Assembly: GCA_030018135.1 (NCBI GenBank) | Contig: JASEGJ010000001.1 | Location: 74,991 to 138,990, forward strand | Direction: 5' to 3' | DNA: 64,000 bases | From: Candidatus Hodarchaeaceae archaeon | Lineage (GTDB): Archaea > Hadarchaeota > Hadarchaeia > Hadarchaeales > Hadarchaeaceae | In this document: positions 1 to 64,000 of the stretch, piece by piece | Layout: every line of letters begins with the position of its first letter | How positions within the stretch are numbered: the stretch's first letter is position 1 | The notes under the pieces: generated by a model | Database searches by the model: none | What the model was told of the DNA's origin: nothing | What the model saw: the letters and a program-made list of their open reading frames with translations, nothing else | Made by a program: the position numbers and the translations under genes

Positions 1-7
1 GATAGAC

Positions 8-577
8 ATGGGCTATGTTCAAAACGCTGATGTCCTCCACATCTCTGGGTATTCGTTCCTCAGGGATCCCCAGAGGGAAGCCGCTTTGAAGATACTTGAC
101 GGAGCAAAAAAGGCTGGAACCTTCATCTCCTTCGATGCAGGGATCTTGCCAACCATGAAGGTCGCGAATCGTTTACGTGGAGTTCTGCGATCGGTCGATC
201 TGTTGTTCCTAAGCGAGACGGAGGCCGAGTTGTTGATGGGCGTTAAAAATCCTGAAAATGCGGCCAGATGTTCTCTCAAGTTAGGGCCGAAGATCGTTGT
301 GTTGAAATTGGGGGAAAGGGGCTGCCTCGTGTTGACCGAAGGGAAGGAAATCCTTTCACCTGCTTTCGATGTAAAGGTTGTGGACACCACGGGAGCTGGC
401 GATGCCTTTGACGCTGGCTTTCTCATTGGCGTCATTGAGGGGTGGAATCACGAAAAGGTCGCGCGATTCGCCAACGCCGTTGGGGCCCTCTCCGCCATGA
501 AGGTTGGGGCCAGGGCAGCCCTGCCAACCACGGGAGAAGTCGAAGGATTTCTGAGGAGATTTAGAGCAGGGAATTGA
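8..577 (+). CDS. PfkB-family carbohydrate/nucleoside kinase, C-terminal part (5' end outside window)
   Basis: DTTGAGDAFDAGF ribokinase/PfkB signature near C-terminus; ORF runs off the window start. Confidence 0.7.
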   Translation: MGYVQNADVLHISGYSFLRDPQREAALKILDGAKKAGTFISFDAGILPTMKVANRLRGVLRSVDLLFLSETEAELLMGVKNPENAARCSLKLGPKIVVLKLGERGCLVLTEGKEILSPAFDVKVVDTTGAGDAFDAGFLIGVIEGWNHEKVARFANAVGALSAMKVGARAALPTTGEVEGFLRRFRAGN

Positions 578-656
578 TCTAAAAATCAAATGTGGAAACT
601 ACGCCAACACCAACTACTTAATTTACCATCCATCTATAGAGTGAAGGGGCCTAAAC

Positions 657-917
657 ATGAGCACGGTTGAAATTGAAATACTTGGAATTGTCGCCGCCAT
701 TTTGGTAAACGCGGCCTCAATTCCGCAGGTGTTAAAAACGGCCACGACGAAGCAGGTGAGAGACATTTCCTTACCCTTTTGGATGATATTGCTCATGGGC
801 GCCTTCCTCTGGGCTATCTATGGGATTTTGGTTCGCGGGATTGCCCTCATCCTGTCCAGTCTAGTGACCTGTAGCTTGTGCTTGACGATGATAGCATTAA
901 TTTTGAGGTATAGGTGA
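657..917 (+). CDS. semiSWEET / PQ-loop (MtN3-saliva) small membrane transporter
   Basis: 86 aa, three hydrophobic helices; SIPQVLKT...DISL...WAIYG pattern typical of PQ-loop semiSWEETs. Confidence 0.55.
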   Translation: MSTVEIEILGIVAAILVNAASIPQVLKTATTKQVRDISLPFWMILLMGAFLWAIYGILVRGIALILSSLVTCSLCLTMIALILRYR

Positions 918-1675
918 TGACCGTGCGATTGAAAAAGCGAATACAACCGCACATCATGTGCGGCGTGGGTGATGTCGCGAGATACGTCCTCCTTCCGGGC
1001 GATCCAAGGAGGGTGGAGAGGATCGCATCGTTTTTCAAGGAAGCGCGAAAGGTCGCGGAGTACCGGGGATTTGTGACCTATACCGGCAAAGTCGACAGGG
1101 TGGAAATCTCGACCTGCTCGACGGGCATCGGATGCCCGTCCGCAGCCATCGTCGTGGAGGAGCTCGCTAGAATAGGTGCTCAAACTTTGATCAGAGTCGG
1201 CACGACCGGGGCCCTGCAACCAGAGATAGAGGTCGGCGATATAATCATCGCCACCGCGGCCGTGCGCGCGGACGGCACGAGCAAGGTCTATGTACCGGCT
1301 GAGTATCCAGCTGTCGCGGACTTCGGCGTGGTTTCGGCGCTTACCAAAGCCGCGGAAAAATTGGGCACGAAAGCTCACGTCGGAAAGGTCGTGAGCACCG
1401 ATGCCTTTTACGCCGGTCAGCTTGATATCTGGGGCAAGGCGAACGTGCTATCGGCTGAGATGGAGTGCTCGACCATCTTCACCGTCGCTGGACTCAAGGG
1501 GCTTAGGGCCGGGGCAATTTTAGCCGTCGATGGCAACCTTACAAGGGGGGTCAAAAAGGGAGAGTTCGAGCCCGGCGAAAAAACCGGAGAGCTGGATGAG
1601 CGCGTGCAAAGGGCGATCGATAAGGAAATCGAGATCGCGATCGAGGCTGTGAAAATTTTGGAAGGAACTAAATAG
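914..1675 (+). CDS. nucleoside phosphorylase (PNP/UDP family; uridine- or purine-nucleoside phosphorylase)
   Basis: RVGTTGAL...GDIIIATAAVRADGTS and ECSTIFTVA motifs of PNP_UDP_1 family. Confidence 0.75.
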   Translation: MMTVRLKKRIQPHIMCGVGDVARYVLLPGDPRRVERIASFFKEARKVAEYRGFVTYTGKVDRVEISTCSTGIGCPSAAIVVEELARIGAQTLIRVGTTGALQPEIEVGDIIIATAAVRADGTSKVYVPAEYPAVADFGVVSALTKAAEKLGTKAHVGKVVSTDAFYAGQLDIWGKANVLSAEMECSTIFTVAGLKGLRAGAILAVDGNLTRGVKKGEFEPGEKTGELDERVQRAIDKEIEIAIEAVKILEGTK

Positions 1676-1692
1676 CGCACCGTTTCTTGAAT

Positions 1693-2499
1693 TTAGCGCC
1701 TTTGGAGCTGCCGCAGCTTTTTCACCTCCGCCATGAATGCCATCACCCGCGCGCCATCGACCGGATTCTCGACGATCCCGCCCGCCTTAAAGCTCGTGCC
1801 AACGATTGCGCCGTCCGCATGCTCGAGTAGTTTTGCTACGTTCTGCCTTGTCGTCCCGCTCCCGATCAAGACGGGTTTCTCGGGCACCGCTTTCTTCACC
1901 TTTAAGAGGCTCTGCAGTTCCGGCGCCTCACCAGTCCTGGCGCCCGTAATTATCAGGGCATCGGCGAAGCCTCTGTACGCCGCGTCCTTTGCGGACTCCT
2001 CGATCGGCCTCGCGCTCAAAAGCGCCCCGTGCTTCACGTGAACATCTGCGAAGATCTTGATCCCCTCGGCCCCCAGGCGGCGGCGGTACCTGATCAACTC
2101 GGGCGCACATGCCTCGATGATTCCTTGATCGCTGACGATGGCCTCCGTGAAGACATTTACGCGTATGAACTCGCCGCCCGCGGCGTTTGCTATGGCCAGC
2201 GCCGCCTTGGCATCGTTTCTGAGCACATTGATGCCAACGGGCACATCCACCGCGTCTACCACCTCTTTGGCTATCGAAGCCATTGCTGAAACCGTCTCCG
2301 GGCCGACGTTCGCCTTCAGGTATGGGGCGTCCCCAAAGTTCTCAATCGTCAGGCCGTCGATGCCCCCCGCCTTTAAGGCTTTGGCGTCCTGAAGGGCGCG
2401 CTCGACGATATCGTGGACGTCTCGACCATCGTATCTTGGGGAGCTGGGTAGCGGGGGGAGGTGAACCATGCCGATGATCGGCTTTTCCGCCCCAAACAT
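1693..2499 (-). CDS. BtpA/SgcQ family TIM-barrel protein
   Basis: N-terminal IIGMVHLPPLPSSPRYDG matches BtpA family start; about 268 aa. Confidence 0.6.
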   Translation of the reverse strand: MFGAEKPIIGMVHLPPLPSSPRYDGRDVHDIVERALQDAKALKAGGIDGLTIENFGDAPYLKANVGPETVSAMASIAKEVVDAVDVPVGINVLRNDAKAALAIANAAGGEFIRVNVFTEAIVSDQGIIEACAPELIRYRRRLGAEGIKIFADVHVKHGALLSARPIEESAKDAAYRGFADALIITGARTGEAPELQSLLKVKKAVPEKPVLIGSGTTRQNVAKLLEHADGAIVGTSFKAGGIVENPVDGARVMAFMAEVKKLRQLQRR

Positions 2500-2655
2500 T
2501 CCCCTCAGGATTTTATCCCCAGCTGTGGCGATTTTAGGGATTTTCCCACCCGCTTTCTGTAAATTCCTCTTTCCATTTTACCGTTGCCCTGCCCTTTTCA
2601 TGCAACCGCCCAACCTATTGGTTCCAGGTCGCCGACCATATGTCCGGATTAAGGG

Positions 2656-3657
2656 CTATTCCCTAATGTATGGCTTGCCTAGAGCTTTGGGGAAGGGTCT
2701 CCTGCCGATGAAAATTGTGACAATCACGAGAGGGACGATGTAAGGGACCATCTTGAGGAAATATGGCAAAAATGGGTATACCTTGGCGCCCGGCGTGATC
2801 GCCACTGTGTAAGCGAGGGCTTCGGCGAAACCAAAGATAAAGGCACCAGCGAGGGCGAGCAGTGGCGAGAGCCCCGCGAACACCACGCAGGCCAAGGCGA
2901 TGAAGCCCCTGCCCGCAGCTATTTCCTTCACGATGCCGTCGAACCAAGCAAGAGACATGAAGACCCCGCCCAAACCTGCCATCGCTCCCCCTAGGGTACA
3001 AGTGAACATTCGGATGTGGTCAACCCTTTGGCCTGCGACATCGGCCGCCTCGGGTTTCTCCCCAGCGGCCTTTATTTTGATGCCGAGGAACGTTCGGTTC
3101 AAGATGATATGGGCTATGATGGGTACTGCTATGGCGACGAAAATTACCGGACTCAAGAGCCCTATGGGGGTTAATATTTTTGGCACCAAAAACTCCTTAC
3201 GAACCAAGTGGATTCCAGGAAATGCCCAAATGGCCATCAGGAGGAAGGGGAGGAATCCTATCCCAAATACATTGATGCCCATCCCCGCCACGACTTGGTT
3301 CGCCCTCGCGTAAACGCTCATCAAGCCAAAGATAAACCCGATAAAAGCACCCACCAGCGACCCCACTAAAAGTCCGGCTATCCCACTCCCTAAGCGCTCA
3401 GCTCCGAAAACTCCAATAACGCAGCTTACGAGGAAAATCCCCTCCAGCCCGATGTTAACGACCCCAGCCTTTTCGTTGATACACTCCCCCGTAGCTGCGA
3501 GAGCCAATGGTGTCATCGCGAACAAGCCACTCCTGATTATATCCTTCGGTGGAACGCCAGCCCGATCCAGCAAATAAAGGAAGACGGTGATGGCGATCAA
3601 ACTAATGGCGTACGCAAGAACCCTCTTAGAGAGACGTATGCGACCTATAGTAATCAT
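2656..3657 (-). CDS. ABC transporter permease (BMP-family nucleoside/simple-sugar ABC system)
   Basis: polytopic membrane protein; same operon as BMP lipoprotein and tandem-NBD ATPase. Confidence 0.75.
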   Translation of the reverse strand: MITIGRIRLSKRVLAYAISLIAITVFLYLLDRAGVPPKDIIRSGLFAMTPLALAATGECINEKAGVVNIGLEGIFLVSCVIGVFGAERLGSGIAGLLVGSLVGAFIGFIFGLMSVYARANQVVAGMGINVFGIGFLPFLLMAIWAFPGIHLVRKEFLVPKILTPIGLLSPVIFVAIAVPIIAHIILNRTFLGIKIKAAGEKPEAADVAGQRVDHIRMFTCTLGGAMAGLGGVFMSLAWFDGIVKEIAAGRGFIALACVVFAGLSPLLALAGAFIFGFAEALAYTVAITPGAKVYPFLPYFLKMVPYIVPLVIVTIFIGRRPFPKALGKPYIRE

Positions 3658-4796
3658 TTGGCCTTCCTCCTTATTAATGCTAGAAGTCCAGGCAAAGCCA
3701 TAGCTATGATGATGACTCCTTGGATGGCCCCCACGAGCTCAGAACTTATTCTTATATCGAATTCCATGAACCTGCCCGAGTGCGCTAACCCTCCGAAGAA
3801 TATCGCCGCAGGTATTATGCCTATTGGGTGGTTTCTACCCACTAAAGCCACCCCTATCCCGGCGAACCCATAACCCATCAAATCGCCCAGGGTCGCATGG
3901 AACCCCCATTTTTCCGGCCTTACCGCCAAACTGGCCCCAGCGAGCCCAGCTACCAGCCCGCCGATGATGAAGCTGAGGAATATCGCACGTGAAATACTCA
4001 TCCCAGCGTATCGGGCAGCATCCGGGTTATCTCCGACCAACCTGAGCTCGTATCCCGGGTGCATGCGCCACAAAAATATGTAAACTCCGATGCAGACGAG
4101 GAGAGCGATAAATATCACGGCCGTCAGGCTACCCGCAAGCACGGGGTAGCGTGCAGTGGGCAGAGCCTCCTTGGTTATGTGCGCCCAAATCCCCCTGAGA
4201 TGATAAATTGCTAGGTACATAACGAGGTAGAAGGCCATCCAATTGAGCATGATGGTAGATATGACCTCGTGAACCCCTTTCCATATTTTAAGTAAAGCCG
4301 GTAGGACGGCCCAAAGGGCACCTGCTAACATCGCGAAAACCGTGACTGCGAACACGTGAAAGCCTGAGGGTAAGGCAACATGCGCCGCCATCCAAGATGC
4401 GGCCGCTGCCCCTATGTATAATTGCCCCTCGGCACCGATGTTAAAGAGCCCCGCCCTCACGCCGACCGCAAAGGTAAGCGCCGTTAGCATGTAAGGTGTC
4501 GCAAACGCAAGTGCAAACATGAATTCCCTTGTCATAAAAGTCCTTTTTGCGATGAATATACCATATCCCTTGAGCATCGAAATATACCCTTCTATCGGGT
4601 CGTGACGAAATATGATCATAATCAGGGCTCCGACGATCAATCCTACAAATATAGCAAACGCGGATTCAATCAATGGGCGTTTAAGTCCCCGGATGTAGCC
4701 CATGAAAAGGTTCGGCAACTTAGAAATCATAGATTGAGAGAGGCGCAGGCGCACGAATTCACCCACATCCATTGGTTTTAACCAAGTATTTAACAT
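3654..4796 (-). CDS. ABC transporter permease (second permease of BMP-family system)
   Basis: polytopic membrane protein; 4-nt overlap with downstream permease. Confidence 0.75.
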   Translation of the reverse strand: MLNTWLKPMDVGEFVRLRLSQSMISKLPNLFMGYIRGLKRPLIESAFAIFVGLIVGALIMIIFRHDPIEGYISMLKGYGIFIAKRTFMTREFMFALAFATPYMLTALTFAVGVRAGLFNIGAEGQLYIGAAAASWMAAHVALPSGFHVFAVTVFAMLAGALWAVLPALLKIWKGVHEVISTIMLNWMAFYLVMYLAIYHLRGIWAHITKEALPTARYPVLAGSLTAVIFIALLVCIGVYIFLWRMHPGYELRLVGDNPDAARYAGMSISRAIFLSFIIGGLVAGLAGASLAVRPEKWGFHATLGDLMGYGFAGIGVALVGRNHPIGIIPAAIFFGGLAHSGRFMEFDIRISSELVGAIQGVIIIAMALPGLLALIRRKAK

Positions 4797-4888
4797 TCAG
4801 TTCTATAGTTCTTATAATTGGGAACAAACTTAGAAACAAGTTCGTTTTTTTAAAGGTAAGGCAAAAAATAAAAAGAGAAAGGAGTGGG

Positions 4889-6181
4889 TTAGCCAAGGAT
4901 GGCTCGCCACTCCTTAACCGCGTTCTCAGTTACCGCCAGTGGAACTTCGACTGCGCCAGTACGTATCTTGCTCTCCAACTCCGCGACCGCTCCCCATATC
5001 CAAGCGGGTTGGTTGTCCCTCATCTCCGCTACTTTTTCCTTGATCCACTCGGGCGGCCCGGGAAGTACCGGCTCTCCGGTCAGTTCCTCCGCCTTCACGC
5101 CCATCTTGATGAACTCATCTAGGTCCGCGAGGGTGCTGACGGATATCCCCTCCATCGGTATTCCAAGTACGGTGGTGCCGATCCCGAGCACTATCTCATT
5201 GCCGTACTCCGCCACAGCCTCTCTGAATTTGTTTTCCAGAACCAGCTTGGTGGCGTAGTAGACGCCGTAGTCGACCCTCTTCATCATGCTGGCGATGACG
5301 AACCCGGGGTTTATCCAGTCCTGATTCGCGTCCACGCCTATCCAGAAGGGCGGCCCCGCTTTCAGCCTATCCCTAGTGGCGATGTCCTTCACCGCGCTGT
5401 TTATCCCAAGCCCGAGCGGCCCCGCTATGTTGTAGACAGCGACGGCACCCTTCTCGTACATCGGCACGGCGGTTAGGTAACCCTTCGTGATGTCGCTGAA
5501 TGTTCCGGTGTAATCATATAGGACCCTCTTATCCCTGGGCGTGTTATAGATGCCCCGCTTCATCTCGGGCTTGTTGTTCTCGATCCAGCCCATGGCCCAG
5601 TCGCATCCCCACTTGTAGCCTATTTCGAACTTCCAAAGGACGGGGATCTCAATTCCAAAAACGCCACCGATGTAAGGTTTGTCGTAGTAGGCTGCAAGCA
5701 GGCCGCCGAGCGCGCCGACTAAGGCACTTCCCTTGTGCTCCTCGTACACCACATCAAGCAAGTTCGGCTGTGGATCCACCCACTTGGTAAATGTGTCGAT
5801 GCCCACGAAATTTTTATCCGGGAACTCCTTGGCCACCTCGATGAGGGCGTGGGTCAATAGGAACCCAACCCCGACGATAAGCTTCACATCTGGATCTAAA
5901 GCAGCTGTCCTCAGGTTCGGAACGTAGTCGGCTTCAACCATACTAATAATTTCCTTCATCTCAACGCCGAAATCTCTCTCGGCGTCGTCACCGCCCTTGA
6001 ACGCCATATCGTTAAAGCTCAGGTCCCCTCTCCCGCCGATGTCGGAGACCACGGCTATCTTGAACACCGCTGGCGGCTTCACCGGAGGCCTTGTAGCGAC
6101 ATATGCACCAATTACAGCTGCGGCGATGATTATGATTACTATAGCAATAGCTGTAGTCTTGGCAACTCCCTCATTGTCCAA
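4889..6181 (-). CDS. BMP-family (Med/PnrA-like) ABC substrate-binding lipoprotein
   Basis: N-terminal membrane anchor, IAVVSDIGGRGDLSFND motif of basic membrane protein family. Confidence 0.75.
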   Translation of the reverse strand: MDNEGVAKTTAIAIVIIIIAAAVIGAYVATRPPVKPPAVFKIAVVSDIGGRGDLSFNDMAFKGGDDAERDFGVEMKEIISMVEADYVPNLRTAALDPDVKLIVGVGFLLTHALIEVAKEFPDKNFVGIDTFTKWVDPQPNLLDVVYEEHKGSALVGALGGLLAAYYDKPYIGGVFGIEIPVLWKFEIGYKWGCDWAMGWIENNKPEMKRGIYNTPRDKRVLYDYTGTFSDITKGYLTAVPMYEKGAVAVYNIAGPLGLGINSAVKDIATRDRLKAGPPFWIGVDANQDWINPGFVIASMMKRVDYGVYYATKLVLENKFREAVAEYGNEIVLGIGTTVLGIPMEGISVSTLADLDEFIKMGVKAEELTGEPVLPGPPEWIKEKVAEMRDNQPAWIWGAVAELESKIRTGAVEVPLAVTENAVKEWRAILG

Positions 6182-6281
6182 AAGCCTTCTTATCTTATCA
6201 CCTCCTTTTTAGTTGTAAAGCATTTTTAATAATAAGGCTTTCGGATATCGAATCTATCAACTTTCGTCCCCTTTGTGGCTA

Positions 6282-7883
6282 TCAAACCTTCGAGCCGGCC
6301 ATCATCAGCCCTATCTTCTCCACCTTTGCCCTCGCCGCATCCACCGTGCCAACGATCTTACCCTCAAAAATTACGGCGATGCGGTCGCTCAGGGACATCA
6401 CCTCGTCTAGGTCCTCCGAGACGAGTAGAATTGCCGTACCCTTTTCCTTCAGCCTCAGGAATAGGTCGTGAGTATGTCTGAGCGCCTTGAGGTCGAGCCC
6501 GTAGGTCGGGTGAACCGCGACGATCAAGCGCGGCTCCCGCCAAGTCTCCCTGGCAAGGATGAGCCTCTGGATATTCCCGCCCGAGAGTATCCTCGTCTCA
6601 GTCCGCCAGAGGTCGGGCACCATTATATCGTACTCAGAAACCATCCGCTCGGTGTGTCGAGTTATGAATGAACGATTGAGGAATGTCCACCTTGAAAAAG
6701 GCGAGGTCCTATAGTCCTTCATGATCAGGTTCTCGGCCGAGGTCATGCCTTCGGCAACTCCCATCCTCCTACGCTCCTCGGGGATATGGACCATGCCGGC
6801 CTCCATAAGTTTCTTGGGCGAATGATTCGTCACATCCTTGCCGAAGACGAGCACCTTGCCCTTTATGACCTCCCGCAGACCGGTGATCGCCTCGACGAGT
6901 TCGCTCTGGCCGTTGCCGGCTACGCCGGCTATGCCCAGTATTTCGCCCTCCCTCACCGTCAAGGAGATGCCTTTGACTGCCAGCAGCCCCTTCTCATCGA
7001 GCACATGGAGGTCCTTGACCTCCAACGCTACCTCGCCCAACTTGACGGGTTTCCTCTTCGGGCGGAACGTGACCTCCCGGCCCATCATCATCCTCACCAA
7101 TTCCCGCCTGTTCGTCTCCGAGGTCTTCCTCGTTCCAATCAGCTTGCCCAGCCTGAGCACGGTGACGCGATCGCTTACCTCCATCACCTCCTCGAGCTTG
7201 TGGGTGATGAACACGACCCCGCGTCCCTCCCTCGCCATCGCTCGTAGGATGGAGAAAAGCCTCTTGGACTCCTCCGGCGTCAGCACAGATGTCGGCTCGT
7301 CTAAAATGATCACCTCGGGTTCGTGATAGAGGGTCTTGAGTATCTCGACGCGCTGCTGCTCTCCAGCCGAAAGCTCCTCAACCCTAGCCTTTGGATCCAC
7401 CTTCAACCCATATCTATCGGATAACTCCCTGATCCTCTTCTCAACCTTGGAGAGGGGGAATGAGAAGTTGGATTCCGCTAGACCTAGGGCCACGTTCTCG
7501 GCGACCGTGAGCGGCCGCGCAAGCGTGAATTCCTGATGGACCATCCCTATTCCGTGTTCGAGCGCGTCCTTTGGGGATTTTATAGAGATGGGCTTTCCTC
7601 TGGCGTAAATTCGCCCCTTCGAGAGACTGTAGAATCCGGACAGGATGTTCGCTAGGACCGTCTTACCTGCTCCATTTTCCCCGAGCAGCGCATGAACCTC
7701 GCCTGACTTTACATCAAAGTTTATGCGGTCCAATATGAGGTGTTCCCAGACGCCGGGGAATCCCTTGCAGATTCCCTCCGCCCGCACCAAGATTTCCCCC
7801 AACTTCGGCTTTCGGGCGGCAGCACTCCTAGACCGCTTACTGCTCTCCCTTCGAAGCAGGATTTTTTTTAGAGGATTTAACAT
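6282..7883 (-). CDS. ABC transporter ATP-binding protein with tandem nucleotide-binding domains
   Basis: two Walker A (GENGAGKT, GVAGNGQS) and two signature/Walker B regions; start chosen at internal Met, longest ORF extends to 7982. Confidence 0.8.
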   Translation of the reverse strand: MLNPLKKILLRRESSKRSRSAAARKPKLGEILVRAEGICKGFPGVWEHLILDRINFDVKSGEVHALLGENGAGKTVLANILSGFYSLSKGRIYARGKPISIKSPKDALEHGIGMVHQEFTLARPLTVAENVALGLAESNFSFPLSKVEKRIRELSDRYGLKVDPKARVEELSAGEQQRVEILKTLYHEPEVIILDEPTSVLTPEESKRLFSILRAMAREGRGVVFITHKLEEVMEVSDRVTVLRLGKLIGTRKTSETNRRELVRMMMGREVTFRPKRKPVKLGEVALEVKDLHVLDEKGLLAVKGISLTVREGEILGIAGVAGNGQSELVEAITGLREVIKGKVLVFGKDVTNHSPKKLMEAGMVHIPEERRRMGVAEGMTSAENLIMKDYRTSPFSRWTFLNRSFITRHTERMVSEYDIMVPDLWRTETRILSGGNIQRLILARETWREPRLIVAVHPTYGLDLKALRHTHDLFLRLKEKGTAILLVSEDLDEVMSLSDRIAVIFEGKIVGTVDAARAKVEKIGLMMAGSKV

Positions 7884-8016
7884 CAAAAAGGCCTTCGCGT
7901 ATGACCTCTTAAAAGTGACCATCTTGGAAAAATATTGATTCTCGATAGCGCCGACGAATTTTGTTTCGGGGGCGCAACGCAAATAAATGGAGATGTAAGT
8001 TATCTAAGGGGTGATA

Positions 8017-8921
8017 TGGTGAAGTTCGAAAATATTACCTTTAGGACCGCGGACGGAAAAGCCTATCACTTGGAAATCGACCGCATCAACCCCAACATTC
8101 TGACGGCTGGCTCGCCCGGCCGCATACTCAAGATGGTTGAGTACCTGAAGGATGCCGAGATAATCGAAGGCGACCGAAAGATGACGGTCGTGCACGGCAA
8201 ATATCAAGGACTGCCGGTCTCGGCGTTTGCAACGGGCATGGGGCCGGCCAGCACCGCCGTGGTCCTGCCGGAGGCCCTCGAGGTGGCTGAGGGGCCGATC
8301 ACCATGTTGCGCCTCGGCACCTCCGGCAGCCTGCAGCCATTCGTTAAAGTCGGACATATGGTAATAAGCTCGGGCGTCGTCAGGGATGAGATGGCTACCA
8401 GAGCGGCGGTTGGGCCGGAATATCCAGCTGTTGCCGATCCGGCGCTCGTGCCCATAATGGCGGCGGCGGCGGAAAAACACGGCTACAGGCTGGGCGAAAA
8501 ATTGTGGGTGGGGATAATCCACGCTAAGGACGACCTATACTTCGTGGAGACGCCGCAGTTCTCACCCTCGACTGAACTCATGACCGCCAAGCTAGCGTCC
8601 TACAGGCGGATGGGCGTGCTCGCGAGCGAGATGGAGTTCTCGGTGTACTGCATCATGCGCGACTTCTATGAGGGGCGCAGGGACGACCGAGTAATGGTCG
8701 GCAATCTTTTGGCGGTGATAGCGTCCGCTCCCGAGGTTGAAGCGATAACCGTCAGCAAGGAGGACAAAAAGAGGATGGAGCACGATATGATTAAGATCGG
8801 CTTGGACACGCTGCTGTTGGTCAACCGACTCAGAGAGGGAAAAAGCGTAGATATCGACATCGATCAAGTTGTCAGAGGGATGATGCTCGTGCCGCCGCGG
8901 GGCAAGCTCCTCCGATCGTGA
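8017..8921 (+). CDS. nucleoside phosphorylase paralog (PNP/UDP family)
   Basis: LRLGTSGSL...ISSGVVRDE, SEMEFS motifs; second PNP copy flanking the ABC operon; probable start MVKFENITF. Confidence 0.7.
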
Positions 8922-9028
8922 AATAATGAAAAACCTATCCGCTCGAACCTGCAAAAATCGTGATCATTGCACTTGTTGATCCTACATCCGATTTCACCCT
9001 CTGCATAAAAGTCTTGATTCCTAAAAAG

Positions 9029-9113
9029 CGCCGGGGCTGGGATTCGAACCCAGGAGGCCCGAAGGGCCATCGGATCTCAAATCCGACGCCTTACCTGGCT
9101 TGGCTACCCCGGC
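9029..9113 (-). tRNA. tRNA-Ser(TGA), class II, no intron, CCA not encoded
   Basis: hand-folded cloverleaf: acceptor GCCGGGG/CCCCGGC, anticodon loop TTTGAGA, long variable arm GGCCCTTCGGGCC, T-loop TTCGAAT. Confidence 0.85.
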
Positions 9114-9146
9114 ATTAGAAGTATCCACGAGAAAGTAAAAAAGAGG

Positions 9147-9455
9147 TTAGGTCTTGAGTTCGATTTCGATGCTGACTTCCTCGGGCACCTGAACGCGCAT
9201 GATCTGTCGCATCGCCCGCTCGTCCGCCTCCATATCGATTAGGCGCTTGTGAACCCGCAGCTCCCACTTGTCCCAGGTGATCGTACCCTCGCCATCAGGT
9301 GCCTTCTTGGTGGGGATGACTATCCGCCTCGTCGGAAGCGGCACTGGGCCCGACTTTTTGACGCCCGTTCGCTCGGCGATCGCGACTATCTGCTTGCATA
9401 CCTCGTCGAGCTTCTTCGGGTCGGTGCTGGACAGACGTATTCTCGCCTTTTGCAA
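9147..9455 (-). CDS. rps10: 30S ribosomal protein S10 (uS10)
   Basis: 102 aa, typical uS10 sequence, follows EF-1alpha. Confidence 0.9.
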
Positions 9456-9509
9456 GCTGGTCCCAACTATATCTAGGGTTAGTAGTTAGAATAAAAGATT
9501 TCAGCTAGC

Positions 9510-10769
9510 CTATTTCGCGGGCGTTAAGTCTATGCAAACGCCAGCCGCGATGGTCATGCCCATGTCGCGTATCGCAAAGCGGCTTAGCTGCGGGATTTCG
9601 GCCGCCCTTTCTATCACCATGGGCTTGGTCGGCGTAACCTTGATCGTCGCCATGTCGCCGCGCTTTATGAACTCCGGTTTCTCCTCCAGCACAGCGCCCG
9701 TCTTGGGATCGAGCTTCTGTGTTATCTCGCTTATGGTGCACGCCACCTGCGCCGTGTGCGCATGGAAGACCGGCGTGTAACCCGCGGCCACAACGGTCGG
9801 ATGCTGCAGAACCGCGATTCTTGCCGTGAACTCCTTAACCACAGTTGGGGGCGCCTTTGGGTGCCCGGCGACATCGCCGCGCCTTATCGCCGCCCTATCT
9901 ATGCCCCTCACGTTGAAGCCGATATTGTCGCCCGGAACTGCCTGCGGTATGGTCTCATGGTGCATCTCTATCGACTTGACCTCGCCGCTTACGCCCGCTG
10001 GCTCGAAGACCACGGTCTCGCCTGCCTTCAGCACGCCCGTTTCAACCCTGCCGACCGGCACCGTGCCAACGCCCGTGATCGAATATACATCTTGCACTGG
10101 TATCCTCAGTGGCTTGTCCATCGGTTTCTCGGGCACGACGAAGCTATCCAGCGATGAAAAGAAAACCTGCCCTGTGTACCACTTCATCTTTTCGCTGGGC
10201 TTGACGACGTTTTCGCCGTGAAATGCTGAGGCTGGCACGAATACGAACTTTTCCGGGTTTCTGTAGCCTATCCCCCTAAGGAGGTCTATTACCTCTCCCT
10301 TGAGCTTCTCAAATACGTCCTGCTTGTACCCGACTAGATCCATCTTGTTTATGGTCACGACGAGCTGCCCGACGCCGAGCGTGAAGGCAAGCGCGGCATG
10401 CTCTCGGGTTTGAGGCATTATGCCGTCGTCCGCCGCAACGACGAGCACGGCGGCGTCCGCCTGGCTGGCGCCTGTGATCATGTTCTTGACGAAGTCCCTG
10501 TGGCCGGGAGCATCGATGACGGTGAAATAGTACTTATCGGTTTCAAACTTTCGGTGGGCGAGATCGATCGTCAATCCGCGCTCTCGCTCCTCCTTAAGGG
10601 AGTCCATCACCCAGGCAAACTTGAAGGTTTTACCTTTATCACCCATTTCCTCGAATTTTTTGATCACGGATTCCTCAACTAGGCCCTTCTCAAAGAACAT
10701 GCGACCCAGCAGGGTGGACTTACCGTGATCCACATGTCCAATTACCACGAGGTTCATATGCGGCTTCGC
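9510..10769 (-). CDS. tuf: translation elongation factor EF-1 alpha
   Basis: [21 protein letters not shown] GTPase motifs; start at [10 protein letters not shown]. Confidence 0.95.
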
Positions 10770-10833
10770 CATAATTATCTCCCCCATTAGATTATTCAAT
10801 ATAACTCAATAGTCCTATTAAAAAGCATTTCGA

Positions 10834-11439
10834 TTATCTGGCGCCCTTCGCTATTCGCTCGGTTTCTTCCTTCCTCGCTATCGCAAAACTTTTCATGTCG
10901 TAGTTAGCGGCCATTATCAATTCCTCCGCAAGGCATTCCTCGATCGGCTTTTCGCTGTTGAATGATGCCGCAAATGCCCCCGCTGCCAAATTTTTGAGCG
11001 CCACATCGAGCCTCCTCTGGGGGGCGGAATCCACAGCAACGTGATAGGTGATCCCGCCGTAGCTTATCCTAGTTGTTTCCTCCCGCGGGGCGGTATTTTG
11101 TATCGCATCGACCAAAACTTGAATTGGATTCTTCTTCGCTCGCTGCTCGACAATTTCAAGGGCCTTGCGCACTATGTCGTGGGCCTTGTGTTTCTTGCCG
11201 CATGCCCCAGCCCCGCGGATGAATTTGCCTCCCAGTTTTCTGACGCCTGGACCAGAGCGCATCACTTTATTTATCAACCGCTCGACGATTGGGATCTCGG
11301 CCTTACCAAATTGCTTGTCCGCATGTCTTCCGCCAGCATGTAGAACTAAACTGGGTTGTAGACGAATATATCGCCCAAGTCCTCGGTCTTTTATCACGAT
11401 ATCATCCACTCGCCACTTTCCAAAATATTTAAGCTCCAT
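10834..11439 (-). CDS. rps7: 30S ribosomal protein S7 (uS7)
   Basis: 201 aa uS7-like; str operon position. Confidence 0.9.
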   Translation of the reverse strand: MELKYFGKWRVDDIVIKDRGLGRYIRLQPSLVLHAGGRHADKQFGKAEIPIVERLINKVMRSGPGVRKLGGKFIRGAGACGKKHKAHDIVRKALEIVEQRAKKNPIQVLVDAIQNTAPREETTRISYGGITYHVAVDSAPQRRLDVALKNLAAGAFAASFNSEKPIEECLAEELIMAANYDMKSFAIARKEETERIAKGAR

Positions 11440-11443
11440 GCCA

Positions 11444-11881
11444 TCACCGAGTCGGCTTCTCCTTGCGGCCCTTGACCAATTCCTTCAGCGAGACGCCATT
11501 TACTTTTACCACCTTGTATCGCACGCCGGGGATGTCCCCCTTTGCCCCTCCCTTCGCGCCCCCGATGCCCTCGACGACGACCTCATCGTGCTCGTCAATG
11601 AAACTGATCGCGCCATCCCCAGGGGCGAAAGCTGTGACCTGTCTCCCATTTTTGATGATTTGGACCCTCACGCATTTTCTAATCGCGGAGTTCGGTTGCT
11701 TTGCCTCGACCCCCACTTTCTCGAGAACGATGCCTCTGCCCTGCGGGGCCCCCTCCAAGGGGTCTGCCTTCTCGTCCAAGCGCAACACTCGGCGCTTGTA
11801 ATCGGCATCCTTCCACCTGAACCTCTGCCGCCTGTGGCTTATTTTCCGAGCCGCAAACTCGCCCCTAGAACCCTTGCTCAT
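11444..11881 (-). CDS. rps12: 30S ribosomal protein S12 (uS12)
   Basis: 145 aa; conserved uS12 C-terminal region. Confidence 0.9.
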
Positions 11882-11928
11882 TTTACCACCAAGTCTTAGA
11901 TAGCACTTAACCTTGAAACCTTAAAAGC

Positions 11929-12357
11929 TCACGTTAGAAAAACATCCTGAATTCCGTGATGGCGGAGGGCAAGCATCTTTGCGCGCTGGATGTTCCTGCC
12001 GCCGCGACCGACCGCCAATCCTTTGTCTTTAGCCTCAACTTCTACAAATGCCAACTTCTTGCCCTCGCGCTCCACGATGCTGACCCCACTGATCTTTGCT
12101 GGAGCAAGAGCGTTTTTTATTAACTCTGCTGGATCATCCGAATATTCGACGACCTCAATGCTTTTGCCCAGTACCCGCTTGGCCTTTTGAACCCTGCTTC
12201 CTCCCTTGCCTATCGCCAGCCCTATGTCGCCCTGGTTCACTACAAGGATAAGCTTGCCCTCTTTTTCGAAAACCAAACAATCGCGCACGGTCGCACCAGT
12301 TAAGCTCTCAAACAACGCGATGTAGCGCATTTCATCCGCGCCGAGCTTGAAGCCCAT
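11929..12357 (-). CDS. nusA: archaeal NusA-like KH-domain transcription factor
   Basis: two KH motifs (IGKGGSRV, VGRGGRNI); conserved position between L30e and S12. Confidence 0.85.
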   Translation of the reverse strand: MGFKLGADEMRYIALFESLTGATVRDCLVFEKEGKLILVVNQGDIGLAIGKGGSRVQKAKRVLGKSIEVVEYSDDPAELIKNALAPAKISGVSIVEREGKKLAFVEVEAKDKGLAVGRGGRNIQRAKMLALRHHGIQDVFLT

Positions 12358-16473
<4,116 letters not shown>

Positions 16474-19400
16474 CTACGCCCTATCCCTCAGCCGCAAACG
16501 CGGTGACATGCACATCGACCGCAACTCGTCGATTAGCAATTTGAACGCATACGACATCTCCACGCCATATATCTCCGAGTCCTCATCGCACACCGGACAA
16601 TAAACCCGATCGCGGCGCTTATCGTGGACCGCAAAGTTACCGCATTTTCCACACACCAAGCCAGTGTACTTATCAGACCCCTCTAGAAGGCGCTCTTTTA
16701 ACAGCATCGCTGCGCCGTGTCCGATCAAACAATCGCGCTCCATCTCACCGAAACGCAGGCCGCCCTCACGGGCACGGCCCTCGGTCGGCTGATGCGTCAG
16801 GACCTGCATCGGTCCACGCGAACGAGCATGGAGCTTATCGGCCGCCATGTGATGTAGTTTTTGATAGTAACAAACACCGATAAAAATGTCAACCGTGATC
16901 AGCTCACCGGTTACGCCGCTATACATGACTTCCTTGCCCGTGTGTTTGAAACCGTGTTTTTGTAACATTTCACGCAGCTGCTCTTCATGCGTGCCCTCAA
17001 AAGTTGTGCCATCTATTCTCCGCCCAGCCATGGCGCCGACCTTGCCAGCTATCATCTCCAGCAACTGTCCAACTGACATGCGCGAAGGTATCGCATGTGG
17101 ATTTATGATAAGGTCGGGTACTATCCCGTCCTCGGTAAACGGCATATCCGCTCCATCGAGCACGATGCCTATCACCCCCTTTTGACCGTGCCTAGATGCA
17201 AACTTGTCGCCCACCTCTGGGACGCGCATATCGCGGACGCGGACGCGCGCGAGCTTGTTTCCGTCCACGGTCTCGCTCATGAGCACCATGTCGACAATGC
17301 CCTCCTCGCTCGGCCTAACCCTTATAGAACTTTCACGGCGCCCGTGCTCAACCGCGATGCCGAACTCATCCACCTCTTCGAGGAATCTTGGGGGGCTCGT
17401 CCTTCCGATCAAAACGTCCTCTCCGCGGACCTCGGACTCAACCTCAATTATGCCGTCCTCGCCTAGGTTGCGATACAGGCTTGCATCTGCATAACCCCTG
17501 ATCTCTTCGCTAGGGATCTCAAATTTGTCCTCTTGCCCGCCTGGGTAGCGACCTTCCTCCGCCTCGTAAAGCCTGAAGAATGTCGAGCGGCCTAGACCGC
17601 GGTCGATCGAATTCCTGTTGATTATCAATGCATCCTCCATATTGTAGCCGCCGTACGACATAATCGCAACTACCAAATTTTGTCCAGCTGGCCTACGATC
17701 GAATCCTACTTTATCCATGATCTTTGTCCGGACCAAGGAGGTTTGTGGGTAGTGTAGAAAATGAGCGCGGGTATCGACGCGTTTCTGAAAATTCGTGGAC
17801 GTCAAGCCAAGCGCCTGCTTCGCCATGTTGGCACCGTAGGTGTTGCGCGGCGACTGATTATTCTCCGCATACGGAATCAACGCTGCACTTACCCCGAGGA
17901 TCGCGAGCGGGTTGAGTTCTAGGTGAGTATGCTCGGGCGTTAAGGTCTTCGGCGAAACTGCGATGTATGAATTTTCTTCCTCCTCTGCGTCGAGGTACTC
18001 AATTATCCCGCCACTAATCAAATCCGACCATGTGAGTTCGCCAGCCTTGACCTTTTCTATATGCTCCGGTGTCAAGAGCGGCTTTCCGCCCGCCACTACG
18101 ATCAAAGGCCTGCGAACACGGCCGGAGTCGGTGTTGATCACCACTTCATTTGTGTCCTCCTTATAGGCGATGTTCACCTGCTCATCAATGCTGCCCTTGC
18201 GCCGGTACTGCCTCAGCTCTGCTGCTAATACTTGTCCGTTTTCCGTCACCCCGATCAGACGTCCATTGATGTAAACGCTGACCTTGCCTCGGCGCTCGCT
18301 TCCTTTCTGCACCTTCATAACGCCTAGCTTGTACAAAATGCGTTCAACCTTCTCCTCGTCCGTACCAGTTGATATCCCCGCAAGCAGGGCGAGATTTTTT
18401 ACCAACCCGCAGTTCGGACCTTCTGGGGTCTCACACGGACAAATTTTGCCCCAGTGGGTCGGGTGCAGGTCGCGGGCCTCGAAATGCGGTTGACTGCGGC
18501 TTAGCGGCGATACCACGCGACGCAGGTGTGATATGGTGGCGATGTAATTCGTGCGGTCCAGCAGTTGACTAACTCCAGTCCGTCCGCCCGGCCAATTGCC
18601 AGTAGCCAATGCGTGCCTGATCCGCTCCGTGAGTACATCGGCTCGTGCTGCGGTTTTTATATTGGGCTCCCGGCCGCGCGCGTTAGCGCGCTCAAGCTGA
18701 TACTTGATATCGCGGGTTAGGTTGATGAAAGCCAATCTAAACACATTCTCAAGCAAATCGCCGGCCAGCTTCAAGCGCTTGTTGGCATAGTGGTCTTTAT
18801 CGTCAACACTGCGCCGCCCCAACGCTAATTCAATTACCCGCTCCGCCATGCGGCCGAGGTAATGGGCCTTGTAAACGCGATCGGCTGGGCGTGAACCGAT
18901 GTGCGGGAGTAGATATCTATCCAGAACCTCTTGGGCGCGGTGTAGCCGGTACTCCTTAGTCTGCCCAATCGCAACCCTTCGGCCAATCAGATCAAGCGCC
19001 TCTTCCCTCGACTTTACCTCTACCGCCTCCTGCAAATTTTCAAAGAGTTCTTTGGCGATTTCAGGGTCGTCTGAAACCGCATCAACTATTTCGCGATCGC
19101 TCTCGAGCCCGAGCGCGCGCATTAACACCACAAATGGTACATGACCCGGCAGGGCGGGGAAGGAGACGCGTAACAGGCCATCCTTCTTGCGCTCAACGAT
19201 AACCAGTGCTCGAAACCCGTGATGGGTTGAGAATACCTTTGCCACCTCGGTTGCCGTGCGTTCATCGCGTTCTACCAAAATCAGGTTTGATGCCAAGTCC
19301 TCCTGCGTGACGATCACGCGCTCAGAGCCGTTGACTATAAAATAGCCGCCAGGGTCGAGCGGATCCTCACCAGCTGCGATCAACTCCTCCTCGCTCATCT

Positions 19401-19785
19401 TGCTCAACGCGCAGAGCTTCGACTTCAACATCACGGGCATCTCGCCGATATTAACATCAGCTGGCTCGCGCTCGTGTCCCTTGACGACGGGAATCATTTC
19501 CAAGTAAATTGGCGCGGAATACGAAAGATTGCGTAGCCTCGCCTCGTTCGGCAATATTTGCGGGCGTGAACCATCCGCCTCTTTGACCCTTGGTTTTTCG
19601 AGCCTTATCCTGCCAAACTTGATGTAAAGCCCTTCTATCTCAAGCTCGATGCCTCCGGCCTCATCGATTATTTGTTGGAGTTTGTGCTCGATGAAATCAT
19701 TATATGAATCCAAGTGTTGTCTCACGAGCCCCTTTTCCTTGAAGAAAGCTTCAAGCAGGGGCCATGTATCCCACGTTGCTTGCAA
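16474..19785 (-). CDS. rpoB: DNA-directed RNA polymerase subunit B (unsplit B'/B'')
   Basis: 1103 aa single ORF with C-terminal zinc motif CGKCG...CPVC. Confidence 0.95.
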
Positions 19786-19795
19786 TTTATCCCCC

Positions 19796-20035
19796 CTACC
19801 CTTCCGTTACGTATCTGTAAATTATGGCCTTTCCGGCGGTTAAGCTATCGCGCGTGATTTTAACGATATCCCCTAGCTTGGCTCCGATGGCCTTAGCTAC
19901 CGGATCTGATGCCTTGACCAATGGAAGTTGATGGGGCGAGACCCTAAACTTTTCGAGGATCTCACGCGCTTTCTCGGGCGGCATCACTTCATGTTTCGGC
20001 ACGAGCACATGCCTTCTTACGTCGAACTCTACCAT
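19796..20035 (-). CDS. rpoH: DNA-directed RNA polymerase subunit H (Rpb5 homolog)
   Basis: 79 aa, immediately upstream of rpoB. Confidence 0.85.
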
Positions 20036-20072
20036 CCCGCTCCCCCAATAGTGACAACCACGTCCTCCGCAA

Positions 20073-20147
20073 CGGGCCCGGAGGGATTCGAACCCTCGAC
20101 TCCCGGCTTAAAAGGCCGGTGCGCTAGCCAGACTGCGCCACGGGCCC
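20073..20147 (-). tRNA. tRNA-Lys(TTT), no intron, CCA not encoded
   Basis: perfect cloverleaf: GGGCCCG acceptor, D-stem GCGC, anticodon stem CCGGC/GCCGG with loop CTTTTAA, T-loop TTCGAAT. Confidence 0.85.
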
Positions 20148-20246
20148 CACATAGGTAGGAAATGGCTGAAAACTTTTTGTATTTATTTTTTTCGTCATTT
20201 TAAATTCATCACCCCCTGATTTAAGGCTTTCGAGTTTTAAAAAGGA

Positions 20247-20349
20247 GGCGCCCCGGGCGGGATTTGAACCCGCGTCGCCGGCTCGACAGGCCGACATGAT
20301 TGGCCTTCGGGCTCAAAGCTCGAATTAGACCCGACTACACTACCGGGGC
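20247..20349 (-). tRNA. atypical tRNA gene with about 28 extra nt (non-canonical intron(s)); candidate Asp(GTC), isotype unresolved
   Basis: canonical acceptor GCCCCGG/CCGGGGC, T-arm GCGGG-TTCAAAT-CCCGC, U8, A14, G18G19; a clean anticodon arm TCGGC-CTGTCGA-GCCGG lies just 5' of a 4-nt variable loop, but the 5' half carries the extra nt. Confidence 0.5.
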
Positions 20350-20409
20350 ACCGAGTTATTTCTCACCACGGTAGTTATCTGTTTTCCCCCTTTAACTTGA
20401 CGGCTTCGG

Positions 20410-21093
20410 TCACCCAAAAACCTTTAGAATATTCGGGTCGGTAAGGTCCTCGAACAGGTGGTCGGGCTTGTGTTTCATCAATTCCTCCTTTGAGTGAAAG
20501 CCCGTCGCCACCGCGATGGTCATGGCATCATGGGGCTTGCCGCACTCGATATCGTGAGTTGAATCTCCCACTATCACCAAATCCTTCGCTAGAAACTCCC
20601 TGCCGAATCTATATTTTGCCTCCGCCATCGCTTTTCCCACCAGCTCGGCCCTGTCCTTCGCCCCTGAGCCATAGACAAATAAATCAAAATATCCCTCAAG
20701 CCCACTTCCCCTCAAGATGCCCTGCGTTATCCCCTCCGTATTCCCCGTCAATACGCCCAAGCGATGGCCTCTCTTCTTGAGGTTTGCCAGCAGCTCCCTC
20801 ACGCCCGGCAGAACCTTCACTTTCCCCTCTGCGGCGGATTCTTGGAAAAAGGCCTCCAATTTCCTTACGGCGTCTGCCAATTTCCGTTTTACCTCCTTTT
20901 TGGGAATCCCTTTGAGCCCCGCTATTTCCTCAATTATGTTTGGGGTTATCTTTCCCCAAAATTCTATGTCGGTCAGCTTGGCGTTTACGCCGAATACCTC
21001 CCCGAACATCCTTTCGTATGCAACTTCATGGTGAGGTAGCGCATCCACCAGGGTTTGATCCACATCGAACAGGATCAGCTTCATCAAATCCAC
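20410..21093 (-). CDS. HAD-superfamily hydrolase (phosphatase / beta-phosphoglucomutase-like subfamily IA)
   Basis: LILFDVDQTL motif I, HAD motifs II-IV (LTGN, GDSTHD). Confidence 0.75.
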   Translation of the reverse strand: MDLMKLILFDVDQTLVDALPHHEVAYERMFGEVFGVNAKLTDIEFWGKITPNIIEEIAGLKGIPKKEVKRKLADAVRKLEAFFQESAAEGKVKVLPGVRELLANLKKRGHRLGVLTGNTEGITQGILRGSGLEGYFDLFVYGSGAKDRAELVGKAMAEAKYRFGREFLAKDLVIVGDSTHDIECGKPHDAMTIAVATGFHSKEELMKHKPDHLFEDLTDPNILKVFG

Positions 21094-21148
21094 ATAACCC
21101 TACGCCCCGGTTAATAAGGCCTTTGAACTTTGAGCTTGAGCGAAAAGT

Positions 21149-21273
21149 GGGCTGGCAGCGTCCTAGGGCTCCCGCACCCTCTCGGAGTGCAGTACTGCCT
21201 AGATCGCTGGCGGGCTTATCTTCGGCGTTCGGAATGAGAGCCGGAGTTTCCCCGTCGCTATGGCCGCCAACCC
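21149..21273 (-). rRNA. rrf: 5S ribosomal RNA, stand-alone
   Basis: minus-strand sequence GGGTTGGCGGCCATAGCGACGGGGAAACTCCGG...TCATTCCGAACGCCGAAGATAAGCCCGCCAGCG...GTACTGCACTCCGAGAGGGTGCGGGAGCCC...GCTGCCAGCCC matches conserved 5S blocks (helix I end pairing, loop C CCGAAC, loop E AGTACTG). Confidence 0.8.
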
Positions 21274-21380
21274 ATCAAAATTTGGCCCTTATGCTTATAA
21301 AAGGATGAGTAATCCGCAAACGACAATTTTGCAAAATACCCTGTTCGCTGCCGATCCTTGTTGGAACAAAAAGCTTGTGA

Positions 21381-21513
21381 TGGTCCCGCGGGCCGGATTT
21401 TCAGTGGCTCTGCCACGTTTGAACCGGCGACATGTCGGTACCTATCTTTTGGGTCTTTGGCCCGCCTCACGGCGAACAGCCGACCACTCTAACCAGGCTG
21501 AGTTACCGCGGGG
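21381..21513 (-). tRNA. tRNA gene with two putative introns (after anticodon region and in T-loop at 59/60), encoded CCA; anticodon probably GTT (Asn), uncertain
   Basis: acceptor CCCGCGG/CCGCGGG + A + CCA; D-arm ACTC-AGCCTGGTTA-GAGT; anticodon stem GTCGG...CCGAC separated by about 35 nt; T-stem GCCGG/CCGGC with TTCAAA-[20 nt hairpin GTGGC..GCCAC]-T. Confidence 0.5.
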
Positions 21514-21549
21514 ACCGAGTAAAGTTAGGATTTTCAAATTCTTAAACCT

Positions 21550-22656
21550 TCAGAAAAAATCATGTAACCTTCGAATCGCATCGAGCTTTTCCCTTCGCTC
21601 GAGCTTAGCGCCATCGAGCGCTCTCTCTAAAATTTCGGTGGTTCGCTGATACGTCGCCTTGTCGACGGGATAGGGCACGCCGTCCTTGCCCCCGTGCGCG
21701 AAGCTAAAACGAATGGGATCCCGCCAAGAGGGCGGCTTGCCGTAAATCAGGTCCGAAACCAAGGCCAAGGCCCTTATCGTCTTCGGCCCTATTCCCTGGA
21801 TGGCGACCAGTTCCTCGTAATTTGAAGGCTGTAGCTCATAAGCACGCTGCAGCGCGGCCATTGTCCGCTCGGTCAACTCTGTAATTCCGTGCTGAGTTGG
21901 CATGATGAGGGTTAGAACTTGAGGCGAGCGCGCTAGGTATTCATCGAGCGACCGCTGTTCTGCCTCTCGAACGTAAACTACTACCCGCCTCGGATCGTCG
22001 CGCACGAGATCTAAACTGGCCTTTCTCGTTTCCTCGCTCTCATGCGCAGTCATATCAAGCACGAGGTCTTCTCTACGATCTCCAGCGATGCCCGAGTGCG
22101 GCTCCTCGACGAAGCTGCGGACGCCCTCGGAGAGCCAGTGATAGCGCCTCGCCAGCCTATCGTGCATACCCTGTTGCACGACCGCCCAGTCGCCGTCCTC
22201 GCTGAGCACGAAGCAGTGATGGTAGAGCTGGTAGCCGTCCTGCACGCATGCGTTGTCCACCTTGGCCGCCATCCGGCTAGCGTATTTTAGTCTCTCAATC
22301 TTTTGAGAGGATATGGAAAAGACATCGCCGAGCTTCTCTATCTCGCTGGGGGTTCGCCTCGAGACCCTACCCTTCCCCCCGCACACCGCGATGCCCAGCT
22401 CATCCGGCCTTATCGCCTCCTTCAGCGCGCCCATTGTAACGGTGCTCAGTCCCGATGAATGCCAATCATATCCTAACACACAACCAAATGCTTGAAGGAA
22501 AAAAGGGTCGCCCAACCTCCGGAGGAACTCTTGCTTACCGTACTCGTGGACGATAATTTTACTTGTAGCTCCAGCTAGCCTTCTCATTCGGCTGAAAAGC
22601 CACGGGGGGCACCTGCCACCATGCAACGGCAGCTCAGCGATGCCGGTCCTTTTCAT
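21550..22656 (-). CDS. conserved hypothetical protein with C-terminal helix-hairpin-helix (DUF763-like)
   Basis: 368 aa; C-terminal VAIQGIGPKTIRAL HhH motif; family assignment from memory only. Confidence 0.45.
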   Translation of the reverse strand: MKRTGIAELPLHGGRCPPWLFSRMRRLAGATSKIIVHEYGKQEFLRRLGDPFFLQAFGCVLGYDWHSSGLSTVTMGALKEAIRPDELGIAVCGGKGRVSRRTPSEIEKLGDVFSISSQKIERLKYASRMAAKVDNACVQDGYQLYHHCFVLSEDGDWAVVQQGMHDRLARRYHWLSEGVRSFVEEPHSGIAGDRREDLVLDMTAHESEETRKASLDLVRDDPRRVVVYVREAEQRSLDEYLARSPQVLTLIMPTQHGITELTERTMAALQRAYELQPSNYEELVAIQGIGPKTIRALALVSDLIYGKPPSWRDPIRFSFAHGGKDGVPYPVDKATYQRTTEILERALDGAKLERREKLDAIRRLHDFF

Positions 22657-22717
22657 CGTAATCGGTTAAATTTTGATTTTTTGAAGGTAAAAGTATCGCA
22701 CTCAATCGGAAAGTCAA

Positions 22718-22789
22718 ATGTCTTACGTAAGACATCCTAACCCGCTTAGAACGCACCTGATGTAAAACAAGATGTCTGAGTTAGGACAT
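22718..22789. promoter_or_regulatory. two 5-8-5 inverted repeats ATGTC-N8-GACAT (22718-22735 and 22772-22789) in promoter region of the DUF763-like gene
   Basis: ATGTCTTACGTAAGACAT (perfect 18-bp palindrome) and ATGTCTGAGTTAGGACAT, 62-133 bp upstream of the minus-strand ATG at 22656. Confidence 0.4.
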
Positions 22790-22867
22790 CGTGGCCACGA
22801 TTTGGGAACCTACCCCAAAGTAACCCGGCCGAAGAATTTGGCCGAAATGCGGATTTGCCGCCGTCAG

Positions 22868-23092
22868 TCATTTCGTCAGGTAGTAGCCCGCTGCCTTCTG
22901 CCGCGCGACCCTCTTTGCAAAGCCCTTCGCCACGAGCTCCATCAAGGCGTTGTTAGTCATGCCCTTCGGCAGGCCGCTTGCGCGCATGACATCGTCCGCC
23001 GTCTTGAGCGCGTCCGGGCTGGTCGAGCCGAGCTTCTTCAACGCATCGTACACCTTCTTGCCAGCAGGCGTCAGGTCCGCCATTCTTTTCAC
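22868..23092 (-). CDS. small (74 aa) putative winged-helix DNA-binding protein
   Basis: short basic ORF directly upstream of the palindrome-bearing promoter; weak similarity to HTH regulators. Confidence 0.35.
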   Translation of the reverse strand: MKRMADLTPAGKKVYDALKKLGSTSPDALKTADDVMRASGLPKGMTNNALMELVAKGFAKRVARQKAAGYYLTK

Positions 23093-23113
23093 CCAATTTT
23101 CGCTCCTTTTTTG

Positions 23114-23962
23114 TCAGCGCTTGGGTTTAAAACCCTTACCTACTCGAATCTCCAAGCTCATATCCATGGCTGGCGCCCTAAACGTCATGTAGCTGGAGGA
23201 TAATATGTCCACGCCTGTCGCTGCATACTTTGCCACGTTCGCTAAATCAAGCTCGCCGGAGGCCTCGAGCAGCACGCGCTCGCGCAACCCTCGCTCGATC
23301 AACAGCCGCACCGCGCGCTTTATCTCGGCTGGTGTCATGTTGTCGAACATTAAGATGTCTGCTCCTGCCTCCGCTGCCTTGGGTGCATCCCCTGGCTTTC
23401 TCACCTCGATTTCAACCTTCTTCGAAAAGCTAGCACTGCGCGCCCGGCGGATGGCCTCGGCAACTCCGCCGGCGAGCTTGACATGGTTGTCCTTGATCAA
23501 CACACAGTCGTCCAACCTGAATCTGTGGGTATCGCCGCCGCCGAGCCTCACCGCACGTTTGTCGAAGTAGCTGAGCAACGGCATGACCTTGCGGGTCGCG
23601 GCGAGTATGATGTCCGGCTTGACCCGGCGAGCCTTTTCGAGCATTTCGCTGGTCGAGGTCGCCACCCCGCTCATTCGCATCAGTAAGTTCAACGCCGTTC
23701 GCTCGGCAACCAAGATGGATCGGGCTGGGCCCTCCAACTTCATCACGACATCACCGGGTTTGATTGGTTTTCCATCGGATTCCATGGCCTTTATGAGCAC
23801 GCCGACCTCCTCGAAAGCTAGGGCCGCCTCAACCACGCCTGCGAGTATCCCATGTTGCTTCGCAACAATTTCAGCGGTGACCACCGCTTCAGGCGGCACG
23901 ACGGTTTCGGTGGTTATGTCCCCGAAGCCTATATCCTCGGCCAACATCTTCCTAATTTTCAT
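23114..23962 (-). CDS. nadC: nicotinate-nucleotide pyrophosphorylase (quinolinate phosphoribosyltransferase)
   Basis: QPRTase motifs (ILMFDNM); start at internal Met to avoid overlap with nadA. Confidence 0.85.
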   Translation of the reverse strand: MKIRKMLAEDIGFGDITTETVVPPEAVVTAEIVAKQHGILAGVVEAALAFEEVGVLIKAMESDGKPIKPGDVVMKLEGPARSILVAERTALNLLMRMSGVATSTSEMLEKARRVKPDIILAATRKVMPLLSYFDKRAVRLGGGDTHRFRLDDCVLIKDNHVKLAGGVAEAIRRARSASFSKKVEIEVRKPGDAPKAAEAGADILMFDNMTPAEIKRAVRLLIERGLRERVLLEASGELDLANVAKYAATGVDILSSSYMTFRAPAMDMSLEIRVGKGFKPKR

Positions 23963-23975
23963 CTTCGCGAGTACA

Positions 23976-24908
23976 TTAGTCACGCGTTGCCCTCCCGGAT
24001 AACTCAAGCATGCGCTCGATCGCCCCACGGGCGCGATCTGCCAATTTTGGTGGCACGTGCACCTCATTTTTCCTATCTCTAAGGGCTAGGTAAACCTTTT
24101 GCAGGGTATGCTTTTTCATCTGCTCGCAAATCGCGGAGTTGAGCGCGGGCATGAACTCCTTGTCCGGATTTTCGCGCCTTAGCCGCTCGAGCATCCCAAC
24201 CTCAGTTCCGATGATAAATCGCTTGGCTGGCGACGCCCTCGCGCGAAGGAGCATTTGGCTAGTACTGCAGATATGCGTGGCGAGCTGCTGAACCTCGGGG
24301 TCGCATTCGGGGTGGACAATTACCTCGCCGTCAGGATATTTTTCCTTCAGCAGGGCGATGTCGGCGGGCGTGAACATCTTGTGTACGTAGCAATGGCCAT
24401 TTTCCGGGATCGGCACGATCGTCTTGTCCGTGCGACGCTGGGTGAACCAAGCTAGATTGCGATCCGGCCCGAACAAAATTTTTTCCTCGTCGAGCCCATC
24501 CACCACCTGCGGTGCGTTTGCGGAGGTGCAAGCAATATCCGCCTCCGCCTTTGCCTCGGCGAGGGTATTCACATACAACACCACGGCCGCCTGTGGATGT
24601 TTTTTCCTTGCCTCCCGTACCGCACTTGCCGGAAGCTGCGCCGCCATCGGGCACCTCGCCCTTGGATCTGGAATTAATACTGTTTTATCTGGGTTCAGCA
24701 GAGCCGCCGTCTCGGCCATAAAATTCACGCCGCAAAGCAGGATCAAGTCGGCATCCACCTTCGCCGAATACCTCGCCAGGTCCAACGAGTCCCCTATGTA
24801 ATCCGCGATGAGTTGAATCTCGGGGCGTTGATAGTTGTGCGCAAGGATGGCCGCACCCCTCCTCTCCTTCAGCTCCGCTATCCTGCGGTTCAACTCTGCG
24901 ATGTCCAT
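23976..24908 (-). CDS. nadA: quinolinate synthase A
   Basis: 310 aa, AILAHNYQ, FMAETA, three-Cys cluster pattern of NadA. Confidence 0.9.
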   Translation of the reverse strand: MDIAELNRRIAELKERRGAAILAHNYQRPEIQLIADYIGDSLDLARYSAKVDADLILLCGVNFMAETAALLNPDKTVLIPDPRARCPMAAQLPASAVREARKKHPQAAVVLYVNTLAEAKAEADIACTSANAPQVVDGLDEEKILFGPDRNLAWFTQRRTDKTIVPIPENGHCYVHKMFTPADIALLKEKYPDGEVIVHPECDPEVQQLATHICSTSQMLLRARASPAKRFIIGTEVGMLERLRRENPDKEFMPALNSAICEQMKKHTLQKVYLALRDRKNEVHVPPKLADRARGAIERMLELSGRATRD

Positions 24909-24941
24909 CTAAATCCCCAGCAACAGCTTTCGGCGGGCAAA

Positions 24942-25478
24942 TTAAGGTTTTGCCACCATGACTTCCGTGGCTTTTATAACGGCCTCGACGCGGTCGCCTG
25001 TCTTGAGCTCTAGCGCTTCGGCGGCCTCCCTAGTTATGTAAGCAGTTAGTACCGCCGGCCTAACCGCAATTTTTACCTTCGCTCCAATCTCGCCCAGCTC
25101 GACCGCCTCGATCACGCCTTTAAGCCGGTTCCTGGCGGACAACTTCATGGAAATACCCTCCCAAAAGGTTTTTTCCCGCACGATCTCCTCGAGCGCTTCG
25201 TCAATCAGCCTATAATCCTTCACCAACGCCTGTCCCTGCCCAGTCAAACGCATGCCCCCACCGCGCTTGCCTCCGCGAACCGCTTCCACGACCTTGAGGC
25301 CCAGCTTTTGTTCCAGCTTGCGGATGACGCCCCACGCGTGGCGGTATGACATCCCCAGCCTGTGGGCTGCGCGGTTCAGCGATTTCTCCTCCTCGATGGC
25401 GAGCAGGAGTTCCGCCCTCCCCCCGCCAATAATCGGCTCCTCCCCGCTTTGAATCCAAAGCTTTACCTTTGGCTTCAG
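24942..25478 (-). CDS. ModE-like regulator (N-terminal wHTH + C-terminal TOBE/Mop domain); no canonical start codon upstream of conserved N-terminus
   Basis: first ATG at 25352 lies inside the conserved HTH (…LNRAAHR-MSYRHAW); in-frame upstream translation KPKVKLWIQSGEEPIIGGGRAELLLAIEEEKSL matches the ModE N-domain; only a CTG (25476-25478) precedes it. Confidence 0.6.
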   Translation of the reverse strand: MKPKVKLWIQSGEEPIIGGGRAELLLAIEEEKSLNRAAHRLGMSYRHAWGVIRKLEQKLGLKVVEAVRGGKRGGGMRLTGQGQALVKDYRLIDEALEEIVREKTFWEGISMKLSARNRLKGVIEAVELGEIGAKVKIAVRPAVLTAYITREAAEALELKTGDRVEAVIKATEVMVAKP

Positions 25479-25495
25479 CCTGCTCCTGTCGTCCC

Positions 25496-26215
25496 TCAGA
25501 GGAACCCCCCTTCCATCATCCTTTTAATCCTCGCGTCCTCGGGCCGCTTGAGGACCTCCTCCACGGTGCCCTTTGCAATTAAATTGCCATCGAGCAGGTA
25601 CGCGACACGGTCTGATAACCTTCCCGCTTGAAATAAGTTATTTGTCGCAAGGACCACAGCGGATTCCCCCCTTATTTTTTTGATCACCTCTTCTATCGCC
25701 GCAACGCTTGCTGGGTCGAGGTTGGCGGTGGGCTCGTCGAGCAGCAAAAGCTCCGGCTCGAGCGTGAGCGCTCGCGCGAGGGCTACGCGCTGTTGCTCGC
25801 CCCCCGAAAGCTTCTTTGCCGGCCTTTCCGCGTGACCCCCCATACCGACAAGGTCTAGCGCCCATCCAACCCTCCGCCTCCTCTCGCCATCCGGTCGCCC
25901 CTGAAGCTCAAGCCCATAAGCCACATTTTTATAAACAGTTGTGTCGAAGAGGGCCGTCCTCTGGAAAACCATCGTGACCTTCCCTCTCAAAACGCCGGCA
26001 TTGACATCGCCGATCTTCATCCCTTTGTAAAATATCTCCCCGCTCGTCGGTTTGTCGAGAAAGGCCATCAGTCTAAGCAGGGTCGTCTTCCCGGAGCCGT
26101 TTGGCCCGACGATTGTCAGCGCTTCTCCCTCGCGGACATCTAAGTCTACCCCCTTGAGTGCAGATATTCCATCGTACTTCTTGACGACGCCCCTGAGTTC
26201 TTCCAAGGTTGCCAT
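25496..26215 (-). CDS. ABC transporter ATP-binding protein (TupC-like, tungstate/molybdate uptake)
   Basis: Walker A GPNGSGKT, LSGGEQQR signature; in operon with TupA/TupB-like genes. Confidence 0.75.
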   Translation of the reverse strand: MATLEELRGVVKKYDGISALKGVDLDVREGEALTIVGPNGSGKTTLLRLMAFLDKPTSGEIFYKGMKIGDVNAGVLRGKVTMVFQRTALFDTTVYKNVAYGLELQGRPDGERRRRVGWALDLVGMGGHAERPAKKLSGGEQQRVALARALTLEPELLLLDEPTANLDPASVAAIEEVIKKIRGESAVVLATNNLFQAGRLSDRVAYLLDGNLIAKGTVEEVLKRPEDARIKRMMEGGFL

Positions 26216-26842
26216 TTAGTCCCTCCGTAACATATTGACCGCCAGGGTGAGGGCGAAAACTATCGCCATCAAAACGACGGCCAGCCCGATGCATAGCAAT
26301 ATCTCACCCCTCGCCGTTTCTAGGGCGATCGTCGTGGTCATGACGCGCGTGTAGCCGTATATGTTCCCACCCACCATCATCGCCACACCCAGTTCGGAAA
26401 TTGCTCGATTGAATGCGGCGACTACCGCCAGTGTGGCGCCTTTCTTCGCCTCCCTTAAAACTGCGAGGGAGGTTTGCCTCTCGGAGGCACCGAGCGTCCG
26501 CGCCAAGTCCTTGATCTCCGGGTCTACGCCCTCCAACGCGCTCGCCATGAAGCTCACGATAATCGGTGTTATCAGGATCGCCTGCCCGATAATCATCGCC
26601 GCTGGAGTGTACAAAAGGCCCAAGGGGCCGAGCGGGCCTTTCCTCGCAAATAACATGAATAGGATGAGGCCAAGCGCCACCGTCGGGATGCCCAAAAGGG
26701 CGTTAAACATCGCCCTCAGTACGCGCCTACCCACGAAGTCCCGCAGGCCGATGACCGCGGCCAACGGCAGCCCCCAGAGTACCGCCAACAAAGTCGCAGT
26801 GCCTGAAATCCAGAGCGATCGAAGGACGATGTCGAGCAACAT
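26216..26842 (-). CDS. ABC transporter permease (TupB-like)
   Basis: about 210 aa 5-6 TM permease with EAA-like loop; start trimmed to internal Met to avoid overlap with binding-protein gene. Confidence 0.7.
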   Translation of the reverse strand: MLLDIVLRSLWISGTATLLAVLWGLPLAAVIGLRDFVGRRVLRAMFNALLGIPTVALGLILFMLFARKGPLGPLGLLYTPAAMIIGQAILITPIIVSFMASALEGVDPEIKDLARTLGASERQTSLAVLREAKKGATLAVVAAFNRAISELGVAMMVGGNIYGYTRVMTTTIALETARGEILLCIGLAVVLMAIVFALTLAVNMLRRD

Positions 26843-26846
26843 CCCC

Positions 26847-27815
26847 TCACCCATAAAGCTCCTCGTGCCCACCCCTGTAGATCGGTGGACATTCGGTATT
26901 TTCAAAAAACGCGTACTCCCTGATCCAGCCAGCGATCTGCGCGTCCGCGTTCTCCTTGAGCAATTTCACGGCAGGGTAAAACAACGGTTGTCCGTATTCG
27001 TCCTTCCCGTAATCGCCGATCATCGCCTGGCCTTCGGCAGACACCAGAAATTTTATAAATGCGATCGCGCCCTCAAAATTCAGTTCGGGGTAAGTTTTTT
27101 GGCTGACCGCCATGACGCTGTAGACATTTAACAGTTCCTTCCCTTGTCCGACGAGGACACGGAGATCGATCAATCCTCGGTTTGTGTACTGGAGATAAGT
27201 GCCAACGTCAGCTAAGGTGTATGCCCTCTTCTCGCTCGCCATCCGGAGCGCCGCACCCATACCCACACCAAGTTCGATATGCCAAGGTTCCCGGCGCAAC
27301 CGGGATACATCGAATCCGGCCGCGGTCCAGAGATCCTTTTCCTTTATGTGGGTGCCGGAGTTGTCGCCGCGGGAGATCCAAGTTGTTAAACCAGCTCTCC
27401 CGGCCTCGGCTATTTTTCTAAGCGCCTCGATCGGCGGCAAGTCCTTAATGCCAACCGGATCTTCAAGGGGACCAGTTATTGCGAAGAAATTGTAAGCTAT
27501 TATTTTTCGAACCATGCCCAAGTTATCCTCCATGAACTGAAATTCCGCAGATGGCGCGTGTACCAGCAAAACATCGGCCTCCCCCATCTTGGCTTGATAG
27601 ATCGCCTGCCCCGTGCCGACTGGGATTAAAAGGATCTTTGTGTTATACTCCTCTTCGTAATATTTTCCGATGAAATCCAGAAGGCCGGTGTCATACAAGC
27701 TTGTTGTAGTTGCAACTTTTAGCTTCGGTTTTCCCCTCTGCCATAGTTCAACGTACCCGACCGCTGCGATGCTGCATAAAACCAACGCTATTGAAACAAA
27801 GGTAATCTTCTTCAT
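26847..27815 (-). CDS. tungstate/molybdate ABC substrate-binding protein (TupA/WtpA type)
   Basis: signal/anchor peptide, VATTTSLYDTGLLDFI motif characteristic of TupA-family oxyanion-binding proteins. Confidence 0.7.
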   Translation of the reverse strand: MKKITFVSIALVLCSIAAVGYVELWQRGKPKLKVATTTSLYDTGLLDFIGKYYEEEYNTKILLIPVGTGQAIYQAKMGEADVLLVHAPSAEFQFMEDNLGMVRKIIAYNFFAITGPLEDPVGIKDLPPIEALRKIAEAGRAGLTTWISRGDNSGTHIKEKDLWTAAGFDVSRLRREPWHIELGVGMGAALRMASEKRAYTLADVGTYLQYTNRGLIDLRVLVGQGKELLNVYSVMAVSQKTYPELNFEGAIAFIKFLVSAEGQAMIGDYGKDEYGQPLFYPAVKLLKENADAQIAGWIREYAFFENTECPPIYRGGHEELYG

Positions 27816-27884
27816 GTTCCCCGATATTTAAATCGTTATGTCTTTATAAGCATAACGATAAACCAGCGCAAATATCCAGATCCC

Positions 27885-28724
27885 CTAAGTCCCGATTCGA
27901 ACCTTTTCGGTTAGATTGCGCAGCATCCTAACCGCGGATAGGGCCGCGAGGTAGCTTGTCCTCGGGTTATCCGGCGAGGGTACGTTTCGCGCCTCCGTGA
28001 CGAACTCTCCCGCTGTGCCCCGAACCCTGACCTCGTGCACGTTGAGCCTTAGCGATGGATCTGCGACTATCCTCACCTTGGTCTTGTCGAATCCGATCCC
28101 CGCCAAGCTCAAGGTCGCCGCGACGTTGACGCTCTCTGGAAATGCCTTGACCGCCTCTCGCGCTGGCCCCTCGAAGACGACCAGCGGCTCCCGTAGGTTG
28201 GTCAGATCCAAGCCGCGCTCCCGCACGTACGGGCTATAAGTCAAGACGGAGGGAGGTTTTCGCGTCGTCAAAATTGCCTCGTTGATGCCCTCGAGCTGTG
28301 CCGCCTTAACGCCGTCTATGCCCAAGATCGCCCCAGAGGGTACGTGGACCGAGCGCCCAGTTCGTTCGGTGACTTCCCGAACGCCCCTGAGCAGTTCTTC
28401 ATCCCCAAATGCGCCAACACTCATCACCATAAGGTCCTTGCCCGACCTTATGACATCGAGCGCATACTGGGCAACCGCCCCCTGCGAGGCCGCCTCGATG
28501 ACCAGATCGACGGACCCATCGGCACATATCTCGGCTAGGCCCTTTGCTATTCTCGGCCTCGAGCGCAACTTTTCGGAAAGTGCCTTAGATTTCTCAGGCT
28601 TCAGGTCGTACAGCCAAGCTAGTTCCACCTCGCCAGCCCTGCCACTGTCGATGGCCCTTGCCAGTACCGTGCCTATCGCGCCGCAACCGATAAGCGCAGC
28701 CCTCAAGCTTAACGCCCAAACCAT
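27885..28724 (-). CDS. nadX: L-aspartate dehydrogenase
   Basis: Rossmann GCGAIG N-terminus, Asp-DH C-terminal domain (TM1643 family); adjacent to nadA/nadC. Confidence 0.75.
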   Translation of the reverse strand: MVWALSLRAALIGCGAIGTVLARAIDSGRAGEVELAWLYDLKPEKSKALSEKLRSRPRIAKGLAEICADGSVDLVIEAASQGAVAQYALDVIRSGKDLMVMSVGAFGDEELLRGVREVTERTGRSVHVPSGAILGIDGVKAAQLEGINEAILTTRKPPSVLTYSPYVRERGLDLTNLREPLVVFEGPAREAVKAFPESVNVAATLSLAGIGFDKTKVRIVADPSLRLNVHEVRVRGTAGEFVTEARNVPSPDNPRTSYLAALSAVRMLRNLTEKVRIGT

Positions 28725-28779
28725 TTTATGAAGCCTAAAAGTTAAGTTAACTTTTCCCTTGTGGTAGCTTTCGGATTCG

Positions 28780-30208
28780 TTACTCAGATGGATTCTCGCC
28801 CTGCTCCATCAACTGTATGTATGGCTTCAACTTCCTCTCCATCAGCCTGATTATAAAGCCCTTTATCAGAAATCCCTGCAGGGGGTTCTTTCTGAAGTGG
28901 TCGCGCGCGAGCTCGGTGACCCACCTGAAATCGTGCTTCATGCACGCCGCGAGCAACATCCAGTGCTCCGGCAGCATGTCCTTCGCCCTAAAAAATCTCT
29001 CCCCTTGCATGGTCCCTATGGGGACAAAAAACAGCGGGACGATCAGGGATTTATATTCCCTGAGGCTTTCCACTAGCTCTATGGTTTCGACTACATCACT
29101 TGCTGTTTCGTCGGGAAACCCCATGATGAGCGTTGAACACGGGACCCAGTGGTTCTCCCTTAGCAATTTATGGGCTTCCAGCACGAGTTCCGGCCATTCC
29201 TGAGGCCTGAAGGGCGCCGCCTTGCCCCGCATGTATTTTTCCGCAATCCTCCGGGATCCCGTCTCTATCCCAACCTGCCCCGAGACCCAAGGTTTCTGCT
29301 TCGAGCCGAGATTCAGCAGCTCGGAGAGGTCCCTTATTAGGTTCGGTTTTGCCATCGCGGAGGCAAAGGCGAAGTGGGAAAAGCTAACATCCTTCTCCAG
29401 CCTTGAGACTCCCGCGAACAATTTTCAGCACCTTCCTTTCATCGGGGATCGCACCCCTAGCCCCATACCTCAGAACATCCTCGGCATGCAGCAATACGCC
29501 GAGTCCAGCAGCGACGTTTACTTTTACTTCTTCCAATATCCTCTCGATCGGCCTACACCTGAAGTTCAATAGCGTCGGGTTGCAGAATTTACAGCCCCTC
29601 CCGCAACCCCTAGCGATCTCGACGAGGCCGTTGATCGTCGGATTCCTTATTGATGGGATTTGGTCCAGGGGAACGACTTCCCCTTGGACGATCCTCGGAA
29701 GCTCGTCGCCGTTTAATGCTTTTTCGAAAACCTTAACCGCGGTTATCTCGCCCTCCCCCACGACGACGCAATCGATGTCAAATTTCGCGATTATCCTCTC
29801 GTCTGCCAGTTGCCAAGCTCCGGGTCCTCCCACAATGACCTTTAATTTATTTTTTCTGATCACCGGATCCGTAATCAACTTCCTGAAATAAATCGCGGAG
29901 TATGTCTCCCTCCCCGTTAAATCGGCGAAAGTGGTGGATGCGGGGCCTAGCCCGAGAGGGTCATTCGTCGTAATGCCAATGGCCTTCGTTTTCCCGTTTA
30001 TGACTTTATCAAGGTGCTCGGGATGCGCGACGGCAACGTCAAAGTCCTTCTCCAATAAGGCTGCCTCTATCTTTCTGGTCCCGGTCGGTGCGCAGGTCGC
30101 CTCCCCATTTTTTTTGAGGAATTGGCGGGCTGAATATGAGCTTGTAAACCCACCCGGGCACGATTTTTGGGGAACAAGCGGCGAAGCCCAAGAACTCGCT
30201 CCCGCCAT
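28780..30208 (-). pseudogene. B12-binding-domain radical SAM protein disrupted by a frameshift (two overlapping ORFs 29384-30208 and 28780-29421)
   Basis: upstream ORF has B12-binding domain + CGRGCKFC (Cx3Cx2C) and stops about 60 aa later; downstream ORF in another frame carries the rest of the radical SAM barrel (GIETGS, IMGFPDET). Confidence 0.55.
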
Positions 30209-30328
30209 AATCAGACAGGAGAGCGCGATCTGCGGTTAAAACTATCTCGGTCACGGTCCCGCCTCTCAAATTTATATGCAAAAAAATTTACATAAGGGCC
30301 CACAGGAAGGGGCATCCTAGAGTTACTC

Positions 30329-30580
30329 ATGAGGACAAGGGAAAAACTTTCGGTTAGCGAAATAACCGCGTGCATCAATAGGTCAGAGAGAGCCGTCAGA
30401 GCCCACCTAAAAAGTCTTTTCAACTTGGGCCTCGTGTGCAGGGAGGGCAGCGCCACTAAGCACGGAAAGATCGCCCATCGATACTTTGTGCCCAAAACCA
30501 AGGACATGATAAAATCTGCGAGGAAGGAGATGCTCAAGCGCCTGCGCAACTTGGAAAAATTGGTGAGGGGCGCGAAGTGA
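30329..30580 (+). CDS. small winged-helix transcriptional regulator
   Basis: 83 aa, HTH-like core (SVSEITACINRSERAVRAHLKSL), divergent from radical SAM gene. Confidence 0.5.
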   Translation: MRTREKLSVSEITACINRSERAVRAHLKSLFNLGLVCREGSATKHGKIAHRYFVPKTKDMIKSARKEMLKRLRNLEKLVRGAK

Positions 30581-30598
30581 GATCAAGAGCGATCAGCT

Positions 30599-32880
30599 AT
30601 GAACCCCATAGACAAAATTGCTAAACTTTGCGAAAGGAGGCCCCATCTCGTCATCGCTACCGTGGCAATTGTCACTTTGCTCCTCCTTCCGGGAATCCCA
30701 AAAATTACCACCGAAACTAAAATGGAAACGTTCATACCCAAAGACTATCCATCGATAATGGCCCTTTCCGATGTGGAGAAAACATTTGGCGGGATGCGAT
30801 ACGAATCCATCTTGGTTGAGACAAAAAATGGCAAGGTAACAGATGCCGGTGCCATAAAATCGCTACTTGGCCTGCAACGAAAAATCCTTGTAGAACCCGC
30901 TTTGAAAGGGTATGCTGTCGAAGTCGAAAGCTATCTAAATTATCTTTTCCCATATATCATGGAAGATAACCAGCTACTGCCCGATGATGAACTTGAGCTG
31001 GCCGTGCAATCCTTTCTTTCCGGGCCGAGCGGCGCAAGTGTGGTCGGTCGATGGATAACCCCAGATCAAAAAATCTGCTTAATGAATGTAAACGTGGGGG
31101 CACACCTAAAATCGCGCGAAGCTGTGGAGAAAACTCAGTATTTTGAGAACTTGGTCAAAAGCTACGCGGCTGAGCATGGGATTTTTGATGCATCTATTAC
31201 GGGCGGGTACTCGACCTCCAGAGATATGCAAAAAATTATCGAAGAGGACAACCGAGTCTTGTTGCCCGCTGCTGTGGCAATGATCATCGCAATTTTGGCG
31301 TTAGCATTTCGTCGCGTTACCGATGTCGTTTTACCGTTTGTAGTCATTGCCCTAGCGGCGATATGAGTCCTCGGTATGATGGGCCATTTAGGCATCGTAT
31401 TCACGACCGTAGCCGTCGCGGTCCTCCCCCTCTTAATGGGGATAAGCATTGCCTACACTATACACATCATCAGCCGCTACAACGAGGAGAGGTCGAATGG
31501 TAAAAATGCGGGCGAGGCCGCCGTATCGAGCATAAAGAACATGGGCACTGCCGTATTCCTAACGGCTGCGACGACCGCCATAGGCTTTGCCTCCTGGCTT
31601 ATCTCGGACCTGCCGCCGCTCCGCGATTTCGGCCTGCTCTGCATGTTGGGTATAATGTTCAGCTTTGCCCTCACCGTAACGCTACTGCCGGCGTTTTTGG
31701 TCATTCGAGACGGGAAAAAAGGGACCAAGAAAACCAAGGGGACGCAAAGGCTGGGCAGGTCGGCGCTGGACAGGGGATTAGTGAGGATCGCGACAATGAC
31801 CAAACTTCACCCCAAGGGGGTTGTCGCAGTAGCTGGCGCGCTCACGGCAGTTGCGCTGGTCCTGACAACTCAAACTACTACTGCCATCTCATTTGAGGAA
31901 CTCCTGCCAAGCGGGGTCGAATCAATCAGGACCAGCGATGAAATCAGGCAAAATTTCGGCGGTCAGGATCTCATCATGGTTCTGGTCAGGGGCGACGCGA
32001 CCGATCCCAAAGTCCTCGAGACGATGGTATGGCTGGAACAGCATGTTCGCTTGGATAACAGAAATGTTAAAGGCGAGAGGGTTTACATAACGCGCGCGTA
32101 CAGCGTTGCCGACATGGTGTTGATGGCCAGCGCAGGCGCCATACCGCGGACCTCGCAGGAGGTGGCAGCGATCCTTGAAAACCTCAGGCACCAAACACCC
32201 CACGTCGACAGGCTCGTGACCTCCGATAATAACAAAACCATCGCGCTGTTCCACTGCGACGCCCGAAGCGATGCGGAGCTTAAGCTCACCGCCGACATCG
32301 TCAGAGATTGGATCGGCCAGTTGCCTGATAACAGAGCCGAATTCGTGGCCACCGGGACGCCAGTCGTGGCCGCGGATCTGCTCTCGAAAATACCGCAGGA
32401 TGCCCTTAACACCACTATGATGGCGCTCGCCCTATGCGCGGTGGTGCTGTGCATCGTGTTTAAGAGCATTGGAATGGGCTTAATTGCCATGGTGCCGATG
32501 GGTTTGGCACTGACGTGGCAGTTCGGCACATTTTACCTGCTCGATGTCCCCCTTAACGTGATCACGGTGCTGATCTCCGCTCTCCTCGTAGGCATCGGCA
32601 TAGACTTCTCAATCCATACTACCCACCGCTATCTGGAGGGGGTGAGAGATCGCCAGCTTAAACCGGAGGGGGCTGTGCACGCTACCGTGCTCCACGTTGG
32701 CAGGGCGCTCCTAGCAGCTGCTGCGACCACCTGCGGTGCCTTCGGTTTGCTTGCGCTCTCGAGGGTGCCAATAATGAGACCTTCGGCAGCATGACAGCGC
32801 TCGCGATACTCTACTGCATGCTCGCGGCGCTGCTGGTTTTGCCCTCGCTACTTGTCGCCTATGCGGGACGGAGGATGGTT
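30599..32880 (+). pseudogene. MMPL/RND-superfamily transporter interrupted by in-frame TGA (31367-31369) and a frameshift near 32780
   Basis: ORFs 30599-31366 and 31376-32794 share one frame and read through TM helices (…VVIALAAI*VLGMMGHLGIVF…); the authentic C-terminal TM helix (FGSMTALAILYCMLAALLVLPSLLVAYAGRRMVN) is encoded in a different frame after 32784. Confidence 0.55.
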
Positions 32881-33338
32881 AACTAATAGAATGGAAGCAA
32901 AGTAATCGGCGATGCTATTAAGAAGATCAAGAGTGCTCCCATAACTACCATGGCCACTCGTATGGACTTTTCTATATTCTTGTTCACTATCCCGCCACAT
33001 ATCAACATGCCAACGAGAAATACTGTGCCCAGATCGCTAAATACCGTGGACGCCTTCCAAGCTGTTTCCCCTGCCCCCAAATAGAGAAATCAACCTGCCT
33101 ATCCATAGCAAAAATATGCCAAATACTGCGCCTACAGCAATGGCTGTTTCAGAGAACGTCGTTGCAACCATCATTGAAATTAGCGAGGGCGCCTGTTGCA
33201 CCTTCGGCTCACGTCTTCTTTCCACATTTTCAACCCCAAGACTTGATACTTAAACAGTAAAAAGATGGGTATAAATCCTTTGGAGCTTCGGACAAGTGCC
33301 CTACGCCTTATCCTTTCGCGAGTTTTCCTGATTTTTAC

Positions 33339-33461
33339 TGGTGGGGTCGCTGGGATTCGAACCCAGGTCCCTGGCTTTTTTGCCCGACCTTGTCCCATTT
33401 GGCAGACCATTGAGAACTTGATCTTAAGCCAGAAGGATAGGCCAAGCTACCCCACGACCCC
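33339..33461 (-). tRNA. tRNA gene with about 45-nt insertion (intron) in anticodon region and encoded CCA; isotype unresolved
   Basis: acceptor GGGGTCG/CGACCCC + A + CCA, D-loop AGCTTGGCCT, T-arm CTGGG-TTCGAAT-CCCAG, anticodon stem CTGGC...GCCAG separated by about 52 nt; no canonical anticodon loop could be assembled by hand. Confidence 0.5.
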
Positions 33462-33492
33462 AAAAAAACAGGTGATAAAAAGGATAAAAATT

Positions 33493-33807
33493 CTATGGGG
33501 GCCTTGAAATCCTCGCCAAGGGGCCACGCTTGTCGGCGCGCTTGAAGCCATAGCGTTCGTACCGAGCGACTCGTCCCTCGAAAACTTCCGCGACGACCTC
33601 GAAGCCCTTGAAATCGACCAAGATTCGTTCGAGGAGGGCGCTTCCTATCCCCCTGCCCCTCTCGCCGTTGCTCACGTTGATGCTGCGCAGTAGCGCGGTC
33701 CCGTTAGGCCGAAGCGCTACGGTGGCACCAGCTATCACTTTGCTACCGTACTCGTCCCATAGGATGTATTGACACATGCCCCCAGAGTCCATGCGCTCAA
33801 TTCGCAT
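33493..33807 (-). CDS. GNAT-family N-acetyltransferase (small)
   Basis: 104 aa; RGRGIGSALL acetyl-CoA binding motif. Confidence 0.65.
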   Translation of the reverse strand: MRIERMDSGGMCQYILWDEYGSKVIAGATVALRPNGTALLRSINVSNGERGRGIGSALLERILVDFKGFEVVAEVFEGRVARYERYGFKRADKRGPLARISRPP

Positions 33808-33883
33808 TTGGGTTCCCCATTCTAATTGCGAGGCGTCCTATAAACTTTTAGCCGCCAAGCAATGAACTGCCCTGAGGAATTGC

Positions 33884-34486
33884 ATGGGGAGGCTTAGGCA
33901 CATAGCGATCGAACTCAGGGATCACGCGCCTTTTACGGCGTTCGGGGCTTCGTCGGGCGCAGCCATAGCGGGCGCGATGTACTTACCTCGCGCGGAGACC
34001 ATGATCGACCTGTCCTGGAAAGCATTTCACATCTTCCACCCACTCCACTTGCTGTTGAGCGCGATTGTGACGGCGGCGATGTTTAGGCGTCACGGGGGCG
34101 GGATCTTAAGCGCCGTGAGCATTGGTGCTGCCGGCTCCGTGGGGATATGTATGATGAGCGATGTGGTCATTCCGTACCTGGGGGGCTCGTTGTTGGGCGT
34201 GGAGATGACGCTGCACATCGACCTATTGGAGCACCCGCAATTCGTCGTCGTCCCAATCTTGGCAGGTGCGGCAATCGGCGCAGCTACGAGGCTCTGGACC
34301 AGGTGTCCTCATGCTGCGCACGTGATGATAAGCACCCTGGCATCGCTCTTCTATCTCACCGCCTTTGGGGTGGCGGATTGGATCCCCAAGCTCCCATTTG
34401 TGTTTGTGTTGCTGTTCGTGGCGGTTTGGTTGCCGTGTTGCACGAGCGACATAGTCTTCCCCCTTTCATTCGCGAAGAGGTTTTGA
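33884..34486 (+). CDS. hypothetical polytopic membrane protein (possibly frameshifted; C-terminal soluble part may continue in ORF 34147-34731)
   Basis: 200 aa with 5-6 hydrophobic helices; overlapping ORF continues 245 nt past the stop with protein-like sequence. Confidence 0.4.
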   Translation: MGRLRHIAIELRDHAPFTAFGASSGAAIAGAMYLPRAETMIDLSWKAFHIFHPLHLLLSAIVTAAMFRRHGGGILSAVSIGAAGSVGICMMSDVVIPYLGGSLLGVEMTLHIDLLEHPQFVVVPILAGAAIGAATRLWTRCPHAAHVMISTLASLFYLTAFGVADWIPKLPFVFVLLFVAVWLPCCTSDIVFPLSFAKRF

Positions 34487-34817
34487 GGGCGCTGCTGAAG
34501 GAGGGCCTGCCAGATGGATGGGGGATAGATGTATCCATCCTCATCGAGACCAAGATGCTGGGCTTCGCGATCAAGGAGATTTTCCTGGGGTCGAAGCAGC
34601 ACCGCTCCTACCTTGATTACGAGAAGGATGTGGGCGAGCTCGGGCGGATGAGCGAACAGGTGGCGGTCGCTATACTGCAGAAGGCGAAGAAGTACGATAG
34701 GATCGATAACATGGATGAGATACTCACGTAGCTTCGGAACTCCATGGCCGGGGTGTTCCCGTGCCACGACTTCGATCCCCAACAGGATGACCGTTACCGT
34801 TTCTGAACCGTGGGCGA

Positions 34818-34925
34818 TGGAGCCCCGGGTGGGCTTTGAACCCACGACCTACTGATCGCTTGCCGCCTGGTTACAAGTTTCGACAGCTCACCTTCAGTCG
34901 CTCTACCAGGCTGAGCTACCGGGGC
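34818..34925 (-). tRNA. tRNA gene with about 31-nt insertion in anticodon loop region, encoded CCA; isotype unresolved
   Basis: acceptor GCCCCGG/CCGGGGC + T + CCA, D-arm GCTC-AGCCTGGTA-GAGC, anticodon stem ACTGA...TCAGT, variable AGGTC, T-arm GTGGG-TTCAAAG-CCCAC. Confidence 0.55.
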
Positions 34926-35105
34926 CCAAATAATAACTAAATTTTCAAGTTAATTTTCGTTTCCCTCATGCCCTCAAACTGGCGATGCCTCATGCTCACA
35001 AATCTACCGTCCCCCTGGCTCTCAACTTGCCAACAATGAAATTTTTGCACGATCGGCGTGCTATACCGAGCAGCAATAATTGGCGCCAATCGACAAAAGA
35101 CGGGG

Positions 35106-35831
35106 CTACTGCCTCTCCCTTCGCAACCCATACCACCCGAACGACGTCCCAGATGCTGTGAGCACGCCCTCGGCGATGTCGAGCATCGCCGCACGTTGGT
35201 CCTTCGCTTGAACTACGCCGGAGGCTATTATCACGCCCTCGGCGCCGAGCTGGAGCGCCACGCTGACATCCTCGCCTACTGAAATGCCCGCGCCGCAGAG
35301 CACCCGCACATCTGGGTTGACCTTGTGTACCTCCTCAACCGTGTTGCGCACGACATCCGGCTTAACCTTGGAGACGGAGATGCCGCTGCCTATGAGCTCC
35401 GGTGGCTCCACGGCTATCATGTCCGGCCCTAGGGCGGCAACCGACTTGCTTATGCTGACGTTGTCCGCACAGACGATGCTCACCATGCCGAGTTCTTTCA
35501 CGCGCTTGATGATCTGCTCTATGTCAAACAACCTTAGGCGGTGCTCGGAGTGGTTGACAAGCGCGCCTATCGCGCCCGCCTCCTTCGCCGCCTCAGGCAA
35601 AATCCAACCCGTGTGGCCGCCCGGTGAAATCGGATCGACGTGCTGCGCTAGCACCGGGATATCGACAACGCTCGCGACGCGATGGATATCAGCATGCTGC
35701 GGCGCGATTGCAACGCTTATGCCCTTTTCACTCGCAACCTCGACGATGAGCCTCGCGAGCTCCACCGCCCTCTCGCCAGTTGCGCTAGCATATGTTTTGA
35801 AATTCACTATCACGAGCGGTGTCTCGAGCAT
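35106..35831 (-). CDS. tpiA: triosephosphate isomerase (archaeal short type)
   Basis: VIVNFKTY N-terminus and archaeal TIM active-site region NHSEHR. Confidence 0.9.
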   Translation of the reverse strand: MLETPLVIVNFKTYASATGERAVELARLIVEVASEKGISVAIAPQHADIHRVASVVDIPVLAQHVDPISPGGHTGWILPEAAKEAGAIGALVNHSEHRLRLFDIEQIIKRVKELGMVSIVCADNVSISKSVAALGPDMIAVEPPELIGSGISVSKVKPDVVRNTVEEVHKVNPDVRVLCGAGISVGEDVSVALQLGAEGVIIASGVVQAKDQRAAMLDIAEGVLTASGTSFGWYGLRRERQ

Positions 35832-35891
35832 GCTCCACCGAACGAACTTTGCCCTGCGGGCTTTAAAAACCTCCCCACCAAACCTCCGAAT

Positions 35892-36989
35892 ATGCGCCGC
35901 CTGCTAGCTAGCATGTTCATCACCTCATTCGCCATGGGCATCGTCGGGCTAGTCCTCGTACTCTACGCAAAGGACCATCTAAACGCGAGCTATACCGAGA
36001 TTGGGCTGCTCGGGCCAGCGTATGCTACACTCCATGTCCCGCTCTCCGTGCCAGCTGGGCGCCTAGCCGACCGCCACGGCAGGGGGCCGCTTCTCACCCT
36101 CGGCCTCCTGTCGACTGCGTGCACTTTTCTGCTATATTCCCGTGCGAACACCGTGGCTTGGTTGCTTGTGGTGCGCCTGCTGCATGGCGCGGCGGAGGCA
36201 CCGATCTGGGTGAATGCTCAAAGCGCGGTGGTCGAGTTTTCGACTCCCATCAACCGCGGGCGGGCGATGGGTGCATATGGTGTATCTTGGGCGACGGGCT
36301 TTACGTTGGGGCCGTTCATCGGCGGTCTGCTGTCCGGAGCCATGCGTCCGATGTGGTCGTTCCTCATCGGCGCCGCCCTAACCCTCCTCGCAGCCGCGGT
36401 GACAGCAGGCGCCCACTTCCATAAGCCGAAGGTAACCCCTGAGAAAATGGCGCTGCGCGGCCTGCTGCCAGCCTGCTTGATAGGCATGCTCTATTTTGGC
36501 ATAGTCGCCATCGTCTTCACCCTCTTTCCGGCCTACGCCAGACAACTCGACATCTCCGAGCCGCGGATAGGGCTGTTATTGGCGCTATTCGGAGGGATCC
36601 GCATCGTGTTTTTGGTGCCCATGGGCGGGCTCTCAGATAGGTTTGGGAGCCGCCCAATCATCCTGCTGGGGATGCTCGGGCTGGCTGCCTCGCTGGCCAG
36701 CATAGCCGCAACGACGGAATATCTGATGTTCGTCGTCGCGGTCCTATTCCTCGGGATATCGGAGGGTGCGACCTACCCAGCGGTGATGAGCATGGTGTCA
36801 AAGGTAGGGGGGAATGAAAATCGCGGCTACGTGCTCGGTGTATTCAATGCTGTCGCCACGGTTGGCTGGGGCCTGCTACCCGGCGTCGGCGGGCTCACCG
36901 CGGACGTTCTCGGTCCGACGGCACCCTACCTGATGTGTGCACTCATAGCGCTGTCCATGTTTGCCTTCGTGTGGAGGTCCTCGCTGTGA
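35892..36989 (+). CDS. MFS-family transporter
   Basis: 12 predicted TM helices, GRLADRHGRGP MFS motif A; start at MRRLLASMF chosen to avoid overlap with tpiA. Confidence 0.75.
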   Translation: MRRLLASMFITSFAMGIVGLVLVLYAKDHLNASYTEIGLLGPAYATLHVPLSVPAGRLADRHGRGPLLTLGLLSTACTFLLYSRANTVAWLLVVRLLHGAAEAPIWVNAQSAVVEFSTPINRGRAMGAYGVSWATGFTLGPFIGGLLSGAMRPMWSFLIGAALTLLAAAVTAGAHFHKPKVTPEKMALRGLLPACLIGMLYFGIVAIVFTLFPAYARQLDISEPRIGLLLALFGGIRIVFLVPMGGLSDRFGSRPIILLGMLGLAASLASIAATTEYLMFVVAVLFLGISEGATYPAVMSMVSKVGGNENRGYVLGVFNAVATVGWGLLPGVGGLTADVLGPTAPYLMCALIALSMFAFVWRSSL

Positions 36990-37094
36990 AAGCGTGGGTT
37001 GGCGATCACCGCTTAGATCCGATCCCAGTGTGCTTCGATTTGCCCTAGCTCAGAAAATGGATATGCGTGCCATCAAAAGCTCATGAGTCCAATG

Positions 37095-37213
37095 TGCCGG
37101 GGGCGGGACTCGAACCCGCGATCTCAGGATTTCTCACATCATGGTTGATCAGCACTCACAGCCAGTGGTTTGGGCTATGAGTCCTGCGCTTTAACCAGCT
37201 AAGCTACCCCGGC
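37095..37213 (-). tRNA. tRNA-Met(CAT) elongator-type with 46-nt intron at canonical 37/38
   Basis: acceptor GCCGGGG/CCCCGGC, D-arm GCTT-AGCTGGTTA-AAGC, anticodon stem CAGGA/TCCTG, exon loop CTCATA|…|A gives CUCAUAA; intron 3' TGAG pairs with C32-A35 and leaves an AAA bulge (BHB-like). Confidence 0.8.
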
Positions 37214-37453
37214 TGGTTGATTATTTATTTTTCGATTTTATTTTAACTTGTCGTAAAGGGTCCCACAAACGTTTGGCGCCGGGTCTATGAAATTCACGAG
37301 ACCTGTTCAAAGCCCCATTGGGGAACCCGCACCTAAGCTCTTAAAAAAAGTAATAGACGGGTGAGATGTACCGACCGAGAGGACGGAGAGATCGTCGAAA
37401 GTATTTAAAACCTTTTCTATTGCTGGGGGCTTCTCAAATTACTTCTGAAAAAT

Positions 37454-38146
37454 CTATCTAAGCTTTGACGACCGCATGAATCTTAAGAAATCTTTTTTTG
37501 ACCTCAGGACAACGCAGCCGCCCTCGTAGCCCACGAATACTATGTCGGCAGAATTGACAAACAGGCCATTCTCCACGGCACCCGGCACGTGGTCGAGGGC
37601 TTCCTCGAGTTCAGCTGGATGGGGGATCGAGTCGAATTTAACATCGACGATATAATTCCCGTTGTCGGTTACGAACGGCATGCGCTCCCTAGTCATGCGC
37701 AGCACTGGCTTGCCATTGAGTTCGGCCAGCCTCCGCATGGTGTACTTTTGCACGAACGGCAATATCTCGACGGGCACCGGCCTGCGCTCGCCCAATCGCC
37801 TCACGAGCTTGGTGCGATCGACGATTATCGCGATCCTCTTCGACGCACTCATCAGTATTTTCTCCCGCGTATGGGCTCCTCCGCGCCCCTTTATCATGTT
37901 AAAGTTCGGATCTATCTCGTCGGCGCCGTCGATCATCAGGTCGAGCTTGGGATACTCGTCCGACGTGCTCAAGCGCAATCCCCTGCCCGCCGCGAACTTT
38001 TGAATTGCGAACGAGCTCGGCACGAAGGTGGCGTTAATCTCGCGCTCGGCTAGGATGCGGACGACATGAGCAACCGTCGTGCCAGAACCCAAGCCGACGA
38101 CCATTCTTCCTCTAACAAGCTTCGCTGCAGCCTTCGCGGCCGCCAT
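37454..38146 (-). CDS. rpiA: ribose-5-phosphate isomerase A
   Basis: GLGSGTTV, DGADEID, KGRGGAHTREK motifs; longest ORF extends to 38242. Confidence 0.85.
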   Translation of the reverse strand: MAAAKAAAKLVRGRMVVGLGSGTTVAHVVRILAEREINATFVPSSFAIQKFAAGRGLRLSTSDEYPKLDLMIDGADEIDPNFNMIKGRGGAHTREKILMSASKRIAIIVDRTKLVRRLGERRPVPVEILPFVQKYTMRRLAELNGKPVLRMTRERMPFVTDNGNYIVDVKFDSIPHPAELEEALDHVPGAVENGLFVNSADIVFVGYEGGCVVLRSKKDFLRFMRSSKLR

Positions 38147-38235
38147 CTTCCATTCCTCGACCACCAAAGCAAGCCCAAGTGAAGCTTCTAACGCTGGGGG
38201 CTTAATAATTTCCTCTACGACATTATTAAATAGCG

Positions 38236-38796
38236 TTGACAATATTTGAAAATGGTGAGGCTGTGAAACGCGTCATACCAGTTAGGGCTGCGATGACCGA
38301 AAAAGTTCTCACGGCTGGCCCTAGGACAACAGTTGCCAAGGCCGCTAAGCTCATGAGCGAGCGCGGCGTCGGTAGCATCATTATCACTCAAGGCAAGAAG
38401 CCGGTGGGCATCCTAACGGAGCGAGACCTGCTCATGAAAGTCGTTTCCGTGGACCTACGACCCAGCAAGGTACTCGTCAGCAAGGTGATGTCGAGTCCGG
38501 TCTTAACTGTCGGTCCCGAGACGGAAGTTGCCGAGGCTGCCCGAGTCATGATCCGCAATAGGATCAGGCGCCTGCCCGTCGTTGACCGCGGGCGCCTCGT
38601 CGGAATCGTAACAGCGAGCGATATCACTGCGATCTCGCCGGAACTTATAGAGGTGTTACCGGAGCGCCCGGAACTGCCACCCCGTGAGGAGATAGATGAG
38701 AGCGTCTGCGAGGTCTGCGGCGAGGTGACCGCCTCACTTCACGAAGTAAATGGCATGTGGGTTTGTGAAAATTGTCGCGACTTTTTGGGCGGGTAG
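38236..38796 (+). CDS. CBS-domain pair protein with C-terminal zinc ribbon
   Basis: two CBS motifs then CEVCGEV…CENC. Confidence 0.7.
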   Translation: MTIFENGEAVKRVIPVRAAMTEKVLTAGPRTTVAKAAKLMSERGVGSIIITQGKKPVGILTERDLLMKVVSVDLRPSKVLVSKVMSSPVLTVGPETEVAEAARVMIRNRIRRLPVVDRGRLVGIVTASDITAISPELIEVLPERPELPPREEIDESVCEVCGEVTASLHEVNGMWVCENCRDFLGG

Positions 38797-38804
38797 ATGA
38801 TGTC

Positions 38805-39620
38805 ATGGCCTGCCGCGATATGCTCATGCGAACTCGCGTTAGCGAAGTGATGCAACCCTGCTCGTGCTTCGTCAGTTCGCGCGACTTGGTGACCAAGGCC
38901 CGCTCACTTATGCGCACCAGCGGCCTTCGAACGTTGCCCGTCGTCGACGATGGCAAGCTGACAGGCATCATAACCGCGCGGCAAATGCTTCGCGTTACCT
39001 CAACCCGCTCAAACATCCCGGTGGCGGGTTTGATGTTCCCCCCTAGGCTTGTGGCTACGCCAGACGACACCATCGGGAAGCTCGTCAAGGATATGATCGA
39101 ACTCGAGATTTCGGCCGTGCCCGTCGTCAAAAGCGTTAGCGACCGAACGATATCCGGCATCGTTGGGCTCGATGACATACTAAGACATATCTCCAAGTCT
39201 TCAAAGCCAAAACTAACGGTGGAGAGAATAATGAAAAGGAAGGTCGCCACATGCACCCCCACGGATGAAATCTCGCGGGTATGGGACATTATGGAGGAAG
39301 CCCACTTCTCCGGCCTGCCTGTCGTGCGTTACGACAAGCGCAAGCGTGCGCTAGAGGTCATAGGCATGATAACCCGCTCGGACATCATTCGCTCGGGAGC
39401 GACGAGGCTGGCCGAGGAGTCCGACAAGGGGCGCTTCCGGAGCCCGCCTCGCGTAAAGAGCCTCATGCGAACCCCCGCTATAACGGCATCCCCTAACATG
39501 TCCCTCTCCGATGCCGTTGAGCTGATGCTGAAGCGCAACATCGGTCGCTTGCCAGTTGTTGAGGACGGCAAGCTAGTTGGGATCGTCAGCCGCGGCGATG
39601 TGATAAAAGCCTGCCTGTAG
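38805..39620 (+). CDS. CBS-domain protein (four CBS repeats)
   Basis: repeated hxxxGhhT/S…RLPVV CBS signatures. Confidence 0.7.
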   Translation: MACRDMLMRTRVSEVMQPCSCFVSSRDLVTKARSLMRTSGLRTLPVVDDGKLTGIITARQMLRVTSTRSNIPVAGLMFPPRLVATPDDTIGKLVKDMIELEISAVPVVKSVSDRTISGIVGLDDILRHISKSSKPKLTVERIMKRKVATCTPTDEISRVWDIMEEAHFSGLPVVRYDKRKRALEVIGMITRSDIIRSGATRLAEESDKGRFRSPPRVKSLMRTPAITASPNMSLSDAVELMLKRNIGRLPVVEDGKLVGIVSRGDVIKACL

Positions 39621-39718
39621 GCGAGCGAATGCGAAGGTTACCCCACGTTGGCTATAAGTCGCGCGACCGGGGCCCGCTGGAGTTCAAATCTAGGCTGAGG
39701 AGGGAGGAGGGCAACATC

Positions 39719-40534
39719 ATGCCGATCGCGCGGCGGAATGTTTTAACCATTCCTCCAACCGTGCGGATAAAAGATGCGGCGGAGTTGATGGTCAAAAATA
39801 AGGTCCGAAGGCTCCCCATAACGGACCCCGGTACGAAACGACTGATCGGCATCGTTACAACGCGCGATATAATAGATTTCCTCGGCGGGGGCGAGCGATC
39901 TAAAATCATCCAAAATAAGTTCAAGGGCAATTTCCTCGCTGCGGTGAACGACCCCATTCGCACGATAATGTCGGAGAAAGTTGTTCATGGAACATTTGAC
40001 ATGTCGATCAAGGATGTTGCAAAGCTTTTGTTGAGAACGGGCGTTGGGGGCGCGCCCATCCTCGACGAACGGGCGCACGTCGTTGGCATGGTATCGGAGC
40101 GAGATTTTGTCCCATACGTACCGATTGCCGCAGGGATTCTAGTGGGCTATCACATGACTCGAAAAGTTGTGACCGCCGAGCCCGAGCTGCAGATCAAAGA
40201 AGCCGCTCGGCGGATGGTTTCCAGGGGCGTACGCCGCCTGCCGGTCGTCTGCGACCGGGAGCTCGTTGGGATCGTCACGAGCGTCGATATCCTCCGGTAC
40301 TTTGGTACGAGCGAGATGTTTGAGCACATGGCCCATGGAAGGGTGGACGAGGCAATGTCGGTTGGGGTCGATAGGATAATGACGAGCAAGGTACTCACGG
40401 TAACGCCGCAAACTGACATAGGCGAGGCGGCTGCGCTGATGGTCGAGCGCGGCTGCGGCGGCTTACCTGTTGTAGAAAGGGATGAACTCGTGGGCATAAT
40501 GACCGAGCGCAACGTGCTGGAGTTGTTAATTTGA
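39719..40534 (+). CDS. CBS-domain protein (four CBS repeats)
   Basis: CBS signatures; start at internal Met MPIARRNV. Confidence 0.7.
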   Translation: MPIARRNVLTIPPTVRIKDAAELMVKNKVRRLPITDPGTKRLIGIVTTRDIIDFLGGGERSKIIQNKFKGNFLAAVNDPIRTIMSEKVVHGTFDMSIKDVAKLLLRTGVGGAPILDERAHVVGMVSERDFVPYVPIAAGILVGYHMTRKVVTAEPELQIKEAARRMVSRGVRRLPVVCDRELVGIVTSVDILRYFGTSEMFEHMAHGRVDEAMSVGVDRIMTSKVLTVTPQTDIGEAAALMVERGCGGLPVVERDELVGIMTERNVLELLI

Positions 40535-41397
40535 AGGTTGTCGACGTTATGAGCTCGCCCGTGGTTGCGATAGGGTCTACGGGGCCAATAGCACATGCAA
40601 AGAACCTGATGTTGCGCCACGACATAAAACGTCTTGTTGTGGTCGAGCGAGGGGGCCCGGTCGGAATAGTTTCAATGAGCGATCTCGCGGAGCGCCTTGA
40701 CAGCGGAACCTCAGCTTGGCGACGACGCCCCATCGATCGCATTCCGATCGCGCGGGTGATGAGCAAAAACTTGATTACGGTGTCACCAGGCACCGATTTG
40801 AGCGAGGCCGCCAGGTTGCTGCTGAAGCACGGCATTAGTAGCTTGGTAATAACCGAGGGCAAAAAACTTATCGGTATCCTGACAAAGACGGATTTGGCGC
40901 GCTTCTTCGCTAAAAATTTGAGAGGTCGAGCGATGGTTCGAGAGCTGATGAGCACAAGTGTAATAACCGTGAACCGTCGACACTCGCTCGCTCACGTCGT
41001 CGAACTCATGGAAAGAAATAACGTGGGTCGTGTGGTGGTCGTGGATGGCGCTAAGCCGATAGGCACAGTGACTGCAAGCGATGTAGCATTCGCGCAGCTC
41101 GAAAGACCAGTCGAGGGCATAGCTCGACGCGAACTCAAATTCACGAGAAAACCTGCGCGAGCCGATAGGCCAAAATATAGATACGTGAAGTATGTCGCCC
41201 TGCTTACCGCTGAGGATATGATGAGGTCTGAGCTGCTCACCGTCGAAGCGGGCGAAGATGCCGCAATGGCGGCTGAGCGAATGCTCAAGTATGGGAAAAG
41301 CGGTCTGCCGGTCGTCGAGCGTGGCGAGTTGGTGGGCATCCTGACGAAGACCGACTTCACTAAAGGAATCGCGAGGCTTGGACGAAATGCGCGTTAG
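40531..41397 (+). CDS. CBS-domain protein (four CBS repeats)
   Basis: CBS signatures; 4-nt overlap with upstream paralog. Confidence 0.7.
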   Translation: MKVVDVMSSPVVAIGSTGPIAHAKNLMLRHDIKRLVVVERGGPVGIVSMSDLAERLDSGTSAWRRRPIDRIPIARVMSKNLITVSPGTDLSEAARLLLKHGISSLVITEGKKLIGILTKTDLARFFAKNLRGRAMVRELMSTSVITVNRRHSLAHVVELMERNNVGRVVVVDGAKPIGTVTASDVAFAQLERPVEGIARRELKFTRKPARADRPKYRYVKYVALLTAEDMMRSELLTVEAGEDAAMAAERMLKYGKSGLPVVERGELVGILTKTDFTKGIARLGRNAR

Positions 41398-42181
41398 TCA
41401 AATAATGACCCCAAATGTCATTACCATAGACAAGGATATATCGCTGGCCGAGGCGATAGGACAAATGCGACGCCACGAGATATCGCGCCTAGTGGTCACG
41501 GATGCTGGAAAGATCGATGGAATCGTCACGGAGCGGGATATTGCTCGAGAATTGGGCTCGACGCGCAGCTACCGTTTGCCCCCTGGTAGGATGCACGTTT
41601 CAAACGTCATGACTGCCAATCCGGTGACGGTCGCACCCGACATCACGGCAAAGCGCGCCGCCGAACTCATGCTCGATAACGACATCAGTGGGTTGCCGGT
41701 AGTTGAGGATGACAAACTGGCCGGCATCGTCACGAAAATGGATTTCGCAAAGGTATGCATGGGTTTTGATGATATTTTCGCGGGGCAGATTATGCAGTCC
41801 AGCCCGCGAACCGCCACGCCAAGCGACCGCGTGATACATGCACGCAGGTTGCTGTTTGAAGAGGACCTAATTAGCCTGCCCGTGGTCGAGGCGGGCGAAC
41901 TCGTGGGCATCGTAACGGTGCGGGATATTGCGATGTGCCTCGCCGCGTTTCAGGAGGTGGTGCCGGACAGGCACAAGAGCGAGCGCATCCGCAATTTGTT
42001 GGTCGAGGACATCATGACCCAGCCGGCGACAACCACGCATACCGACGCAAAGCTTTCCGACATCGCACGCGTCATGTTCGAGCGACGCTTTTCCAGCTTG
42101 CCGGTGCTCAACTTGGAGGACGAGCTCGTCGGTTTGGTCACGAGGACCGAGCTGACCGAGGTCGCGCGGGAGCGCCTTTGA
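41378..42181 (+). CDS. CBS-domain protein (four CBS repeats)
   Basis: CBS signatures; fifth tandem paralog. Confidence 0.7.
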   Translation: MDEMRVSQIMTPNVITIDKDISLAEAIGQMRRHEISRLVVTDAGKIDGIVTERDIARELGSTRSYRLPPGRMHVSNVMTANPVTVAPDITAKRAAELMLDNDISGLPVVEDDKLAGIVTKMDFAKVCMGFDDIFAGQIMQSSPRTATPSDRVIHARRLLFEEDLISLPVVEAGELVGIVTVRDIAMCLAAFQEVVPDRHKSERIRNLLVEDIMTQPATTTHTDAKLSDIARVMFERRFSSLPVLNLEDELVGLVTRTELTEVARERL

Positions 42182-42273
42182 TGTCTCGAGCGGGCTAGTT
42201 TTCGTACCGGTGACGAAGCTGAACGTTAAGATTAAGTCGACATGGTCGTTATGAGCCAAGCGCCGGAGGGGGC

Positions 42274-42849
42274 ATGCCGATGAAGATAAAGCTCACGCGC
42301 ACGTTGCTACTGAAGGCCTTCCTTGCACAAGTGGTACTTTTCATCACGCTGGCCTTAGCAATCGCTTGGTGGCGAGGGTGGCTCAAGGATCTAGGACTGA
42401 ACCTCCAAAATCCAACCTTCGGCGTAGCGGCGGGCTTGATCGTGGGCGCAGCCATGGGCGCCGCTTCGATCGCATGCGATGAAGTGGGGCTCAAAAACCC
42501 ACTTGCTGATGAGATCTCCCGCACCCTAACCTTGAGCGACATCCTGTTTGTAAATCTCGTGCTGATTGCGCCCAGCGAGGAAATCTTCTTCAGGGGGCTG
42601 CTCATCCCCAGGATAGGTTTAGCGCCGTCTGCAATCACGTTCGGCTTGGCGCATGTGGTTGGCTACCGCGCACTGAGCGAGGTCGTGGTGGCGACGGTTT
42701 TTGGGCTGGCGCTTGGCTGGCTCTTTCTATCATCTGGCAGTTTGCTTGGCCCGTGGCTGGCGCATGCTCTGGCGAATGTTGTAGCAATGGAGCATATCCA
42801 TCGGCGGGCCGGAAAAGGTCCCAAGCGATCGTCCGCGCGCGCTGGGTGA
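42274..42849 (+). CDS. CPBP-family intramembrane metalloprotease (CAAX protease / Abi family)
   Basis: EEIFFRGLL (EExxxR) and FGLAHV motifs, multiple TM helices. Confidence 0.75.
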   Translation: MPMKIKLTRTLLLKAFLAQVVLFITLALAIAWWRGWLKDLGLNLQNPTFGVAAGLIVGAAMGAASIACDEVGLKNPLADEISRTLTLSDILFVNLVLIAPSEEIFFRGLLIPRIGLAPSAITFGLAHVVGYRALSEVVVATVFGLALGWLFLSSGSLLGPWLAHALANVVAMEHIHRRAGKGPKRSSARAG

Positions 42850-42950
42850 GGCGAGCGGAATCAAAATTTTTGTGCTCGACTAAACGACCGAGCTGAATCT
42901 TCGCCCAGAATAGAATAAATAACCAAGTTCTAAATAAATTGAAGTTAAGT

Positions 42951-43047
42951 GCGGCCGTGGTCCAGCCTGGTTAGGGCGTTAAGCGCCGCCAAAGGACCCA
43001 GGCTCCCCAAGCCTGTGGCGCGGGTTCGAATCCCGCCGGCCGCACCA
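42951..43047 (+). tRNA. tRNA gene with about 20-nt insertion near the D-arm/anticodon-stem junction, encoded CCA; probable Gly(CCC)
   Basis: acceptor GCGGCCG/CGGCCGC + A + CCA; D-stem GTCC with two candidate 3' partners (GGGC before, GGAC after the insertion); anticodon arm CAGGC-TCCCCAA-GCCTG (C at position 33); T-arm GCGGG-TTCGAAT-CCCGC. Confidence 0.55.
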
Positions 43048-43094
43048 CTAACTTTAAATCCAAACCATCAATCAAATGTGGGTAGTGAATTCTG

Positions 43095-44023
43095 ATGAAG
43101 ATGAGCATGCTATTCATGGTAGTACTTCCGCTTGCCATCTTGCCGTGCGTCCTAGCTGGCGTCCAAACTACTGGGGCCTCGTCGGTTGCGCAAGCGGCGG
43201 AGCCAAGCACGGTTAAAGCTGGCGTGTGGGTCATCTCGTTGACCCCGCTGGCGGGACTTTCACGATCGATTTTTACCTCTGGTTCAAGTACGGTGAGATA
43301 GAGCCAAATATCGAGTTTCTAAACGGGTCTCCATCGAGGTTCGAAAAGATAACCGAAAGGGAAAATTACATAGAATACCGCGTCAAGGGCATATTCGTAA
43401 AACCCCTTGATTTTAGGAACTTTCCGTTCGATGAGCACACTTTAACCGTCGAGCTGGAGGACAAGGAGTTCGATGCTTCCGAACTCGTATTTGAACCTGA
43501 TCTGGACGAAAGCGGGATGGACCCAGAATTGGCGATCGTTGGCTGGAGCGCCGAGGATTTTCGGATAAAATAAGAAAGATCACGCGTACCCGGGCGAAAA
43601 TTTCTCCCGGCTTATATTTGGGGTAAGAATTTACCGATCGAAGCTCTCGGCCATGTTCAAGAACTTTCTCCCCATTATCGTCATCACGTTGATATCCCTC
43701 TTGACCTTCGCGATCTCCGTTAAAAACTTCGGGCAGAGGGTTGGTATATGTGTGACGACTTTGATGTCCGCGGTTGCCTATCACCTAGCGGCACTCGGTG
43801 CGCTGCCGCCCTTAGGATACCTCACATTGCTTGATAGGGTCATGCTCGTCGTTTACACCCTGTTCTTGTACAATTTGGCGGTCTCCGTTCAAGCGATGAG
43901 ACTCGTGGAGGGGGAAAGGTGGCGGCGGCTGAAAAGTTTGAAACGAGGATGCAGAACTTCATCCCAGCATTGGTCGCGGTGCTATGTTTGGTTTACATAG
44001 GGTTTATCGGCTTTTTCGCCTGA
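43095..44023 (+). pseudogene. pentameric ligand-gated ion channel (prokaryotic Cys-loop / GLIC-ELIC-like), split over four frames by at least three frameshifts
   Basis: signal peptide (43095-, frame 0); ECD with TFTIDFYLW and Cys-loop-equivalent FPFDEHTL (frame 2, 43226-43573); M1-M3 with PIIVITLISLL and YLTLLDRVMLVVYTLFLYNL (frame 0, 43569-44000); M4 EKFETRMQNFIPALVAVLCLVYIGFIGFFA* (frame 2, ends 44023). Confidence 0.55.
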
Positions 44024-44058
44024 AGTCGTGGGGCTGCATTCTCTTATTGGGTTGCGGC

Positions 44059-44430
44059 TCATCCGCTGCTCAGGAACCTAAACTGGGGCAAGGGGGCCTG
44101 AAAGACGAGCATCTCTACATCCTCTGCCGCAAGGTTAACTGCGGAGTGCGGCACACCCTCGGACGCGACGATGATATCGCCGGGGCCGACCTCAAATTTT
44201 TCCTTGCCAACCGTAAAAGTTGCTCGACCCCTCAGGATGTATATCACATCGTCGGAATTCGAGTGAAGATGTCTTGGGAATTCGTGGCCCGGCAAGATCC
44301 GAAGCAGAGTTAGCTGGCAGTGTTTATTGCCGATTTTCGCTGGATGCACTAGCAAGCGCAGGCGGTTGTCTCCCGCAGCGGTTGTTTCCTCGACTTCATC
44401 TACGACAATCCTGGTCAGATAACCCACCAC
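44059..44430 (-). CDS. cupin-domain protein
   Basis: 123 aa, two-motif cupin pattern (HxH…E and PxG…H region: HLHSNSDDVIYIL…GPGDIIV). Confidence 0.7.
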   Translation of the reverse strand: MVGYLTRIVVDEVEETTAAGDNRLRLLVHPAKIGNKHCQLTLLRILPGHEFPRHLHSNSDDVIYILRGRATFTVGKEKFEVGPGDIIVASEGVPHSAVNLAAEDVEMLVFQAPLPQFRFLSSG

Positions 44431-44587
44431 TAATCAGTTGAGATGGTGGACGAAAAAAAGCTTGCAATCCCCCCCATTGTGTGGCAGACTCGCTCCAAAT
44501 GACTCAATGTCGAGCGCCCCCATGAAGGTTTATGCCGACACCGTTTTCTCTTTATAAAGTGCTTTCGGCCAACGGCCCGGCGGGGTT

Positions 44588-44983
44588 ATGAACGAAAGCG
44601 GCCAACTGATGGGTGTCCCTATAAAGCTCGTGATGGCGCTCGTCATAGGCACCATGACGATGGGCATATTGATGCAGTTTGTCGGCACGGCCGAGCGAAC
44701 TATACTCAGGGACATGAAGGTGACATTTCCTCGCACAACCAGCGACAATCTGACGGTTAAGGTCTTCGATGCCCAAAGCGGGGATGCCTTAGGCGATGCA
44801 ACTATTGTGGTCAAGTACCCCGGAGGCATGAAGGCCCACACTTGCGGCGAGAGCTCAAATCAGAACAGGTTTAGCATACCTATGAATGGCGCCGATTGCG
44901 TCGTCGTGACCGTGCGGGTAACCCGCCACGGCTACATCCCGTGGGAAGGGGAGGTCGCGGTGACGGCAGCCAAGAAGAAGTAG
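44588..44983 (+). CDS. pilin-like protein with class-III-like signal peptide (first gene of putative operon)
   Basis: MNESG/QLMGVPIKLVMALVIGTMTMGIL: short polar N-terminus then about 22 hydrophobic residues; TATA-like TTTATAAAG about 40 bp upstream. Confidence 0.45.
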   Translation: MNESGQLMGVPIKLVMALVIGTMTMGILMQFVGTAERTILRDMKVTFPRTTSDNLTVKVFDAQSGDALGDATIVVKYPGGMKAHTCGESSNQNRFSIPMNGADCVVVTVRVTRHGYIPWEGEVAVTAAKKK

Positions 44984-44990
44984 TGATAGC

Positions 44991-45413
44991 ATGGAACTGC
45001 GGTGCGATATCGTGGGCATCGAGACCTTACCAGTGACATTGTTGCTCGGCACGATAATCGGCGCTTGTGCGCTCGGGCTCGGGGCCAGATGCCTAACCAA
45101 CTTGCAAAGCCTGACGGAGAAACAGCGAGCGACCGAGAGCTTTGATGCCCTTGTGGAGCGGGCAACGGCAGTCGGCATGGGCGGTGCTGGTGGCAGGCAG
45201 CGGGTCGAACTTGACCTGCCCAACAGCAAGATAGTCTGCCGCGGAAGGCTCCTACAGCTTGTTTTGGACGATGAGATACGAAGGAGCAAAATCATGCCCC
45301 TGCCGATCCTCGTCGATGGCAACGATGCATGGGAAATCAATACCGGGTACTACGAGATCGAACTCCGCCGAGATAATTTTGGCAATTGTCTCCTAAAGCT
45401 GCGGAGGCTTTGA
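44991..45413 (+). CDS. pilin-like protein (N-terminal hydrophobic helix)
   Basis: MELRCDIVG/IETLPVTLLLGTIIGACALGLGA. Confidence 0.4.
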   Translation: MELRCDIVGIETLPVTLLLGTIIGACALGLGARCLTNLQSLTEKQRATESFDALVERATAVGMGGAGGRQRVELDLPNSKIVCRGRLLQLVLDDEIRRSKIMPLPILVDGNDAWEINTGYYEIELRRDNFGNCLLKLRRL

Positions 45414-45841
45414 CGATGAACCAGCATGGATTGCTCATGGATTTTCTATTTTGCAAGATCGGCGTGGCGCTCGCGGCGATATCGTTGATCGGCGCTTCCA
45501 TGGCAATGTCATCAAGCTTTCAACGCGAGACAGGACGGGATGAGCTAGCGGCGGTGGGAGATACTATTGCACGCGCAATTTTTGCGGCTGATGCCATGCC
45601 CGGCGAGGTGCAACTTGTGCGCGAACTTCCACCCCTTCGACAACAGTTTAGGATTACAATCGTTGGCGCTCGCAGCGACGGCATGCAAGTTGTCCACGTA
45701 CTCGTGGACGGTCGAAGTCAGGATAGACGCGTAATAATGGTGGGGAACAAGGTCAACGGCGGCGAGTTTGAGTTCAGCTACAGCAACCCCTCGATTGTTA
45801 TGGTGAGCAAAAATGAGCAAATTTTCTTGGGGTTGGTCTAA
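45386..45841 (+). CDS. pilin-like protein (N-terminal hydrophobic helix)
   Basis: …NQHG/LLMDFLFCKIGVALAAISLIGASMA; overlaps upstream gene end. Confidence 0.4.
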   Translation: MSPKAAEALTMNQHGLLMDFLFCKIGVALAAISLIGASMAMSSSFQRETGRDELAAVGDTIARAIFAADAMPGEVQLVRELPPLRQQFRITIVGARSDGMQVVHVLVDGRSQDRRVIMVGNKVNGGEFEFSYSNPSIVMVSKNEQIFLGLV

Positions 45842-46294
45842 TTGGATCAACTTTCGGTTGGCGAGGACCTTTTCGCGACGCTCATCGTTGCCAGCCTAGC
45901 AGTACTGTTCGTTGCGGCGCTAGTGCACTCCTACCATGTGTACGCTGAGCGAAAAAATGCCCAAGAGGGCTTAAGCCTAGCGCTCGACATCGCGAACCAG
46001 CTTAAAAATGAAGTCTTAGCCAAGCACGAGAACTATGTATGCCCCGGACTCATCAACCTAAAGACATTCGACAAGGAACTTTCAAGATACCACCAACTGC
46101 TCTTTAAACAGGGGATAAAGCTACGCGTCGAGGTTAGAAAGCTAGACGGTGAGCTCGCCCTAGCTTATGGCGCCAAAGCCAGCCAGCTCGGTCGATATTT
46201 CTCGCCCCCATGCTCCGTGAGCCTTCCTGTCACCATTGCCGAAACGCCCGCATCCCGCTCGCTCGGTGAGCTGATAGTGTGGGTTTGGAGGTAG
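45842..46294 (+). CDS. pilin-like protein (N-terminal hydrophobic helix)
   Basis: MDQLSVG/EDLFATLIVASLAVLFVAALV. Confidence 0.4.
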   Translation: MDQLSVGEDLFATLIVASLAVLFVAALVHSYHVYAERKNAQEGLSLALDIANQLKNEVLAKHENYVCPGLINLKTFDKELSRYHQLLFKQGIKLRVEVRKLDGELALAYGAKASQLGRYFSPPCSVSLPVTIAETPASRSLGELIVWVWR

Positions 46295-46298
46295 CAAA

Positions 46299-46958
46299 AT
46301 GGACAGACGCGGTCAAGGGCATGTGGTCGACATGTTGGTTTTTGCGTTGATGGTAACTCTCGCGTGCTCGCTCTTAGTTAAGGCAAGCCCGGTTGAGTCT
46401 CGGGCGATAAACGATCGCTACGCCGCCAACCTCGCACAAAGTATATTGTTGACGCTTCAAAACGCGACTGCGGACGAGTTCGGGGGCCTTGAATATTCGC
46501 TTGATCTTCGGACGGCTTGGGGGCCTAGCGAGCGCAAGTTAAAACACAAAACACTGGCACAGCTGTTGGTTGAGGATGCGCTTTGCAACCTGCGCGCAGA
46601 GATCAACGGTCGTGAAGTCGCGGGGCTTAGGTCGAGCCAAGATCTAGACAATAAAGTCCACAAGTTCTTGACTGACGTACTAAGCAAGCTGATCGGCGGG
46701 CGTTTTGACTACAGCTTGACGGCGAGGGCGGAATCCTTAAAAATCTCGTCAACTGTTCGAGTTTATTTTGAGACCTCGATCAAAAGCTTGAGCGGCGAGG
46801 AGCAGCGGCAGCAAATTTGTTCAGAAACGATCGCGATGAGTTTGCCCATCCCCAAGCAGGAGTTAGTTGTGCGCCTCCTGAGCATAAATCCGATCGAGCT
46901 CTTTCAACTTGAGCCGGAAATTGCCGTTGAAATAACTCTCAGCTTGTGGTCGAGATGA
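46299..46958 (+). CDS. pilin-like protein with canonical class-III signal (RRG/Q)
   Basis: MDRRGQGHVVDMLVFALMVTLACSLLV: KR-G-Q followed by hydrophobic stretch, the archetypal prepilin peptidase (PibD/FlaK) substrate pattern. Confidence 0.5.
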   Translation: MDRRGQGHVVDMLVFALMVTLACSLLVKASPVESRAINDRYAANLAQSILLTLQNATADEFGGLEYSLDLRTAWGPSERKLKHKTLAQLLVEDALCNLRAEINGREVAGLRSSQDLDNKVHKFLTDVLSKLIGGRFDYSLTARAESLKISSTVRVYFETSIKSLSGEEQRQQICSETIAMSLPIPKQELVVRLLSINPIELFQLEPEIAVEITLSLWSR

Positions 46959-48214
46959 TGGAAAAGCACGGCTTCATGCCGTTCAGCGCAGCGGGTTTTC
47001 TCATTGTGATGCTAGTTGTCGCGATGATCGGGCGTGCGGCGTGGTCGCAACATCATCAAACCATGAACGCGATCGATGACATCAACAGCATGTCGCTTTT
47101 AACCGTTACCGCGGGCGTTCAAAACGATCTTCGACATGTGGCGCGCTACGCGGTTTACAGGGCGCTCTGGCAGGTCTGCAAGCATGCTGATGACTACAAA
47201 AACGATGAGGCGCGTGTACAAGCGATTGAAAAGCTTGCAGCTGAGTACTTCCTCAAACATGCCGAAGGGCTACCGCAGGCCTACATTAGTGCGCGCGTCA
47301 GGCTTGAGCTTCCCGACGGCCAGCCATCCTTTAATCTGCGGCAGGCAGAAAACGGATATGTGCTCGCCAGGGTTGAATTGCCCGGGCAGGCACGCATAGG
47401 GATCAGTTCCCTCGACAACGGTACCAAGCTCACGCTTTCCTGCACTGGTTTCGAGGTTTGGGTTGATTGCCGCTATTTCCTGTTGCAGGAACGCATGCGC
47501 AAGTTTGTCGATGATATCGATGAAGTTTGCTCAAGTTGGATGCGCGCCGAGTATGCTGCGGCCTGGGGACAGGCGTTGATGGGCCAGGTTTGGCTAAACG
47601 ACAAACGCAGCAGGGCCCTTTTCGAGCTGGCTTGGAAGAATCACGAGCTTAATACCTTTGGGTCGGCCGACTATCTTGAAATGCCCACATCGGCGGAGTT
47701 TAACATGAGCGCACCTTCGGACATCAACTTTAACTCAAACATTGATATCGCGCCGGTGAGCGTTGCCGACGCACAAAGGATAGAGGGCCATATCGACCGC
47801 GCCCTCGCAGCCCTTCGCCGTGCGGAGGTGGGGTTGAAAAATGCCGAGGGATCGATCGAGGTGGCGCTCGACATCGTTCGAAAAAATTCCATTCTGTCAG
47901 AAAACTTGGATGCCAAAAGCGCCATGCTCGGCAACGTGAAAAAGGAGCTAAACAAGGCCATTGAAACGCTAGAAAAGGCTGGGAGCGACGTTCGAGAAGT
48001 TGGCATGGAGTTTGAGCAACTCGTCGCATTCGTAAAAGGTAAGGCCGAGGGTAACCTGTTGATGAAATTGCTCTATCGTGGCTTGACCTCCTCCGACGGC
48101 AACTACCCGCCGCTGGCGCAACGCGTCTCTTTGGGCCTTGCGGGGGTTGAGGACAAATTAATGGGACTGTCGGTGGCAAATGAACAATATGCAGAAGCTC
48201 AGCGCATCGGATAA
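46946..48214 (+). CDS. large (422 aa) pilin-like / pilus-associated protein with class-III-like N-terminus and C-terminal coiled coil
   Basis: …EKHG/FMPFSAAGFLIVMLVVAMIG then about 390 aa soluble region ending in heptad-rich segment. Confidence 0.4.
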   Translation: MVEMMEKHGFMPFSAAGFLIVMLVVAMIGRAAWSQHHQTMNAIDDINSMSLLTVTAGVQNDLRHVARYAVYRALWQVCKHADDYKNDEARVQAIEKLAAEYFLKHAEGLPQAYISARVRLELPDGQPSFNLRQAENGYVLARVELPGQARIGISSLDNGTKLTLSCTGFEVWVDCRYFLLQERMRKFVDDIDEVCSSWMRAEYAAAWGQALMGQVWLNDKRSRALFELAWKNHELNTFGSADYLEMPTSAEFNMSAPSDINFNSNIDIAPVSVADAQRIEGHIDRALAALRRAEVGLKNAEGSIEVALDIVRKNSILSENLDAKSAMLGNVKKELNKAIETLEKAGSDVREVGMEFEQLVAFVKGKAEGNLLMKLLYRGLTSSDGNYPPLAQRVSLGLAGVEDKLMGLSVANEQYAEAQRIG

Positions 48215-48986
48215 CTTGGGCTCGCTCGAAGACCACCTCGTCGAGCTTCACGAGGACGTCAAATTTCAAGTGTGGAGCTTGCTGGTCTCGCCCTCGCCAA
48301 AATACTGCGAGGAATATCAAGAATACCCTGACCCAGAAGTTTACAACTATGAAAGGGATGGTCCATCGTCGATCGTCCGAAGCGCCAATGTTTACATCCT
48401 CAGCGAGCCGGATGGTACGATAAGCGCATTAAGAGCAACCTTGTTGGATACAAGGAACAATTTGGAAAAAGTGGAAAGCGTAGCTAAAAACCTCGAACGA
48501 AAGCAAGAGGACTTTAAAGGCGCAGAGATAAGCGAGGAGTTAAGACAATCCCCCGTGGGTTCAGACCCAAGGTTCCTCGATGGGCTCGACCGCGAGTGGG
48601 TGTACGAAACCATACCGCCGCCCCCGATTCGAAAACAACCCGGGCTTTCGGTGTTTCATGATTTTAGCATCAAAGAAGTAAGATACGAAAGAAGGGACCC
48701 GCTGGGTTGGCTCGATGCGGGCGCGCCACCGACGCCGATACCCCTTTGGTTTATAGGCGTGACCCTGTACTGGGCACAGTGGGAGGTTACGCTCGAGCTA
48801 GAGGACAAGCCTGTCGAGGAGATATTTGACTTCGAAAATCCAGTGCTGCCCAGGTCGCTGCTTGAAGGGTCCAACGGTTTAACAATCGTTCATAAGCCGT
48901 TGGGGTACCGCTTTGAGGTGCCCCGCGAGCGGTTCAGCTTTACCTTGTTGATCGTCAGCCCGACGCCATTTGAAATCGATGCCTAA
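48180..48986 (+). CDS. hypothetical soluble protein, last gene of pilin-like operon
   Basis: 268 aa, no N-terminal TM; overlaps upstream gene by 35 nt. Confidence 0.35.
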   Translation: MNNMQKLSASDNLGSLEDHLVELHEDVKFQVWSLLVSPSPKYCEEYQEYPDPEVYNYERDGPSSIVRSANVYILSEPDGTISALRATLLDTRNNLEKVESVAKNLERKQEDFKGAEISEELRQSPVGSDPRFLDGLDREWVYETIPPPPIRKQPGLSVFHDFSIKEVRYERRDPLGWLDAGAPPTPIPLWFIGVTLYWAQWEVTLELEDKPVEEIFDFENPVLPRSLLEGSNGLTIVHKPLGYRFEVPRERFSFTLLIVSPTPFEIDA

Positions 48987-49011
48987 AAGTGCGCGCAAGA
49001 TCTCGAGGCCC

Positions 49012-49470
49012 TCAGAAGCCGGTTGCCCGCTTTCTACTACGGGCTTTTGTCTCAACCTGAACCATAAGCGCCTGGAGCTCCACGACACGTTCGTTGAGCT
49101 TTTCGAGTTCGTTTCCGACGAGTTGCAGTTCCCGCGAAAGCGCATCGATCCGGGCGAGCAGCGCAAAACGTGCGTCATCAAGCGCTTCTCTGAAGATTTC
49201 CCTAACTTCGGCTCCCAACCGTGATGTTCGCGGCTCAAGCTTGGCCTCTTGAAATTCGGCCGAAACGCGATCGATGAGCAAGTGAACCTGCTCGCCGGGC
49301 AGGCCTATGCCGGTCAGCGTGTCATATACCTCATCGTCGGCGAAGCCCAAGCGTTTCATGGACCTGATTACGTCCGAAGCTGCTACACCGCCATTTGATT
49401 TTGGCACACTTCCCGTTGAGCCTTTAGTCTGGAAAGGTTTAAAAACGGAAAACTTGCGGCGAGGCAACAA
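49012..49470 (-). CDS. hypothetical coiled-coil protein (convergent to pilin-like operon)
   Basis: 152 aa, C-terminal heptad-rich segment (LSRELQLVGNELEKLNERVVELQALMVQVE). Confidence 0.3.
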   Translation of the reverse strand: MLPRRKFSVFKPFQTKGSTGSVPKSNGGVAASDVIRSMKRLGFADDEVYDTLTGIGLPGEQVHLLIDRVSAEFQEAKLEPRTSRLGAEVREIFREALDDARFALLARIDALSRELQLVGNELEKLNERVVELQALMVQVETKARSRKRATGF

Positions 49471-49536
49471 CCTCGGTTAAGTTTTAGGATGTGAGTGCGT
49501 AGAAAATGGTGGGTCAAAAAATTGGTGGGTCAAAAA

Positions 49537-50055
49537 ATGATTAAGTTTGATAACATAACGGTCAGGATCAAACGCGGAGATCTAACTAAGGAAAGGGTCG
49601 ATGCCATCTGTAACCCCGCAAACAGCCTGATGTTGATGGGCGGGGGTGCAGCGGGCGCGATAAAGCGGGCAGGAGGCAAGGGAATAGAGGAGGAGGCATT
49701 GAAGCACGCGCCAGTTTCCATTGGAAAGGCGGTCGCGACTGCCGCTGGCAGGCTCAGGGCACGATGGGTAATCCATGCGCCCACGATGGCCAAGCCAGCG
49801 ATGCGCACTTCGAGCGAAAGCGTCTACCTCGCCACCAAAGCCGCGCTCGAGTGCGCCGAAAAAATGGGAGCTAAAAATTTCGCCATCCCCGGTATGGAGA
49901 CGGGGATAGGTGGGGTCTCATTCGATGCCGCTGCTGGCGCGATGGTCAAAGCGCTCAGGGATTTCGGCCCAATATCGAGGTCGCTGAAGGAAATCGTTTT
50001 ATGCGATTTGAGCGAGGAGATGGTCGGCGCTTGGGCGAGGGAGTTGACCAAATGA
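49537..50055 (+). CDS. macro-domain protein (ADP-ribose binding / O-acetyl-ADP-ribose deacetylase family)
   Basis: GDLTKERVDAICNPANSLMLMGGGAAGAI macro-domain signature; start at MIKFDNITV. Confidence 0.8.
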   Translation: MIKFDNITVRIKRGDLTKERVDAICNPANSLMLMGGGAAGAIKRAGGKGIEEEALKHAPVSIGKAVATAAGRLRARWVIHAPTMAKPAMRTSSESVYLATKAALECAEKMGAKNFAIPGMETGIGGVSFDAAAGAMVKALRDFGPISRSLKEIVLCDLSEEMVGAWARELTK

Positions 50056-50972
50056 TAAAGCTTCAGGGTTTAACCCGCAAGTTTAACGGGCTCGTCGCGG
50101 TCGATGGCTTGACGTTCGAAGTTGGGGAGGGAGAGATCTTCGGCCTGCTGGGCCCCAATGGTGCTGGCAAGACCACGACGGTTCGGATGCTGTGCTGCCT
50201 CATCAAGCCGACCGGGGGTAAAGCGTTCGTCGGTGGGTACGAGGTAGGCAAGGACGCGCTAAGGGTGAGGGAAATCGTCGGCCTGCTCCCCGAGGCGCCC
50301 GGGCTCTACGGCGAGCTAAGCGCGTACCGAAACCTAGAATTCTATGCCAAGCTTTACGGCGTACCCAAGCGGAGGCGCGAGGAAAATATTGAACGATTTC
50401 TGAAAATGCTCGGCCTTTGGGGGCGGAGGGACGACCCCGTTGCGACGTTTTCTAGGGGAATGCAGCAGAAGCTCGCGATCGTGCGGGCGATGGTCCACGA
50501 GCCCAAGGTCCTCTTCCTCGACGAACCGACCGCGGCCCTCGCACCCGAGTCCGCCAAGACCGTGCGCGATTTCATCCTGGAGCTTAAGCAGGAGCGGCGG
50601 ACGATCTTCCTCTGCACCCACAACCTCCACGAGGCTGAGCGACTTTGCGACCGCGTGGCGATTACAAACAGCAAGTTAATAGCGATTGGCTCGCCGAGCG
50701 AACTCGAGCAGAAGTTCGGCCCGAGCAGGACCGAAATCCGCCTCGAGCGGGTGAGCAGAAAAATAGTGGATGCGGTCAGAAGGCTAAAGCACGTGAAGGG
50801 CGTCGAGGTGGTCGGGGACAAGCTAATGGTCGAGGTTGAGGACCCAGAGGCTGCAAACCCGGTGATAGTCGAGGCCGTAGTCAAGCATGGCGGAAGGGTG
50901 CGTTACGTGGCGCGCGCCGTCCATGCGCTCGAGGAAACCTACTTGAGGTTGGTGAGGGAAAGTGAGGCCTGA
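50055..50972 (+). CDS. ABC transporter ATP-binding protein (ABC-2 type exporter)
   Basis: GPNGAGKTT Walker A, ABC signature FSRGMQQKL, Walker B FLDEPT. Confidence 0.8.
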   Translation: MKLQGLTRKFNGLVAVDGLTFEVGEGEIFGLLGPNGAGKTTTVRMLCCLIKPTGGKAFVGGYEVGKDALRVREIVGLLPEAPGLYGELSAYRNLEFYAKLYGVPKRRREENIERFLKMLGLWGRRDDPVATFSRGMQQKLAIVRAMVHEPKVLFLDEPTAALAPESAKTVRDFILELKQERRTIFLCTHNLHEAERLCDRVAITNSKLIAIGSPSELEQKFGPSRTEIRLERVSRKIVDAVRRLKHVKGVEVVGDKLMVEVEDPEAANPVIVEAVVKHGGRVRYVARAVHALEETYLRLVRESEA

Positions 50973-51744
50973 TAGGGTTTGGGAAATCGCGCGCAAGGAC
51001 ATGGCGAGCGTTAGAAGGCATAAGTACGTGCTCTACGGGCTTATAGGCATACCTTTAATTTTCGCTATATTTATCCCGATGGCCTCGATTTATCCGGTCG
51101 TGACTAGCGAGGAACCCTTGGATAACAAGCTGCCACCCTTTGCCCAGCCCGGGATGGCGCCGAAGCAGGCGGTGGTGACGGGATTGGCCAACATGGCCGT
51201 GCTCATGTTCATGTTTCTGCCTGCTGCAATCCCTTCGACGATAGCATCCTACACCTTCGTCGGCGAGAAGGTGAATCGGCAGCTCGAGCCATTGCTCGCG
51301 ACCCCCACGACAGATCTCGAACTCCTGATCGGCAAGGGGTTGGGCGCGTTTGTGCCCGCGATGGCCGCGACCTTCGCGTCATTTGCGGGTTTGGTGGCGA
51401 TCGTCGACGTGCTCACCTTCCCGCTATTTGGTTACCTCTTGCTGCCCAACCTGATTTCAGCGGTCGTCCTGCTGGTTTACGCCCCGCTGGTGTGCCTTCT
51501 GTCGGTCTCCTGGAGCATTTTCATCTCATCAAAAGTAAGCGATGTTAGGGCGGCAATGCAGTTGGGGATAGTGGGGATCGCCCCGGTTCTATTGTTCTAC
51601 TTCCTGTTCATGGGCGGGATTGTTTCGCTTGAGTGGATGACGCTCGTGGCCTTCGGGCTGGTGCTGGCCTCCGCAAGCGCTGGTTTATTCGCCCTGAGCA
51701 AGGCGACTTTTCAGAGGGAGGAGATTTTGACCAAGTGGAGGTGA
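50962..51744 (+). CDS. ABC-2 type transporter permease
   Basis: six hydrophobic helices; overlaps ATPase gene stop. Confidence 0.65.
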   Translation: MRPDRVWEIARKDMASVRRHKYVLYGLIGIPLIFAIFIPMASIYPVVTSEEPLDNKLPPFAQPGMAPKQAVVTGLANMAVLMFMFLPAAIPSTIASYTFVGEKVNRQLEPLLATPTTDLELLIGKGLGAFVPAMAATFASFAGLVAIVDVLTFPLFGYLLLPNLISAVVLLVYAPLVCLLSVSWSIFISSKVSDVRAAMQLGIVGIAPVLLFYFLFMGGIVSLEWMTLVAFGLVLASASAGLFALSKATFQREEILTKWR

Positions 51745-52031
51745 TCGCCCTGGGATACGCGGAGTTTAAGGCCCCAAAGGGCTTGATAAAGGTCGAGGTT
51801 GAGCTGGCGGGCGATAAAATTTCACGCGTATCAATCAGCGGGGATTTTTTTATGTACCCGGAGGAAGCGCTCGAGCGGCTTGAGGAGGAGTTGATCGGCG
51901 TTAGGGCAGAAAGGGAAAGCCTGCTAGCGGCGGTCCATAGATTTTACGGTTCGACCAGCATTCGGACTCCCATGGTCGAACCGGAGCACTGGGTGGAAGC
52001 AATTTTGCGCGCGTCAGGTGGGTCGCAATGA
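51743..52031 (+). CDS. lplB: lipoate-protein ligase A C-terminal-domain protein (LplB-like, stand-alone)
   Basis: about 95 aa matching LplA C-terminal domain (…ISISGDFFMYPEEALERLEEELIGV…); probable GTG start overlapping permease stop. Confidence 0.55.
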
Positions 52032-52834
52032 ATCCGTCAGTTGTTATAAATATAACAAAAGAAAGGGAAGGGCCGTGCAGCAGGTGGCGGCTGCTTCCGC
52101 TGAGGGTCGATGACGCTTCCACAGCGATGGCGATCGATGAGGCGCTACTGAGGTTGAACGCGGAAGGCAAGTCACCAAATACGATTCGTTTCTGGCGCTG
52201 GCTGCCCTCTGCGGTCTCCATAGGCTGCTTTCAGAGCGTCGAGCGAGAGGTGGATCTCGAGGTGGCTAAAAAATATGGTGTAGATGTCGTGCGCCGCATC
52301 ACGGGAGGCGGCGCTGTCTTCCATGATCACGACGGGGAGCTGACCTACAGCGTCGTTTGCGGGCAGGAGGACGTGCCGGCGGATATCGTGGAGTCCTATC
52401 GACTGATATGCGGCGGTTTGGTGCGGGGATTTGAGCGCTTGGGGATTCACGCCGAGTTCAAGCCGGTCAACGACGTTCAGGTCAACGGCAGAAAAATCTC
52501 GGGTAGCGCCCAGACCCGGCGATGGGGCTCGGTGCTCCAGCATGGCACGGTGCTCATCTCGCCGGATGTGCGGCGGATGTTCGAGCTGCTCAAGGTCAGC
52601 CCCGAAAAGATCTCAGATAAGTTCATCGCCCCGGTGTTCGAGCGGGTGACGACGGTCGAAAGGGAGCTTGGGCGGAGGCCAGCTTTTGAGGAGGTTAGAG
52701 ACGAGATGAGCGGAGGCCTCGCCGACGCCTTTGGCGTTGAACTCGTTGAGGCCGCGCTCTCGCGGGAGGAACTCGAGCTTGCAGCGGACCTTAGGTCAAA
52801 ATATACTTCACGGGAATGGCTGATGAAACGCTAG
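52028..52834 (+). CDS. lplA: lipoate-protein ligase A, catalytic (BPL/LPL) domain
   Basis: RITGGGAVFHD and KISGSAQ catalytic-domain motifs; 4-nt overlap with lplB. Confidence 0.8.
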   Translation: MNPSVVINITKEREGPCSRWRLLPLRVDDASTAMAIDEALLRLNAEGKSPNTIRFWRWLPSAVSIGCFQSVEREVDLEVAKKYGVDVVRRITGGGAVFHDHDGELTYSVVCGQEDVPADIVESYRLICGGLVRGFERLGIHAEFKPVNDVQVNGRKISGSAQTRRWGSVLQHGTVLISPDVRRMFELLKVSPEKISDKFIAPVFERVTTVERELGRRPAFEEVRDEMSGGLADAFGVELVEAALSREELELAADLRSKYTSREWLMKR

Positions 52835-52896
52835 GTTTTCAAGGGATTTTTCCACCCGCGAATTACCTGCATGCTTTTTTCGACGAGTGATTAAAA

Positions 52897-53820
52897 GTGG
52901 GAGATGGTGAGGGTGGGATGCTAGGCGAACTCCAACGGCAAGCATTTGAAACTAAGGTGAGACGAGATCCCACTTTTTGGGCCTGCTACCCCCATCCGCA
53001 CTTCCCTACGCTTTCCATCACCGGCGACACCTGTGCTTTACGATGTAAGCAATGCGGCCGCCGCTACCTGCAACACATGTTCGCTTGTCCGACACCAGAT
53101 GTCTTACGTGAGACATGCCTTGAGTTAGCTTCAAATGGCGCCCGAGGGGTCTTGATCAGCGGTGGCTACAACGACGAGGGGTACGTGCCATTTGAACCCT
53201 TCCTCGATTCGATCGCAAGCATAAAACGCGAAACCGGGCTCTTCTTGAACGTTCACACTGGTTTGATGCCCGCTTGGCTTGCGCGAGAACTCGGTCATGT
53301 TGGCGTCGATATGGCGAGCATCGATGTGGTGGGCAGTGATGAAACTATAAAACTCGTGCTCGGCCTAGATCGAACGACGCAAGACTACGAGCGGGCGCTA
53401 ACGACCCTCCGCTCGGCCATCCCCCACGTAGTGCCGCACATTTGCATCGGCTTGCACGCGGGCAAACTCAGGGGCGAACGAGCGGCGCTTGAATTTGTCG
53501 CGAAGATCAACCCACGGGCACTGGTCATGCTCGTGCTCGTGCCCACGCCCGGCACCGAGTTTGAACATGTCACCGGGCCGAGTCCAGCGGAGGTTGGCAA
53601 ACTCATCACTGAGGCTCGACTCAAGTTCCCTAGCGCAGTGCTGGCGCTGGGTTGTATGCGGCCGCGCGATGCTGGGCGAGCCGAGCTTCAGGCCTTACGC
53701 TCAGGCGTCGACAGGGTGGAGATCCCAGGTAAGCGAACCATCGAGGCCGCGCGCGAACTCGGGCTTAGGGTGCGGAGGCTTGACGCGTGTTGTGCGGTGC
53801 CTTGGGATGAGGAGGTTTGA
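52897..53820 (+). CDS. radical SAM protein, candidate LipS1/LipS2-type lipoyl synthase subunit
   Basis: CALRCKQC Cx3Cx2C motif; between lplA and gcvH; adjacent to second radical SAM. Confidence 0.55.
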   Translation: MGDGEGGMLGELQRQAFETKVRRDPTFWACYPHPHFPTLSITGDTCALRCKQCGRRYLQHMFACPTPDVLRETCLELASNGARGVLISGGYNDEGYVPFEPFLDSIASIKRETGLFLNVHTGLMPAWLARELGHVGVDMASIDVVGSDETIKLVLGLDRTTQDYERALTTLRSAIPHVVPHICIGLHAGKLRGERAALEFVAKINPRALVMLVLVPTPGTEFEHVTGPSPAEVGKLITEARLKFPSAVLALGCMRPRDAGRAELQALRSGVDRVEIPGKRTIEAARELGLRVRRLDACCAVPWDEEV

Positions 53821-54797
53821 GATTGGTTGACCAAGTTAGGATTGCGTTCGGCACGGGCATCGTGCTTGGACTCTGGCGGGGGCAGCTCGCCGTAGCCCCA
53901 ACGACCGCGCACCTTTTGACGTATTATGAAGGCAGATGCAACGCAAACTGCAAATTCTGCCCACAAGCCAAAGGGAGCAGGGCGGACTTAAGGATGCTCT
54001 CCCGCGTAGTCTGGCCGAGGTGCGAGTTCGAGCGGGTAATAGCTGCGCTCCGGAGAAACGGCGGCAAGTTCCATAGGCTGTGTGTTCAAGCGGTAAACCA
54101 CCCAAATGTCATCGACGATATTTGCGAGATAGTCACAAGGGTGAAGGAAGCTTGCCGACTGCCAATCTCAGTTTCGTGCCAGCCCCTGAAAAGGCCCGAC
54201 ATCGAAAAACTCGCCAGCTCAGGAGCCGAGAGAATCAGCATAGCCCTAGATGCCGCGACGCCCGAGATCTTCGACCGCATCAAGGGTTCGGCGGCAGGGG
54301 GGCCCTACAGGTGGCATGAACACCTCCGGGCGCTGGACGACGCCAAGAGAGTATTTGGGGACAGGGTCTCCACTCATTTGATCGTTGGACTCGGCGAGAC
54401 TGAACAGGAAATGATAGAGGCCATCCAATTTTTACACGACCGCGGCATTACCATTGGATTATTTGCGTTCAAGCCCATCCCAAACACGCCCTTGGCCGGG
54501 CGGGCCCAACCAGACGTATTGAGCTACCGCAGGATTCAACTCGCTCAATACTTGATAAAGCAGGACCTAACGGATGTCAAGCATATGCGCTTTAACAATG
54601 GGCTGGTGGTGGATTTCGGGGTGAACCCGGCGACATTGCAAGAGGTTGTAGATTCCCGGGTGCCGTTTATGACATCCGGCTGTCCGAACTGCAATCGCCC
54701 GTTTTATAACGAATCTCCCCTAGGGCCAATGTACAACTACCCCAGAAGGCCAACCCCGTCCGAGATGGCAACCATTAGGGTTCAGCTGGGCTTGTGA
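53817..54797 (+). CDS. radical SAM protein (BioB/LipA-like fold), candidate second LipS subunit
   Basis: CNANCKFC Cx3Cx2C motif, 4-nt overlap with upstream radical SAM gene, C-terminal extra Cys (CPNC). Confidence 0.55.
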   Translation: MRLVDQVRIAFGTGIVLGLWRGQLAVAPTTAHLLTYYEGRCNANCKFCPQAKGSRADLRMLSRVVWPRCEFERVIAALRRNGGKFHRLCVQAVNHPNVIDDICEIVTRVKEACRLPISVSCQPLKRPDIEKLASSGAERISIALDAATPEIFDRIKGSAAGGPYRWHEHLRALDDAKRVFGDRVSTHLIVGLGETEQEMIEAIQFLHDRGITIGLFAFKPIPNTPLAGRAQPDVLSYRRIQLAQYLIKQDLTDVKHMRFNNGLVVDFGVNPATLQEVVDSRVPFMTSGCPNCNRPFYNESPLGPMYNYPRRPTPSEMATIRVQLGL

Positions 54798-54855
54798 GGT
54801 GGCCTGCAACCTTTAAGTTTTGATGGCACTAGTTTTAGCTGTCTGAGGTGGTGAA

Positions 54856-55281
54856 ATGAAAGTCGGTGGTTATGAAGTCCCCGAGGACCTTTACTACAGC
54901 AGGGAACATGAGTGGGTCAGGGTAGAGGGGAAACTCGCACGCGTCGGCGTCACGGACTACGCGCAGAAGCGACTCGGCGATGTCGTCTACGTTGAGCTGC
55001 CAGAGGTGGGCAGGCGGGTTGAGCAAGCGAGTGAAACAAAGAGCAAGGCAATGGAGCTCGGCGCGTTGGAGTCGATTAAAGCGGTGGTCGCGATCTACGC
55101 ACCGTTGAGCGGCGTGGTCGAGGATGTCAACCAAGCGCTTCGGGATAGGCCTGAACTCGTCAACACCGACCCCTACGGCGAGGGCTGGGTGTGCCTAGTT
55201 GAAGCGAGTAACCTCGAAACGGAACTCAAAAATCTGATGAGCGCAAGTGCCTACGCCGAGTTCTTGAAGGGCTTGAAATAG
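54856..55281 (+). CDS. gcvH: glycine cleavage system H protein
   Basis: lipoyl-lysine motif ESIKAV, about 140 aa. Confidence 0.9.
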   Translation: MKVGGYEVPEDLYYSREHEWVRVEGKLARVGVTDYAQKRLGDVVYVELPEVGRRVEQASETKSKAMELGALESIKAVVAIYAPLSGVVEDVNQALRDRPELVNTDPYGEGWVCLVEASNLETELKNLMSASAYAEFLKGLK

Positions 55282-55293
55282 CTCGGTGGTAAC

Positions 55294-56682
55294 GTGGGCC
55301 ACCCATACGTCTCAAACGATGCGAGGACGAGAGAGCAGATGCTTCACGAGATAGGAGTGACAAACATCGATGGCCTGTTCGCTGATGTGCCGAGTGAAAT
55401 TAGGCTGAAACGCCCACTCAATTTGCCCGGCCCGATGTCGGAGTTGGAAACTAGGCGCCATGTGCAAGCGATGCTCGCAAAAAATAAGCCATTCACGCAG
55501 ATGCTATCATTTCTGGGCGGCGGGGTCTGGCCCCATCACGTACCTGCCCACGTTCGCTCGCTCGCGCAGCGCTCGGAGTTTCTGACGGCATATACCCCAT
55601 ATCAACCCGAGATAAGCCAAGGCATGCTCCAAGCGCTTTTCGAGTACCAAAGCATGATTTGCGAACTCACCGGTATGGAGGTGGCAAACGCATCCATGTA
55701 CGACTGGGCGACCTCACTAGGCGAGGCCGCACTTATGTGCGCCAGAGTTACGGGCAGGCGGAAATTTATCGTGCCTGAGCTGATCGGCCCGGAGCGGTTT
55801 GCAACGCTACAAAATTATGCTTTGGGCCCAGCTCTTGAGCTCGTAAAAGTCGGCTACGACCGCCGCACCGGTCAGCTTGACCCATCAAAGCTACGCGCGG
55901 AGCTCGGGCGGGACGTGGCGGGGGTCTACATCGAGAACCCAAGTTATCTGGGTTTTTTGGAGACGCAGGTTGATGAAATAGCCGCCGCAGCGCATGAGGT
56001 TGGAGCACTTTTCGTCGTCGGCGTTAATCCGATTTCGCTGGGGTTGCTCAAGGCGCCGGGCGAATACGGCGCGGACATCGTCATAGGCGAAGGGCAGCCG
56101 CTCGGCAATCCAGTTAGCTTCGGCGGGCCGCTCTTGGGTATCTTCGCTTGTCGGGATGACCAAAAGCTGGTGAGGCAAATGCCGGGGAGGATAATAGGGA
56201 TGACTACGACGCTCGACGGCAAAACGGTGGGCTTTGTCATGGTACTGCAGACGAGGGAGCAGCACATCCGCCGCGAGCGGGCAACTTCCAACATATGCTC
56301 GAACGAGGCCCTGTGCGCAATCAATGTCGCGATTTATTTGGCATCGCTTGGACCAAGGGGGCTCCGCGAACTTGGGGAGATCTGCGCCGCGAATGCTAGC
56401 TATGCCATCGAAAAGCTCAATAAAATAGATGGTTTGTTGGTACCTATTTTCGATTCGCCCCATTTCAACGAGTTCACGCTCAATTGCGATCGCTCCAATT
56501 TATCCATTTCCAGCCTAAACGCCAAGCTGCTCGAGCGTGGCATCCAAGGCGGCAAGCCCATTCGCGAGGAGTTTCCTGAACTCGGTGAAACATCCCTGAT
56601 GTGCACCACGGAGCTGCATTCGGGGGTGGACATCGACCGCCTAGCCGAGGCACTCACAGATGTGGTGAGGGCGAAATCGTGA
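55294..56682 (+). CDS. gcvPA: glycine dehydrogenase (decarboxylating) subunit 1
   Basis: 462 aa N-terminal P-protein half. Confidence 0.9.
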   Translation: MGHPYVSNDARTREQMLHEIGVTNIDGLFADVPSEIRLKRPLNLPGPMSELETRRHVQAMLAKNKPFTQMLSFLGGGVWPHHVPAHVRSLAQRSEFLTAYTPYQPEISQGMLQALFEYQSMICELTGMEVANASMYDWATSLGEAALMCARVTGRRKFIVPELIGPERFATLQNYALGPALELVKVGYDRRTGQLDPSKLRAELGRDVAGVYIENPSYLGFLETQVDEIAAAAHEVGALFVVGVNPISLGLLKAPGEYGADIVIGEGQPLGNPVSFGGPLLGIFACRDDQKLVRQMPGRIIGMTTTLDGKTVGFVMVLQTREQHIRRERATSNICSNEALCAINVAIYLASLGPRGLRELGEICAANASYAIEKLNKIDGLLVPIFDSPHFNEFTLNCDRSNLSISSLNAKLLERGIQGGKPIREEFPELGETSLMCTTELHSGVDIDRLAEALTDVVRAKS

Positions 56683-58193
56683 GCGATTGGTACAGACAGG
56701 CTCGGTGGGATCGAGAGGGGCGCCTAGAACCGCTCGTCTTCGAACTCGGCGGGCCAGGGCACATCGGGTACTCGTTACCTAAACCGCCCGAACATACAAA
56801 TTTGCCCAAACATCTTCTGCGGACCGAACTGCGGCTGCCCGAGCTTTCGGAGGTCGAGGTCGTCAGGCATTACACCCGCCTATCGCAGATGAACTATTGC
56901 GTCGACCTGGGCACATATCCGCTGGGTTCGTGCACCATGAAGTACAACCCGAAGCTATGCGAGGAGCTAGCCTCGCTGGAGACGGCAACTTGCATCCATC
57001 CTTATCAAGCTGAGGGGACTGTGCAGGGGGCACTCGAACTCATGTACAAGCTCGAGCGTTGTCTGGCGGAAATAGCCGGCGTGGCGCGCGTCTGTTTGCA
57101 CCCCTCCGCCGGCGCGCACGGCGAATTCGTGAGCATGCTGATCACCCGAGCGTATCACGAATTCAACGGTGAACAGGACGAGCGCACCCAAGTCATAGTG
57201 CCCGATTCGGCCCACGGCACGAACCCGGCGAGTGCGGCGATGGCGGGCTACGAAGTTCTCATCGTGCCATCGGATGCTCGAGGGCGCGTCGACCTCAGGG
57301 CCTTAGAGGCAGCTGTTTCTGAGCGGACGGCGGCAATGATGCTGACAAATCCTAACACCCTCGGCCTATTCGAGGACAGGGTCGTGGATATCGTCGAACT
57401 CGTCCACGATGTGGGGGGACTGCTTTTTTACGATGGCGCCAATCTGAACGGTATACTCGGCAAGTCCCGCGCAGGGGACATGGGGTTCGACATCGTGCAC
57501 TTCAACCTGCATAAAACCTTCGCCACGCCGCACGGCGGCGGCGGCCCGGGCGCGGGACCGGTGGGCGTGACGCAAGAGCTGGAGAAATTCCTGCCGGTGC
57601 CGGTCGTCGAATACGATGAAAAAAGAGGCGAGTATTATCTGGACTATGATCGACCAAATTCAGTGGGCAAGGTCAGGGCATTTTACGGCAATTTTGGCGT
57701 GCTGGTAAAGGCCTACGCATACATCCTGATGATGGGTGCCCGCGGCCTGGAGGAGGCCGCAGAGGCGGCGGTGCTCAACGCAAATTACGTCATGCGCAAG
57801 CTATCGGGCACGAGGGGATATGAGCTAAAGTTCGATGCGACTGGACCTTGCAAGCACGAGGTGGTCTTCAGCGCTGAGCCCCTGAAGCGCGAGACTGGTA
57901 TCGGTGCACGCGAGGTAGCAAAGCGATTGCTTGATTATGGCATGCATGCCCCCACCTATTACTTTCCGCCCATAGTCAGCGAGGCGCTGATGATCGAACC
58001 CACCGAGAGTGAGTCGAGGGATGAAATAGACCGCCTTATCAACGCTCTAAAGGCAATAGCCGTCGAAGCTAGCACGGACCCCGAAAAGCTCCGCGCCGCG
58101 CCGACGGTCACAGCGATCGGACGATTGGATGAGGTTAAGGCATCGCGCGAACCTATTTTGAGCTGGCGGATGTACAGGAAGCATCGGGCATAG
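56679..58193 (+). CDS. gcvPB: glycine dehydrogenase (decarboxylating) subunit 2
   Basis: PLP-lysine region HFNLHKTFATPHGGGGPG; GTG start overlapping gcvPA stop (GTGA); conserved N-terminus VSDWYRQ…EPLVFELG. Confidence 0.9.
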   Translation: MSDWYRQARWDREGRLEPLVFELGGPGHIGYSLPKPPEHTNLPKHLLRTELRLPELSEVEVVRHYTRLSQMNYCVDLGTYPLGSCTMKYNPKLCEELASLETATCIHPYQAEGTVQGALELMYKLERCLAEIAGVARVCLHPSAGAHGEFVSMLITRAYHEFNGEQDERTQVIVPDSAHGTNPASAAMAGYEVLIVPSDARGRVDLRALEAAVSERTAAMMLTNPNTLGLFEDRVVDIVELVHDVGGLLFYDGANLNGILGKSRAGDMGFDIVHFNLHKTFATPHGGGGPGAGPVGVTQELEKFLPVPVVEYDEKRGEYYLDYDRPNSVGKVRAFYGNFGVLVKAYAYILMMGARGLEEAAEAAVLNANYVMRKLSGTRGYELKFDATGPCKHEVVFSAEPLKRETGIGAREVAKRLLDYGMHAPTYYFPPIVSEALMIEPTESESRDEIDRLINALKAIAVEASTDPEKLRAAPTVTAIGRLDEVKASREPILSWRMYRKHRA

Positions 58194-58195
58194 AC

Positions 58196-59308
58196 ATGCA
58201 AAAATTGGGCCTCATCGTCAACCCAATCGCTGGAATTGGCGGGCGCGTCGGCCTCAAAGGTTCAGATGGAAAGGAGGTCATCAAGAAGGCGATGGCGCTC
58301 GGCGCCAAGCCCGTGTCGCCTCAAAGGGCGGTGGAGGCCCCAAGGGAATTGGTACCCTTAAAGGAAAAAATCCTCCTGGTAACTTACCCGCGTGAGATGG
58401 GCGAAGACGAGGCCAAGAAGGCTGGTTTCGCTCCGAAGGTGATAGGAGAGATAACCTCTGGACAGACCACGGCTGAGGACACAAAACGGGCCGCTAGGGA
58501 AATGCGAGACCTAGGTGTGGACCTTATCTTATTGGCGGGCGGAGATGGGACCGCTCGCGACGTTTATGATGCCATTGGAGTAGACATACCCGTCCTCGGC
58601 GTACCCTCCGGCGTTAAAATGCACTCAGCAGTTTTTGCGATCAACCCTTGGGCGGCCGCAAGAATAGCTATGGAGTTTTTGTGGGAAGAACTGCCGTTGA
58701 AAGAGACAGAAGTCATGGATTTAGATGAAGAAGCCTATAGGCGGGGAAGGCTGTCGGCGAAGCTCTACGGATATTTGTTAACCCCTTACGAGCCAAGTTT
58801 AATTCAAGGCGTAAAGTTTGCTAGTTCAACGACGGAAGTTGAAAGGGATGAACAAGCGGCGATAGCAAAACATGTCGTCGAAGAAATGAAGCCTAACATC
58901 GTTTACATCCTAGGCCCGGGGACGACGACGCGCGCGGTAGCTGAGGAGCTGGGCATTCGCAACTCAACATTGCTCGGCGTTGACCTCCTTGTAGACCGTA
59001 AGCTCGTGGCAGGCGATGTCAATGAACAACAAATTCTCCAAGCAATCGAGGGAAAGCCAGCGACGATCCTCGTCAGCCCCATAGGCAAGCAGGGCTTCAT
59101 CTTCGGGCGCGGCAATCAGCAACTGAGTCCCGAGGTCATCCGCCGCGTCGGGAAAGATAATATTTTGGTGCTCGCGACCCCGCAGAAGCTAGCGCTGACC
59201 CCGGTTCTAAAGGTGGACACGGGCGACGCCAAGCTCGACGACGAGCTCCGCGGATACATCCGCGCGATCACGGGCTACCGTCAGACCCGGGTGGTTAAGG
59301 TCGTCTAG
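58196..59308 (+). CDS. ATP-NAD kinase / diacylglycerol-kinase superfamily protein (COG3199-like)
   Basis: GGDGT motif (LLAGGDGTARDV), 370 aa. Confidence 0.5.
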   Translation: MQKLGLIVNPIAGIGGRVGLKGSDGKEVIKKAMALGAKPVSPQRAVEAPRELVPLKEKILLVTYPREMGEDEAKKAGFAPKVIGEITSGQTTAEDTKRAAREMRDLGVDLILLAGGDGTARDVYDAIGVDIPVLGVPSGVKMHSAVFAINPWAAARIAMEFLWEELPLKETEVMDLDEEAYRRGRLSAKLYGYLLTPYEPSLIQGVKFASSTTEVERDEQAAIAKHVVEEMKPNIVYILGPGTTTRAVAEELGIRNSTLLGVDLLVDRKLVAGDVNEQQILQAIEGKPATILVSPIGKQGFIFGRGNQQLSPEVIRRVGKDNILVLATPQKLALTPVLKVDTGDAKLDDELRGYIRAITGYRQTRVVKVV

Positions 59309-59831
59309 CATGGAGTTTGTTCAAGCATCTTTCACAAAACTTCGCCTTCTTTTCATCGACCTCAAAGATGCTGTTTGAAAACGTCATAACGCACCCAAGA
59401 GCAGAACAATGGTTAAGCCCGAAGGTGTGCCCAAGCTCGTGAACGGCCTCCTTCGTAGCCCGTTTGAGCAAGAGTTCATAGTCAGAGGGTTCGCCGTAGA
59501 ATGCTGGATCTAAGCGACGAAGTGAAACGAGGGCGACAGTTCCAGGACACTGAGCTTGACCGAATACGAAGTTCAACCTTGGCACGTAAAGATCAACGTC
59601 GGTTAGCGCAAGCACCTTGCCTTCGCCTCTCGCCGTGTGCAGCACCCGCTCCAGAACGATGTCGGCGCGATATTGCATACGATGGGGGTCGTAGGCGGCG
59701 ACAGGCAGCTCTAGGGGGGTGCCGACCTGACAGCCCTCGACGAACTTCTCGTACCTTTTTAAAAGCCTCGGCATGAGATCTCGTAGCAACTTATTCGGGA
59801 TCTCGCCGATTTTGATAATATTGATCATCAA
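59295..59831 (-). CDS. amzA: archaemetzincin (zinc metalloprotease)
   Basis: HELGHTFGLNHC zinc-binding motif plus C-terminal CxxC. Confidence 0.85.
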   Translation of the reverse strand: MMINIIKIGEIPNKLLRDLMPRLLKRYEKFVEGCQVGTPLELPVAAYDPHRMQYRADIVLERVLHTARGEGKVLALTDVDLYVPRLNFVFGQAQCPGTVALVSLRRLDPAFYGEPSDYELLLKRATKEAVHELGHTFGLNHCSALGCVMTFSNSIFEVDEKKAKFCERCLNKLHARRP

Positions 59832-59963
59832 ATTATTGCCTCAGACCTGGGTTATCCTACATCCCATTTCTCGGTTTTCTTTGCGCTCAAAGCACTGCTC
59901 ACGATAAACACCGGCGTGATTAAGCATTTTAACTCTAGATGCAAGCTGAATAGTGGTAAGACC

Positions 59964-60452
59964 ATGAGCAAGAAAGCTAAGCGAAGTCAAGCAGCCCGAC
60001 TGGCACCGATGCCCAAGAAACTTCTGATGAAAATGAAGGTTAAGGATGTCATGAATCCCAGGCCTAGGTCGATCTCCCCAGAAGCCTCGATAGATGACAT
60101 GATAGAGCGGCTTCGACAGCAAATAGAGGACTGCTTCCCGGTCGTCGATAAAGGGGGCAAGCTTGTCGGCATCATCACGGAGAGCGATATCTTGGGCGCC
60201 CTGCAGACTCCCGCGCGCCAAGCGACGGTCGGCGGCGCGATGGTTAGAAATGTAATGAAGCGCATGGCGAGCAACGTCGGCGAGATGATGACCAAGTACC
60301 CGATCACCGCAACACCGGAGATGACCATCCAGGAAACCCTAGACGTAATGGTGGCCCACAAGCTTCGCCACCTGCCAGTCGTCAAGGGCGAAAAATTGGT
60401 AGGACTGATCTGCATACGGGACATTTTGAACATATATCACTTAGTTAGGTAG
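59964..60452 (+). CDS. CBS-domain pair protein with Lys-rich N-terminal tail
   Basis: two CBS motifs; several possible Met starts (59964/60009/60033). Confidence 0.7.
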   Translation: MSKKAKRSQAARLAPMPKKLLMKMKVKDVMNPRPRSISPEASIDDMIERLRQQIEDCFPVVDKGGKLVGIITESDILGALQTPARQATVGGAMVRNVMKRMASNVGEMMTKYPITATPEMTIQETLDVMVAHKLRHLPVVKGEKLVGLICIRDILNIYHLVR

Positions 60453-60460
60453 GGATAAGC

Positions 60461-61666
60461 ATGACGGTCGAATTTTCGTCCGTGTTGTTATATTTGGCTA
60501 TCTTCCTTATAGCCGCAAAGCTCAGCGCGCTGCTGGCGGCTAAGTTAAAGCAACCGGGCGTATTCGGGGAGCTTTTAGCCGGTATACTCATCGGACCGTC
60601 CATAGCTGGATGGATGTCGGAACAACTCGGTTTGCCTCCCCTCGTGGAACCCGCTTCCGAAGCCGGTGCGTTCATCGGTGTATTTGCAGATATCGGCATA
60701 GTTTTACTCCTATTTCTGGCCGGTTTATCGGTAGATGTCGACCAACTGAGGGCGGCTGGCAAGGCGGCCATATATGTGGCAATCAGCGGCATCCTTATGG
60801 CATTTGGGCTGGGTTTTGGCGTGGCAAGCCTTTGCGGCTGGTCTAGCCTGCAGGCAGCATTCGTCGGCGCGGTGCTTGCCGCGACGAGCGTCGGCATCAC
60901 GGTCAGGACGTTGATGGACGTTCATCAGCTGCATACCCGAGTGGGCATGACAATCTTGGGCGCCGCGGTGTTGGACGACATAATAGGCATATTCATCTTG
61001 GCCGCGTTGGCTGGCATTAGCCTTGGGGGCTTCTCGCTCGGCGGGTTCGGCAAGCTTGCCGGCTTGGTGGCAATTTTCCTCGTGCTGAGCATTTATGTCG
61101 GTTTCAAGGCGATGCCCCGCCTGCTCACGCGTGCTGCAAAATTGCCGGTGGAGGAGATGACCCTGTCGGTCGCTTTAGCGTTTGTTTTCTTAATGAGCAT
61201 GTTCGCGGAAAAGGTTGAGCTTGCGGCGATCACGGGCGCATTTGTGGCCGGCATCGTGTTAAGCAGGGCACCCGTAGCCGACGCGTTGACCAACAAGCTC
61301 TCGACGATCGGCTACGGCCTATTTATTCCGCTATTTTTTGTGGAGATGGGCGTGCGCACGAATCTGCAGGCACTTTGGGGCGTTAGCGTTTTGGCACTTG
61401 GGATAGTGGGCGTCGCGATTTTCGACAAGGTGGCGGGATGCGGAATTGGCGCCCTCATCGGCGGGTTTGGACCTCGCGACTCCGTGCGCATCGGCGTTGG
61501 TATGATGCCACGTGCAGAGGTGGCATTGATCATCGCATCCTTCGGCGCCAAGGCTGGGATCGTCACCTCAGAGTTGTTCTCGATCACGGTTATGATAGTA
61601 CTGGTGACGTCCCTTCTCAGCCCAGTGATGACCAGACAAGCGTTTAGGGGGAGGCAAGCGGCTTGA
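60461..61666 (+). CDS. monovalent cation:proton antiporter (CPA family Na+/H+ exchanger)
   Basis: 401 aa, 11-12 TM helices, Na_H_Exchanger-type pattern. Confidence 0.8.
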   Translation: MTVEFSSVLLYLAIFLIAAKLSALLAAKLKQPGVFGELLAGILIGPSIAGWMSEQLGLPPLVEPASEAGAFIGVFADIGIVLLLFLAGLSVDVDQLRAAGKAAIYVAISGILMAFGLGFGVASLCGWSSLQAAFVGAVLAATSVGITVRTLMDVHQLHTRVGMTILGAAVLDDIIGIFILAALAGISLGGFSLGGFGKLAGLVAIFLVLSIYVGFKAMPRLLTRAAKLPVEEMTLSVALAFVFLMSMFAEKVELAAITGAFVAGIVLSRAPVADALTNKLSTIGYGLFIPLFFVEMGVRTNLQALWGVSVLALGIVGVAIFDKVAGCGIGALIGGFGPRDSVRIGVGMMPRAEVALIIASFGAKAGIVTSELFSITVMIVLVTSLLSPVMTRQAFRGRQAA

Positions 61667-61704
61667 TGCACATAAACACAAAATAGACGCACGGGGTCAA
61701 ACAA

Positions 61705-63168
61705 TTGTTTCGAGCCAAATACGGTACTAACTTGCGTTGGATTTTACAAATACTTCTGTTGATCACGTTTCTGTACAGCACGATAAACGCACAGCAGGAG
61801 CCATCGGCCAATCGAGCATACGCACATGTACAATTTTTGACCGGCCTTGGACCGCGTCTTGCTGGCACCACGACCGAAGCCATCGCCGCAGGTTACATTG
61901 AGAACGAGTTTCGTTCGTATGGCATGGATACGTGGATTGAGAGCTTTGTGATCGAGAATTCGTATGTGGTAGAGGAAAGTCGCCTGTCCGTGCTGCAGCC
62001 AATACAAGTGGATTTGACGTGCGTTCCGGTGATACATTCACCGTCTCGTACAGTGACCGGACAACTCGCATACGTGAGCGATGTCCCCGAGAATAGAGAT
62101 CAGCTGCGCGAGCATATCGTGTTAATTGAGAAAACCAAGCTCTCCCGCGAACTCGTCGACTTGCCCCCTCTGGCCATATTAACGTATTTGGAGAACATGC
62201 CAGCCATATCGGAGATGTGGCCAAATCCGCCAAAAGTGCCAATAGTCTGGATCTCCGGCCGCGATGCACTGGAGTTGATAAAACTTCTTGAACAAGACCA
62301 AGTCGTGGTGGGGCTTCGGGTGGCGGCGAGGACGGAGAGGCGCGCATCCTACAATGCTGTAGCGCGCCTACCAGGTGAAAGCAGCGAAGCAGTAGTCGTG
62401 AACGCACATCACGACTCTATGTTGACGCCTGGAGCAGTTGATGACGCGTCTGGCGTTGCGGTCGTGCTCGAAATCGCCCGCGTGCTTTCCTCGGAGAGGT
62501 TAAAAAGAACCGTAATTTTTGCGACATTTGGCGGGGAGGAGTTCGGCTTGTTTGGTAGCGCGGATTTCGTGATTAAACATAAAGATGACGAAATCGCTGC
62601 GGCAATCACCTTCGATTGCATCGGCGCCGGTCCGGAAAATGGATTGCGCATCGGCCTTGAGGATTCGCCGCAATACGCAACTACTGAATGGCTGGACGTT
62701 TGTGTTCAAAGGATCGCGGAAAATCTCGGATTTTATGTGCAATCCGAGCACTTGAATGCAGTCGGCGGCTATAGCGATCATGTGAGCTTTGTTAAAGCGG
62801 GGATTCCGGCAACTTGGGTATATTGGATAAATCCCGAATACGGGTACGATGTCCTCGGGCCAGTTCATACCCTCGACGACGACCTTGACGCCATCGATAA
62901 AATCAGACTACAGCAGGTCGCATCGATCGGCGTTGAGGTGGTCCGCTGGCTCGCTGGCGAGAATTTAGAAGCCTGGCTTCGTGCGCACGAGTTCCCGGTC
63001 AGGGCGGCGGCATTTACTGTCGTCAGCGTGGGGGCTATAATTCTCGCAATTGGCGTCTGTTGCTTTGCTCGCTATAGACGAGGTTGGACATGGGGGCGGG
63101 CGGCTTGGGTACTCTCGCTGGTGGCAGGTGCCGCCATAGTTTTAGCTTACTTGTTGATACTTGTTTAA
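61705..63168 (+). CDS. M28-family zinc aminopeptidase, secreted with C-terminal membrane anchor
   Basis: signal peptide, HHDSML…DDASGVAVVLE…GGEEFGLFGS metal-binding motifs, C-terminal TM helix. Confidence 0.75.
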   Translation: MFRAKYGTNLRWILQILLLITFLYSTINAQQEPSANRAYAHVQFLTGLGPRLAGTTTEAIAAGYIENEFRSYGMDTWIESFVIENSYVVEESRLSVLQPIQVDLTCVPVIHSPSRTVTGQLAYVSDVPENRDQLREHIVLIEKTKLSRELVDLPPLAILTYLENMPAISEMWPNPPKVPIVWISGRDALELIKLLEQDQVVVGLRVAARTERRASYNAVARLPGESSEAVVVNAHHDSMLTPGAVDDASGVAVVLEIARVLSSERLKRTVIFATFGGEEFGLFGSADFVIKHKDDEIAAAITFDCIGAGPENGLRIGLEDSPQYATTEWLDVCVQRIAENLGFYVQSEHLNAVGGYSDHVSFVKAGIPATWVYWINPEYGYDVLGPVHTLDDDLDAIDKIRLQQVASIGVEVVRWLAGENLEAWLRAHEFPVRAAAFTVVSVGAIILAIGVCCFARYRRGWTWGRAAWVLSLVAGAAIVLAYLLILV

Positions 63169-63218
63169 ATGTTGAACATTTAAGGGTGCAGGTGAAATAA
63201 TTTTGCGAAGGTGCGGGG

Positions 63219-64000
63219 ATGTTTGAGGAGATCTTCGAGGAGGAGTTGGCACGCGAGTCCGTTTTCAGGGATGTCAGCAAACTCCTGCCGGATTACGTGC
63301 CGAAGGTCCTAGTGCATCGCGAGGAGGAGTTCCGCTGGCTGACGCGCATATTCAAGCCCGTCATCGAAAACAGGACCAGCCAAAAAGTCTTGATCACGGG
63401 CAGCGTCGGCGTCGGGAAAACTGCGCTCGCTCAAAAGTTCGGCGAGAAGCTGGTTCCGGCGGCAAAGGGGCGCGGTATGCAGCTAGACTACGTTCACGTG
63501 AACTGCCGCAAACAGAAGACCCCTTACGCAGTCCTGGTGGAACTCGTGCAGCACTACAACCCTAGATGGCCCTGCCGCGGGCTCGGCCCGGAGAAGCTCC
63601 TGCGCATGGTCACCGATTGGCTGAACAAGCACGATGGTTACCTAACGCTCACGCTCGACGAGGTGGATTTCTTCGTCCAGTTGAACGGGCCAAACCTAAT
63701 TTACTCGCTTACCAGGGCAGTTGAGGAGTTCGGCGAGCCGAACCGCATAAGCATCATAGCGATCTCGCGCGACCCCAACTTCCCACGCCTGCTCGACACC
63801 GCGACGCAGAGCACCTTCATGCACAACGTCCTCGCTTTGGATAAATACACCGCGCCACAGCTCGTCGACATACTGAAATACCGCATCCGAGAGTCCTTCA
63901 AGGCAGGGGCCGTGGACGAGGACACGGTGCGGCTTATCGCCGACATCGCCGCGAGGTGGGGCGACGCTAGGCTGGCACTCGAGTTGCTCTGGCGGGCCGG
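63219..64000 (+). CDS. orc1: Orc1/Cdc6 replication initiator, N-terminal AAA+ part (3' end outside window)
   Basis: Walker A GSVGVGKT, Walker B TLDEVD, sensor region; ORF runs off the window end. Confidence 0.85.
   Translation, partial: MFEEIFEEELARESVFRDVSKLLPDYVPKVLVHREEEFRWLTRIFKPVIENRTSQKVLITGSVGVGKTALAQKFGEKLVPAAKGRGMQLDYVHVNCRKQKTPYAVLVELVQHYNPRWPCRGLGPEKLLRMVTDWLNKHDGYLTLTLDEVDFFVQLNGPNLIYSLTRAVEEFGEPNRISIIAISRDPNFPRLLDTATQSTFMHNVLALDKYTAPQLVDILKYRIRESFKAGAVDEDTVRLIADIAARWGDARLALELLWRA

Follow-up and report, generated by a model that had tools for sequence, protein, structure and literature searches.

Intron-rich tRNA gene architecture of the kind described here is already known. In the Thermoproteales (Pyrobaculum, Thermofilum and Caldivirga; Sugahara 2007/2008, Fujishima 2010, as reviewed in PMC4033280 and PMC8450103), introns of 15–45 nt bounded by bulge-helix-bulge (BHB) motifs likewise occupy sites in the D-loop, the anticodon stem and loop, and the T-loop, number up to three per gene, can be closely spaced and order-dependent, and are gained and lost between relatives. 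The tRNAscan-SE 2.0 paper describes introns lying so close together that removal of the first must precede formation of the second BHB. Among the Euryarchaeota (sensu lato), the pre-tRNA-Glu(UUC) of Methanopyrus kandleri (PMC5829648) has a canonical intron and an intron of the relaxed HBh' type in the D-arm, at the 3' end of the D-loop; an HBh' intron of the latter kind is also present in the tRNA-Asp and tRNA-Gly genes described below. Such genes are few in M. kandleri, and its (alpha-beta)2 enzyme lacks a specific loop, whereas six of the ten introns found here are non-canonical. Disrupted tRNA genes have also been noted in Hadesarchaea (Kaneta et al. 2018, NAR 46:1958, PMC5829648). The Hadesarchaea archaeon in that survey, YNP_N21, belongs to the same phylum as the present host, and comparison with its tRNA set is at the level of the proportions in the survey figure, not gene by gene with the positions, micro-exons and turnover described here.

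The window (the whole stretch of DNA analysed, 64,000 nt) carries eight genuine tRNA genes, of which six are interrupted, by ten introns in total (Table 1). Four introns are at the canonical position 37/38 and six lie elsewhere, at 21/22 (twice), 30/31, 33/34, 35/36 and 59/60. The first-pass annotation had proposed eight tRNA genes, and Rfam, ARAGORN and a half-tRNA profile search bear out every one; the Ser(UGA) and Lys(UUU) genes are simple, as it had stated, and its claim of multiple, long and non-canonically placed introns was if anything understated, given a gene with three. Recognition of the unspliced genes is incomplete. The Rfam tRNA model reached its gathering score at 6/8 loci of the unspliced window and missed Asp and Tyr entirely, and ARAGORN without splicing called only four tRNA genes, two of which were mis-handled. 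Once the introns were removed in silico, ARAGORN (named in the first-pass annotation as a check) called all six interrupted genes as normal, canonical tRNAs: Asp GTC, Tyr GTA, Pro TGG, Thr TGT, Met CAT and Gly CCC. An nhmmer search of the window with half-tRNA profiles returned both halves of the eight complete genes, with no orphan halves and no further genes, by which split or permuted tRNA genes were ruled out. The 5S rRNA gene located among the tRNA genes is genomic context, and lies outside the intron finding.

Table 1. tRNA genes, introns, micro-exons and the 5S rRNA gene of the window
Feature	Position (nt)	Strand	Type or site	Helices, support and remarks
tRNA-Ser(UGA)	9029..9113	-	no intron; no encoded CCA	long variable arm; ARAGORN; Rfam 61 bits
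tRNA-Lys(UUU)	20073..20147	-	no intron; no encoded CCA	ARAGORN; Rfam 70.8 bits; orthologues in L002-L004
tRNA-Asp(GUC)	20249..20349	-	one intron	CC then T at 20247-20248; ARAGORN Asp once spliced
Asp intron	20300..20325	-	26 nt, 21/22 (D-loop position 21 to position 22)	relaxed HBh'; H GGUC/GGCC; h' 4 bp; outer helix only 1 bp
5S rRNA gene	21150..21271	-	between tRNA-Tyr and tRNA-Asp	Rfam 94.7 bits; arrangement identical in L002
tRNA-Tyr(GUA)	21381..21512	-	three introns; encoded CCA	C1-G72, A73; ARAGORN once spliced
Tyr intron 1	21457..21475	-	19 nt, 35/36	full hBHBh'; h 4 bp; H GGCU/GGCC; h' CGCC/GGCG with GUGA loop
Tyr micro-exon A36 G37	21455..21456	-	2 nt, between introns 1 and 2
Tyr intron 2	21440..21454	-	15 nt, canonical 37/38	H CUGU/AUAG
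Tyr intron 3	21398..21417	-	20 nt, 59/60 in T-loop	full hBHBh'; h = T-stem, 5 bp; H UUCA/UGAA; h' 5 bp
tRNA-Pro(UGG)	33339..33461	-	two introns; encoded CCA	Rfam 41.2 bits; ARAGORN once spliced
Pro intron 1	33398..33425	-	28 nt, 33/34	hBHBh'; H UGGC/GCCA; h' 6 bp
Pro micro-exon U34 G35 G36 G37	33394..33397	-	4 nt
Pro intron 2	33377..33393	-	17 nt, 37/38	H UUUG/CAAA
tRNA-Thr(UGU)	34818..34925	-	two introns; encoded CCA	Rfam 50.6 bits; ARAGORN once spliced
Thr intron 1	34879..34894	-	16 nt, 30/31 within anticodon stem	H CGAC/GUCG; h 3 bp; h' 2 bp
Thr micro-exon A31-A37	34872..34878	-	7 nt
Thr intron 2	34857..34871	-	15 nt, 37/38	H CUUG/CAAG
tRNA-Met(CAU), elongator-type	37095..37213	-	one intron; no encoded CCA	Rfam 63.4 bits; ARAGORN once spliced
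Met intron	37131..37175	-	45 nt, 37/38	H CUCA/UGAG; h = anticodon stem
tRNA-Gly(CCC)	42951..43047	+	one intron; encoded CCA	Rfam 52.9 bits; ARAGORN once spliced
Gly intron	42974..42993	+	20 nt, 21/22 (D-loop/D-stem junction)	HBh' type; H UGGU/GCCA; h' 5 bp; outer helix 1 bp

All ten introns have the BHB core (3-nt bulge, 4-bp helix, 3-nt bulge) with a perfect central helix, and in all ten, the register of the cuts, 2 nt into each 3-nt bulge, is the one that rebuilds the cloverleaf. On its own, an H helix of 4 bp is frequent by chance and gives many candidates, so the argument rests on its coincidence with the exon junctions. Shuffled introns showed the same core and register in 1.7–17% of trials per intron, giving a joint chance for the ten of about 1e-13 (summed log10 -12.9). 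In an exhaustive BHB-plus-cloverleaf search the chosen solutions were top-scoring, with 20–21 of 21 stem pairs and 7–8 of 8 conserved features, and the Thr and Gly genes each had a single solution. Flanking helices of at least 2 bp are present on both sides at Tyr 35/36, Tyr 59/60, Pro 33/34, Thr 30/31 and Thr 37/38; the inner helix has only one contiguous base pair at Tyr 37/38, Pro 37/38 and Met. Relaxed motifs of these kinds, with a 1-bp outer (Asp and Gly, HBh') or inner helix, are cut poorly by the classical euryarchaeal alpha4 and alpha'2 enzymes. MFE folds recovered the BHB for Gly 21/22, Tyr 59/60, Pro 33/34 and Thr 30/31 (z-scores -2.9 to -4.7). Across the orthologues of the Thr, Pro, Gly, Asp, Tyr and Met genes, exons are conserved and introns diverged or absent, a sequence comparison that confirms the exon junctions. 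A comparison of the introns by eye gave no sign of shared sequence pointing to transposition.

The two D-loop introns differ slightly from their first description. The insertion in the 5' half of the Asp gene is present, although it is 26 nt rather than about 28 and follows directly on the final base of the D-loop, ahead of position 22; that of Gly has the expected length of about 20 nt (exactly 20), but its site is 21/22 and not the D/anticodon junction. Unspliced, the Asp gene is mis-called by ARAGORN, with a wrong 5' end. Its L002 orthologue has an identical 11-nt D-loop, uninterrupted, and the predicted D-arm. Similarly, the Gly orthologues of L083 and L085 have the same D-arm without interruption; their anticodon loop is UUCCCAA, that of the present gene UCCCCAA, with C33 in place of U33.

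The 45 and 31 nt of additional sequence that had been measured in the Pro and Thr genes hold as totals, but the failure to assemble a loop with U33 does not: each insertion resolves into two introns (28 + 17 nt and 16 + 15 nt) around a micro-exon of 4 or 7 nt, and the predicted spliced loops, UUUGGGA for Pro and CUUGUAA for Thr, have a normal U33. In Pro, the H helix of intron 2 forms only once intron 1 is gone. The L082 Pro orthologue is intronless and, as far as position 43, identical to the predicted spliced exons, while that of L083 has introns of 27 nt at 33/34 and 20 nt at 37/38, i.e. at the same sites. In Thr, the outer helix of the 37/38 motif has 5 bp only after removal of the 30/31 intron, and 1 bp in the unspliced form. 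Both Thr intron sites are common to L082 and L083; the mature sequence is identical to that of L082 at 74/74 positions, the introns differing.

The Tyr gene was earlier given two insertions. The T-loop hairpin of 20 nt at 59/60 was described exactly, but the anticodon-arm insertion comprises two introns around a 2-nt micro-exon, making three, and the gene starts at nt 21512, not 21513. In the BHB-plus-cloverleaf search the anticodon loop CUGUAGA was obtained only via this three-intron path, and the H helix of intron 2 is contiguous with its bulge only once intron 1 is gone. The MFE fold of the pre-tRNA favours a 7-bp hairpin over the 35/36 BHB. The search also contains a valid BHB path by which the locus would be tRNA-Asn(GUU), interrupted by an intron of 34 nt at the canonical site (H CUGU/AUAG, h 5 bp, 21/21 stem pairs) as well as by that in the T-loop, and hence needing one intron fewer. 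This would, however, leave a pyrimidine (C) at position 37, and C1-G72 together with A73 is the archaeal tyrosine identity set. The syntenic orthologue in L002, with the same body, is called Tyr GTA by ARAGORN, has CUGUAGA contiguous and an intact T-loop lacking the 59/60 intron; its sole insertion, of 12 nt, lies in the same anticodon-arm region and has the same ACCCAA start, although its register could be anywhere from 37/38 to 40/41 and a strict bulge-helix-bulge is not established there. Finally, a complete hBHBh' such as that at 35/36 (h 4 bp, h' 4 bp) occurs in just 0.07% of shuffles. The asparagine assignment is thus highly improbable, and the locus is best read as tRNA-Tyr with three introns.

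It might also be supposed that the unusual loci are tRNA pseudogenes in decay, their insertions random and never removed by splicing, given the two loci missed by the Rfam model and the C33 of tRNA-Gly. Against this, every insertion has a BHB core in the correct register and the exons become perfectly canonical once spliced; exon sequence is retained, in full between the Thr genes noted above and at 82–84% identity among the Met genes versus 49% for the variable part of their intron; and synteny and intron positions are kept in relatives. Decay is accordingly very unlikely. The first-pass annotation had seen in these genes the signature of Thermoproteales/Thermofilaceae-type archaea. In such a crenarchaeal host, intron cleavage would fall to the (alpha-beta)2 endonuclease that has the crenarchaeal specific loop. 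Ten introns in eight genes, one gene having three, do resemble the Thermoproteales (average 0.84 introns per gene, maximum three), but the lineage inference fails: RpoB, encoded beside the tRNA cluster, is only 59–60% identical to that of Thermofilaceae/Thermofilum versus 78–82% to Candidatus Hadarchaeia/Hadarchaeota MAGs, and the Hadarchaeia MAG locus L002 has its genes in the same order (Tyr, 5S, Asp, Lys, rpoB). Hadarchaeota are placed by the NCBI taxonomy in the kingdom Methanobacteriati, apart from the Thermoproteales. A crenarchaeal host is therefore extremely improbable, and from protein identity and synteny the host is, in all likelihood, an uncultured Hadarchaeota archaeon. The splicing endonuclease of this host is presumably of the alpha4 type carrying an L3 insertion (from the literature, for one published genome), unlike the (alpha-beta)2 enzyme with crenarchaeal loop of the Thermoproteales.

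The reading preferred here, with a probability of about 0.9, is that these are eight functional tRNA genes of that Hadarchaeota archaeon, six of them carrying ten archaeal BHB introns. It is directly supported by the motifs, the canonical spliced products and the agreement of orthologues; splicing itself, its order and the enzyme type are inferred. Each gene would have an A/T-rich promoter of its own for transcription. EndA, the tRNA splicing endonuclease, would recognise the two 3-nt bulges flanking the 4-bp exon-intron helix and cleave each bulge behind its second nucleotide, and an RtcB-type ligase would join the exons. The paired introns are 2 nt apart in Tyr, 4 in Pro and 7 in Thr. The upstream intron of both Tyr and Pro interrupts the 37/38 motif in its central helix or bulge, so that this intron would have to be removed and the exons ligated first, an order that would also save the 2-nt and 4-nt micro-exons from loss. 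The 3' CCA is encoded in Tyr, Pro, Thr and Gly, the four genes previously credited with it; Ser, Lys and Met have none, Asp ends in CC then T, and these four would need a CCA-adding enzyme. None of endA, rtcB and cca is located within the window.

The most interesting by-product of the analysis is a putative guide in the Met intron. The intron is at 37/38 with a bulge-helix-bulge, as first described, though of 45 nt and not 46. Eight tRNA-Met orthologues, located downstream of RpiA, were aligned; the anticodon stem and H helix are 100% paired across the eight sequences, with compensatory changes in the stem. The intron contains a conserved 10-nt guide followed by CUGA (D'-like), a spacer of 6–8 nt and AUGAUGU (C'-like). 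Both boxes are present in all eight sequences, CUGA being invariant and AUGAUGU 100% conserved, and the guide and D'/C' element are together more conserved than the exons. The spacing falls in the 3–9 nt K-loop criterion for internal boxes of archaeal box C/D sRNAs. The guide is complementary to the exon-intron junction, forming a 10-bp duplex from A31 to intron nt 3 (97.5% paired, one compensatory change), in which C34 is the fifth paired nucleotide, five nt from the CUGA box. An Rfam search of the intron gave no match, and the eight-sequence alignment lacks the terminal boxes that would form a K-turn: the region preceding the guide contains no conserved box C (RUGAUGA), and a downstream CUGA (box D) is not conserved. 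Judged by its sequence, the element would direct 2'-O-methylation of C34. Cm34 of archaeal elongator tRNA-Met is a documented C/D-guided modification, with the intron-containing precursor as substrate. The arrangement matches that of the D' guide in the pre-tRNA-Trp intron of archaea (Clouet d'Orval 2001; Singh 2004). Unlike the latter, which is about 100 nt long, the Met intron (45–48 nt) has a single box pair without terminal C and D boxes, and the host tRNA is Met, not Trp. Its target is the same as that of the stand-alone sR-tMet / Pyrococcus sRNA, which guides Cm34 of elongator tRNA-Met.

Ten introns, separated in places by micro-exons of 2–7 nt, were mapped in the eight tRNA genes of the window; tRNA-Ser(UGA) and tRNA-Lys(UUU) carry none. 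Mapping was by an exhaustive search in which up to three segments bounded by bulge-helix-bulge (BHB) motifs were removed and the product scored as a cloverleaf, following the archaeal splicing rule that the 5' exon ends in 4 nt of central helix plus 2 bulge nt, and the intron in the complement of those 4 nt, again followed by 2 bulge nt. Such a register reportedly matches the canonical 37/38 geometry of Marck and Grosjean (2003), with position 32 paired to the third-last intron nucleotide. The first-pass annotation had described insertions of 45 and 31 nt in two genes, here tRNA-Pro and tRNA-Thr, for which a canonical U33 anticodon loop could not be assembled. The insertions stand but the missing loop does not, as the BHB and cloverleaf search resolves each of them into two introns around a micro-exon, UGGG in tRNA-Pro and ACUUGUA in tRNA-Thr. 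The micro-exon of tRNA-Tyr is AG only. Two-intron alternatives for the tRNA-Asp insertion, and other multi-intron paths for tRNA-Pro and tRNA-Met, were discarded as less parsimonious or of lower score.

Introns of the tRNA genes in the window, each the best solution of the combined BHB and cloverleaf search
tRNA	Intron length (nt)	Insertion site	Coordinates	Strand
Asp(GUC)	26	21/22	20300-20325	-
Tyr(GUA)	20	59/60	21398-21417	-
Tyr(GUA)	15	37/38	21440-21454	-
Tyr(GUA)	19	35/36	21457-21475	-
Pro(UGG)	17	37/38	33377-33393	-
Pro(UGG)	28	33/34	33398-33425	-
Thr(UGU)	15	37/38	34857-34871	-
Thr(UGU)	16	30/31	34879-34894	-
Met(CAU)	45	37/38	37131-37175	-
Gly(CCC)	20	21/22	42974-42993	+

A bare scan for BHBs with a 4-bp helix yields dozens of candidates by chance in every gene and becomes informative only in combination with the cloverleaf test. 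A 4-bp helix in the exact register that restores the mature sequence was present in 1.7–17% of shuffled introns versus 10/10 real ones (summed log10 over the ten introns, -12.9), and the flanking helices of most introns were seen in fewer than 0.1–1% of shuffles. The six pre-tRNAs all fold better than their shuffles (z-scores -2.9 to -4.7). Unconstrained minimum free energy (MFE) folds recover the BHBs of Gly 21/22, Tyr 59/60 and Pro 33/34, as well as the central helix and 3' bulge of Thr 30/31. The D-loop introns of tRNA-Asp and tRNA-Gly have an outer helix of 1 bp, i.e. the relaxed HBh' type, and resemble the D-arm intron of M. kandleri tRNA-Glu.

ARAGORN, suggested earlier as a check, gave a divided answer. 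On the raw window it reported four tRNAs only, one with a wrong 5' end and one with an undetermined anticodon, and its single-intron mode made confident but wrong calls of Phe AAA, Ala AGC and Ser AGA for tRNA-Pro, tRNA-Thr and tRNA-Met (nt 33339–33461, 34818–34925 and 37094–37213), assignments dropped in favor of BHB-aware splicing. All six sequences spliced in silico were recognized as ordinary tRNAs with the expected anticodons. The Rfam tRNA model scored at or above its gathering threshold at six of the eight loci (5S rRNA was also matched, nt 21150–21271), gave no match at nt 20247–20349 (tRNA-Asp) or 21381–21513 (tRNA-Tyr) even at E<=5, and at relaxed thresholds found no additional tRNAs in the window. 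Because standard finders miss or misassign interrupted genes such as these, automated annotation of Hadarchaeota metagenome-assembled genomes (MAGs) likely misreports or under-counts the tRNA complement unless the search is iterative and takes BHBs into account. A half-tRNA profile search detected no orphan halves in the window, so there is no evidence within it for split or permuted tRNA genes.

In the established archaeal pathway, EndA recognizes the BHB and cuts both bulges, after which RtcB ligates the exons; each of the present introns would be removed in this way. In two genes the upstream intron splits the 37/38 motif: the Tyr 35/36 intron comes between CUGU, a strand of the central helix, and the bulge AG|A, and the Pro 33/34 intron interrupts the strand UUUG itself. 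For this reason the upstream intron would have to be excised, and its exons ligated, before the 37/38 intron; simultaneous cutting would release an exon of 2 nt (Tyr) or 4 nt (Pro). In tRNA-Thr, C32–U34 serve in the outer helix of the 30/31 motif and are also needed for the central helix of the 37/38 motif; the two motifs cannot both be complete. Closely spaced, order-dependent introns have been described in the tRNAscan-SE 2.0 paper, and an alpha4-type endonuclease has been reported for the host lineage (Kaneta et al. 2018). A Pfam search of 50 ORFs found no endA, rtcB or cca gene in the window.

Comparison with relatives shows intron positions varying while exons stay constant, the signature expected of real introns undergoing rapid gain and loss. 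In L002, a Hadarchaeia MAG locus, tRNA-Tyr has CUGUAGA contiguous and the T-loop intact, and, against three introns for this tRNA in the window, it carries one 12-nt anticodon-arm insertion, which begins ACCCAA as in the window and could lie in any register from 37/38 to 40/41. No strict BHB was found for this insertion, and a CGA anticodon proposed by the relaxed solver was discarded as implausible. The tRNA-Asp of L002 has the predicted 11-nt D-loop uninterrupted and a 17-nt canonical intron instead. Orthologues of tRNA-Met, -Thr, -Pro and -Gly were taken from metagenome RpiA neighborhoods. In two of these, L082 and L083, tRNA-Thr keeps both introns, at 30/31 and 37/38, and in L082 its mature sequence is identical to that of the window (74/74) while the introns differ. 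The tRNA-Pro(UGG) of L082 (nt 5552–5626, minus strand) is intronless, versus two introns in the window, and equals the predicted spliced exons through position 43. L082 is the closest RpiA relative and carries this gene on the opposite strand, and the more distant L083 keeps both introns (27 and 20 nt); this points to a recent event, either precise loss of the introns or replacement of the gene. In L083 and L085, a further RpiA locus, tRNA-Gly(CCC) has an identical, uninterrupted D-arm and a 15-nt intron at 37/38, so that for both Asp and Gly an intron at 21/22 in the window faces one at 37/38 in relatives. Intron turnover among close relatives is rapid. The anticodon loop of tRNA-Gly(CCC) in the window is UCCCCAA (nt 43001–43007, plus strand; gene nt 42951–43047), with C33 replacing the normally invariant U33, and that of the L083 and L085 orthologues is UUCCCAA; C33 may reflect a genuine substitution or an artifact of sequencing or assembly. 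A 128-nt tRNA-Ser-like gene with apparent insertions in the D-arm and anticodon region occurs in an unclassified archaeon whose RpoB is 65% identical (L005, nt 10674–10801).

The tRNA-Met intron was aligned with those of seven relatives. Its 5' third is variable (mean pairwise identity 0.49) and the rest almost invariant: GG-Y-Y-GUGAGUG-CUGA, a spacer of 6–8 nt, and R-AUGAUGU-G-R-GAA. A guide-like segment (0.93), the D'-like CUGA (0.95) and the C'-like AUGAUGU (1.00) are all better conserved than the exons (0.82–0.84). These elements recur at tRNA-Met loci in L082 (nt 3151–3270), L083 (nt 10734–10852) and L084–L089. The 10 nt upstream of CUGA are complementary to A31–A37 plus the first three intron nucleotides; this duplex is 97.5% paired across the alignment, with one compensatory change (G:C to A:U), and places C34 at the fifth position from CUGA, the predicted modification site. 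The predicted MFE structure of pre-tRNA-Met is this duplex and not the BHB (z = -4.7). On these grounds the 45–48-nt intron could be a minimal, single-K-loop box C/D guide for 2'-O-methylation of its own wobble C34, a possibility to which we give somewhat less than even odds. Unlike box C/D guides, which have terminal C and D boxes, the intron lacks both; it had no snoRNA match in Rfam, relaxed thresholds included, and a regular-expression search of the window found no complete C/D sRNAs. With four occurrences in the window, the half motif CUGA-N(4-9)-AUGAUG is not significant alone. As a guide, the intron would let pre-tRNA-Met toggle between a methylation conformation, in which the anticodon pairs with the guide beside box D', and a splicing conformation, in which it pairs with a second copy of GUGAG and the BHB forms. 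Methylation of C34 in elongator tRNA-Met is guided by separate C/D sRNAs in Pyrococcus and haloarchaea, and an intron-nested guide has been described only in tRNA-Trp. If the guide reading is true, tRNA-Met would be the second archaeal tRNA, after tRNA-Trp, with a modification guide encoded in its intron; this would also explain why the tRNA-Met intron is retained while others turn over.

The architecture fits the Thermoproteales paradigm, in which tRNA genes have up to three introns and a density of 0.84 per gene, versus 0.21 across archaea, and the first-pass annotation had accordingly assumed a Thermoproteales/Thermofilaceae-type host. That attribution is wrong. The unsplit RpoB (nt 16474–19785) is 82, 80 and 78% identical to those of three Candidatus Hadarchaeia/Hadarchaeota MAGs, with the next match at 65% and Thermofilaceae/Thermofilum at 59–60%; the gene order tRNA-Tyr, 5S, tRNA-Asp, tRNA-Lys, rpoB is shared with L002; and NCBI taxonomy places Hadarchaeota in the kingdom Methanobacteriati. 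A protein encoded in the window also matches a Logan assembly of SRR23186779, taken to be of metagenome type and from an uncultured organism. Reviews credit Euryarchaeota with few tRNA genes that contain introns, and with canonical ones only. An exception for Hadesarchaea is already published as a survey-level remark (Kaneta et al. 2018), and nothing more specific was found in the literature on Hadarchaeota and tRNA introns or splicing endonuclease. Disrupted tRNA genes in this phylum are thus already known, and what is added here is gene-by-gene documentation of dense non-canonical introns outside TACK archaea. The intron density, micro-exons and enforced splicing order are relevant to the proposal that endonuclease architecture has co-evolved with the disruption of tRNA genes.

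The cluster tRNA-Tyr, 5S, HAD hydrolase, tRNA-Asp, tRNA-Lys (nt 19796–21512, minus strand) encloses a free-standing gene for 5S rRNA and is followed immediately downstream by a 79-aa ORF and rpoB. The HAD ORF is about 680 bp, and L002 (nt 2825–5411) has no room for it between 5S and tRNA-Asp. Downstream of tRNA-Gly are nine consecutive ORFs of 103–422 aa (nt 43413–49470), eight of them without a Pfam or PHROG match (the 103-aa ORF at nt 44530–44841 was scanned against PHROGs only) and the remaining one with a cupin domain (nt 44059–44430). No sign of an integrated element was found at tRNA-Gly, either as a repeat of the tRNA 3' end or as a PHROG match in the neighboring unknown ORFs. Five consecutive ORFs (nt 38236–42181, plus strand) consist of CBS domains only, two to four each, and a sixth CBS protein adjoins a Na+/H+ exchanger (nt 59916–60452).

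Follow-up and report, generated by a model that had tools for sequence, protein, structure and literature searches.

A probable recent pseudogene of an HAE3/MMPL-family RND transporter in a decaying locus of a Hadesarchaea-like archaeon

The 64,000-nt stretch of DNA analysed here (the window) belongs to an uncultured Hadesarchaea-like hot-spring archaeon and carries an RND/MMPL-type transporter, one gene on the + strand (30599-32886), which is interrupted by an in-frame TGA and, further downstream, by the loss of one base. The locus raises the question of whether such a gene is dead, wrongly sequenced, rescued by recoding or working in two pieces. We conclude that it is very probably a real and recent pseudogene of an HAE3/MMPL-family RND transporter, lying within a decaying locus. 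The features on which the argument depends are the following.

28780..30254, - strand: B12-binding-like radical SAM pseudogene in three frames (tblastn, comparison with the related contig L084)
30294..30295, no strand: junction of a 103-bp deletion relative to L084 (blastn and mafft, window against L084)
30296..30580, + strand: ArsR-like HTH regulator, N-terminally truncated (tblastn 30296..30577; P0129, P0130, P0131; HTH_5 domain)
30599..31363, + strand: transporter N-terminal part, codons 1-255, with TM1, the first large external domain, TM2 and the first half of TM3
31364..31366, + strand: in-frame TGA in place of the Trp-256 codon (sequence position, homolog alignment)
31367..32776, + strand: transporter middle part in the frame of the N-terminal part, rest of TM3 to TM11
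32777..32778, + strand: frameshift site, a two-base codon remnant 'AG' with one base lost (sequence, HSP break, alignment column)
32779..32886, + strand: C-terminal tail that carries the final TM helix, TFGSMTALAILYCMLAALLVLPSLLVAYAGRRMVN, shifted to the -1 (+2) frame and closed by TAA 32884-32886 (three-frame translation, tblastn, alignment)
32792..32794, + strand: premature TGA in the shifted frame, closing the 472-aa ORF, ...RVPIMRPSAA (ORF list, translation)

The transporter gene and its two breaks

The open reading frames 30599..31366 (255 aa) and 31376..32794 (472 aa) share a common frame with one stop between them. Both the ORF list and the raw sequence bear out this lone stop, which the initial annotation had placed within a transmembrane (TM) helix. 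Its position had been given as 31367-31369, which is off by three bases: the TGA occupies 31364-31366, and 31367-31369 is a GTC codon. The extent of the N-terminal part is defined by the ORF list and its translation, by alignment to homolog residues 1-255 and by hydropathy, and gene callers begin the 472-aa ORF at the ATG at 31376, 10 nt past the TGA. The tblastn search with the orthologs L082 and L083 runs across the stop in one HSP, 30608..32776, in a single frame. In an alignment of 18 sequences the column of the TGA is Trp in 17 of 17 homologs. As Trp has a single codon, the change from TGG to TGA amounts to one G-to-A transition at 31366. The stop lies inside a hydrophobic segment of the Kyte-Doolittle profile (residues 243-261), and reading through it gives ...PFVVIALAAI-stop-VLGMMGHLG....

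The second break lies in the sequence CCA ATA ATG AG ACC. By homology the frame changes between ATG 32774-76 (frame 0) and ACC 32779-81 (tail frame), and with two orthologs the tblastn alignment splits between 32776 (frame 2) and 32782 (frame 1). The homolog alignment puts the shift within a ..SRMPxM-G-TFGG.. motif, immediately before the last helix. The out-of-frame tail gives an HSP of its own, 32782..32871, with 70-73% identity to the last helix of the orthologs. That the last TM helix continues in another frame behind a 1-nt indel had been noted from the start; the shift had been put after 32784, and the actual site is 32777/32778. An intact transporter allele was sought in L084, a contig of a close relative; this contig stops at codon 80, short of both lesions, and the best identity of any full-length homolog is 58%, so the ancestral state at codon 256 and at the shift site is taken from distant homologs.

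The repaired protein of 762 residues aligns along 99% of its length with intact homologs of 764-777 aa, which provides the alignment to intact orthologs that the initial annotation had called for. It scores 396.3 bits against the NCBIfam model TIGR00921 (HAE3), for which the curated cutoff is 351.9, and Pfam MMPL (PF03176) matches it in two stretches with E=6.2e-57. On these sequence scores the match to the family is far beyond chance expectation. Kyte-Doolittle peaks are found at residues 15-33, 219-237, 243-261, 317-335, 351-369, 407-425, 611-629, 654-672, 703-721 and 725-753, separated by loops at 34-218 and 426-610. This profile fits about 12 TM helices with big external loops after TM1 and TM7, the helix number being approximate with so crude a method. 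The protein thus belongs to HAE3 by sequence, but the single unbroken frame of a functional member is missing (TGA at 31364-66, 1-nt deletion at 32777/78), and we therefore class the gene as a pseudogene of the HAE3 family.

The best database relatives are eight intact single ORFs with at least 52% identity (52-58%) at 99% coverage, mostly of 764-777 aa, with a range over all eight of 727-812 aa. One of the best comes from Hadesarchaea archaeon B3_Hades. The order of RNAP subunits, DUF763, QRPTase, NadA, AspDH, small regulator and transporter is the same in the window, in the B3_Hades genome and in an ENA contig, so that by position the window gene corresponds to an intact one. Proteins of the B3_Hades type are 87% identical among themselves and 55-57% identical to the window transporter; for AspDH the identity is 68-76%. 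Long pseudogene decay as the cause of the low transporter identity is ruled out by the low dN/dS and the kept invariant residues described below, and a divergent ortholog or a paralog lineage is more likely. A profile search of genome contigs with the homolog alignment returned 23-37% identity among the matches listed, with no close Hadesarchaea orthologs among them. Metagenome contigs scanned with six 8-residue peptides of the protein yielded no relative and no strain-level intact allele.

Judged against the intact homologs, both lesions are predicted to be disabling. The product of translation would be an N-terminal fragment of 255 residues. If ribosomes re-initiated at the ATG at 31376, they would at best add a 472-residue piece that begins halfway through TM3, lacking TM1, TM2 and the first external domain, and that ends without the last helix. 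Neither fragment should be able to form a 12-helix transporter. From the position of the breaks we infer a loss of transporter function. The initial annotation had proposed inactivation by two lesions, and this reading stands: the TGA sits on an invariant Trp column and the frameshift severs the last TM helix.

Damage in the adjoining genes

L084 is a Logan contig from run SRR16588181, a hot-spring metagenome from Tuwa, and is 92.5% identical to window positions 25635-30834 (blastn). It holds an intact 534-aa radical SAM gene (P0128), a 113-aa ArsR-like regulator and transporter codons 1-80. In the window, the radical SAM gene is oriented divergently from the regulator and transporter, and the 549-aa radical SAM ortholog of L083 matches it by tblastn in three HSPs, in frames -3, -1 and -2. 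Relative to L084 it has one extra nucleotide at 30108 (T8 against T7) and another at 29422 (T4 against T3). Near the 3' end of the gene, at 28790, one more 1-nt difference was considered as a third frameshift; it is not counted, since relatives do not share a conserved C-terminal tail.

The regulator lies 18 bp upstream of the transporter, so that the two are probably co-transcribed. It is 83-88 aa long, against 113 aa in the close relative. Its first ~19 codons are lost in the 103-bp deletion, together with 47 nt from the AT-rich region between the divergent genes. The damage to the radical SAM gene and to the HTH regulator had been overlooked in the initial annotation. Since these neighbours are damaged as well, the decay is that of a locus and not of one gene.

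Outside this locus the genes look sound. Between the window and L084 there are no indels within the coding sequences of AspDH, PBP, permease and ABC. RpoB, RpoH, DUF763, QRPTase, NadA and AspDH each give a single tblastn HSP at 67-82% identity, and 30 other ORFs match Pfam models essentially end to end, save one that is cut by the window edge and one without a Pfam match. Five lesions fall inside about 4 kb (28.8-32.9 kb), and no lesion was found in the genes checked over the other 60 kb or so of the window.

The radical SAM, HTH and transporter genes are adjacent in L084 and also in the distant Hadesarchaea relative L083. L083 has intact copies of the whole trio, between whose members stand an AbrB-like gene and a UPPS-type prenyltransferase. 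The joint decay of the three genes gives a weak hint that they work together. A doubtful proposal is that radical SAM enzyme, ArsR-like regulator and HAE3 transporter make up a single functional module which this lineage has just discarded. The work of such a module could be, for instance, to modify a hydrophobic compound such as a lipid and to export it.

Age of the lesions and alternative readings

The three damaged genes carry little trace of relaxed selection. Compared between the window and L084, the first 78 codons of the transporter have a dN/dS of 0.16, the radical SAM gene one of 0.17 and the regulator one of 0.22; for the intact neighbours the ratio is 0.08-0.23, with dS of 0.15-0.33. 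Of 58 otherwise invariant columns of the transporter, 2 are changed (one conservative S>T and the stop itself); leaving the stop aside, this is no worse than in intact homologs. Neither the raised dN/dS nor the loss of invariant residues that would mark relaxed selection in a pseudogene was found. The low dN/dS together with the kept invariant residues indicates purifying selection through nearly all of the divergence, and hence a recent inactivation. Unrelaxed selection fits a very recent event, and alone gives no support for pseudogene status. Roughly estimated, neutral divergence of about 1% would suffice for five disabling lesions in 4 kb, too little to show up in dN/dS.

The same figures would be expected if the gene were intact and the TGA and the missing base had arisen in a metagenome-assembled genome (MAG) through consensus errors or through the chimeric joining of strain variants. 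The window does derive from a MAG. In addition, both radical SAM frameshifts fall in homopolymers (T8 and T4), where sequencing errors are commonest, and an intact gene carrying sequence errors would show the dN/dS and the conserved invariant residues of a working gene. We nevertheless regard a sequencing or assembly artefact as unlikely. Exact look-up of both fragments retrieved the Logan contig SRR23186779_11701 (11,351 bp), which matches window positions 22100-33450 at 100.000% identity and has the same ORFs of 255 and 472 aa. A second assembler thus reproduces the 11,351 bp without a difference, both lesions included; if the MAG and the Logan contig come from the same run, this agreement is read support and not biological replication. 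The TGA is a substitution and the transporter deletion is not in a homopolymer; no run of five or more identical bases occurs in 32740-32799. The clustering of all five lesions in one locus further disfavours random consensus errors. The public record carries the same breaks: the NCBI MAG 'Candidatus Hodarchaeaceae archaeon' deposits the same fragments as MDI6819420-23 (contig of 142,297 bp), with the adjoining radical SAM fragments under locus tags QMC89_00720/00725. MDI6819423.1 ends in ...RVPIMRPSAA, as does the 472-aa ORF, and it is the 332-aa 'MMPL family transporter' that has this end.

Recoding would require that the UGA is read as Trp or selenocysteine and that a programmed -1 frameshift restores the frame, so that the full-length transporter is made. 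UGA is a leaky stop, open to near-cognate read-through by tRNA-Trp. Here it stands exactly on a Trp codon, where such read-through would restore the wild-type residue, and the remainder of the protein is undegraded. Against this, TGA is used normally in the window, as the initial annotation had pointed out. It is the commonest stop (30 of 74 long ORFs), and DUF763 ends at a TGA exactly at residue 368/368 of its ortholog; the PBP protein has 322 aa, equal in length to that of the close relative. No SECIS was found by Rfam at gathering score, and a search of 30200-33600 at E<=10 returned tRNA only and no SECIS. Among the seven tRNAs of the window (four with introns) there is no tRNA-Sec and none reading UCA. 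No X XXY YYZ heptamer occurs in frame after 32600, leaving neither a slippery heptamer nor a homopolymer at the shift. Two separate devices in one gene, placed beside two other damaged genes, would also be unparsimonious. The individual versions fare no better: for selenocysteine the homologs have Trp and not the expected Cys, and SECIS and tRNA-Sec are missing from the window; a code-4-like UGA=Trp is contradicted by the stop usage of TGA and by 30 ORFs that fit Pfam models without read-through; and a programmed -1 frameshift lacks a slippery site. We therefore agree with the initial annotation in taking recoding to be highly improbable. More speculatively, some ribosomes could read this UGA as Trp, giving residual expression.

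It is very hard to credit that the gene is functionally split, its products of 255 and 472 aa joining into an active transporter on the SecD/SecF pattern: proteins of the RND superfamily can work as separate polypeptides, SecD/SecF being the precedent in this same superfamily, and an ATG does follow 10 nt after the TGA, but the break interrupts a TM helix midway (residue 256 of 243-261) instead of separating the repeat halves near residues 380-400, the last helix is still lost through the frameshift, and the gene is single in the contig of the close relative, in more distant relatives and in all eight homologs listed above, being split only in this MAG.

A recent pseudogene in a decaying locus remains the reading that we prefer. 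The 103-bp deletion may have taken the promoter and the start of the regulator and transporter. The order of events may then have been that expression of the module, or the need for it, was lost first and that the later lesions were neutral.

For annotation, the public 332-aa 'MMPL family transporter' and the 213-aa and 223-aa 'hypothetical proteins' would be better marked as two pseudogenes, and metabolic reconstructions of this MAG should leave the transporter out. For a lineage whose genomes are small, the locus offers a clean, small-scale case of a gene module that has only just been inactivated. It has no bearing on a change of the genetic code or on the use of selenocysteine in archaea.

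Comparison with known systems

The HAE3 family (TIGR00921, PF03176), represented by the 772-aa B3_Hades protein P0002, shares with the window protein two MMPL/sterol-sensing-like halves and two large external loops, and the gene of P0002 occupies the same genomic position as the window transporter. Unlike its HAE3 relatives, the window gene has its frame broken twice, and its protein reaches 55-58% identity to them. In the TM4 motif the window protein has Ala, whereas 13 of 17 homologs have Asp. The lipid exporters MmpL3 and HpnN have the MMPL fold signature in common with it, and there are partial matches to the MmpL3, HpnN and BstA models. These reach 63-140 bits against cutoffs of 750-1400; with scores so far below the cutoffs, the window protein is no ortholog of any of the three.

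With systems that recode UGA the gene shares an in-frame UGA at a conserved position, which is a Trp position as in code 4. It differs from the selenocysteine and code 4 systems in that the window uses TGA as a normal stop, that no SECIS or UCA tRNA was found there, and that the homologs have Trp and not Cys. The closest likeness is to ordinary pseudogenes with nonsense and frameshift lesions, such as those of mmpL in Mycobacterium leprae, which has many mmpL pseudogenes. As in these, there are several disabling lesions, the gene is still recognizable and the neighbours are damaged too. In contrast to them, decay in the window set in very recently and has brought no excess amino-acid change, and it is confined to one locus of about 4 kb in an otherwise intact 64 kb. 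The gene is nothing new in kind; it is an ordinary pseudogene.

Radical SAM gene and regulator beside the transporter

Damaged features next to the transporter pseudogene, in window coordinates
28780–30254, minus strand: B12-binding-like radical SAM pseudogene
30294/30295: junction of a 103-bp deletion
30296–30580, plus strand: ArsR-like HTH regulator, N-terminal part lost

All three features are defined by comparison with L084, a closely related metagenomic contig (92.5% identical) from the Tuwa hot spring. The radical SAM protein is intact in L084 (534 aa), while three frames are needed to read it in the window. Its two frameshifts are single-nucleotide insertions in T runs, +1 nt at position 30108 (T8 in the window, T7 in L084) and +1 nt at position 29422 (T4 and T3, respectively). 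The pieces are listed as hypothetical proteins in the public annotation. Through the 103-bp deletion the regulator has lost its first ~19 codons, and 47 nt are also missing from the AT-rich stretch between it and the radical SAM gene; this stretch is probably the divergent promoter region.

Genomic context and taxonomic label

The source MAG, whose NCBI proteins include MDI6819420–23, carries the public label 'Candidatus Hodarchaeaceae archaeon' (taxid 2798925), an Asgard family. However, the window genes are 67–82% identical to those of Hadesarchaea archaeon B3_Hades (82% for RpoB) and syntenic with them. The label looks like a mix-up of the names Hadarchaeaceae and Hodarchaeaceae.

Other features of the window
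21150–21271, minus strand: lone 5S rRNA gene
24942–27827, minus strand: TOBE-domain regulator and molybdate/tungstate-type ABC transporter (ATPase, permease and binding protein)
33342–33461, minus strand: intron-bearing tRNA, just downstream of the transporter pseudogene
34821–34925, minus strand: intron-bearing tRNA
37095–37213, minus strand: intron-bearing tRNA
38236–42181, plus strand: five consecutive ORFs
42951–43044, plus strand: intron-bearing tRNA, Gly-CCC by ARAGORN

The TOBE regulator/ABC cluster sits between NadA and aspartate dehydrogenase. It is present in L084 and absent from the corresponding position of the B3_Hades contig, L082. Introns of about 19–48 nt interrupt four of the seven tRNA genes in the window; the intron of the tRNA at 42951 is non-canonical in position, falling within the D-loop region in the cmscan alignment. 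Neither a 16S nor a 23S rRNA gene accompanies the 5S rRNA gene anywhere in the window, and tRNA-Asp and tRNA-Lys lie about 0.8–1.1 kb from it, with a HAD hydrolase gene in between. The first of the five consecutive ORFs (38236–38796) matches the Pfam CBS domain, and by eye the translations of the remaining four also resemble CBS-domain proteins.

Divergence and TM4 motif of the transporter

The intact transporters of the Hadesarchaea contigs L082 (B3_Hades, 10001–12319) and L083 (a distant relative, 10001–12439) are 86.7% identical to each other, whereas their aspartate dehydrogenases share only 71.8% identity; the window transporter is 55–57% identical to each copy. This pattern points to unusual conservation, to transfer among these relatives, or to the window organism carrying a separate paralog lineage. 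A second MMPL gene is present in L083.

The second-half motif of the window transporter, GIGIDFSIH, retains its Asp. In the first-half TM4 motif, GISIAYTIH (~31430–31460), the equivalent residue is Ala, where 13 of the 17 homologs, including all close ones, have Asp; Ala also occurs in the other four, more distant homologs. In characterised MMPL proteins, this first-half TM4 Asp has a role in proton relay.

Follow-up and report, generated by a model that had tools for sequence, protein, structure and literature searches.

Organisation of the CBS gene array

Which partner or process is served by five consecutive genes that consist of CBS domains and have no obvious effector? The question is raised by a stretch of 64,000 nucleotides (the window) from Candidatus Hodarchaeaceae archaeon, a member of the Hadarchaeota (contig JASEGJ010000001.1). 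The original prediction described five close-set CBS-only genes on the + strand followed by a CPBP protease gene, and both the open reading frames and a Pfam search bear this out. The first gene, here termed z, runs from 38236 or 38263 to 38796 (+, 186 or 177 aa) and contains two CBS stretches (2e-30). The other four contain four CBS stretches each, with E-values of 1e-52 to 1e-57, and are named after the orthologues identified below: sriA (38772 or 38805 to 39620, +, 282 or 271 aa), sriB (39629-40534, +, 301 aa), sriC (40531 or 40549 to 41397, +, 288 aa from TTG 40531 or 282 aa from ATG 40549) and sriD (41378 or 41387 to 42181, +, 267 aa from TTG 41378 or 264 aa from ATG 41387). In these five proteins the Pfam search detected no domain besides CBS, and thus no additional effector domain. 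The CPBP/Rce1-like intramembrane protease gene follows at 42274-42849 (+, 191 aa; Pfam PF02517, 6.8e-14, above the gathering score).

Depending on the start codons chosen, the junctions between the five genes range from -25 to +14 nt. The predicted 4-nt overlap is found between sriB and sriC, and the overlap of about 20 nt between sriC and sriD, where it measures 20 nt, or 11 nt with the alternative start. The third gene had been assigned a length of about 270 aa and is in fact longer: it encodes 301 aa from ATG 39629, a length also reported by a gene caller on a near-identical contig, and the 30 residues 5' of the internal ATG 39719 are conserved as protein in other phyla. Pairwise identity among the paralogues of the array is only 24-38 %, indicating that the duplications are old; the genes are not near-identical recent copies, and their order is widely conserved.

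The four CBS tetrads and the Sri hibernation factors

The region very probably represents a Hadarchaeota operon z-sriA-sriB-sriC-sriD, in which the tetrads are orthologues of the Sri hibernation factors and z is a conserved companion. SriA-SriD (single ribosomal subunit inhibitors) are the products of MA4648-MA4651 of Methanosarcina acetivorans (Nissley et al., bioRxiv Jan 2026 / Nat Commun 2026, PMC13454478; PDB 9ZNF, 9ZNG, 9ZNI). They inhibit translation in vitro, and structures show them bound in tandem; deletion of sriABCD leads to a longer lag after 28 days of stationary phase and to depletion of 30S subunits (PMC13454478).

The four tetrad genes of the window are one-to-one orthologues of SriA, SriB, SriC and SriD, present as four separate genes in the identical order, and in reciprocal searches against the M. 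acetivorans locus each of the five genes of the array pairs with its counterpart as mutual best hit, z with MA4647 and the tetrads with MA4648-4651. In the PDB each tetrad has its own best match among the chains of the SriA-D/70S cryo-EM entries, distinct from those of the other three and ahead by a wide margin. For sriA, which opens the conserved order, this is 9znf_4 (3e-52; next family 3e-22), with 40 % identity to M. acetivorans SriA. The sriB gene, likewise 40 % identical to its counterpart, matches 9znf_5 (2.4e-62) in an alignment that begins within the N-terminal extension (query residue 15 to SriB residue 46). The sriC gene aligns with 9zni_6 from 1-280 to 1-280 (5.4e-58; 37 % identity to SriC), and sriD, the last in the conserved order, matches 9zng_7 and 9zni_7 at about 1e-45 (next family 6e-26) and is 37 % identical to SriD over the full length. 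Ribose-binding G-h-h-S/T-x-x-D motifs are retained in both CBS units of z and, in each Sri protein, in two to four units.

Since the tetrads are orthologous to ribosome hibernation factors, which block the tRNA and mRNA sites themselves, the missing effector of the CBS array is the ribosome. This supersedes the earlier view of stand-alone sensors that regulate a partner enzyme. Nor are several such genes in a row unusual, as had been thought: according to a published survey, 529 archaeal species have sriA-D in syntenic order.

CBS tetrads of other families also occlude the ribosome, namely Dri (dual ribosomal subunit inhibitor) of Pyrobaculum calidifontis (9E6Q, 9E7F) and Hib/HibA/AHA. The SriC protein of the window matches the C-terminal lobe of Dri (9e6q_3) at 1.4e-22. 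Dri, however, carries two tetrads on one chain of more than 500 aa, whereas the tetrads of the window are encoded by separate genes, and in Hib/HibA/AHA the tetrad is fused to HPF/RaiA, while the window proteins have no HPF domain.

A different assignment would make the tetrads HhpR-type transcription factors or AMPK-gamma-like kinase subunits rather than ribosome factors. NCBIfam reports weak partial matches to HhpR, and the AHA paper places HhpR and the Sri proteins in the same archaeal CBS-tetrad core; with scores of 50-75 bits, however, the HhpR matches stay below the cut-off of 520. The SriB core has a close homologue (4e-55 over 265 residues) in MJ1225 of Methanocaldococcus jannaschii, whose PDB entries (3KH5, 3LFZ) label it a putative archaeal homologue of gamma-AMPK. 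MJ1225 aligns only from residue 30 of the sriB product, and the lack of the N-terminal extension makes it look like a member of the 'SriB-short' class that is handled separately in the Sri paper (PMC13454478). The region contains no kinase, beta-subunit gene or DNA-binding domain, and for every gene its own Sri chain is a far better match than anything else, which renders this assignment very improbable and argues for Sri orthologues.

The downstream protease gene

The CPBP gene begins 92 nt past sriD on the same strand, with only a weak T-run in between. Given that the five proteins hold CBS domains only, and that CBS pairs regulate a membrane protease in an archaeal site-2 protease (PDB 5g5r is among the matches), they could be generic sensors of adenosine ligands that control a neighbouring enzyme, here the CPBP protease. 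The linkage, however, is confined to the window and one near-identical contig: in 80 genome loci no CPBP gene adjoins the sri cluster, and the gene after sriD varies among the nine other Hadarchaeota loci with sequence long enough to show one. Together with the specific orthology of each tetrad gene to a ribosome-binding factor, this makes control of the protease extremely improbable. The protease had been singled out as the only neighbouring enzyme; the CPBP gene adjoins the operon and lies outside the conserved unit.

Ribosome-binding elements and proposed mechanism

Two elements by which the Sri proteins contact the ribosome in M. acetivorans are present in the window. The SriB protein starts with a basic N-terminal extension of 30 aa (nt 39629-39718, +; MRRLPHVGYKSRDRGPLEFKSRLRREEGNI), which aligns with the conserved portion of the M. 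acetivorans SriB extension and displays a motif common to Hadarchaeota, Methanobacteriota, Hydrothermarchaeota and Methanosarcina. The nearest upstream in-frame stop is located at 39560, so that the extension comprises 30 aa at most, compared to 61 aa in M. acetivorans, where it threads into the peptidyl-transferase centre and the exit tunnel (PMC13454478). Judging from its length, the shorter extension may reach less far down the tunnel. The second element is the basic ribosome-binding loop of SriC (nt 41101-41208, +; ERPVEGIARRELKFTRKPARADRPKYRYVKYVALLT), in which K-[FM]-[TA]-R-K…YRYVK is conserved in the alignment to 9zni_6 and which carries a net charge of +7 versus +5 in M. acetivorans.

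The SriC/SriD pair has been described independently in Methanolobus as ARC-P and ARC-A (Zhu et al., bioRxiv 10.64898/2026.01.19.700304). ARC-P is found at the P/E sites and ARC-A at the A site of the small subunit; both use basic occlusion elements, their CBS pockets hold AMP, and ATP brings about release (bioRxiv 10.64898/2026.01.19.700304). In their effects they resemble the Sri proteins. The SriA/SriB pair and the z gene are not discussed in that paper. Judged by binding sites and architecture as given in both papers, rather than by sequence, ARC-P and ARC-A appear to correspond to SriC and SriD, respectively. In the window, sriC and sriD each retain ribose-binding S/T-x-x-D motifs in three CBS units, comparable to the AMP-binding ARC-P and ARC-A.

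By homology to the Methanosarcina and Methanolobus proteins, the window proteins are expected to bind the ribosome, to inhibit translation and to respond to nucleotides. When energy runs out, SriA would occupy the A and P tRNA sites of the large subunit, and SriB would dock on SriA and place its basic extension into the peptidyl-transferase centre. On the small subunit, SriD would fill the A site and block the decoding centre, while SriC would fill the P/E region, its basic loop gripping the 3' end of the 16S rRNA and uS11. Jointly the four proteins would halt translation and shield the rRNA from nucleases, which would allow dormant cells to retain their ribosomes and to recover faster. The SriC/SriD pair would be held by AMP in the CBS pockets and released by ATP. 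The original prediction had also suggested hetero-oligomers among the paralogues, and this comes close, as the M. acetivorans proteins attach to the ribosome pairwise, SriA with SriB and SriC with SriD, via conserved interfaces (PMC13454478).

SriA, SriB and SriC of the window are much more basic (pI about 10) than their M. acetivorans counterparts, and the two loci belong to different lineages, the window deriving from the phylum Hadarchaeota. The source organism is an uncultured MAG, and identity to characterised proteins is only 37-40 %.

Probable promoter and operon structure

Alignment of the 160 nt 5' of the first gene from the window and 12 further Hadarchaeota loci reveals three conserved elements upstream of z at fixed spacing to the start codon, (A)AAG-TTTAAATA, AATATTGAAA and GGTGA/G. 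In the window these regions comprise an archaeal TATA box (38223..38232, +; TTATTAAATA), an AT-rich proximal element (38240-38252, +; CAATATTTGAAAA) and the Shine-Dalgarno-like GGTGAGG (38254-38260, +). By comparison with known archaeal promoters, the elements at 38223-38260 likely serve all five genes of the unit as promoter and ribosome-binding site. Among the genes of the unit a conserved TATA/SD promoter is found 5' of z only, and z is therefore probably the first gene of the operon in Hadarchaeota. The operon structure is based on this promoter and on junctions of at most 14 nt, whereas the spacers in M. acetivorans measure 300-430 nt. Thus z is apparently co-transcribed with sri in the window, while reads do not join MA4647 to the sri operon in M. 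acetivorans.

A conserved companion gene upstream of sri

The less expected part of the array is z itself, whose homologue MA4647 stands beside the operon characterised in M. acetivorans; the hibernation papers of 2025-26 that we searched contain no analysis of this gene. From GTG 38263 z encodes 177 aa, the length annotated for close relatives, with a linker joining the CBS pair to an acidic ribbon. The Cys4 ribbon noted earlier is indeed present (nt 38707-38775, +; CEVCGEVTASLHEVNGMWVCENC). MA4647, a dual-CBS gene with the same Cys4 ribbon directly 5' of the sri genes, is the reciprocal best hit of z with 34.6 % identity over the full length, ribbon included. Counted from sri loci, in a sample consisting mostly of Methanobacteriaceae and Hadarchaeota, 60 of 71 informative loci have a z homologue directly 5' of the sri genes and in the same orientation, and 54-56 of these 60 homologues have the ribbon. 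The loci belong to Hadarchaeota, Methanobacteriota, Hydrothermarchaeota, JACRDV01, Methanomethylicota and others, in addition to M. acetivorans. Gene z is thus a conserved companion of the sri system across many archaeal phyla.

How z might act is a separate question. CBS pairs (Bateman modules) commonly dimerise into four-CBS discs. A homodimer of z could form such a disc, mimic a Sri tetrad and bind the ribosome directly as a fifth hibernation factor, in line with the conserved, tight and translationally coupled linkage to the sri genes and with a sequence constraint (bits per residue) similar to that of the Sri genes. However, neither cryo-EM study reports density for a z-type protein on ribosomes, whether native or reconstituted, from Methanosarcina or Methanolobus. 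Gene z also lacks a basic occlusion element as in SriB, SriC and SriD; its ribbon and tail are acidic in all 57 of 57 homologues (median net charge -7), making direct RNA binding unlikely. We consider a fifth factor quite unlikely.

Alternatively, z could be unrelated to Sri function or merely a transcriptional autoregulator, its position reflecting inherited gene order. In M. acetivorans a single transcript spans sriABCD with its internal gaps, and the authors set this against the 354 nt that separate MA4647 from the operon, which no reads cross (PMC13454478). Several Thermoproteota loci have sri without z, or z without the ribbon. The zinc ribbon could bind DNA, as there is a weak Pfam match to an Rrn7/TFIIB-type ribbon (E = 0.009), but an acidic ribbon is a poor DNA binder. 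Against inherited order, at least six phylum-level lineages keep z next to sri even as the genes flanking the cluster change, z directly precedes whichever sri gene leads (A, B or C), and an overlap of stop and start codons in Methanobacteriaceae points to joint expression of z and Sri. We regard an unrelated or autoregulatory role as somewhat unlikely. As a working hypothesis, z could be an accessory to Sri with a sensory role, which would respond to a ligand, an adenine nucleotide and/or a metal, or to the redox state and modulate the timing at which Sri proteins engage with ribosomes or are released.

The architecture of z is shared by a protein of known structure. TA0289 of Thermoplasma acidophilum (1PVM, 2QH1, 'CBS-rubredoxin-like protein, Fe2+-bound') likewise combines an N-terminal CBS pair with a C-terminal Cys4 metal knuckle of similar size, and its existence is compatible with a role of z outside hibernation; we know of no link of TA0289 to the ribosome. 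Identity between the two proteins is only 25-27 %, and a profile built from the linker and ribbon of z fails to pick up the ribbon of TA0289 even at E = 10. In the AF2 model of z (pLDDT 84) the relative domain orientation differs from that of TA0289, with an rmsd of about 10 Å. Nevertheless, among the 50 best Foldseek matches no PDB protein other than TA0289 can be aligned with the full length of the z model (174-177 columns, TM 0.66).

Sequence assignment of the CBS gene array

Six consecutive ORFs (genes 1-6) lie on the forward strand between positions 38236 and 42849, as the original prediction had described. It had also claimed that genes 1-5 consist of CBS modules only and that the first of them ends in a Cys4 ribbon. 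Both claims hold: CBS is the sole Pfam family in these five genes, with two CBS stretches in gene 1 and four each in genes 2-5 (tetrad E-values of 1e-52 to 1e-57), and the ribbon is found at nt 38707-38775 (CEVCGEVTASLHEVNGMWVCENC). The genes are indeed tightly packed, with junctions of -25 to +14 nt that vary with the start codon chosen. Gene 3, previously given as about 270 aa, encodes 301 aa from the ATG at 39629; the internal ATG at 39719 is not its start codon. Because the five CBS proteins are mutually only 24-38 % identical they are, judged by sequence, ancient paralogues and not near-identical recent duplicates. Pfam also gives no non-CBS family in genes 1-5 that could provide a further effector domain.

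The four tetrad genes correspond to the sriABCD products of Methanosarcina acetivorans, SriA-SriD, which have been termed 'single ribosomal subunit inhibitors' (Nissley et al., bioRxiv 10.64898/2026.01.19.700200; Nat Commun 2026, PMC13454478). In a PDB sequence search the top chains all come from three 2026 cryo-EM entries of that study: 9znf_4 for gene 2 (E 3e-52, next Sri chain 2e-18), 9znf_5 for gene 3 (2.4e-62), 9zni_6 for gene 4 (5.4e-58) and 9zng_7 and 9zni_7 for gene 5 (about 1e-45; 9zng_7 9e-46, next chain 6e-26). The margins over other PDB chains are large, except for MJ1225, a SriB-type homologue matching gene 3 with about 3e-55. The assignment is further supported by reciprocal best BLASTP matches of all five genes, in identical order, with the M. 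acetivorans locus (identities of 40 % for SriA and SriB, 37 % for SriC and SriD, and 35 % between gene 1, termed z, and MA4647).

Sri membership has been assigned by best model and subtree (PMC13454478). With 271 aa, four CBS stretches and no other Pfam family, gene 2 has the architecture of SriA (four tandem CBS domains alone, length 100-500 aa), and it scores 182 bits against M. acetivorans SriA but at most 67 against the other Sri proteins (BLASTP). Gene 5 lies directly 3' of sriC and scores best against SriD, to which it aligns over the full length without large gaps. Two related types do not describe the array. In Dri proteins a single chain of >500 aa contains two CBS tetrads, whereas the tetrads in the window are separate ORFs with their own stop codons; Hib, HibA and AHA proteins fuse a SriA-like tetrad to HPF/RaiA, and Pfam gives CBS alone in all five proteins.

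On the strength of these matches, the array is a Hadarchaeota sriABCD operon with a predicted role in ribosome hibernation, a concrete function for this conspicuous gene array. Relative to the 2026 literature it is ordinary, a known and common type, because sri genes occur in 1,636 archaeal species (23 %), with sriA-D syntenic in 529, and Hadarchaeota are present in the published distribution figure (PMC13454478). In genome annotation such genes still appear as "CBS domain-containing protein" or even as "IMP dehydrogenase". Among database proteins, those of Hadarchaeota ('Hadesarchaea') MAGs are closest, with 99 % identity to gene 1 in one and 100 % identity to gene 4 over the aligned region in another. 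All six genes recur on a near-identical 5.6-kb contig, with called lengths of 177, 271, 301, 282, 264 and 191 aa.

Expected function of the Hadarchaeota Sri proteins

Ribosome binding, translation inhibition and rRNA protection in dormancy are known only for M. acetivorans and Methanolobus. Each M. acetivorans Sri protein inhibits translation in vitro; cells deleted for sriABCD lose 30S subunits along with the 3' terminus of 16S rRNA, and their lag is 32 % longer after 28 days of stationary phase (PMC13454478). SriA fills the large-subunit A/P sites and SriB inserts an extension into the peptidyl-transferase centre and tunnel, while SriD binds the A site of the small subunit and, with two loops, its decoding centre, and SriC the P/E region, sequestering the anti-Shine-Dalgarno end; residues at the SriC-SriD interface are conserved (PMC13454478). 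In an independent study of Methanolobus, AMP was found in the CBS pockets of ARC-P and ARC-A, and ATP led to ribosome release (bioRxiv 10.64898/2026.01.19.700304). Judged by binding sites and architecture, this appears to be the same pair as SriC and SriD.

By homology, the Sri mechanism would carry over to the Hadarchaeota proteins. Adenylate control is plausible here too, because the G-h-h-S/T-x-x-D ribose-binding signature is kept in two to four CBS units of each Sri protein in the window. Hadarchaeota are uncultured subsurface archaea in whose ecology slow growth and dormancy play a central part.

The SriB extension and the SriC loop

Two features separate functional SriB and SriC from 'short' forms (PMC13454478). 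Long SriB has an N-terminal extension of >15 residues aligning to M. acetivorans SriB 27-56. Residues 15-30 of gene 3 align to SriB residues 46-61 (HMMER), and MAFFT widens the match to about 25 residues including the PH motif, corresponding to positions 31-56. The N-terminal 30 residues of gene 3, MRRLPHVGYKSRDRGPLEFKSRLRREEGNI, have a net charge of +5 and align to the conserved part of the M. acetivorans extension; the motif recurs in Hadarchaeota, Methanobacteriota and Hydrothermarchaeota. With 30 aa, the extension is half as long as that of Methanosarcina SriB, and it may not reach as far into the exit tunnel. Long SriC is defined by a long positive ribosome-binding loop equivalent to M. 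acetivorans SriC 191-225. The corresponding basic loop of gene 4 (ERPVEG…KFTRKPARADRPKYRYVKYV) shows no deletion, conserves K-x-x-R-K…YRYVK and has a net charge of +7, compared to +5 in M. acetivorans.

The internal in-frame ATG 39719 of sriB is closely preceded by a strong Shine-Dalgarno-like sequence (GGAGGAGGG / GGAGGGAGGAGGG, 39690-39721) and matches a Met position in many aligned SriB sequences of Hadarchaeota and Methanobacteriota. A second, extension-less 'SriB-short' isoform could start here; alternatively, the motif may merely be the codons for a conserved R-E-E-G.

Linkage of z to the sri genes

For comparison, 80 sri loci were collected from the genomes of GTDB species by means of a SriC alignment, and their ORFs were classified. 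In this uneven sample 71 loci are informative, their sequence reaching at least 700 nt beyond the first sri gene on its upstream side. In 60 of them the immediate upstream neighbour is a z homologue of the same strand, and 54-56 of these 60 homologues have the CxxC…CxxC ribbon. The order z-A-B-C-D is found in 48 of all 80 loci, and z adjoins whichever sri gene leads (z-BCD, z-ACD, z-CD or z-C). The lineages bearing z include Hadarchaeota, Methanobacteriaceae, Hydrothermarchaeota, JACRDV01 and Methanomethylicota, among others; in Methanobacteriaceae the z stop and sri start codons are spaced by -8, -4 or 0 nt. Conserved adjacency is observed, and co-expression of z with the sri genes is probable.

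In some loci of Thermoproteota type and of Korarchaeota, z lacks the ribbon or is missing altogether. In four loci (L070, L073, L077 and L079), from Methanodesulfokora, a Pyrodictiaceae MAG and a MAG labelled Nitrososphaerota, the gene preceding the sri cluster encodes a ribbon-less z-like CBS pair of 155-164 aa, and the Cys4 ribbon is therefore dispensable, or lost, in some lineages. In the same collection, sriB is split into two ORFs in a Methanobacteriaceae MAG (L028, 8906-9848) and sriD in archaeon SCG-AAA382B04 (L055, 10867-11680); these are either pseudogenes or sequencing frameshifts.

The M. acetivorans orthologue MA4647 has the same ribbon (GICESC…LVNGRYLCENCR). It has been mentioned once, as the 'dual CBS domain gene immediately upstream', and set aside (PMC13454478). 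Only tetrads are analysed in the 2025-26 papers that treat CBS-type hibernation factors, one study discarding proteins of 200 aa or less, and text searches of these papers find no ribbon, rubredoxin, zinc-ribbon or TA0289 protein. The text of the HibA paper contains no ribbon, rubredoxin or TA0289 and that of the AHA paper no zinc, rubredoxin or TA0289; our literature search found no paper uniting CBS, zinc ribbon, ribosome, archaea and hibernation. In a family-size search of 1.84 billion representatives, whose ranking is dominated by long multi-CBS proteins with summed scores, z-type proteins (170-190 aa, one full-length match) account for 13 of the best 150 matches, and all 13 have the ribbon.

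Domain architecture of z

In the AF2 model of z (pLDDT 84), a CBS pair is followed by a flexible linker and a small beta-knuckle. The nucleotide-binding motifs of z are intact. The ribbon follows the consensus G-x-C-E-x-C-G-x7-L-x-E-V-[ND]-G-x3-C-E-x-C-[RK], and ribbon plus tail are acidic in all 57 ribbon-bearing homologues analysed (median net charge -7).

Among the 50 best Foldseek matches, the sole PDB protein aligning to the full length of the model is TA0289, a 'CBS-rubredoxin-like protein' (1pvm and 2qh1, 174-177 columns), solved with Fe2+ according to the PDB title of 2QH1. z shares its architecture of a CBS pair followed by a C-terminal Cys4 knuckle, with two CBS stretches in Pfam and the motif CxxC-15-CxxC. 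Homology of the two ribbons is not supported: the phmmer alignment is confined to the CBS part (residues 17-132), and a profile of 13 z linker-plus-ribbon regions misses TA0289 in the PDB at E up to 10. Neither does this search support a ribosomal zinc ribbon, as it returns non-significant, generic zinc-knuckle matches only, the best being a LIM domain (0.006), desulforedoxin (0.06) and eL37/uS14/eL43/bL32 (about 0.2).

Probable promoter and operon structure

Three elements recur at fixed spacing in an alignment of 13 Hadarchaeota sequences upstream of z: a BRE/TATA element (AAAG-TTTAAATA), a proximal AT-rich stretch and a ribosome-binding site (GGTGA/G). Since these elements precede z and only 8 nt separate it from sriA, z is probably the first, promoter-proximal gene of the operon in Hadarchaeota. 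Between TATA box and start codon the conserved AATATT is palindromic; an autoregulator operator and an AT-rich proximal promoter element explain it equally well, and it counts neither way.

Divergently upstream of z, rpiA (ribose-5-phosphate isomerase A, 37454-38242, reverse strand) is found in the window and in the near-identical contig. In other Hadarchaeota loci (L001-L016) the upstream alignment is conserved well past the promoter, which suggests that conserved coding sequence, presumably the same rpiA gene, flanks z there too. Further upstream in the window lie genes for an MFS transporter (35682-36989, forward) and triose-phosphate isomerase (35106-35831, reverse).

A possible role of z in ribosome hibernation

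The remaining interest of the locus is the conserved, unstudied z gene. We consider it possible, if rather less than probable, that z is an overlooked fifth Sri component, a nucleotide- and/or redox-/metal-sensing accessory that governs when Sri proteins load onto or leave ribosomes. We infer a sensing accessory of the Sri system and not an RNA-binding factor. Such a protein could act via its Bateman module, or its acidic ribbon and tail could mask the basic elements through which Sri proteins bind ribosomes.

Neither cryo-EM study reports density for z, which argues against a stably ribosome-bound z. Any Sri role is weakened by the absence of the gene from some sri-bearing lineages and by the M. 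acetivorans data, in which MA4647 and the sri operon were not bridged by any reads (PMC13454478). If correct, the sensing role would explain why Sri proteins expressed during growth leave translation unblocked, a question left open in the Sri paper. As z travels with sri across phyla and is promoter-proximal in Hadarchaeota, MA4647 is a specific, genetically tractable candidate and may be the regulator timing hibernation-factor binding that the Sri authors list as unknown.

The CPBP gene and its downstream neighbours

Gene 6 belongs to the Rce1-like/CPBP family (PF02517, 6.8e-14, 52.4 bits against a gathering cut-off of 22.4). The original prediction had implied the CPBP protease as a partner of the CBS proteins. 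This did not withstand phmmer and jackhmmer searches in which the CPBP protein was compared with every ORF of the 80 sri loci: no CPBP homologue adjoins any sri cluster. The only homologues, in six Methanobacterium loci, lie on the opposite strand at a distance of about 7 kb, and we reject the protease as a functional partner. Downstream of sriD, the genes vary between the nine further Hadarchaeota loci whose sequence extends to one; the protease is no more than a local neighbour.

About 100 nt 3' of the CPBP gene, a tRNA gene of 97 nt (42951-43047, forward; Rfam 52.9 bits) is the only structured RNA or riboswitch that Rfam finds in the region (E ≤ 0.01). ARAGORN could not assign its anticodon ('tRNA-???'), and these features suggest an archaeal intron-containing tRNA.

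Three short forward ORFs in differing frames then resemble one broken gene (43095-44000). The first (43095-43301) has a signal-peptide-like N-terminus, the second (43226-43573) has no Pfam match and the third (43653-44000) matches Neur_chan_memb, the neurotransmitter-gated ion-channel transmembrane region, with 6.7e-5, below the gathering score. The stretch may represent a pentameric ligand-gated ion-channel gene that carries a frameshift or an assembly error; in archaea such a gene would be uncommon. Four consecutive small forward ORFs of 131-151 aa follow (44588-46294), several with hydrophobic N-termini, and then two larger ORFs (46299-46958 and 46946-48214). None of the six has a Pfam match, and together they may form an archaeal pilus or surface-structure cluster.

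Follow-up and report, generated by a model that had tools for sequence, protein, structure and literature searches.

A probable pseudogene of a GLIC-like pentameric ligand-gated ion channel in a Hadarchaeales archaeon

[quoted passage not shown] In that work, the proline of the Pro-loop ('Cys-loop') is the only absolutely conserved pLGIC residue, and the patchy distribution of the channels in prokaryotes is read as the outcome of frequent loss and lateral transfer, with a high rate of loss inferred for unicellular taxa; the word 'pseudogene' does not occur in it. The best PDB matches of the archaeal subfamily described here are GLIC, the proton-gated channel of Gloeobacter violaceus (Glr4197; PDB 3eam, 4hfi), and its chimeras; PDB searches found no solved structure for any member of the subfamily.

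The locus lies in a 64,000-nucleotide stretch of DNA (the window, meaning the whole stretch that was analysed), which is part of a 142,297-bp contig of a metagenome-assembled genome (MAG) in NCBI (proteins MDI68194xx, locus tags QMC89_007xx-008xx). All parts of one pLGIC subunit are found on the plus strand between positions 43095 and 44023, in reading frames that alternate 0/2/0/2 and yield four overlapping or adjacent open reading frame (ORF) pieces. A preliminary description made from the sequence had proposed a pLGIC broken by frameshifts, and the four pieces and the strings quoted from them are all present in the frames given there:

43095-43301, plus strand, frame 0: ORF piece 1, beginning MKMSMLFMVVLPLAILPCVLAG, with the signal peptide and reaching VKAGVWVIS
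43226-43573, plus strand, frame 2: ORF piece 2, with TFTIDFYLW and FPFDEHTL, and containing TFTIDFYLWFKY and FPFDEHTLTVELEDK
43653-44000, plus strand, frame 0: ORF piece 3, open from 43574 with its first ATG at 43653, with PIIVITL and YLTLLDRVMLVVYTLFLY, and also FKNFLPIIVITLISLL, GQRVGICVTTLMSAVAYHLAAL and YLTLLDRVMLVVYTLFLYNL
43919-44023, plus strand, frame 2: ORF piece 4, ending FIPALVAVLCLVYIGFIGFFA and then a stop codon

The native parts of the subunit occupy four segments:

43095-43237, plus strand, frame 0: segment 1, the start codon, signal peptide and start of strand β1 (VKAGVWVIS), aligning with the N-termini of intact homologs
43238-43566, plus strand, frame 2: segment 2, the extracellular β-sandwich, with the Pro-loop FPFDEH at 43421-43438 and its proline codon at 43424-43426
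43574-43912, plus strand, frame 0: segment 3, the pre-M1 region and helices M1, M2 and M3, with the M1 proline codon at 43671-43673
43913-44023, plus strand, frame 2: segment 4, the M3–M4 loop, helix M4 and the original stop codon (TGA, 44021-44023)

Segment 3 includes the pore-lining M2 helix, GQRVGICVTTLMSAVAYHLAAL, and scores 22.8 bits against the Pfam model Neur_chan_memb. The amino-acid sequence of segment 4 is identical to that of the copy in a sister strain (P0005). Joined from its frame pieces, the reconstructed channel protein is 309 residues long, and tblastn found no second channel copy in the window. We consider it very probable that the locus is a true pseudogene of a GLIC-like pLGIC (Pro-loop receptor) subunit, inactivated recently, in a Hadarchaeales archaeon from a hot spring.

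Membership of the gene in the pLGIC superfamily is secure despite missed Pfam cut-offs. In a phmmer search of the PDB, the reconstructed protein matches GLIC chains (E = 1e-18 to 1e-20) in a single alignment over residues 96-306, which spans the second and third shift sites unbroken; the resemblance lies far outside what chance would produce. A family profile (A3) built from 57 intact members matches GLIC over residues 13-310 of 317 (E = 2e-29). The AlphaFold (AF2) model of P0002, an intact ortholog 78% identical to the window protein, has a mean pLDDT of 90.8 and comprises an N-terminal signal helix, a β-sandwich (strands at 38-183) and four long helices (186-209, 215-237, 248-275 and 279-311). 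Foldseek aligns this model with GLIC over ~306 columns (TM 0.77, E = 1e-22), the next structural matches after the GLIC chains being GABA-A and glycine receptors. The homology put forward in the preliminary description thus holds both by sequence and by fold. The GLIC alignment bears out its assignments of FPFDEHTL as the Cys-loop equivalent and of PIIVITL as the site of the M1 proline: the FPFD proline falls on the Pro-loop proline of GLIC (YPFD) and is invariant in alignments A1 and A3, and the LPIIV proline falls on the GLIC M1 proline and is invariant in the family alignments. The Pfam check proposed with that homology was weakly positive, as both domains were hit on the window sequence but below the gathering cut-offs (PF02932, Neur_chan_memb, 17.4-22.8 bits against 28.1; PF02931, Neur_chan_LBD, 10.9-12.2 bits against 26). 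This shortfall arises because the eukaryote-centred models diverge and not because the domains are absent, and precomputed PF02931 or PF02932 hits are present in many of the intact homologs. As the Pfam hits were all sub-threshold, we relied on the PDB sequence, profile and fold searches.

GLIC and the window family belong to the same ~310-residue length class. Both combine a β-sandwich with four transmembrane (TM) helices and a very short M3–M4 loop, both are without the Cys-loop cysteines, and both have the Pro-loop (Y/F)PFD motif and the M1 proline. The two share only ~19% identity; the window family is archaeal and the window copy non-functional. They differ as well at the intracellular mouth of M2, where the window family has G(-2′), Q(-1′) and R(0′) in place of the E-A-N of GLIC; the family has Met at 9′. 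Since the charge-selectivity glutamate of GLIC at -2′ is absent, the selectivity and gating stimulus of GLIC are not transferable to the family; the G-Q-R mouth would suggest a cation selectivity weaker than that of GLIC. Intact orthologs, ~310 residues long, have a signal peptide, an extracellular β-sandwich, four TM helices and a short prokaryote-type M3–M4 loop. By homology with GLIC and ELIC, they would form a homopentamer with a pore that is lined by the M2 helices and opens in response to a stimulus from outside the cell. Like the archaeal receptors catalogued in 2016 (PMC4795631), the window subfamily consists of Cys-less prokaryotic pLGICs and has members in Nitrososphaeria; its members in Hadarchaeales and Bathyarchaeia are MAG-derived, and their records appear mostly to be later than that survey.

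A search of 5.8 billion cluster representatives with the joined protein returned 168 homologs, most of them intact and 303-320 residues long. Identities are 60-80% in Hadarchaeales and Hadarchaeum, ~50% in Nitrososphaeria and 43-47% in Bathyarchaeia. P0001 and P0002 are 78-80% identical to the window protein, and the Hadarchaeum proteins 63-65%. Examples of intact orthologs are P0002 itself (locus L005, JZ-2_201705_bins_157) and P0027 from Candidatus Hadarchaeum yellowstonense, the UniRef name of which begins 'Neurotrans...'. These genes are single continuous ORFs of 303-320 residues, whereas the window copy has three frame-breaking indels. The preliminary description had suggested a search for intact orthologs: the channel is one continuous ORF in 17 of the 18 loci found among GTDB species representatives, the closest of which is 79% identical to the window. 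The same description had called pLGICs sporadic in archaea, a statement that needs qualifying for this subfamily, which is common in MAGs of Hadarchaeales, Bathyarchaeia and thermophilic Nitrososphaeria. It is a strongly conserved, uncharacterised GLIC-like subfamily of thermophilic archaea, and the intact orthologs are the copies worth expressing.

One of the records is misnamed and overlong. The JGI protein P0001 (L002:766-1872, 368 residues) is called 'stress response protein SCP2', a name unrelated to its fold, and its start is placed too far upstream, so that its first ~55 residues are a translated tRNA gene; the real channel ORF has ~310 residues.

The lesions in the window copy were placed by a three-way DNA alignment with two syntenic relatives, together with a gap census. 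One relative (L001, contig SRR16588181_114119 of the Logan assembly of SRR16588181) encodes a channel protein 94% identical to that of the window, and the other (L002, a JGI metagenome contig) one that is 80% identical. Three lesions break the frame:

junction 43237/43238, plus strand: lesion 1, a 10-bp deletion in strand β1, by which the I-E-K codons are lost and the frame shifts by -1
43567-43573, plus strand: lesion 2, a 1-nt insertion that lengthens the A-run 43567-43570 and brings a TAA into frame at 43571-43573
43910-43914, plus strand: lesion 3, a 1-nt deletion in or beside a G-run (GGGGG) in the short, three-residue M3–M4 loop, which puts M4 out of frame

By this alignment, the earlier estimate of at least three frameshifts was exactly right. 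The first shift had been bracketed to 43217-43301, and its site does lie in that interval, although the event is a 10-bp deletion and not a single-base change. The second, predicted near 43570 at a homopolymer, is the +1 in AAAA at 43567-43570. The third frame change also exists, but the G-run in which it occurs lies ~20 nt upstream of the predicted position near 43930.

At lesion 1, the relatives read GATCGAAAAA or GGTTGAAAAG (context TCTC-GATCGAAAAA-GTTGACC), and E50 and K51, like D53 after them, hardly vary across the family. Past the deletion, the native frame stops at 43299-43301. The native start thus gives a peptide of only 68 residues, and therefore no channel can be made. Lesion 2, located on the ortholog model, lies in strand β9 directly before an invariant His. 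A fourth indel, an in-frame 3-nt insertion in the signal peptide at ~43118-43121, is harmless. No uninterrupted frame covers all domains in the window copy, and among ~20 relatives none has a shift at the lesion positions. In this genome the gene carries three independent small mutations, each frame-breaking: the 10-bp deletion, the +1 in the A-run and the -1 in the G-run. An annotation of the locus should join the two or three fragments now called 'hypothetical protein' into one pseudogene.

The position of the gene is anchored by a tRNA gene:

42951-43047, plus strand: intron-containing tRNA gene directly upstream of the channel (Rfam tRNA, 52.9 bits), the synteny anchor

ARAGORN with introns allowed reads this gene as Gly(CCC) with a 19-nt intron, and the same tRNA precedes the intact channel orthologs in L002 and L005, which share the locus structure of the window. 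Five CBS-domain genes are followed by a CPBP (Rce1-like) protease, the intron-containing tRNA and the channel, after which come a cupin encoded on the other strand and a pilin-like operon. Of these, the CBS genes, CPBP protease, tRNA, channel and pilin-like operon form a block that is common to L001, L002 and L005 and is not found in more distant Hadarchaeales. Because relatives with intact genes share this block, the broken copy is their positional ortholog. The preliminary description had also taken the host to be archaeal, which is borne out by relatives that are Hadarchaeales MAGs and by the archaeal-type genes in the window (EF-1α, split RNA polymerase subunits, L7Ae and intron-containing tRNAs). 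The NCBI label, 'Candidatus Hodarchaeaceae archaeon', denotes an Asgard family in the NCBI taxonomy. As close relatives of the channel and of the neighbouring genes are all Hadarchaeales or Hadarchaeum, this label is likely a mix-up of Had- and Hod-.

How long ago the gene was lost can be gauged from the sister copy. Between the window and L001, dS is 0.21 and dN/dS 0.17-0.23, and neighbouring genes range from 0.05 to 0.35. The channel lies within the range of its neighbours, so the substitutions give no independent sign of relaxed constraint or decay. Over the 124 codons of the TM domain, 1 nonsynonymous and ~17 synonymous differences separate the two copies, pointing to strong purifying selection during nearly all of the time since the strains split and hence to a recent origin of the three indels. 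On this substitution pattern, the inactivation looks very recent. The view that the copy is decaying is therefore right as far as the frame-breaking lesions go, with the qualification that purifying selection kept acting on the gene until a very short time ago. Three indels beside so few nonsynonymous changes make the ratio of indels to substitutions somewhat high. These estimates are confined to the L001 comparison; dN/dS against L002 and L005 was tried as a test of selection and rejected, as synonymous sites have reached saturation in these comparisons (dS 1.76 or not computable).

Whether the lesions are real, and whether they represent the population, was assessed with an independent assembly. 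Logan contig SRR23186779_21728 is 100% identical to the window over 1925 bp (window 43019-44943), with all three lesions included, and the same two 115-aa fragments result when its genes are called. A second SRR23186779 contig is 100% identical over 11,351 bp (window 22100-33450). The Logan contig, although separately assembled, probably shares its reads with the MAG, so that an error repeated throughout the reads at the two homopolymers has a small probability, and a slight doubt attaches to the two single-base lesion sites.

MAG consensus sequences merge strains, and the broken copy could be real but a minority or polymorphic allele, with an intact allele coexisting in the population and the channel retained. 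The ends of the 1925-bp Logan contig, one inside the tRNA gene and the other in the next operon, could reflect strain variation of this kind. Searches for an intact allele make it quite improbable: no intact protein more than 94% identical was found among the 5.8 billion cluster representatives, and exact look-ups of both 115-aa fragments return the broken contig only.

It is likewise very unlikely that the channel gene is truly one continuous ORF and that its indels are consensus errors of sequencing or assembly. Two of the three lesions do lie in short homopolymers (A4 and G5), as several lesions of a broken radical-SAM gene lie in A-runs (A8 and A4). Lesion 1, however, is a 10-bp deletion, unlike a homopolymer-type read error; the Logan assembly repeats 13.3 kb of the window at 100% identity with all lesions included; and another broken gene has a substitution (an in-frame TGA) and not an indel. 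The distribution of the indels also argues against error. In a census against sister-strain DNA (L001, L024 and L026; ~9 kb of coding sequence at 90-93% identity), out-of-frame coding indels were found in the channel (three), the radical-SAM gene (three) and a 676-aa gene of the pilin-like operon (one) and in no other gene, all other aligned genes having only in-frame or locally compensated indels. The other ORFs of the window, including those of 1103, 881, 566 and 530 residues, are full length and tile well, with ~60 intact, and those with a known Pfam family cover nearly the whole profile. Compared with L002, twelve downstream genes are collinear and unbroken, except for the 676-aa gene. With eight disrupting lesions scattered uniformly across ~58 kb of coding DNA, the probability of at least three in one 0.93-kb gene would be ~2e-4. 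With frame-breaking indels concentrated in three genes and ~60 ORFs unbroken, random sequencing error is unlikely: genes hit several times amid intact neighbours are the signature of pseudogenes and not of random consensus error.

Slippage at A-runs rescues frameshifted genes in some bacteria, but programmed recoding (ribosomal frameshifting or transcriptional slippage restoring the frame), or separate action of the fragments as a functional split gene, is hardly credible here, given that three events of different kinds would all need rescue, that slippage cannot mend a 10-bp deletion of nearly invariant β1 residues, that the runs are merely 4-5 nt long, that ~20 relatives are without these shifts, and that a pLGIC subunit requires its extracellular domain, M1–M3 and M4 to be covalently continuous.

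Inactivation of the channel has further instances within the family:

L001:57-1010, contig SRR16588181_114119: sister channel gene, 94% identical to the window copy, in which an independent nonsense change turns TAC into TAA at the ENY motif; otherwise in frame
L022:1376-2330, contig JACIWG010000008.1: homolog in Nitrososphaeria archaeon MAG-19, with two frameshifts and one in-frame stop

As a consequence of its TAA, the sister gene is called as two pieces of 99 and 217 residues; the metagenome of its run, SRR16588181, comes from a hot spring in Tuwa (PMC10787698). A search of papers for the run accessions found this one and not SRR23186779. The MAG-19 homolog, the one interrupted gene among the 18 loci of GTDB representatives, is an independent multi-hit pseudogene in another archaeal phylum. 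The three decaying copies (window, L001 and MAG-19) show the process of pLGIC loss directly, giving a base-level snapshot of the disappearance that has been invoked for the patchy prokaryotic distribution. The channel family itself is known and is flagged by automated annotation in relatives, its occurrence in archaea is in principle not new, and pseudogenes are commonplace; the window case is thus an ordinary example of a gene loss already known for pLGICs in microbes. Mildly new are the base-level record of archaeal pLGIC genes in decay, in three independent cases, the breadth of the thermophile GLIC-like subfamily and the presence of several fresh pseudogenes within 64 kb in one strain.

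At least four genes of the window (the pLGIC, the radical-SAM enzyme, an MMPL transporter and the 676-aa pilus-operon protein) carry eight disrupting lesions in 64 kb. Several of these lie at mononucleotide runs, and they are absent or different in the sister strain used for comparison, which is ~92% identical and comes from another hot spring. The loss of the channel fits a broader picture, in which the channel is dispensable and is repeatedly being lost in its family and the strain carries several other freshly broken genes. A more speculative possibility, which we hold only tentatively, is that the channel was lost in a recent wave of gene inactivation in this strain, as might happen if a free-living thermophilic archaeon had passed through a bottleneck or were prone to slippage (mutator-like) and its genome were eroding. 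If this were so, the pLGIC would be a sensor that can be dispensed with time and again, given its independent loss in three lineages.

The radical-SAM gene (28780-30250, minus strand) has three 1-nt indels relative to an intact 534-aa sister gene (L024): a +1 in an A8 run near 30108, a +1 in an A4 run near 29422 and a -1 near 28790, along with a compensated pair near 29100. Its remains appear in NCBI as two hypothetical proteins, MDI6819420.1 and MDI6819421.1. The MMPL/RND-type transporter (30599-32794, plus strand) has a continuous MMPL/sterol-sensing TM domain interrupted by a single in-frame TGA at 31364-31366 (ALAAI-stop-VLGMMGHLG), probably a TGG-to-TGA nonsense mutation. This TGA is present in the Logan assembly too, and the site lies outside the coverage of the sister sequence.

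The pilin-like operon protein is a single ORF of 676 residues in the sister (L026/P0142) and of 642 residues in L002. In the window it is split into pieces of 419 and 268 residues (46955-48214 and 48180-48986, plus strand; QMC89_00865 and QMC89_00870) by a 1-nt insertion (T) near 48170, which is not in a homopolymer. The ORF of a small gene at 49012-49470 (minus strand) has 152 residues in the window, 129 in sister L026 and 124 in L002, with several 1-nt indels near both ends relative to the sister. Only residues 1-89 of the L002 protein align with its product. This gene, too, may be degraded. Truncation was suspected for the GNAT gene at 33493-33807 and rejected, as the gene reads as a plausible short complete ORF.

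Four intron-containing tRNAs were found by Rfam, at 33339-33461, 34818-34925 and 37094-37213 on the minus strand and at 42951-43047 on the plus strand. Default ARAGORN missed or mis-called them, and the isotypes that it gives with introns allowed (Phe, Ala, Ser and Gly) have odd anticodons and are unreliable. The tandem CBS array (38236-42181, plus strand) consists of five genes directly 5′ of the CPBP–tRNA–channel block, four of which have four CBS repeats each. A further CBS gene (59916-60452, plus strand) lies beside a Na+/H+ exchanger (60461-61666).

Follow-up and report, generated by a model that had tools for sequence, protein, structure and literature searches.

We found that the gene cassette at 44588–48986 of the window (the whole 64-kb stretch of DNA that was analysed) probably provides the structural subunits for a type IV filament (TFF) system that is peculiar to Hadarchaeota and the related MSBL1, and that the motor of this genome's cassette is most likely encoded in trans. 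Six consecutive genes, named here P1 to P6, encode proteins with class III signal peptide-like N-termini, and the cassette recurs in the same order in related genomes, where an ATPase and a platform protein are encoded close to it in several loci.

Organization of the cassette

The seven plus-strand ORFs form a tight operon (Table 1). Their junctions consist of gaps of 7, 2, 0 and 4 nt and two overlaps of 4 and 35 nt, which bears out the tightly packed or overlapping arrangement described in a first-pass annotation of this DNA, and the six adjacent genes P1–P6 are translationally coupled. The TATA-like box that had been noticed before the first gene reads TTTATAAA, and an element of the form TTTATAA(A) or TTTAAAA was found at equal distance 5′ of P1 in most orthologous loci; it may serve as the promoter of the operon.

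The sixth and seventh ORFs had been described as a 422-aa protein and a separate soluble protein. We observed that the two form one gene of 604–708 aa in 42 of 45 homologues, the remaining three being the window's own protein and two short entries, of which at least one is partial; nearly all full-length relatives have a single gene of about 640–700 aa. When the full-length orthologue P0002 (86% identical to P6) was aligned to the window by tblastn, the alignment stayed in frame 2 as far as nt 48169 and continued in frame 3 at about nt 48171, and therefore the window carries a +1 frameshift that separates P6 from P7. In the distant lineage L034, the P6 and P7 parts are present as separate genes of 394 and 357 aa. 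Beyond its N-terminal helix, P6 comprises an alpha/beta domain and a helical bundle in the AF2 model of P0002, and P7 supplies the end of the bundle, a conserved beta-rich domain and many of the invariant positions of the large subunit.

The convergent gene P8 lies directly 3′ of the cassette in 25 loci including that of L034, with 39–67% identity, and its product gave no significant Pfam match. Its synteny suggests that P8 may have a part in the system.

Table 1. Features of the cassette and its surroundings in the window (leaders and their ends are predicted from the sequence)
Feature	Position	Strand	Description
TATA-box-like putative promoter element	44551..44558	+	TTTATAAA; about 30 nt 5′ of the P1 ATG; read directly
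P1, 131 aa	44588..44983	+	Leader MNESG, then QLMGVPIKLVMALVIG... helix, then small beta-sandwich
P2, 140 aa	44991..45413	+	Leader ...DIVG, then IETLPVTLLLG helix; pilin-like small subunit
P3, 141 aa from ATG	45416..45841	+	Leader MNQHG, then LLMDFLFCKIG helix
P4, 150 aa, TTG start	45842..46294	+	Leader MDQLSVG, then EDLFATLIV helix; without K/R at −2
P5, 219 aa	46299..46958	+	Leader MDRRG, then QGHVVDMLVF helix
P6, 419 aa	46955..48214	+	Leader MMEKHG, then FMPFSAAGFLIV helix; N-terminal part of the large subunit
+1 frameshift splitting P6 from P7	48169..48171	+	tblastn of P0002 and reading of the DNA
P7, 265–268 aa	48180..48986	+	C-terminal part of the large subunit; lacks its own signal sequence
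P8, small soluble protein	49012..49470	−	About 112–125 conserved residues; "MGF"-containing N-terminal helical motif and coiled coil

Class III-like N-termini of P1 to P6

The short polar segment ending in Gly ahead of a hydrophobic helix, from which prepilin-type proteins had originally been proposed, was seen in P1–P6 with the Gly at residue 5–9. A single hydrophobic segment, right at the N-terminus, was found in each of these proteins (Kyte-Doolittle maxima over 19 residues of 1.97–2.81), and the same scan found none in P7 and P8. The leader is present in six of the seven proteins first called pilin-like, the seventh being the C-terminal part of P6. All six have the features by which class III signal peptides are defined, namely a short, usually basic leader ending in G, A or S and a hydrophobic stretch of about 20 residues.

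The leaders in the window are less canonical than the family consensus, with S, V, H and V at position −2 in P1–P4, respectively, and the family alignments gave a clearer pattern, in which a residue that is mostly K or R is followed by G, or occasionally A, directly ahead of the helix. G precedes the helix in 21 of 23 P1, 39 of 39 P2, 38 of 46 P3, 26 of 30 P4 (A in the other 4), 55 of 56 P5 (A in 1) and 94 of 101 P6 sequences (A in 3). Position −1 is G in 83–100% of the orthologues of the six families, and A, found in some P1, P4, P5 and P6 sequences, is the sole recurring alternative. K or R occupies position −2 in the majority of P1, P2, P3, P5 and P6 sequences and in no sequence of the P4 family. 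Other similarity among the six families was not detectable by hhalign, and the conservation of G or A at −1 in orthologues of six unrelated families strengthens the earlier assignment of class III (prepilin-type) N-termini. Cleavage of the leader after the conserved Gly or Ala is a prediction from the alignments for P1–P6.

A simplified FlaFind core motif, written as the regular expression [KRDE][GA][ALIFQMVED][ILMVTAS], matched none of the six window proteins, although by eye it suits many orthologues of P1 and P6, which read KGQL or RGFM. Matches to Pilin_N (PF07790) and DUF361 were absent from the window proteins (E up to 1) and from 142 family members (E up to 0.01), and N_methyl (PF07963) did not occur in any of the Pfam or NCBIfam results. 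None of the six families has the +5 Glu of the bacterial G-[FM]-x-x-x-E leader, and in P5 the residue at +6 is an invariant Asp.

Subunit families and structural models

P1 showed 71–78% identity in loci where P6 showed only 36–48%, and its consensus leader is M-x-E-[KR]-G/A ahead of QLMGVPIKLV. Because it is the first gene of the operon and encodes by far the most conserved protein, P1 looks like the main subunit and is our candidate for the main filament subunit, which departs from the minor-pilin-type set initially suggested. P1 relatives carry a CarboxypepD_reg-like beta-sandwich behind the helix, and archaeal pilins are in general made up of a helix and a beta-sandwich. The P2 orthologues have [KR]G, with G invariant, followed by [VI]ESLPVVLLLG, and P2 gave no Pfam or NCBIfam match. 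The ORF of P3 reaches back to a TTG at 45386, and on the Logan contig the gene was called at 141 aa; G5, F10 and K14 are invariant in 26 relatives. In P4, the SVG/A-EDLF motif is kept, with E8, D9 and L10 invariant; among 32 relatives of P5, D11 is invariant and G5 nearly so; and [KR]G-FMPF is conserved among P6 homologues.

The first impression that no family could be recognised was nearly right. Pfam CarboxypepD_reg matched 10 sequences of the pooled set, which were attributed to P1 relatives (best E 5.4e-6), and DUF7284 (PF23955) matched 10 sequences attributed to P5 relatives (E up to 0.01, best E 7.6e-9). The window P5 itself scored 18.9 bits (E 1.6e-3) against DUF7284, below the 27-bit gathering cut-off, and three cluster representatives carry a precomputed PF23955 match; from the window score and the matches in relatives, P5 is taken as a distant DUF7284 relative. 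In the AF2 model of P5 (pLDDT 86), the helix is joined by an alpha/beta domain whose sheet has four strands. Neither for P5 nor for P6/P7 did the AlphaFold model match a solved pilin or pseudopilin.

Distribution and putative assembly machinery in related genomes

When synteny was checked in related genomes, the same gene order and N-terminal signatures were found in 30 genome loci and 80 metagenome loci, and this recurrence shows that the pattern is not due to chance. The cassette with the convergent small coiled-coil gene keeps its order in Hadarchaeota, an MSBL1 genome and a divergent MAG, and the flanking genes differ between loci. Among the 30 species-representative genomes with the cassette, 28 are labelled Hadarchaeota, Hadesarchaea, Hadarchaeales or Hadarchaeum; outside Hadarchaeota and MSBL1, the cassette was seen only in a few MAGs whose lineage label is generic or missing.

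Pfam searches of the larger ORFs and motif scans found no T2SSE-type ATPase, T2SSF platform or A24 peptidase in the 64-kb window, in agreement with the absence of ATPase and platform genes originally reported, and the roughly 8 kb past each end of the window likewise yielded no ATPase, platform or prepilin peptidase. The A24-like GxGD-K motif was also absent from the window, and its only matches in related loci were short ORFs overlapping P1–P2 in another frame, which were judged spurious.

In seven related loci, a FlaI/TadA-type ATPase (Pfam T2SSE) and/or a T2SSF-type membrane protein is encoded 2–9 kb away from the cassette and arranged in two or three different ways; these are seven of 105 loci, 34 of which have at least 5 kb of sequence 5′ of P1. 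In five of them (L040, L041, L045, L087 and L088), the ATPase and/or platform genes lie upstream of P1 on the same strand, with 2.1, 4.0 or 8.8 kb between the end of the platform gene and P1; in L041 and L087 the platform alone is visible, truncated by the edge of the locus. In this group of loci, the ATPase (about 730–740 aa) matched Pfam T2SSE with an E of 1.1e-19 and NCBIfam TadA/FlaI with an E of about 1e-39, and its best PDB match was Archaeoglobus fulgidus GspE (2oap, E 1.8e-32), followed by CpaF and FlaI. The platform-type polytopic protein has 594–601 aa and 8–9 predicted TM segments, and its orthologue in L088 scored 32.4 bits against T2SSF (cut-off 25.2). In the divergent loci L032 and L112 there is another ATPase/platform pair, which shares 27% identity with the first; it is located either 2.6 kb upstream, oriented divergently, or some 3 kb downstream. 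Unrelated genes, encoding a PHP-domain protein, an acylphosphatase and a histone deacetylase, were found between machinery and cassette, and a small coiled-coil gene before the ATPase showed a weak DUF7310 match in three loci. DUF7310 and the DUF7284 of P5 are, we presume, haloarchaeal families, which would be a point in common with the Haloferax-type pilus loci discussed below.

Discussion

In the mechanism that we propose, the six preproteins would each insert into the membrane via the N-terminal helix, a peptidase of class III (prepilin-type, A24 family), with its gene elsewhere in the genome, would cut the leader of 4–8 residues after Gly or Ala, and a FlaI/TadA-type ATPase together with a T2SSF-type platform would pull the mature subunits out of the membrane, the N-terminal helices of the polymerised subunits forming the filament core. 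P1, being first in the operon, small, the most conserved and built of a helix and a beta-sandwich, would be the repeating subunit, P2–P5 would be low-copy subunits starting or capping the filament, and P6/P7 (about 680 aa) would be a large terminal, possibly adhesive, subunit.

Among the closest known systems are the euryarchaeal type IV pilus loci of clade 2/system 2, of the Haloferax volcanii PilB3/PilB4 type (Makarova, Koonin & Albers 2016; Sivabalasarma & Albers 2026 preprint), where several distinct proteins with class III leaders are likewise encoded together, one of them large and possibly adhesin-like, and where the pilin sets are often apart from the ATPase/TadC module. Pilin sets encoded in trans to this module are documented for archaeal type IV pili (PMC4858521). 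The cassette is one more illustration that archaea often encode pilins and their motor at separate loci, and an orphan operon of pilin genes is therefore no anomaly in itself. The hadarchaeal ATPase shares the long N-terminal extension of this clade, its T2SSE domain starting at about residue 320 of 732. Unlike that system, the cassette families have no Pilin_N (PilA family) match, none of the six could be tied to the arCOG pilin families named in the cited paper, P1 has a CarboxypepD_reg-like domain and the conserved convergent, cytoplasmic P8 stands alongside.

The Epd pili of Methanococcus maripaludis (EpdA-E, EppA) are similar in having several small pilin-like proteins with assembly genes at another locus, and differ in that the cassette has no DUF361 signature, no sequence similarity to them and no dedicated peptidase gene in or near it. 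With Gln at +1, P1 and the P5 of the window are reminiscent of EppA substrates. In the Epd pili, the set of small pilin-like proteins is essential together and the machinery lies elsewhere (PMC4858521). Four or five small leader-bearing subunits with one large terminal protein also recall the bacterial FimU-PilVWXE and PilY1 or GspH-I-J-K sets, which are thought to prime and tip the filament (PMC4858521); unlike these sets, the cassette shows no N_methyl motif, no +5 Glu and no homology, and its large protein has a pilin-like leader of its own.

It is possible, though doubtful, that the cassette and its ATPase/platform pair represent a separate archaeal TFF subsystem confined to Hadarchaeota and MSBL1, outside the classes recognised at present (archaellum, Aap and systems 1, 2 and 4A-I). 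Such a subsystem could comprise six new subunit families with an unusually conserved core P1 and a new helical-bundle/beta-domain terminal P6/P7, and its product might be a device other than a pilus, for instance a pseudopilus or a machine for uptake or attachment.

Rather unlikely in our judgement is that the product is a short pseudopilus or membrane-proximal machine, like the type II secretion pseudopilus or the Sulfolobus bindosome (Bas), which would use the same leaders and the same ATPase/platform pair to drive secretion, uptake or the positioning of surface proteins, with P6/P7 as the cap. P1 is unusually conserved for a surface-exposed major pilin, which counts against the filament reading, and one conserved small, four small and one large subunit resemble GspG plus GspH-K, which counts for the pseudopilus. 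The bindosome similarly has class III leaders, on its non-filament surface proteins, and a FlaI-like ATPase, and functionalised, non-filament TFF roles have been described in archaea (10.64898/2026.04.22.720090; PMC4858521). The hadarchaeal ATPase also scores against the model of the bindosome ATPase BasE (E 2e-19), far below that model's cut-off. However, P1–P6 have no substrate-binding-protein domains, and genes for substrate-binding proteins or secreted enzymes with class III leaders were not found near the cassette. The data fit a long and a short filament alike.

An outer-face complex of uncleaved, signal-anchored (bitopic) proteins, acting in the envelope, sensing or S-layer anchoring, with a coincidentally nearby ATPase, would accord with the lack of a pilin family or fold match, with P4 having no basic residue before the Gly and with most loci having no ATPase within reach. 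We consider it improbable, as a near-invariant Gly, with Ala its one recurring replacement, marks the helix border in six unrelated families across deep divergence, and ATPase/platform pairs turn up close to the cassette in two or three arrangements that are independent of one another, when a 20-kb neighbourhood makes up, by our own estimate, about 1.5% of a 1–1.5-Mb genome. Least probable is that the cassette encodes just a minor-pilin priming or tip complex for a major pilin whose small gene would stand by itself elsewhere in the genome: major pilins of archaea are often encoded singly, outside the operons (PMC4858521), and an MSBL1 contig has a 60-aa ORF with a weak Pilin_N match 2 kb upstream of the cassette, but a PilA-type N-terminus is absent from the window and the 118 loci scanned, and the position and conservation of P1 are as expected of the principal subunit.

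A type IV filament system remains our preferred reading. Hadarchaeota are widespread, uncultured subsurface archaea. Their cell surface is, to our knowledge, essentially unknown. The cassette is conserved in all Hadarchaeota lineages that were sampled. It gives a likely role to six hypothetical protein families, a single one of which has so much as a distant Pfam relative, and the lineage now has concrete candidates for filament subunits and their motor, with predicted leader cleavage sites.

Organisation of the cassette

Seven closely packed ORFs (P1–P7) occupy 44588–48986 of the plus strand and face a small convergent coiled-coil gene, P8 (Table). The P1–P7 junctions show gaps of 7, 2, 0 and 4 nt, and overlaps of 4 and 35 nt at two of them. 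The TATA-like box that the first-pass annotation had placed before the first gene was found as a TTTATAAA element starting ~30 nt 5′ of the P1 ATG, and an element of this type occurs at equal spacing to P1 in most orthologous loci. In the stretch from the TATA box to the P1 ATG (44560–44587 and the equivalent regions), CCCAAAGCCTCGGCGGGA is common to many orthologues, and GGCGGG is found 5–10 nt 5′ of the start codon; this GGCGGG/CCCAAAGCCTCGGCGGGA region may serve in ribosome binding or regulation.

Table. Features of the window and consensus leaders of the six leader-bearing families
Feature	Coordinates	Strand	Description	Family leader	Residues after leader
MMPL/RND-type transporter	30599–32794	+	split by in-frame TGA at 31364–31366		
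tRNA match	33342–33461		long		
tRNA match	34821–34925		long		
tRNA match	37095–37213		long		
tRNA match	42951–43047		long		
Neur_chan_memb-like gene	43095–44020	+	broken into three ORFs		
TTTATAAA element	starts 44551		TATA-like box		
P1		+	131 aa	M-x-E-[KR]-G/A	QLMGVPIKLV
P2		+	140 aa	[KR]-G	[VI]ESLPVVLLLG
P3	ATG 45416	+	141 aa counted from this ATG	[RKQH]-G	LLxDFLxCKIG
P4		+	150 aa, start codon TTG	LSV-G/A	EDLFS
P5		+	219 aa	[KR]-G	xGxxxD, Asp invariant
P6		+	419 aa	[KR]-G	FMPF
P7		+	265–268 aa		
P8	49012–49470	−	convergent ORF		

A conserved leader in six unrelated families

The proteins P1–P6 each contain exactly one strongly hydrophobic 19-residue window, located at the extreme N-terminus after a Gly at residue 5–9, and the same 19-residue scan found no hydrophobic segment in P7 or P8. 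In the window itself the leaders (ESG↓Q, IVG↓I, QHG↓L, SVG↓E, RRG↓Q and KHG↓F) follow the canonical pattern only loosely, and none of the six matches a simplified FlaFind core motif. Cleavage at these sites would give mature N-termini at Q6 (P1), I10 (P2), L6 (P3), E8 (P4), Q6 (P5) and F7 (P6). The family consensus leaders are clearer (Table). When all available sequences were counted, Gly was found at −1 in 21 of 23 for P1, 39 of 39 for P2, 38 of 46 for P3, 26 of 30 for P4, 55 of 56 for P5 and 94 of 101 for P6. Ala is the sole recurring alternative at this position, and the remaining exceptions are mostly sequences mis-registered by the anchors used for counting. The possibility that P1–P6 are paralogues was rejected, as profile–profile comparison with hhalign found no similarity among the six families beyond the leader. 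The leader is therefore their common feature, and selection has maintained it in six unrelated proteins, as a shared processing and assembly pathway would predict. The main rival, an uncleaved bitopic surface complex, keeps some weight because the cassette proteins matched no pilin family and no pilin fold, and because cleavage of their leaders is a prediction. The fold evidence speaks neither for nor against a pilin-like build. Plain signal anchors would not need a conserved leader.

The mature domains had been described at first pass as matching no recognisable family. This was upheld for the window proteins, for which Pfam and NCBIfam returned nothing significant apart from a sub-threshold DUF7284 match in P5, but it did not extend to their relatives. 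When 142 family members were scanned one by one against Pfam, 10 sequences matched CarboxypepD_reg (best E 5.4e-6), 10 matched DUF7284 (best E 7.6e-9) and one matched DUF7266 weakly. The DUF7284 matches were attributed to P5 relatives, in agreement with the sub-threshold match of P5 itself, and those to CarboxypepD_reg to P1 relatives because P1 has the matching beta-sandwich sequence pattern. When PDB sequences were searched, the P6 sequence and the profiles built for P1, P5 and P6/P7 gave coiled-coil or chance matches only. A plasmid tblastn with a DUF7284-positive member, aimed at haloarchaeal megaplasmid pil loci, gave chance matches only. A literature search for the names DUF7283–DUF7288 and PF23955 returned no result. 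P8 has no Pfam or NCBIfam match; its N-terminus, SDVIRSMxRxGFxxDEIYDVLTGxGLPGEQ, resembles a UBA-type “MGF” three-helix motif and is followed by a coiled coil.

P6 and P7 as one large gene

The first-pass annotation had counted seven pilin-like (class III) proteins, which held for the leader-bearing P1–P6, whereas P7 lacks a hydrophobic segment and is joined to P6 in 42 of 45 P6 homologues (604–708 aa). Of the other three, one is the protein of the window itself and two are short entries, of which one or both are partial. Compared with the closest full-length relative (P0002; 677 aa, 86% identity), the window follows frame 2 as far as nt 48169 and frame 3 from ~48171 onwards; therefore, one extra base splits P6/P7 in the window. 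The same split is present in a separate Logan assembly (run SRR23186779), where the two parts are called as genes of 419 and 265 aa. A gene next to the cassette (43238–44020), with a weak Neur_chan_memb match, may encode a ligand-gated-channel-like protein, possibly of the pentameric type; relative to its intact 311-aa orthologue in a related locus (L002), it changes frame near 43577 and 43920. At least three frame breaks thus fall within 5 kb, and given the like damage in the neighbouring gene, the P6/P7 split may be a sequencing error or real decay, with error-prone reads or gene decay as the possible cause of the breaks. In L034, which represents one distant lineage, each half has its own gene (394 and 357 aa), so a two-polypeptide form may be functional.

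Distribution of the cassette and identity of the organism

The order P1-P2-P3-P4-P5-P6/7 with convergent P8 is kept in related loci whether their flanks agree with those of the window (L002) or are wholly different (L003), and also in an MSBL1 single-cell genome and a divergent MAG; P8 adjoins the cassette in every locus checked. P1 is 71–78% identical in most loci, and in the same loci P2–P5 are mostly ~35–60% and P6 36–48% identical. HMMER, run exhaustively over 1.84 billion representatives with a concatenated P1–P7 query, found only 218 proteins for the six families together, a narrow set; in metagenomes, relatives of P1 occur at 80 loci. The large protein occurs in 30 species-representative genomes, 28 of them labelled Hadarchaeota, Hadesarchaea, Hadarchaeales or Hadarchaeum and one further bearing the label “Hodarchaeaceae”. 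An Asgard reading of the NCBI name “Candidatus Hodarchaeaceae archaeon” was rejected since nearly all named cassette relatives are Hadarchaeota/Hadesarchaea; the source organism is probably a hadarchaeon and the label a Hod-/Had- naming mix-up. A mobile-element or viral origin was dropped because the GC content of the cassette matches that of its surroundings and because the cassette is stably present throughout the lineage. Two contigs of the MAG CSMAG_2768 (L010 and L020) each carry one copy, explained by either a duplication or the binning of two strains into one MAG. On the MSBL1 contig (L036), a 60-aa ORF at 570–752 with a weak Pilin_N match, 2 kb upstream of the cassette, is possibly a PilA-type pilin fragment.

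Other features of the window and its flanks

The window is archaeal, contains a 5S rRNA and has an even GC content of 51–58%. The lengths of the four long tRNA matches (94–120 nt) suggest introns; a single one of the four was also called by ARAGORN, and its anticodon is odd. The frame of the MMPL/RND-type transporter is unchanged after its internal TGA, and the split may reflect a nonsense mutation, recoding or two genuinely separate genes. The cumulative GC skew has its minimum near 36–38 kb, where gene orientation turns from minus to plus, and a Cdc6/Orc1 gene lies just past the right end of the window (L037, 5958–7148); a replication origin may lie near this skew minimum/Cdc6/Orc1 region. 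To the left (L038, 9318–11879) is an RtcB RNA ligase gene with an intein bearing a LAGLIDADG domain; just upstream of this gene are an archease gene and a second, free-standing LAGLIDADG ORF.

Candidate motor genes in related loci

Neither T2SSE ATPase, T2SSF platform nor A24 peptidase genes were found in the window or within ~8 kb beyond either end, confirming for the window the earlier statement that ATPase and platform genes are missing from it. Two versions of the machinery were found among the related loci. In the first (L040, L045 and L088), a small coiled-coil gene precedes a T2SSE ATPase of ~730–740 aa (Pfam T2SSE E 1.1e-19; NCBIfam TadA and FlaI models ~1e-39), directly followed by a 594–601-aa membrane protein with 8–9 predicted membrane segments, which in L088 matched Pfam T2SSF at 32.4 bits against a cut-off of 25.2. 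The best PDB relatives of this ATPase are A. fulgidus GspE (2oap), CpaF and FlaI, and relatives in the 90%-identity cluster of the L088 copy are annotated by NCBI as Hadesarchaea type II/IV secretion system ATPase. Transcribed in the direction of P1, the platform gene stops 2.1, 4.0 or 8.8 kb short of it; in L041 and L087 the platform gene is cut at the locus edge. The second version, in the divergent loci L032 and L112, is another ATPase/platform pair, which shares only 27% identity with the first and lies 2.6 kb upstream in divergent orientation or ~3 kb downstream of the cassette. Its coiled-coil partner weakly matches DUF7310. Unrelated genes lie between motor and cassette in every case, and motor genes are near the cassette in only 7 of 105 loci, 34 of the 105 having at least 5 kb of upstream sequence. 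The linkage is loose but recurrent in different arrangements. Euryarchaeal pili are modular, with ATPase/TadC modules serving pilin sets encoded in trans (Makarova et al, PMC4858521), and this is exactly the modularity read here for the hadarchaeal cassette and motor.

The cassette is best read as encoding the subunits, specific to this lineage, of a type IV filament system, in which P1 would be the repeating unit of the filament, P2–P5 low-copy subunits, P6/P7 a large terminal subunit and P8 a cytoplasmic partner. As far as sequence goes, the product may be either a long pilus or a short pseudopilus. We found no discussion of hadarchaeal pili in the literature searched, and the Makarova supplements examined listed none of the four H. 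volcanii locus tags sought. That literature appears to describe neither the six subunit families nor their restriction to Hadarchaeota and MSBL1. The system they would form is of an already known kind, the pilus-like type IV systems of archaea that have several class III subunits and a motor encoded in trans.
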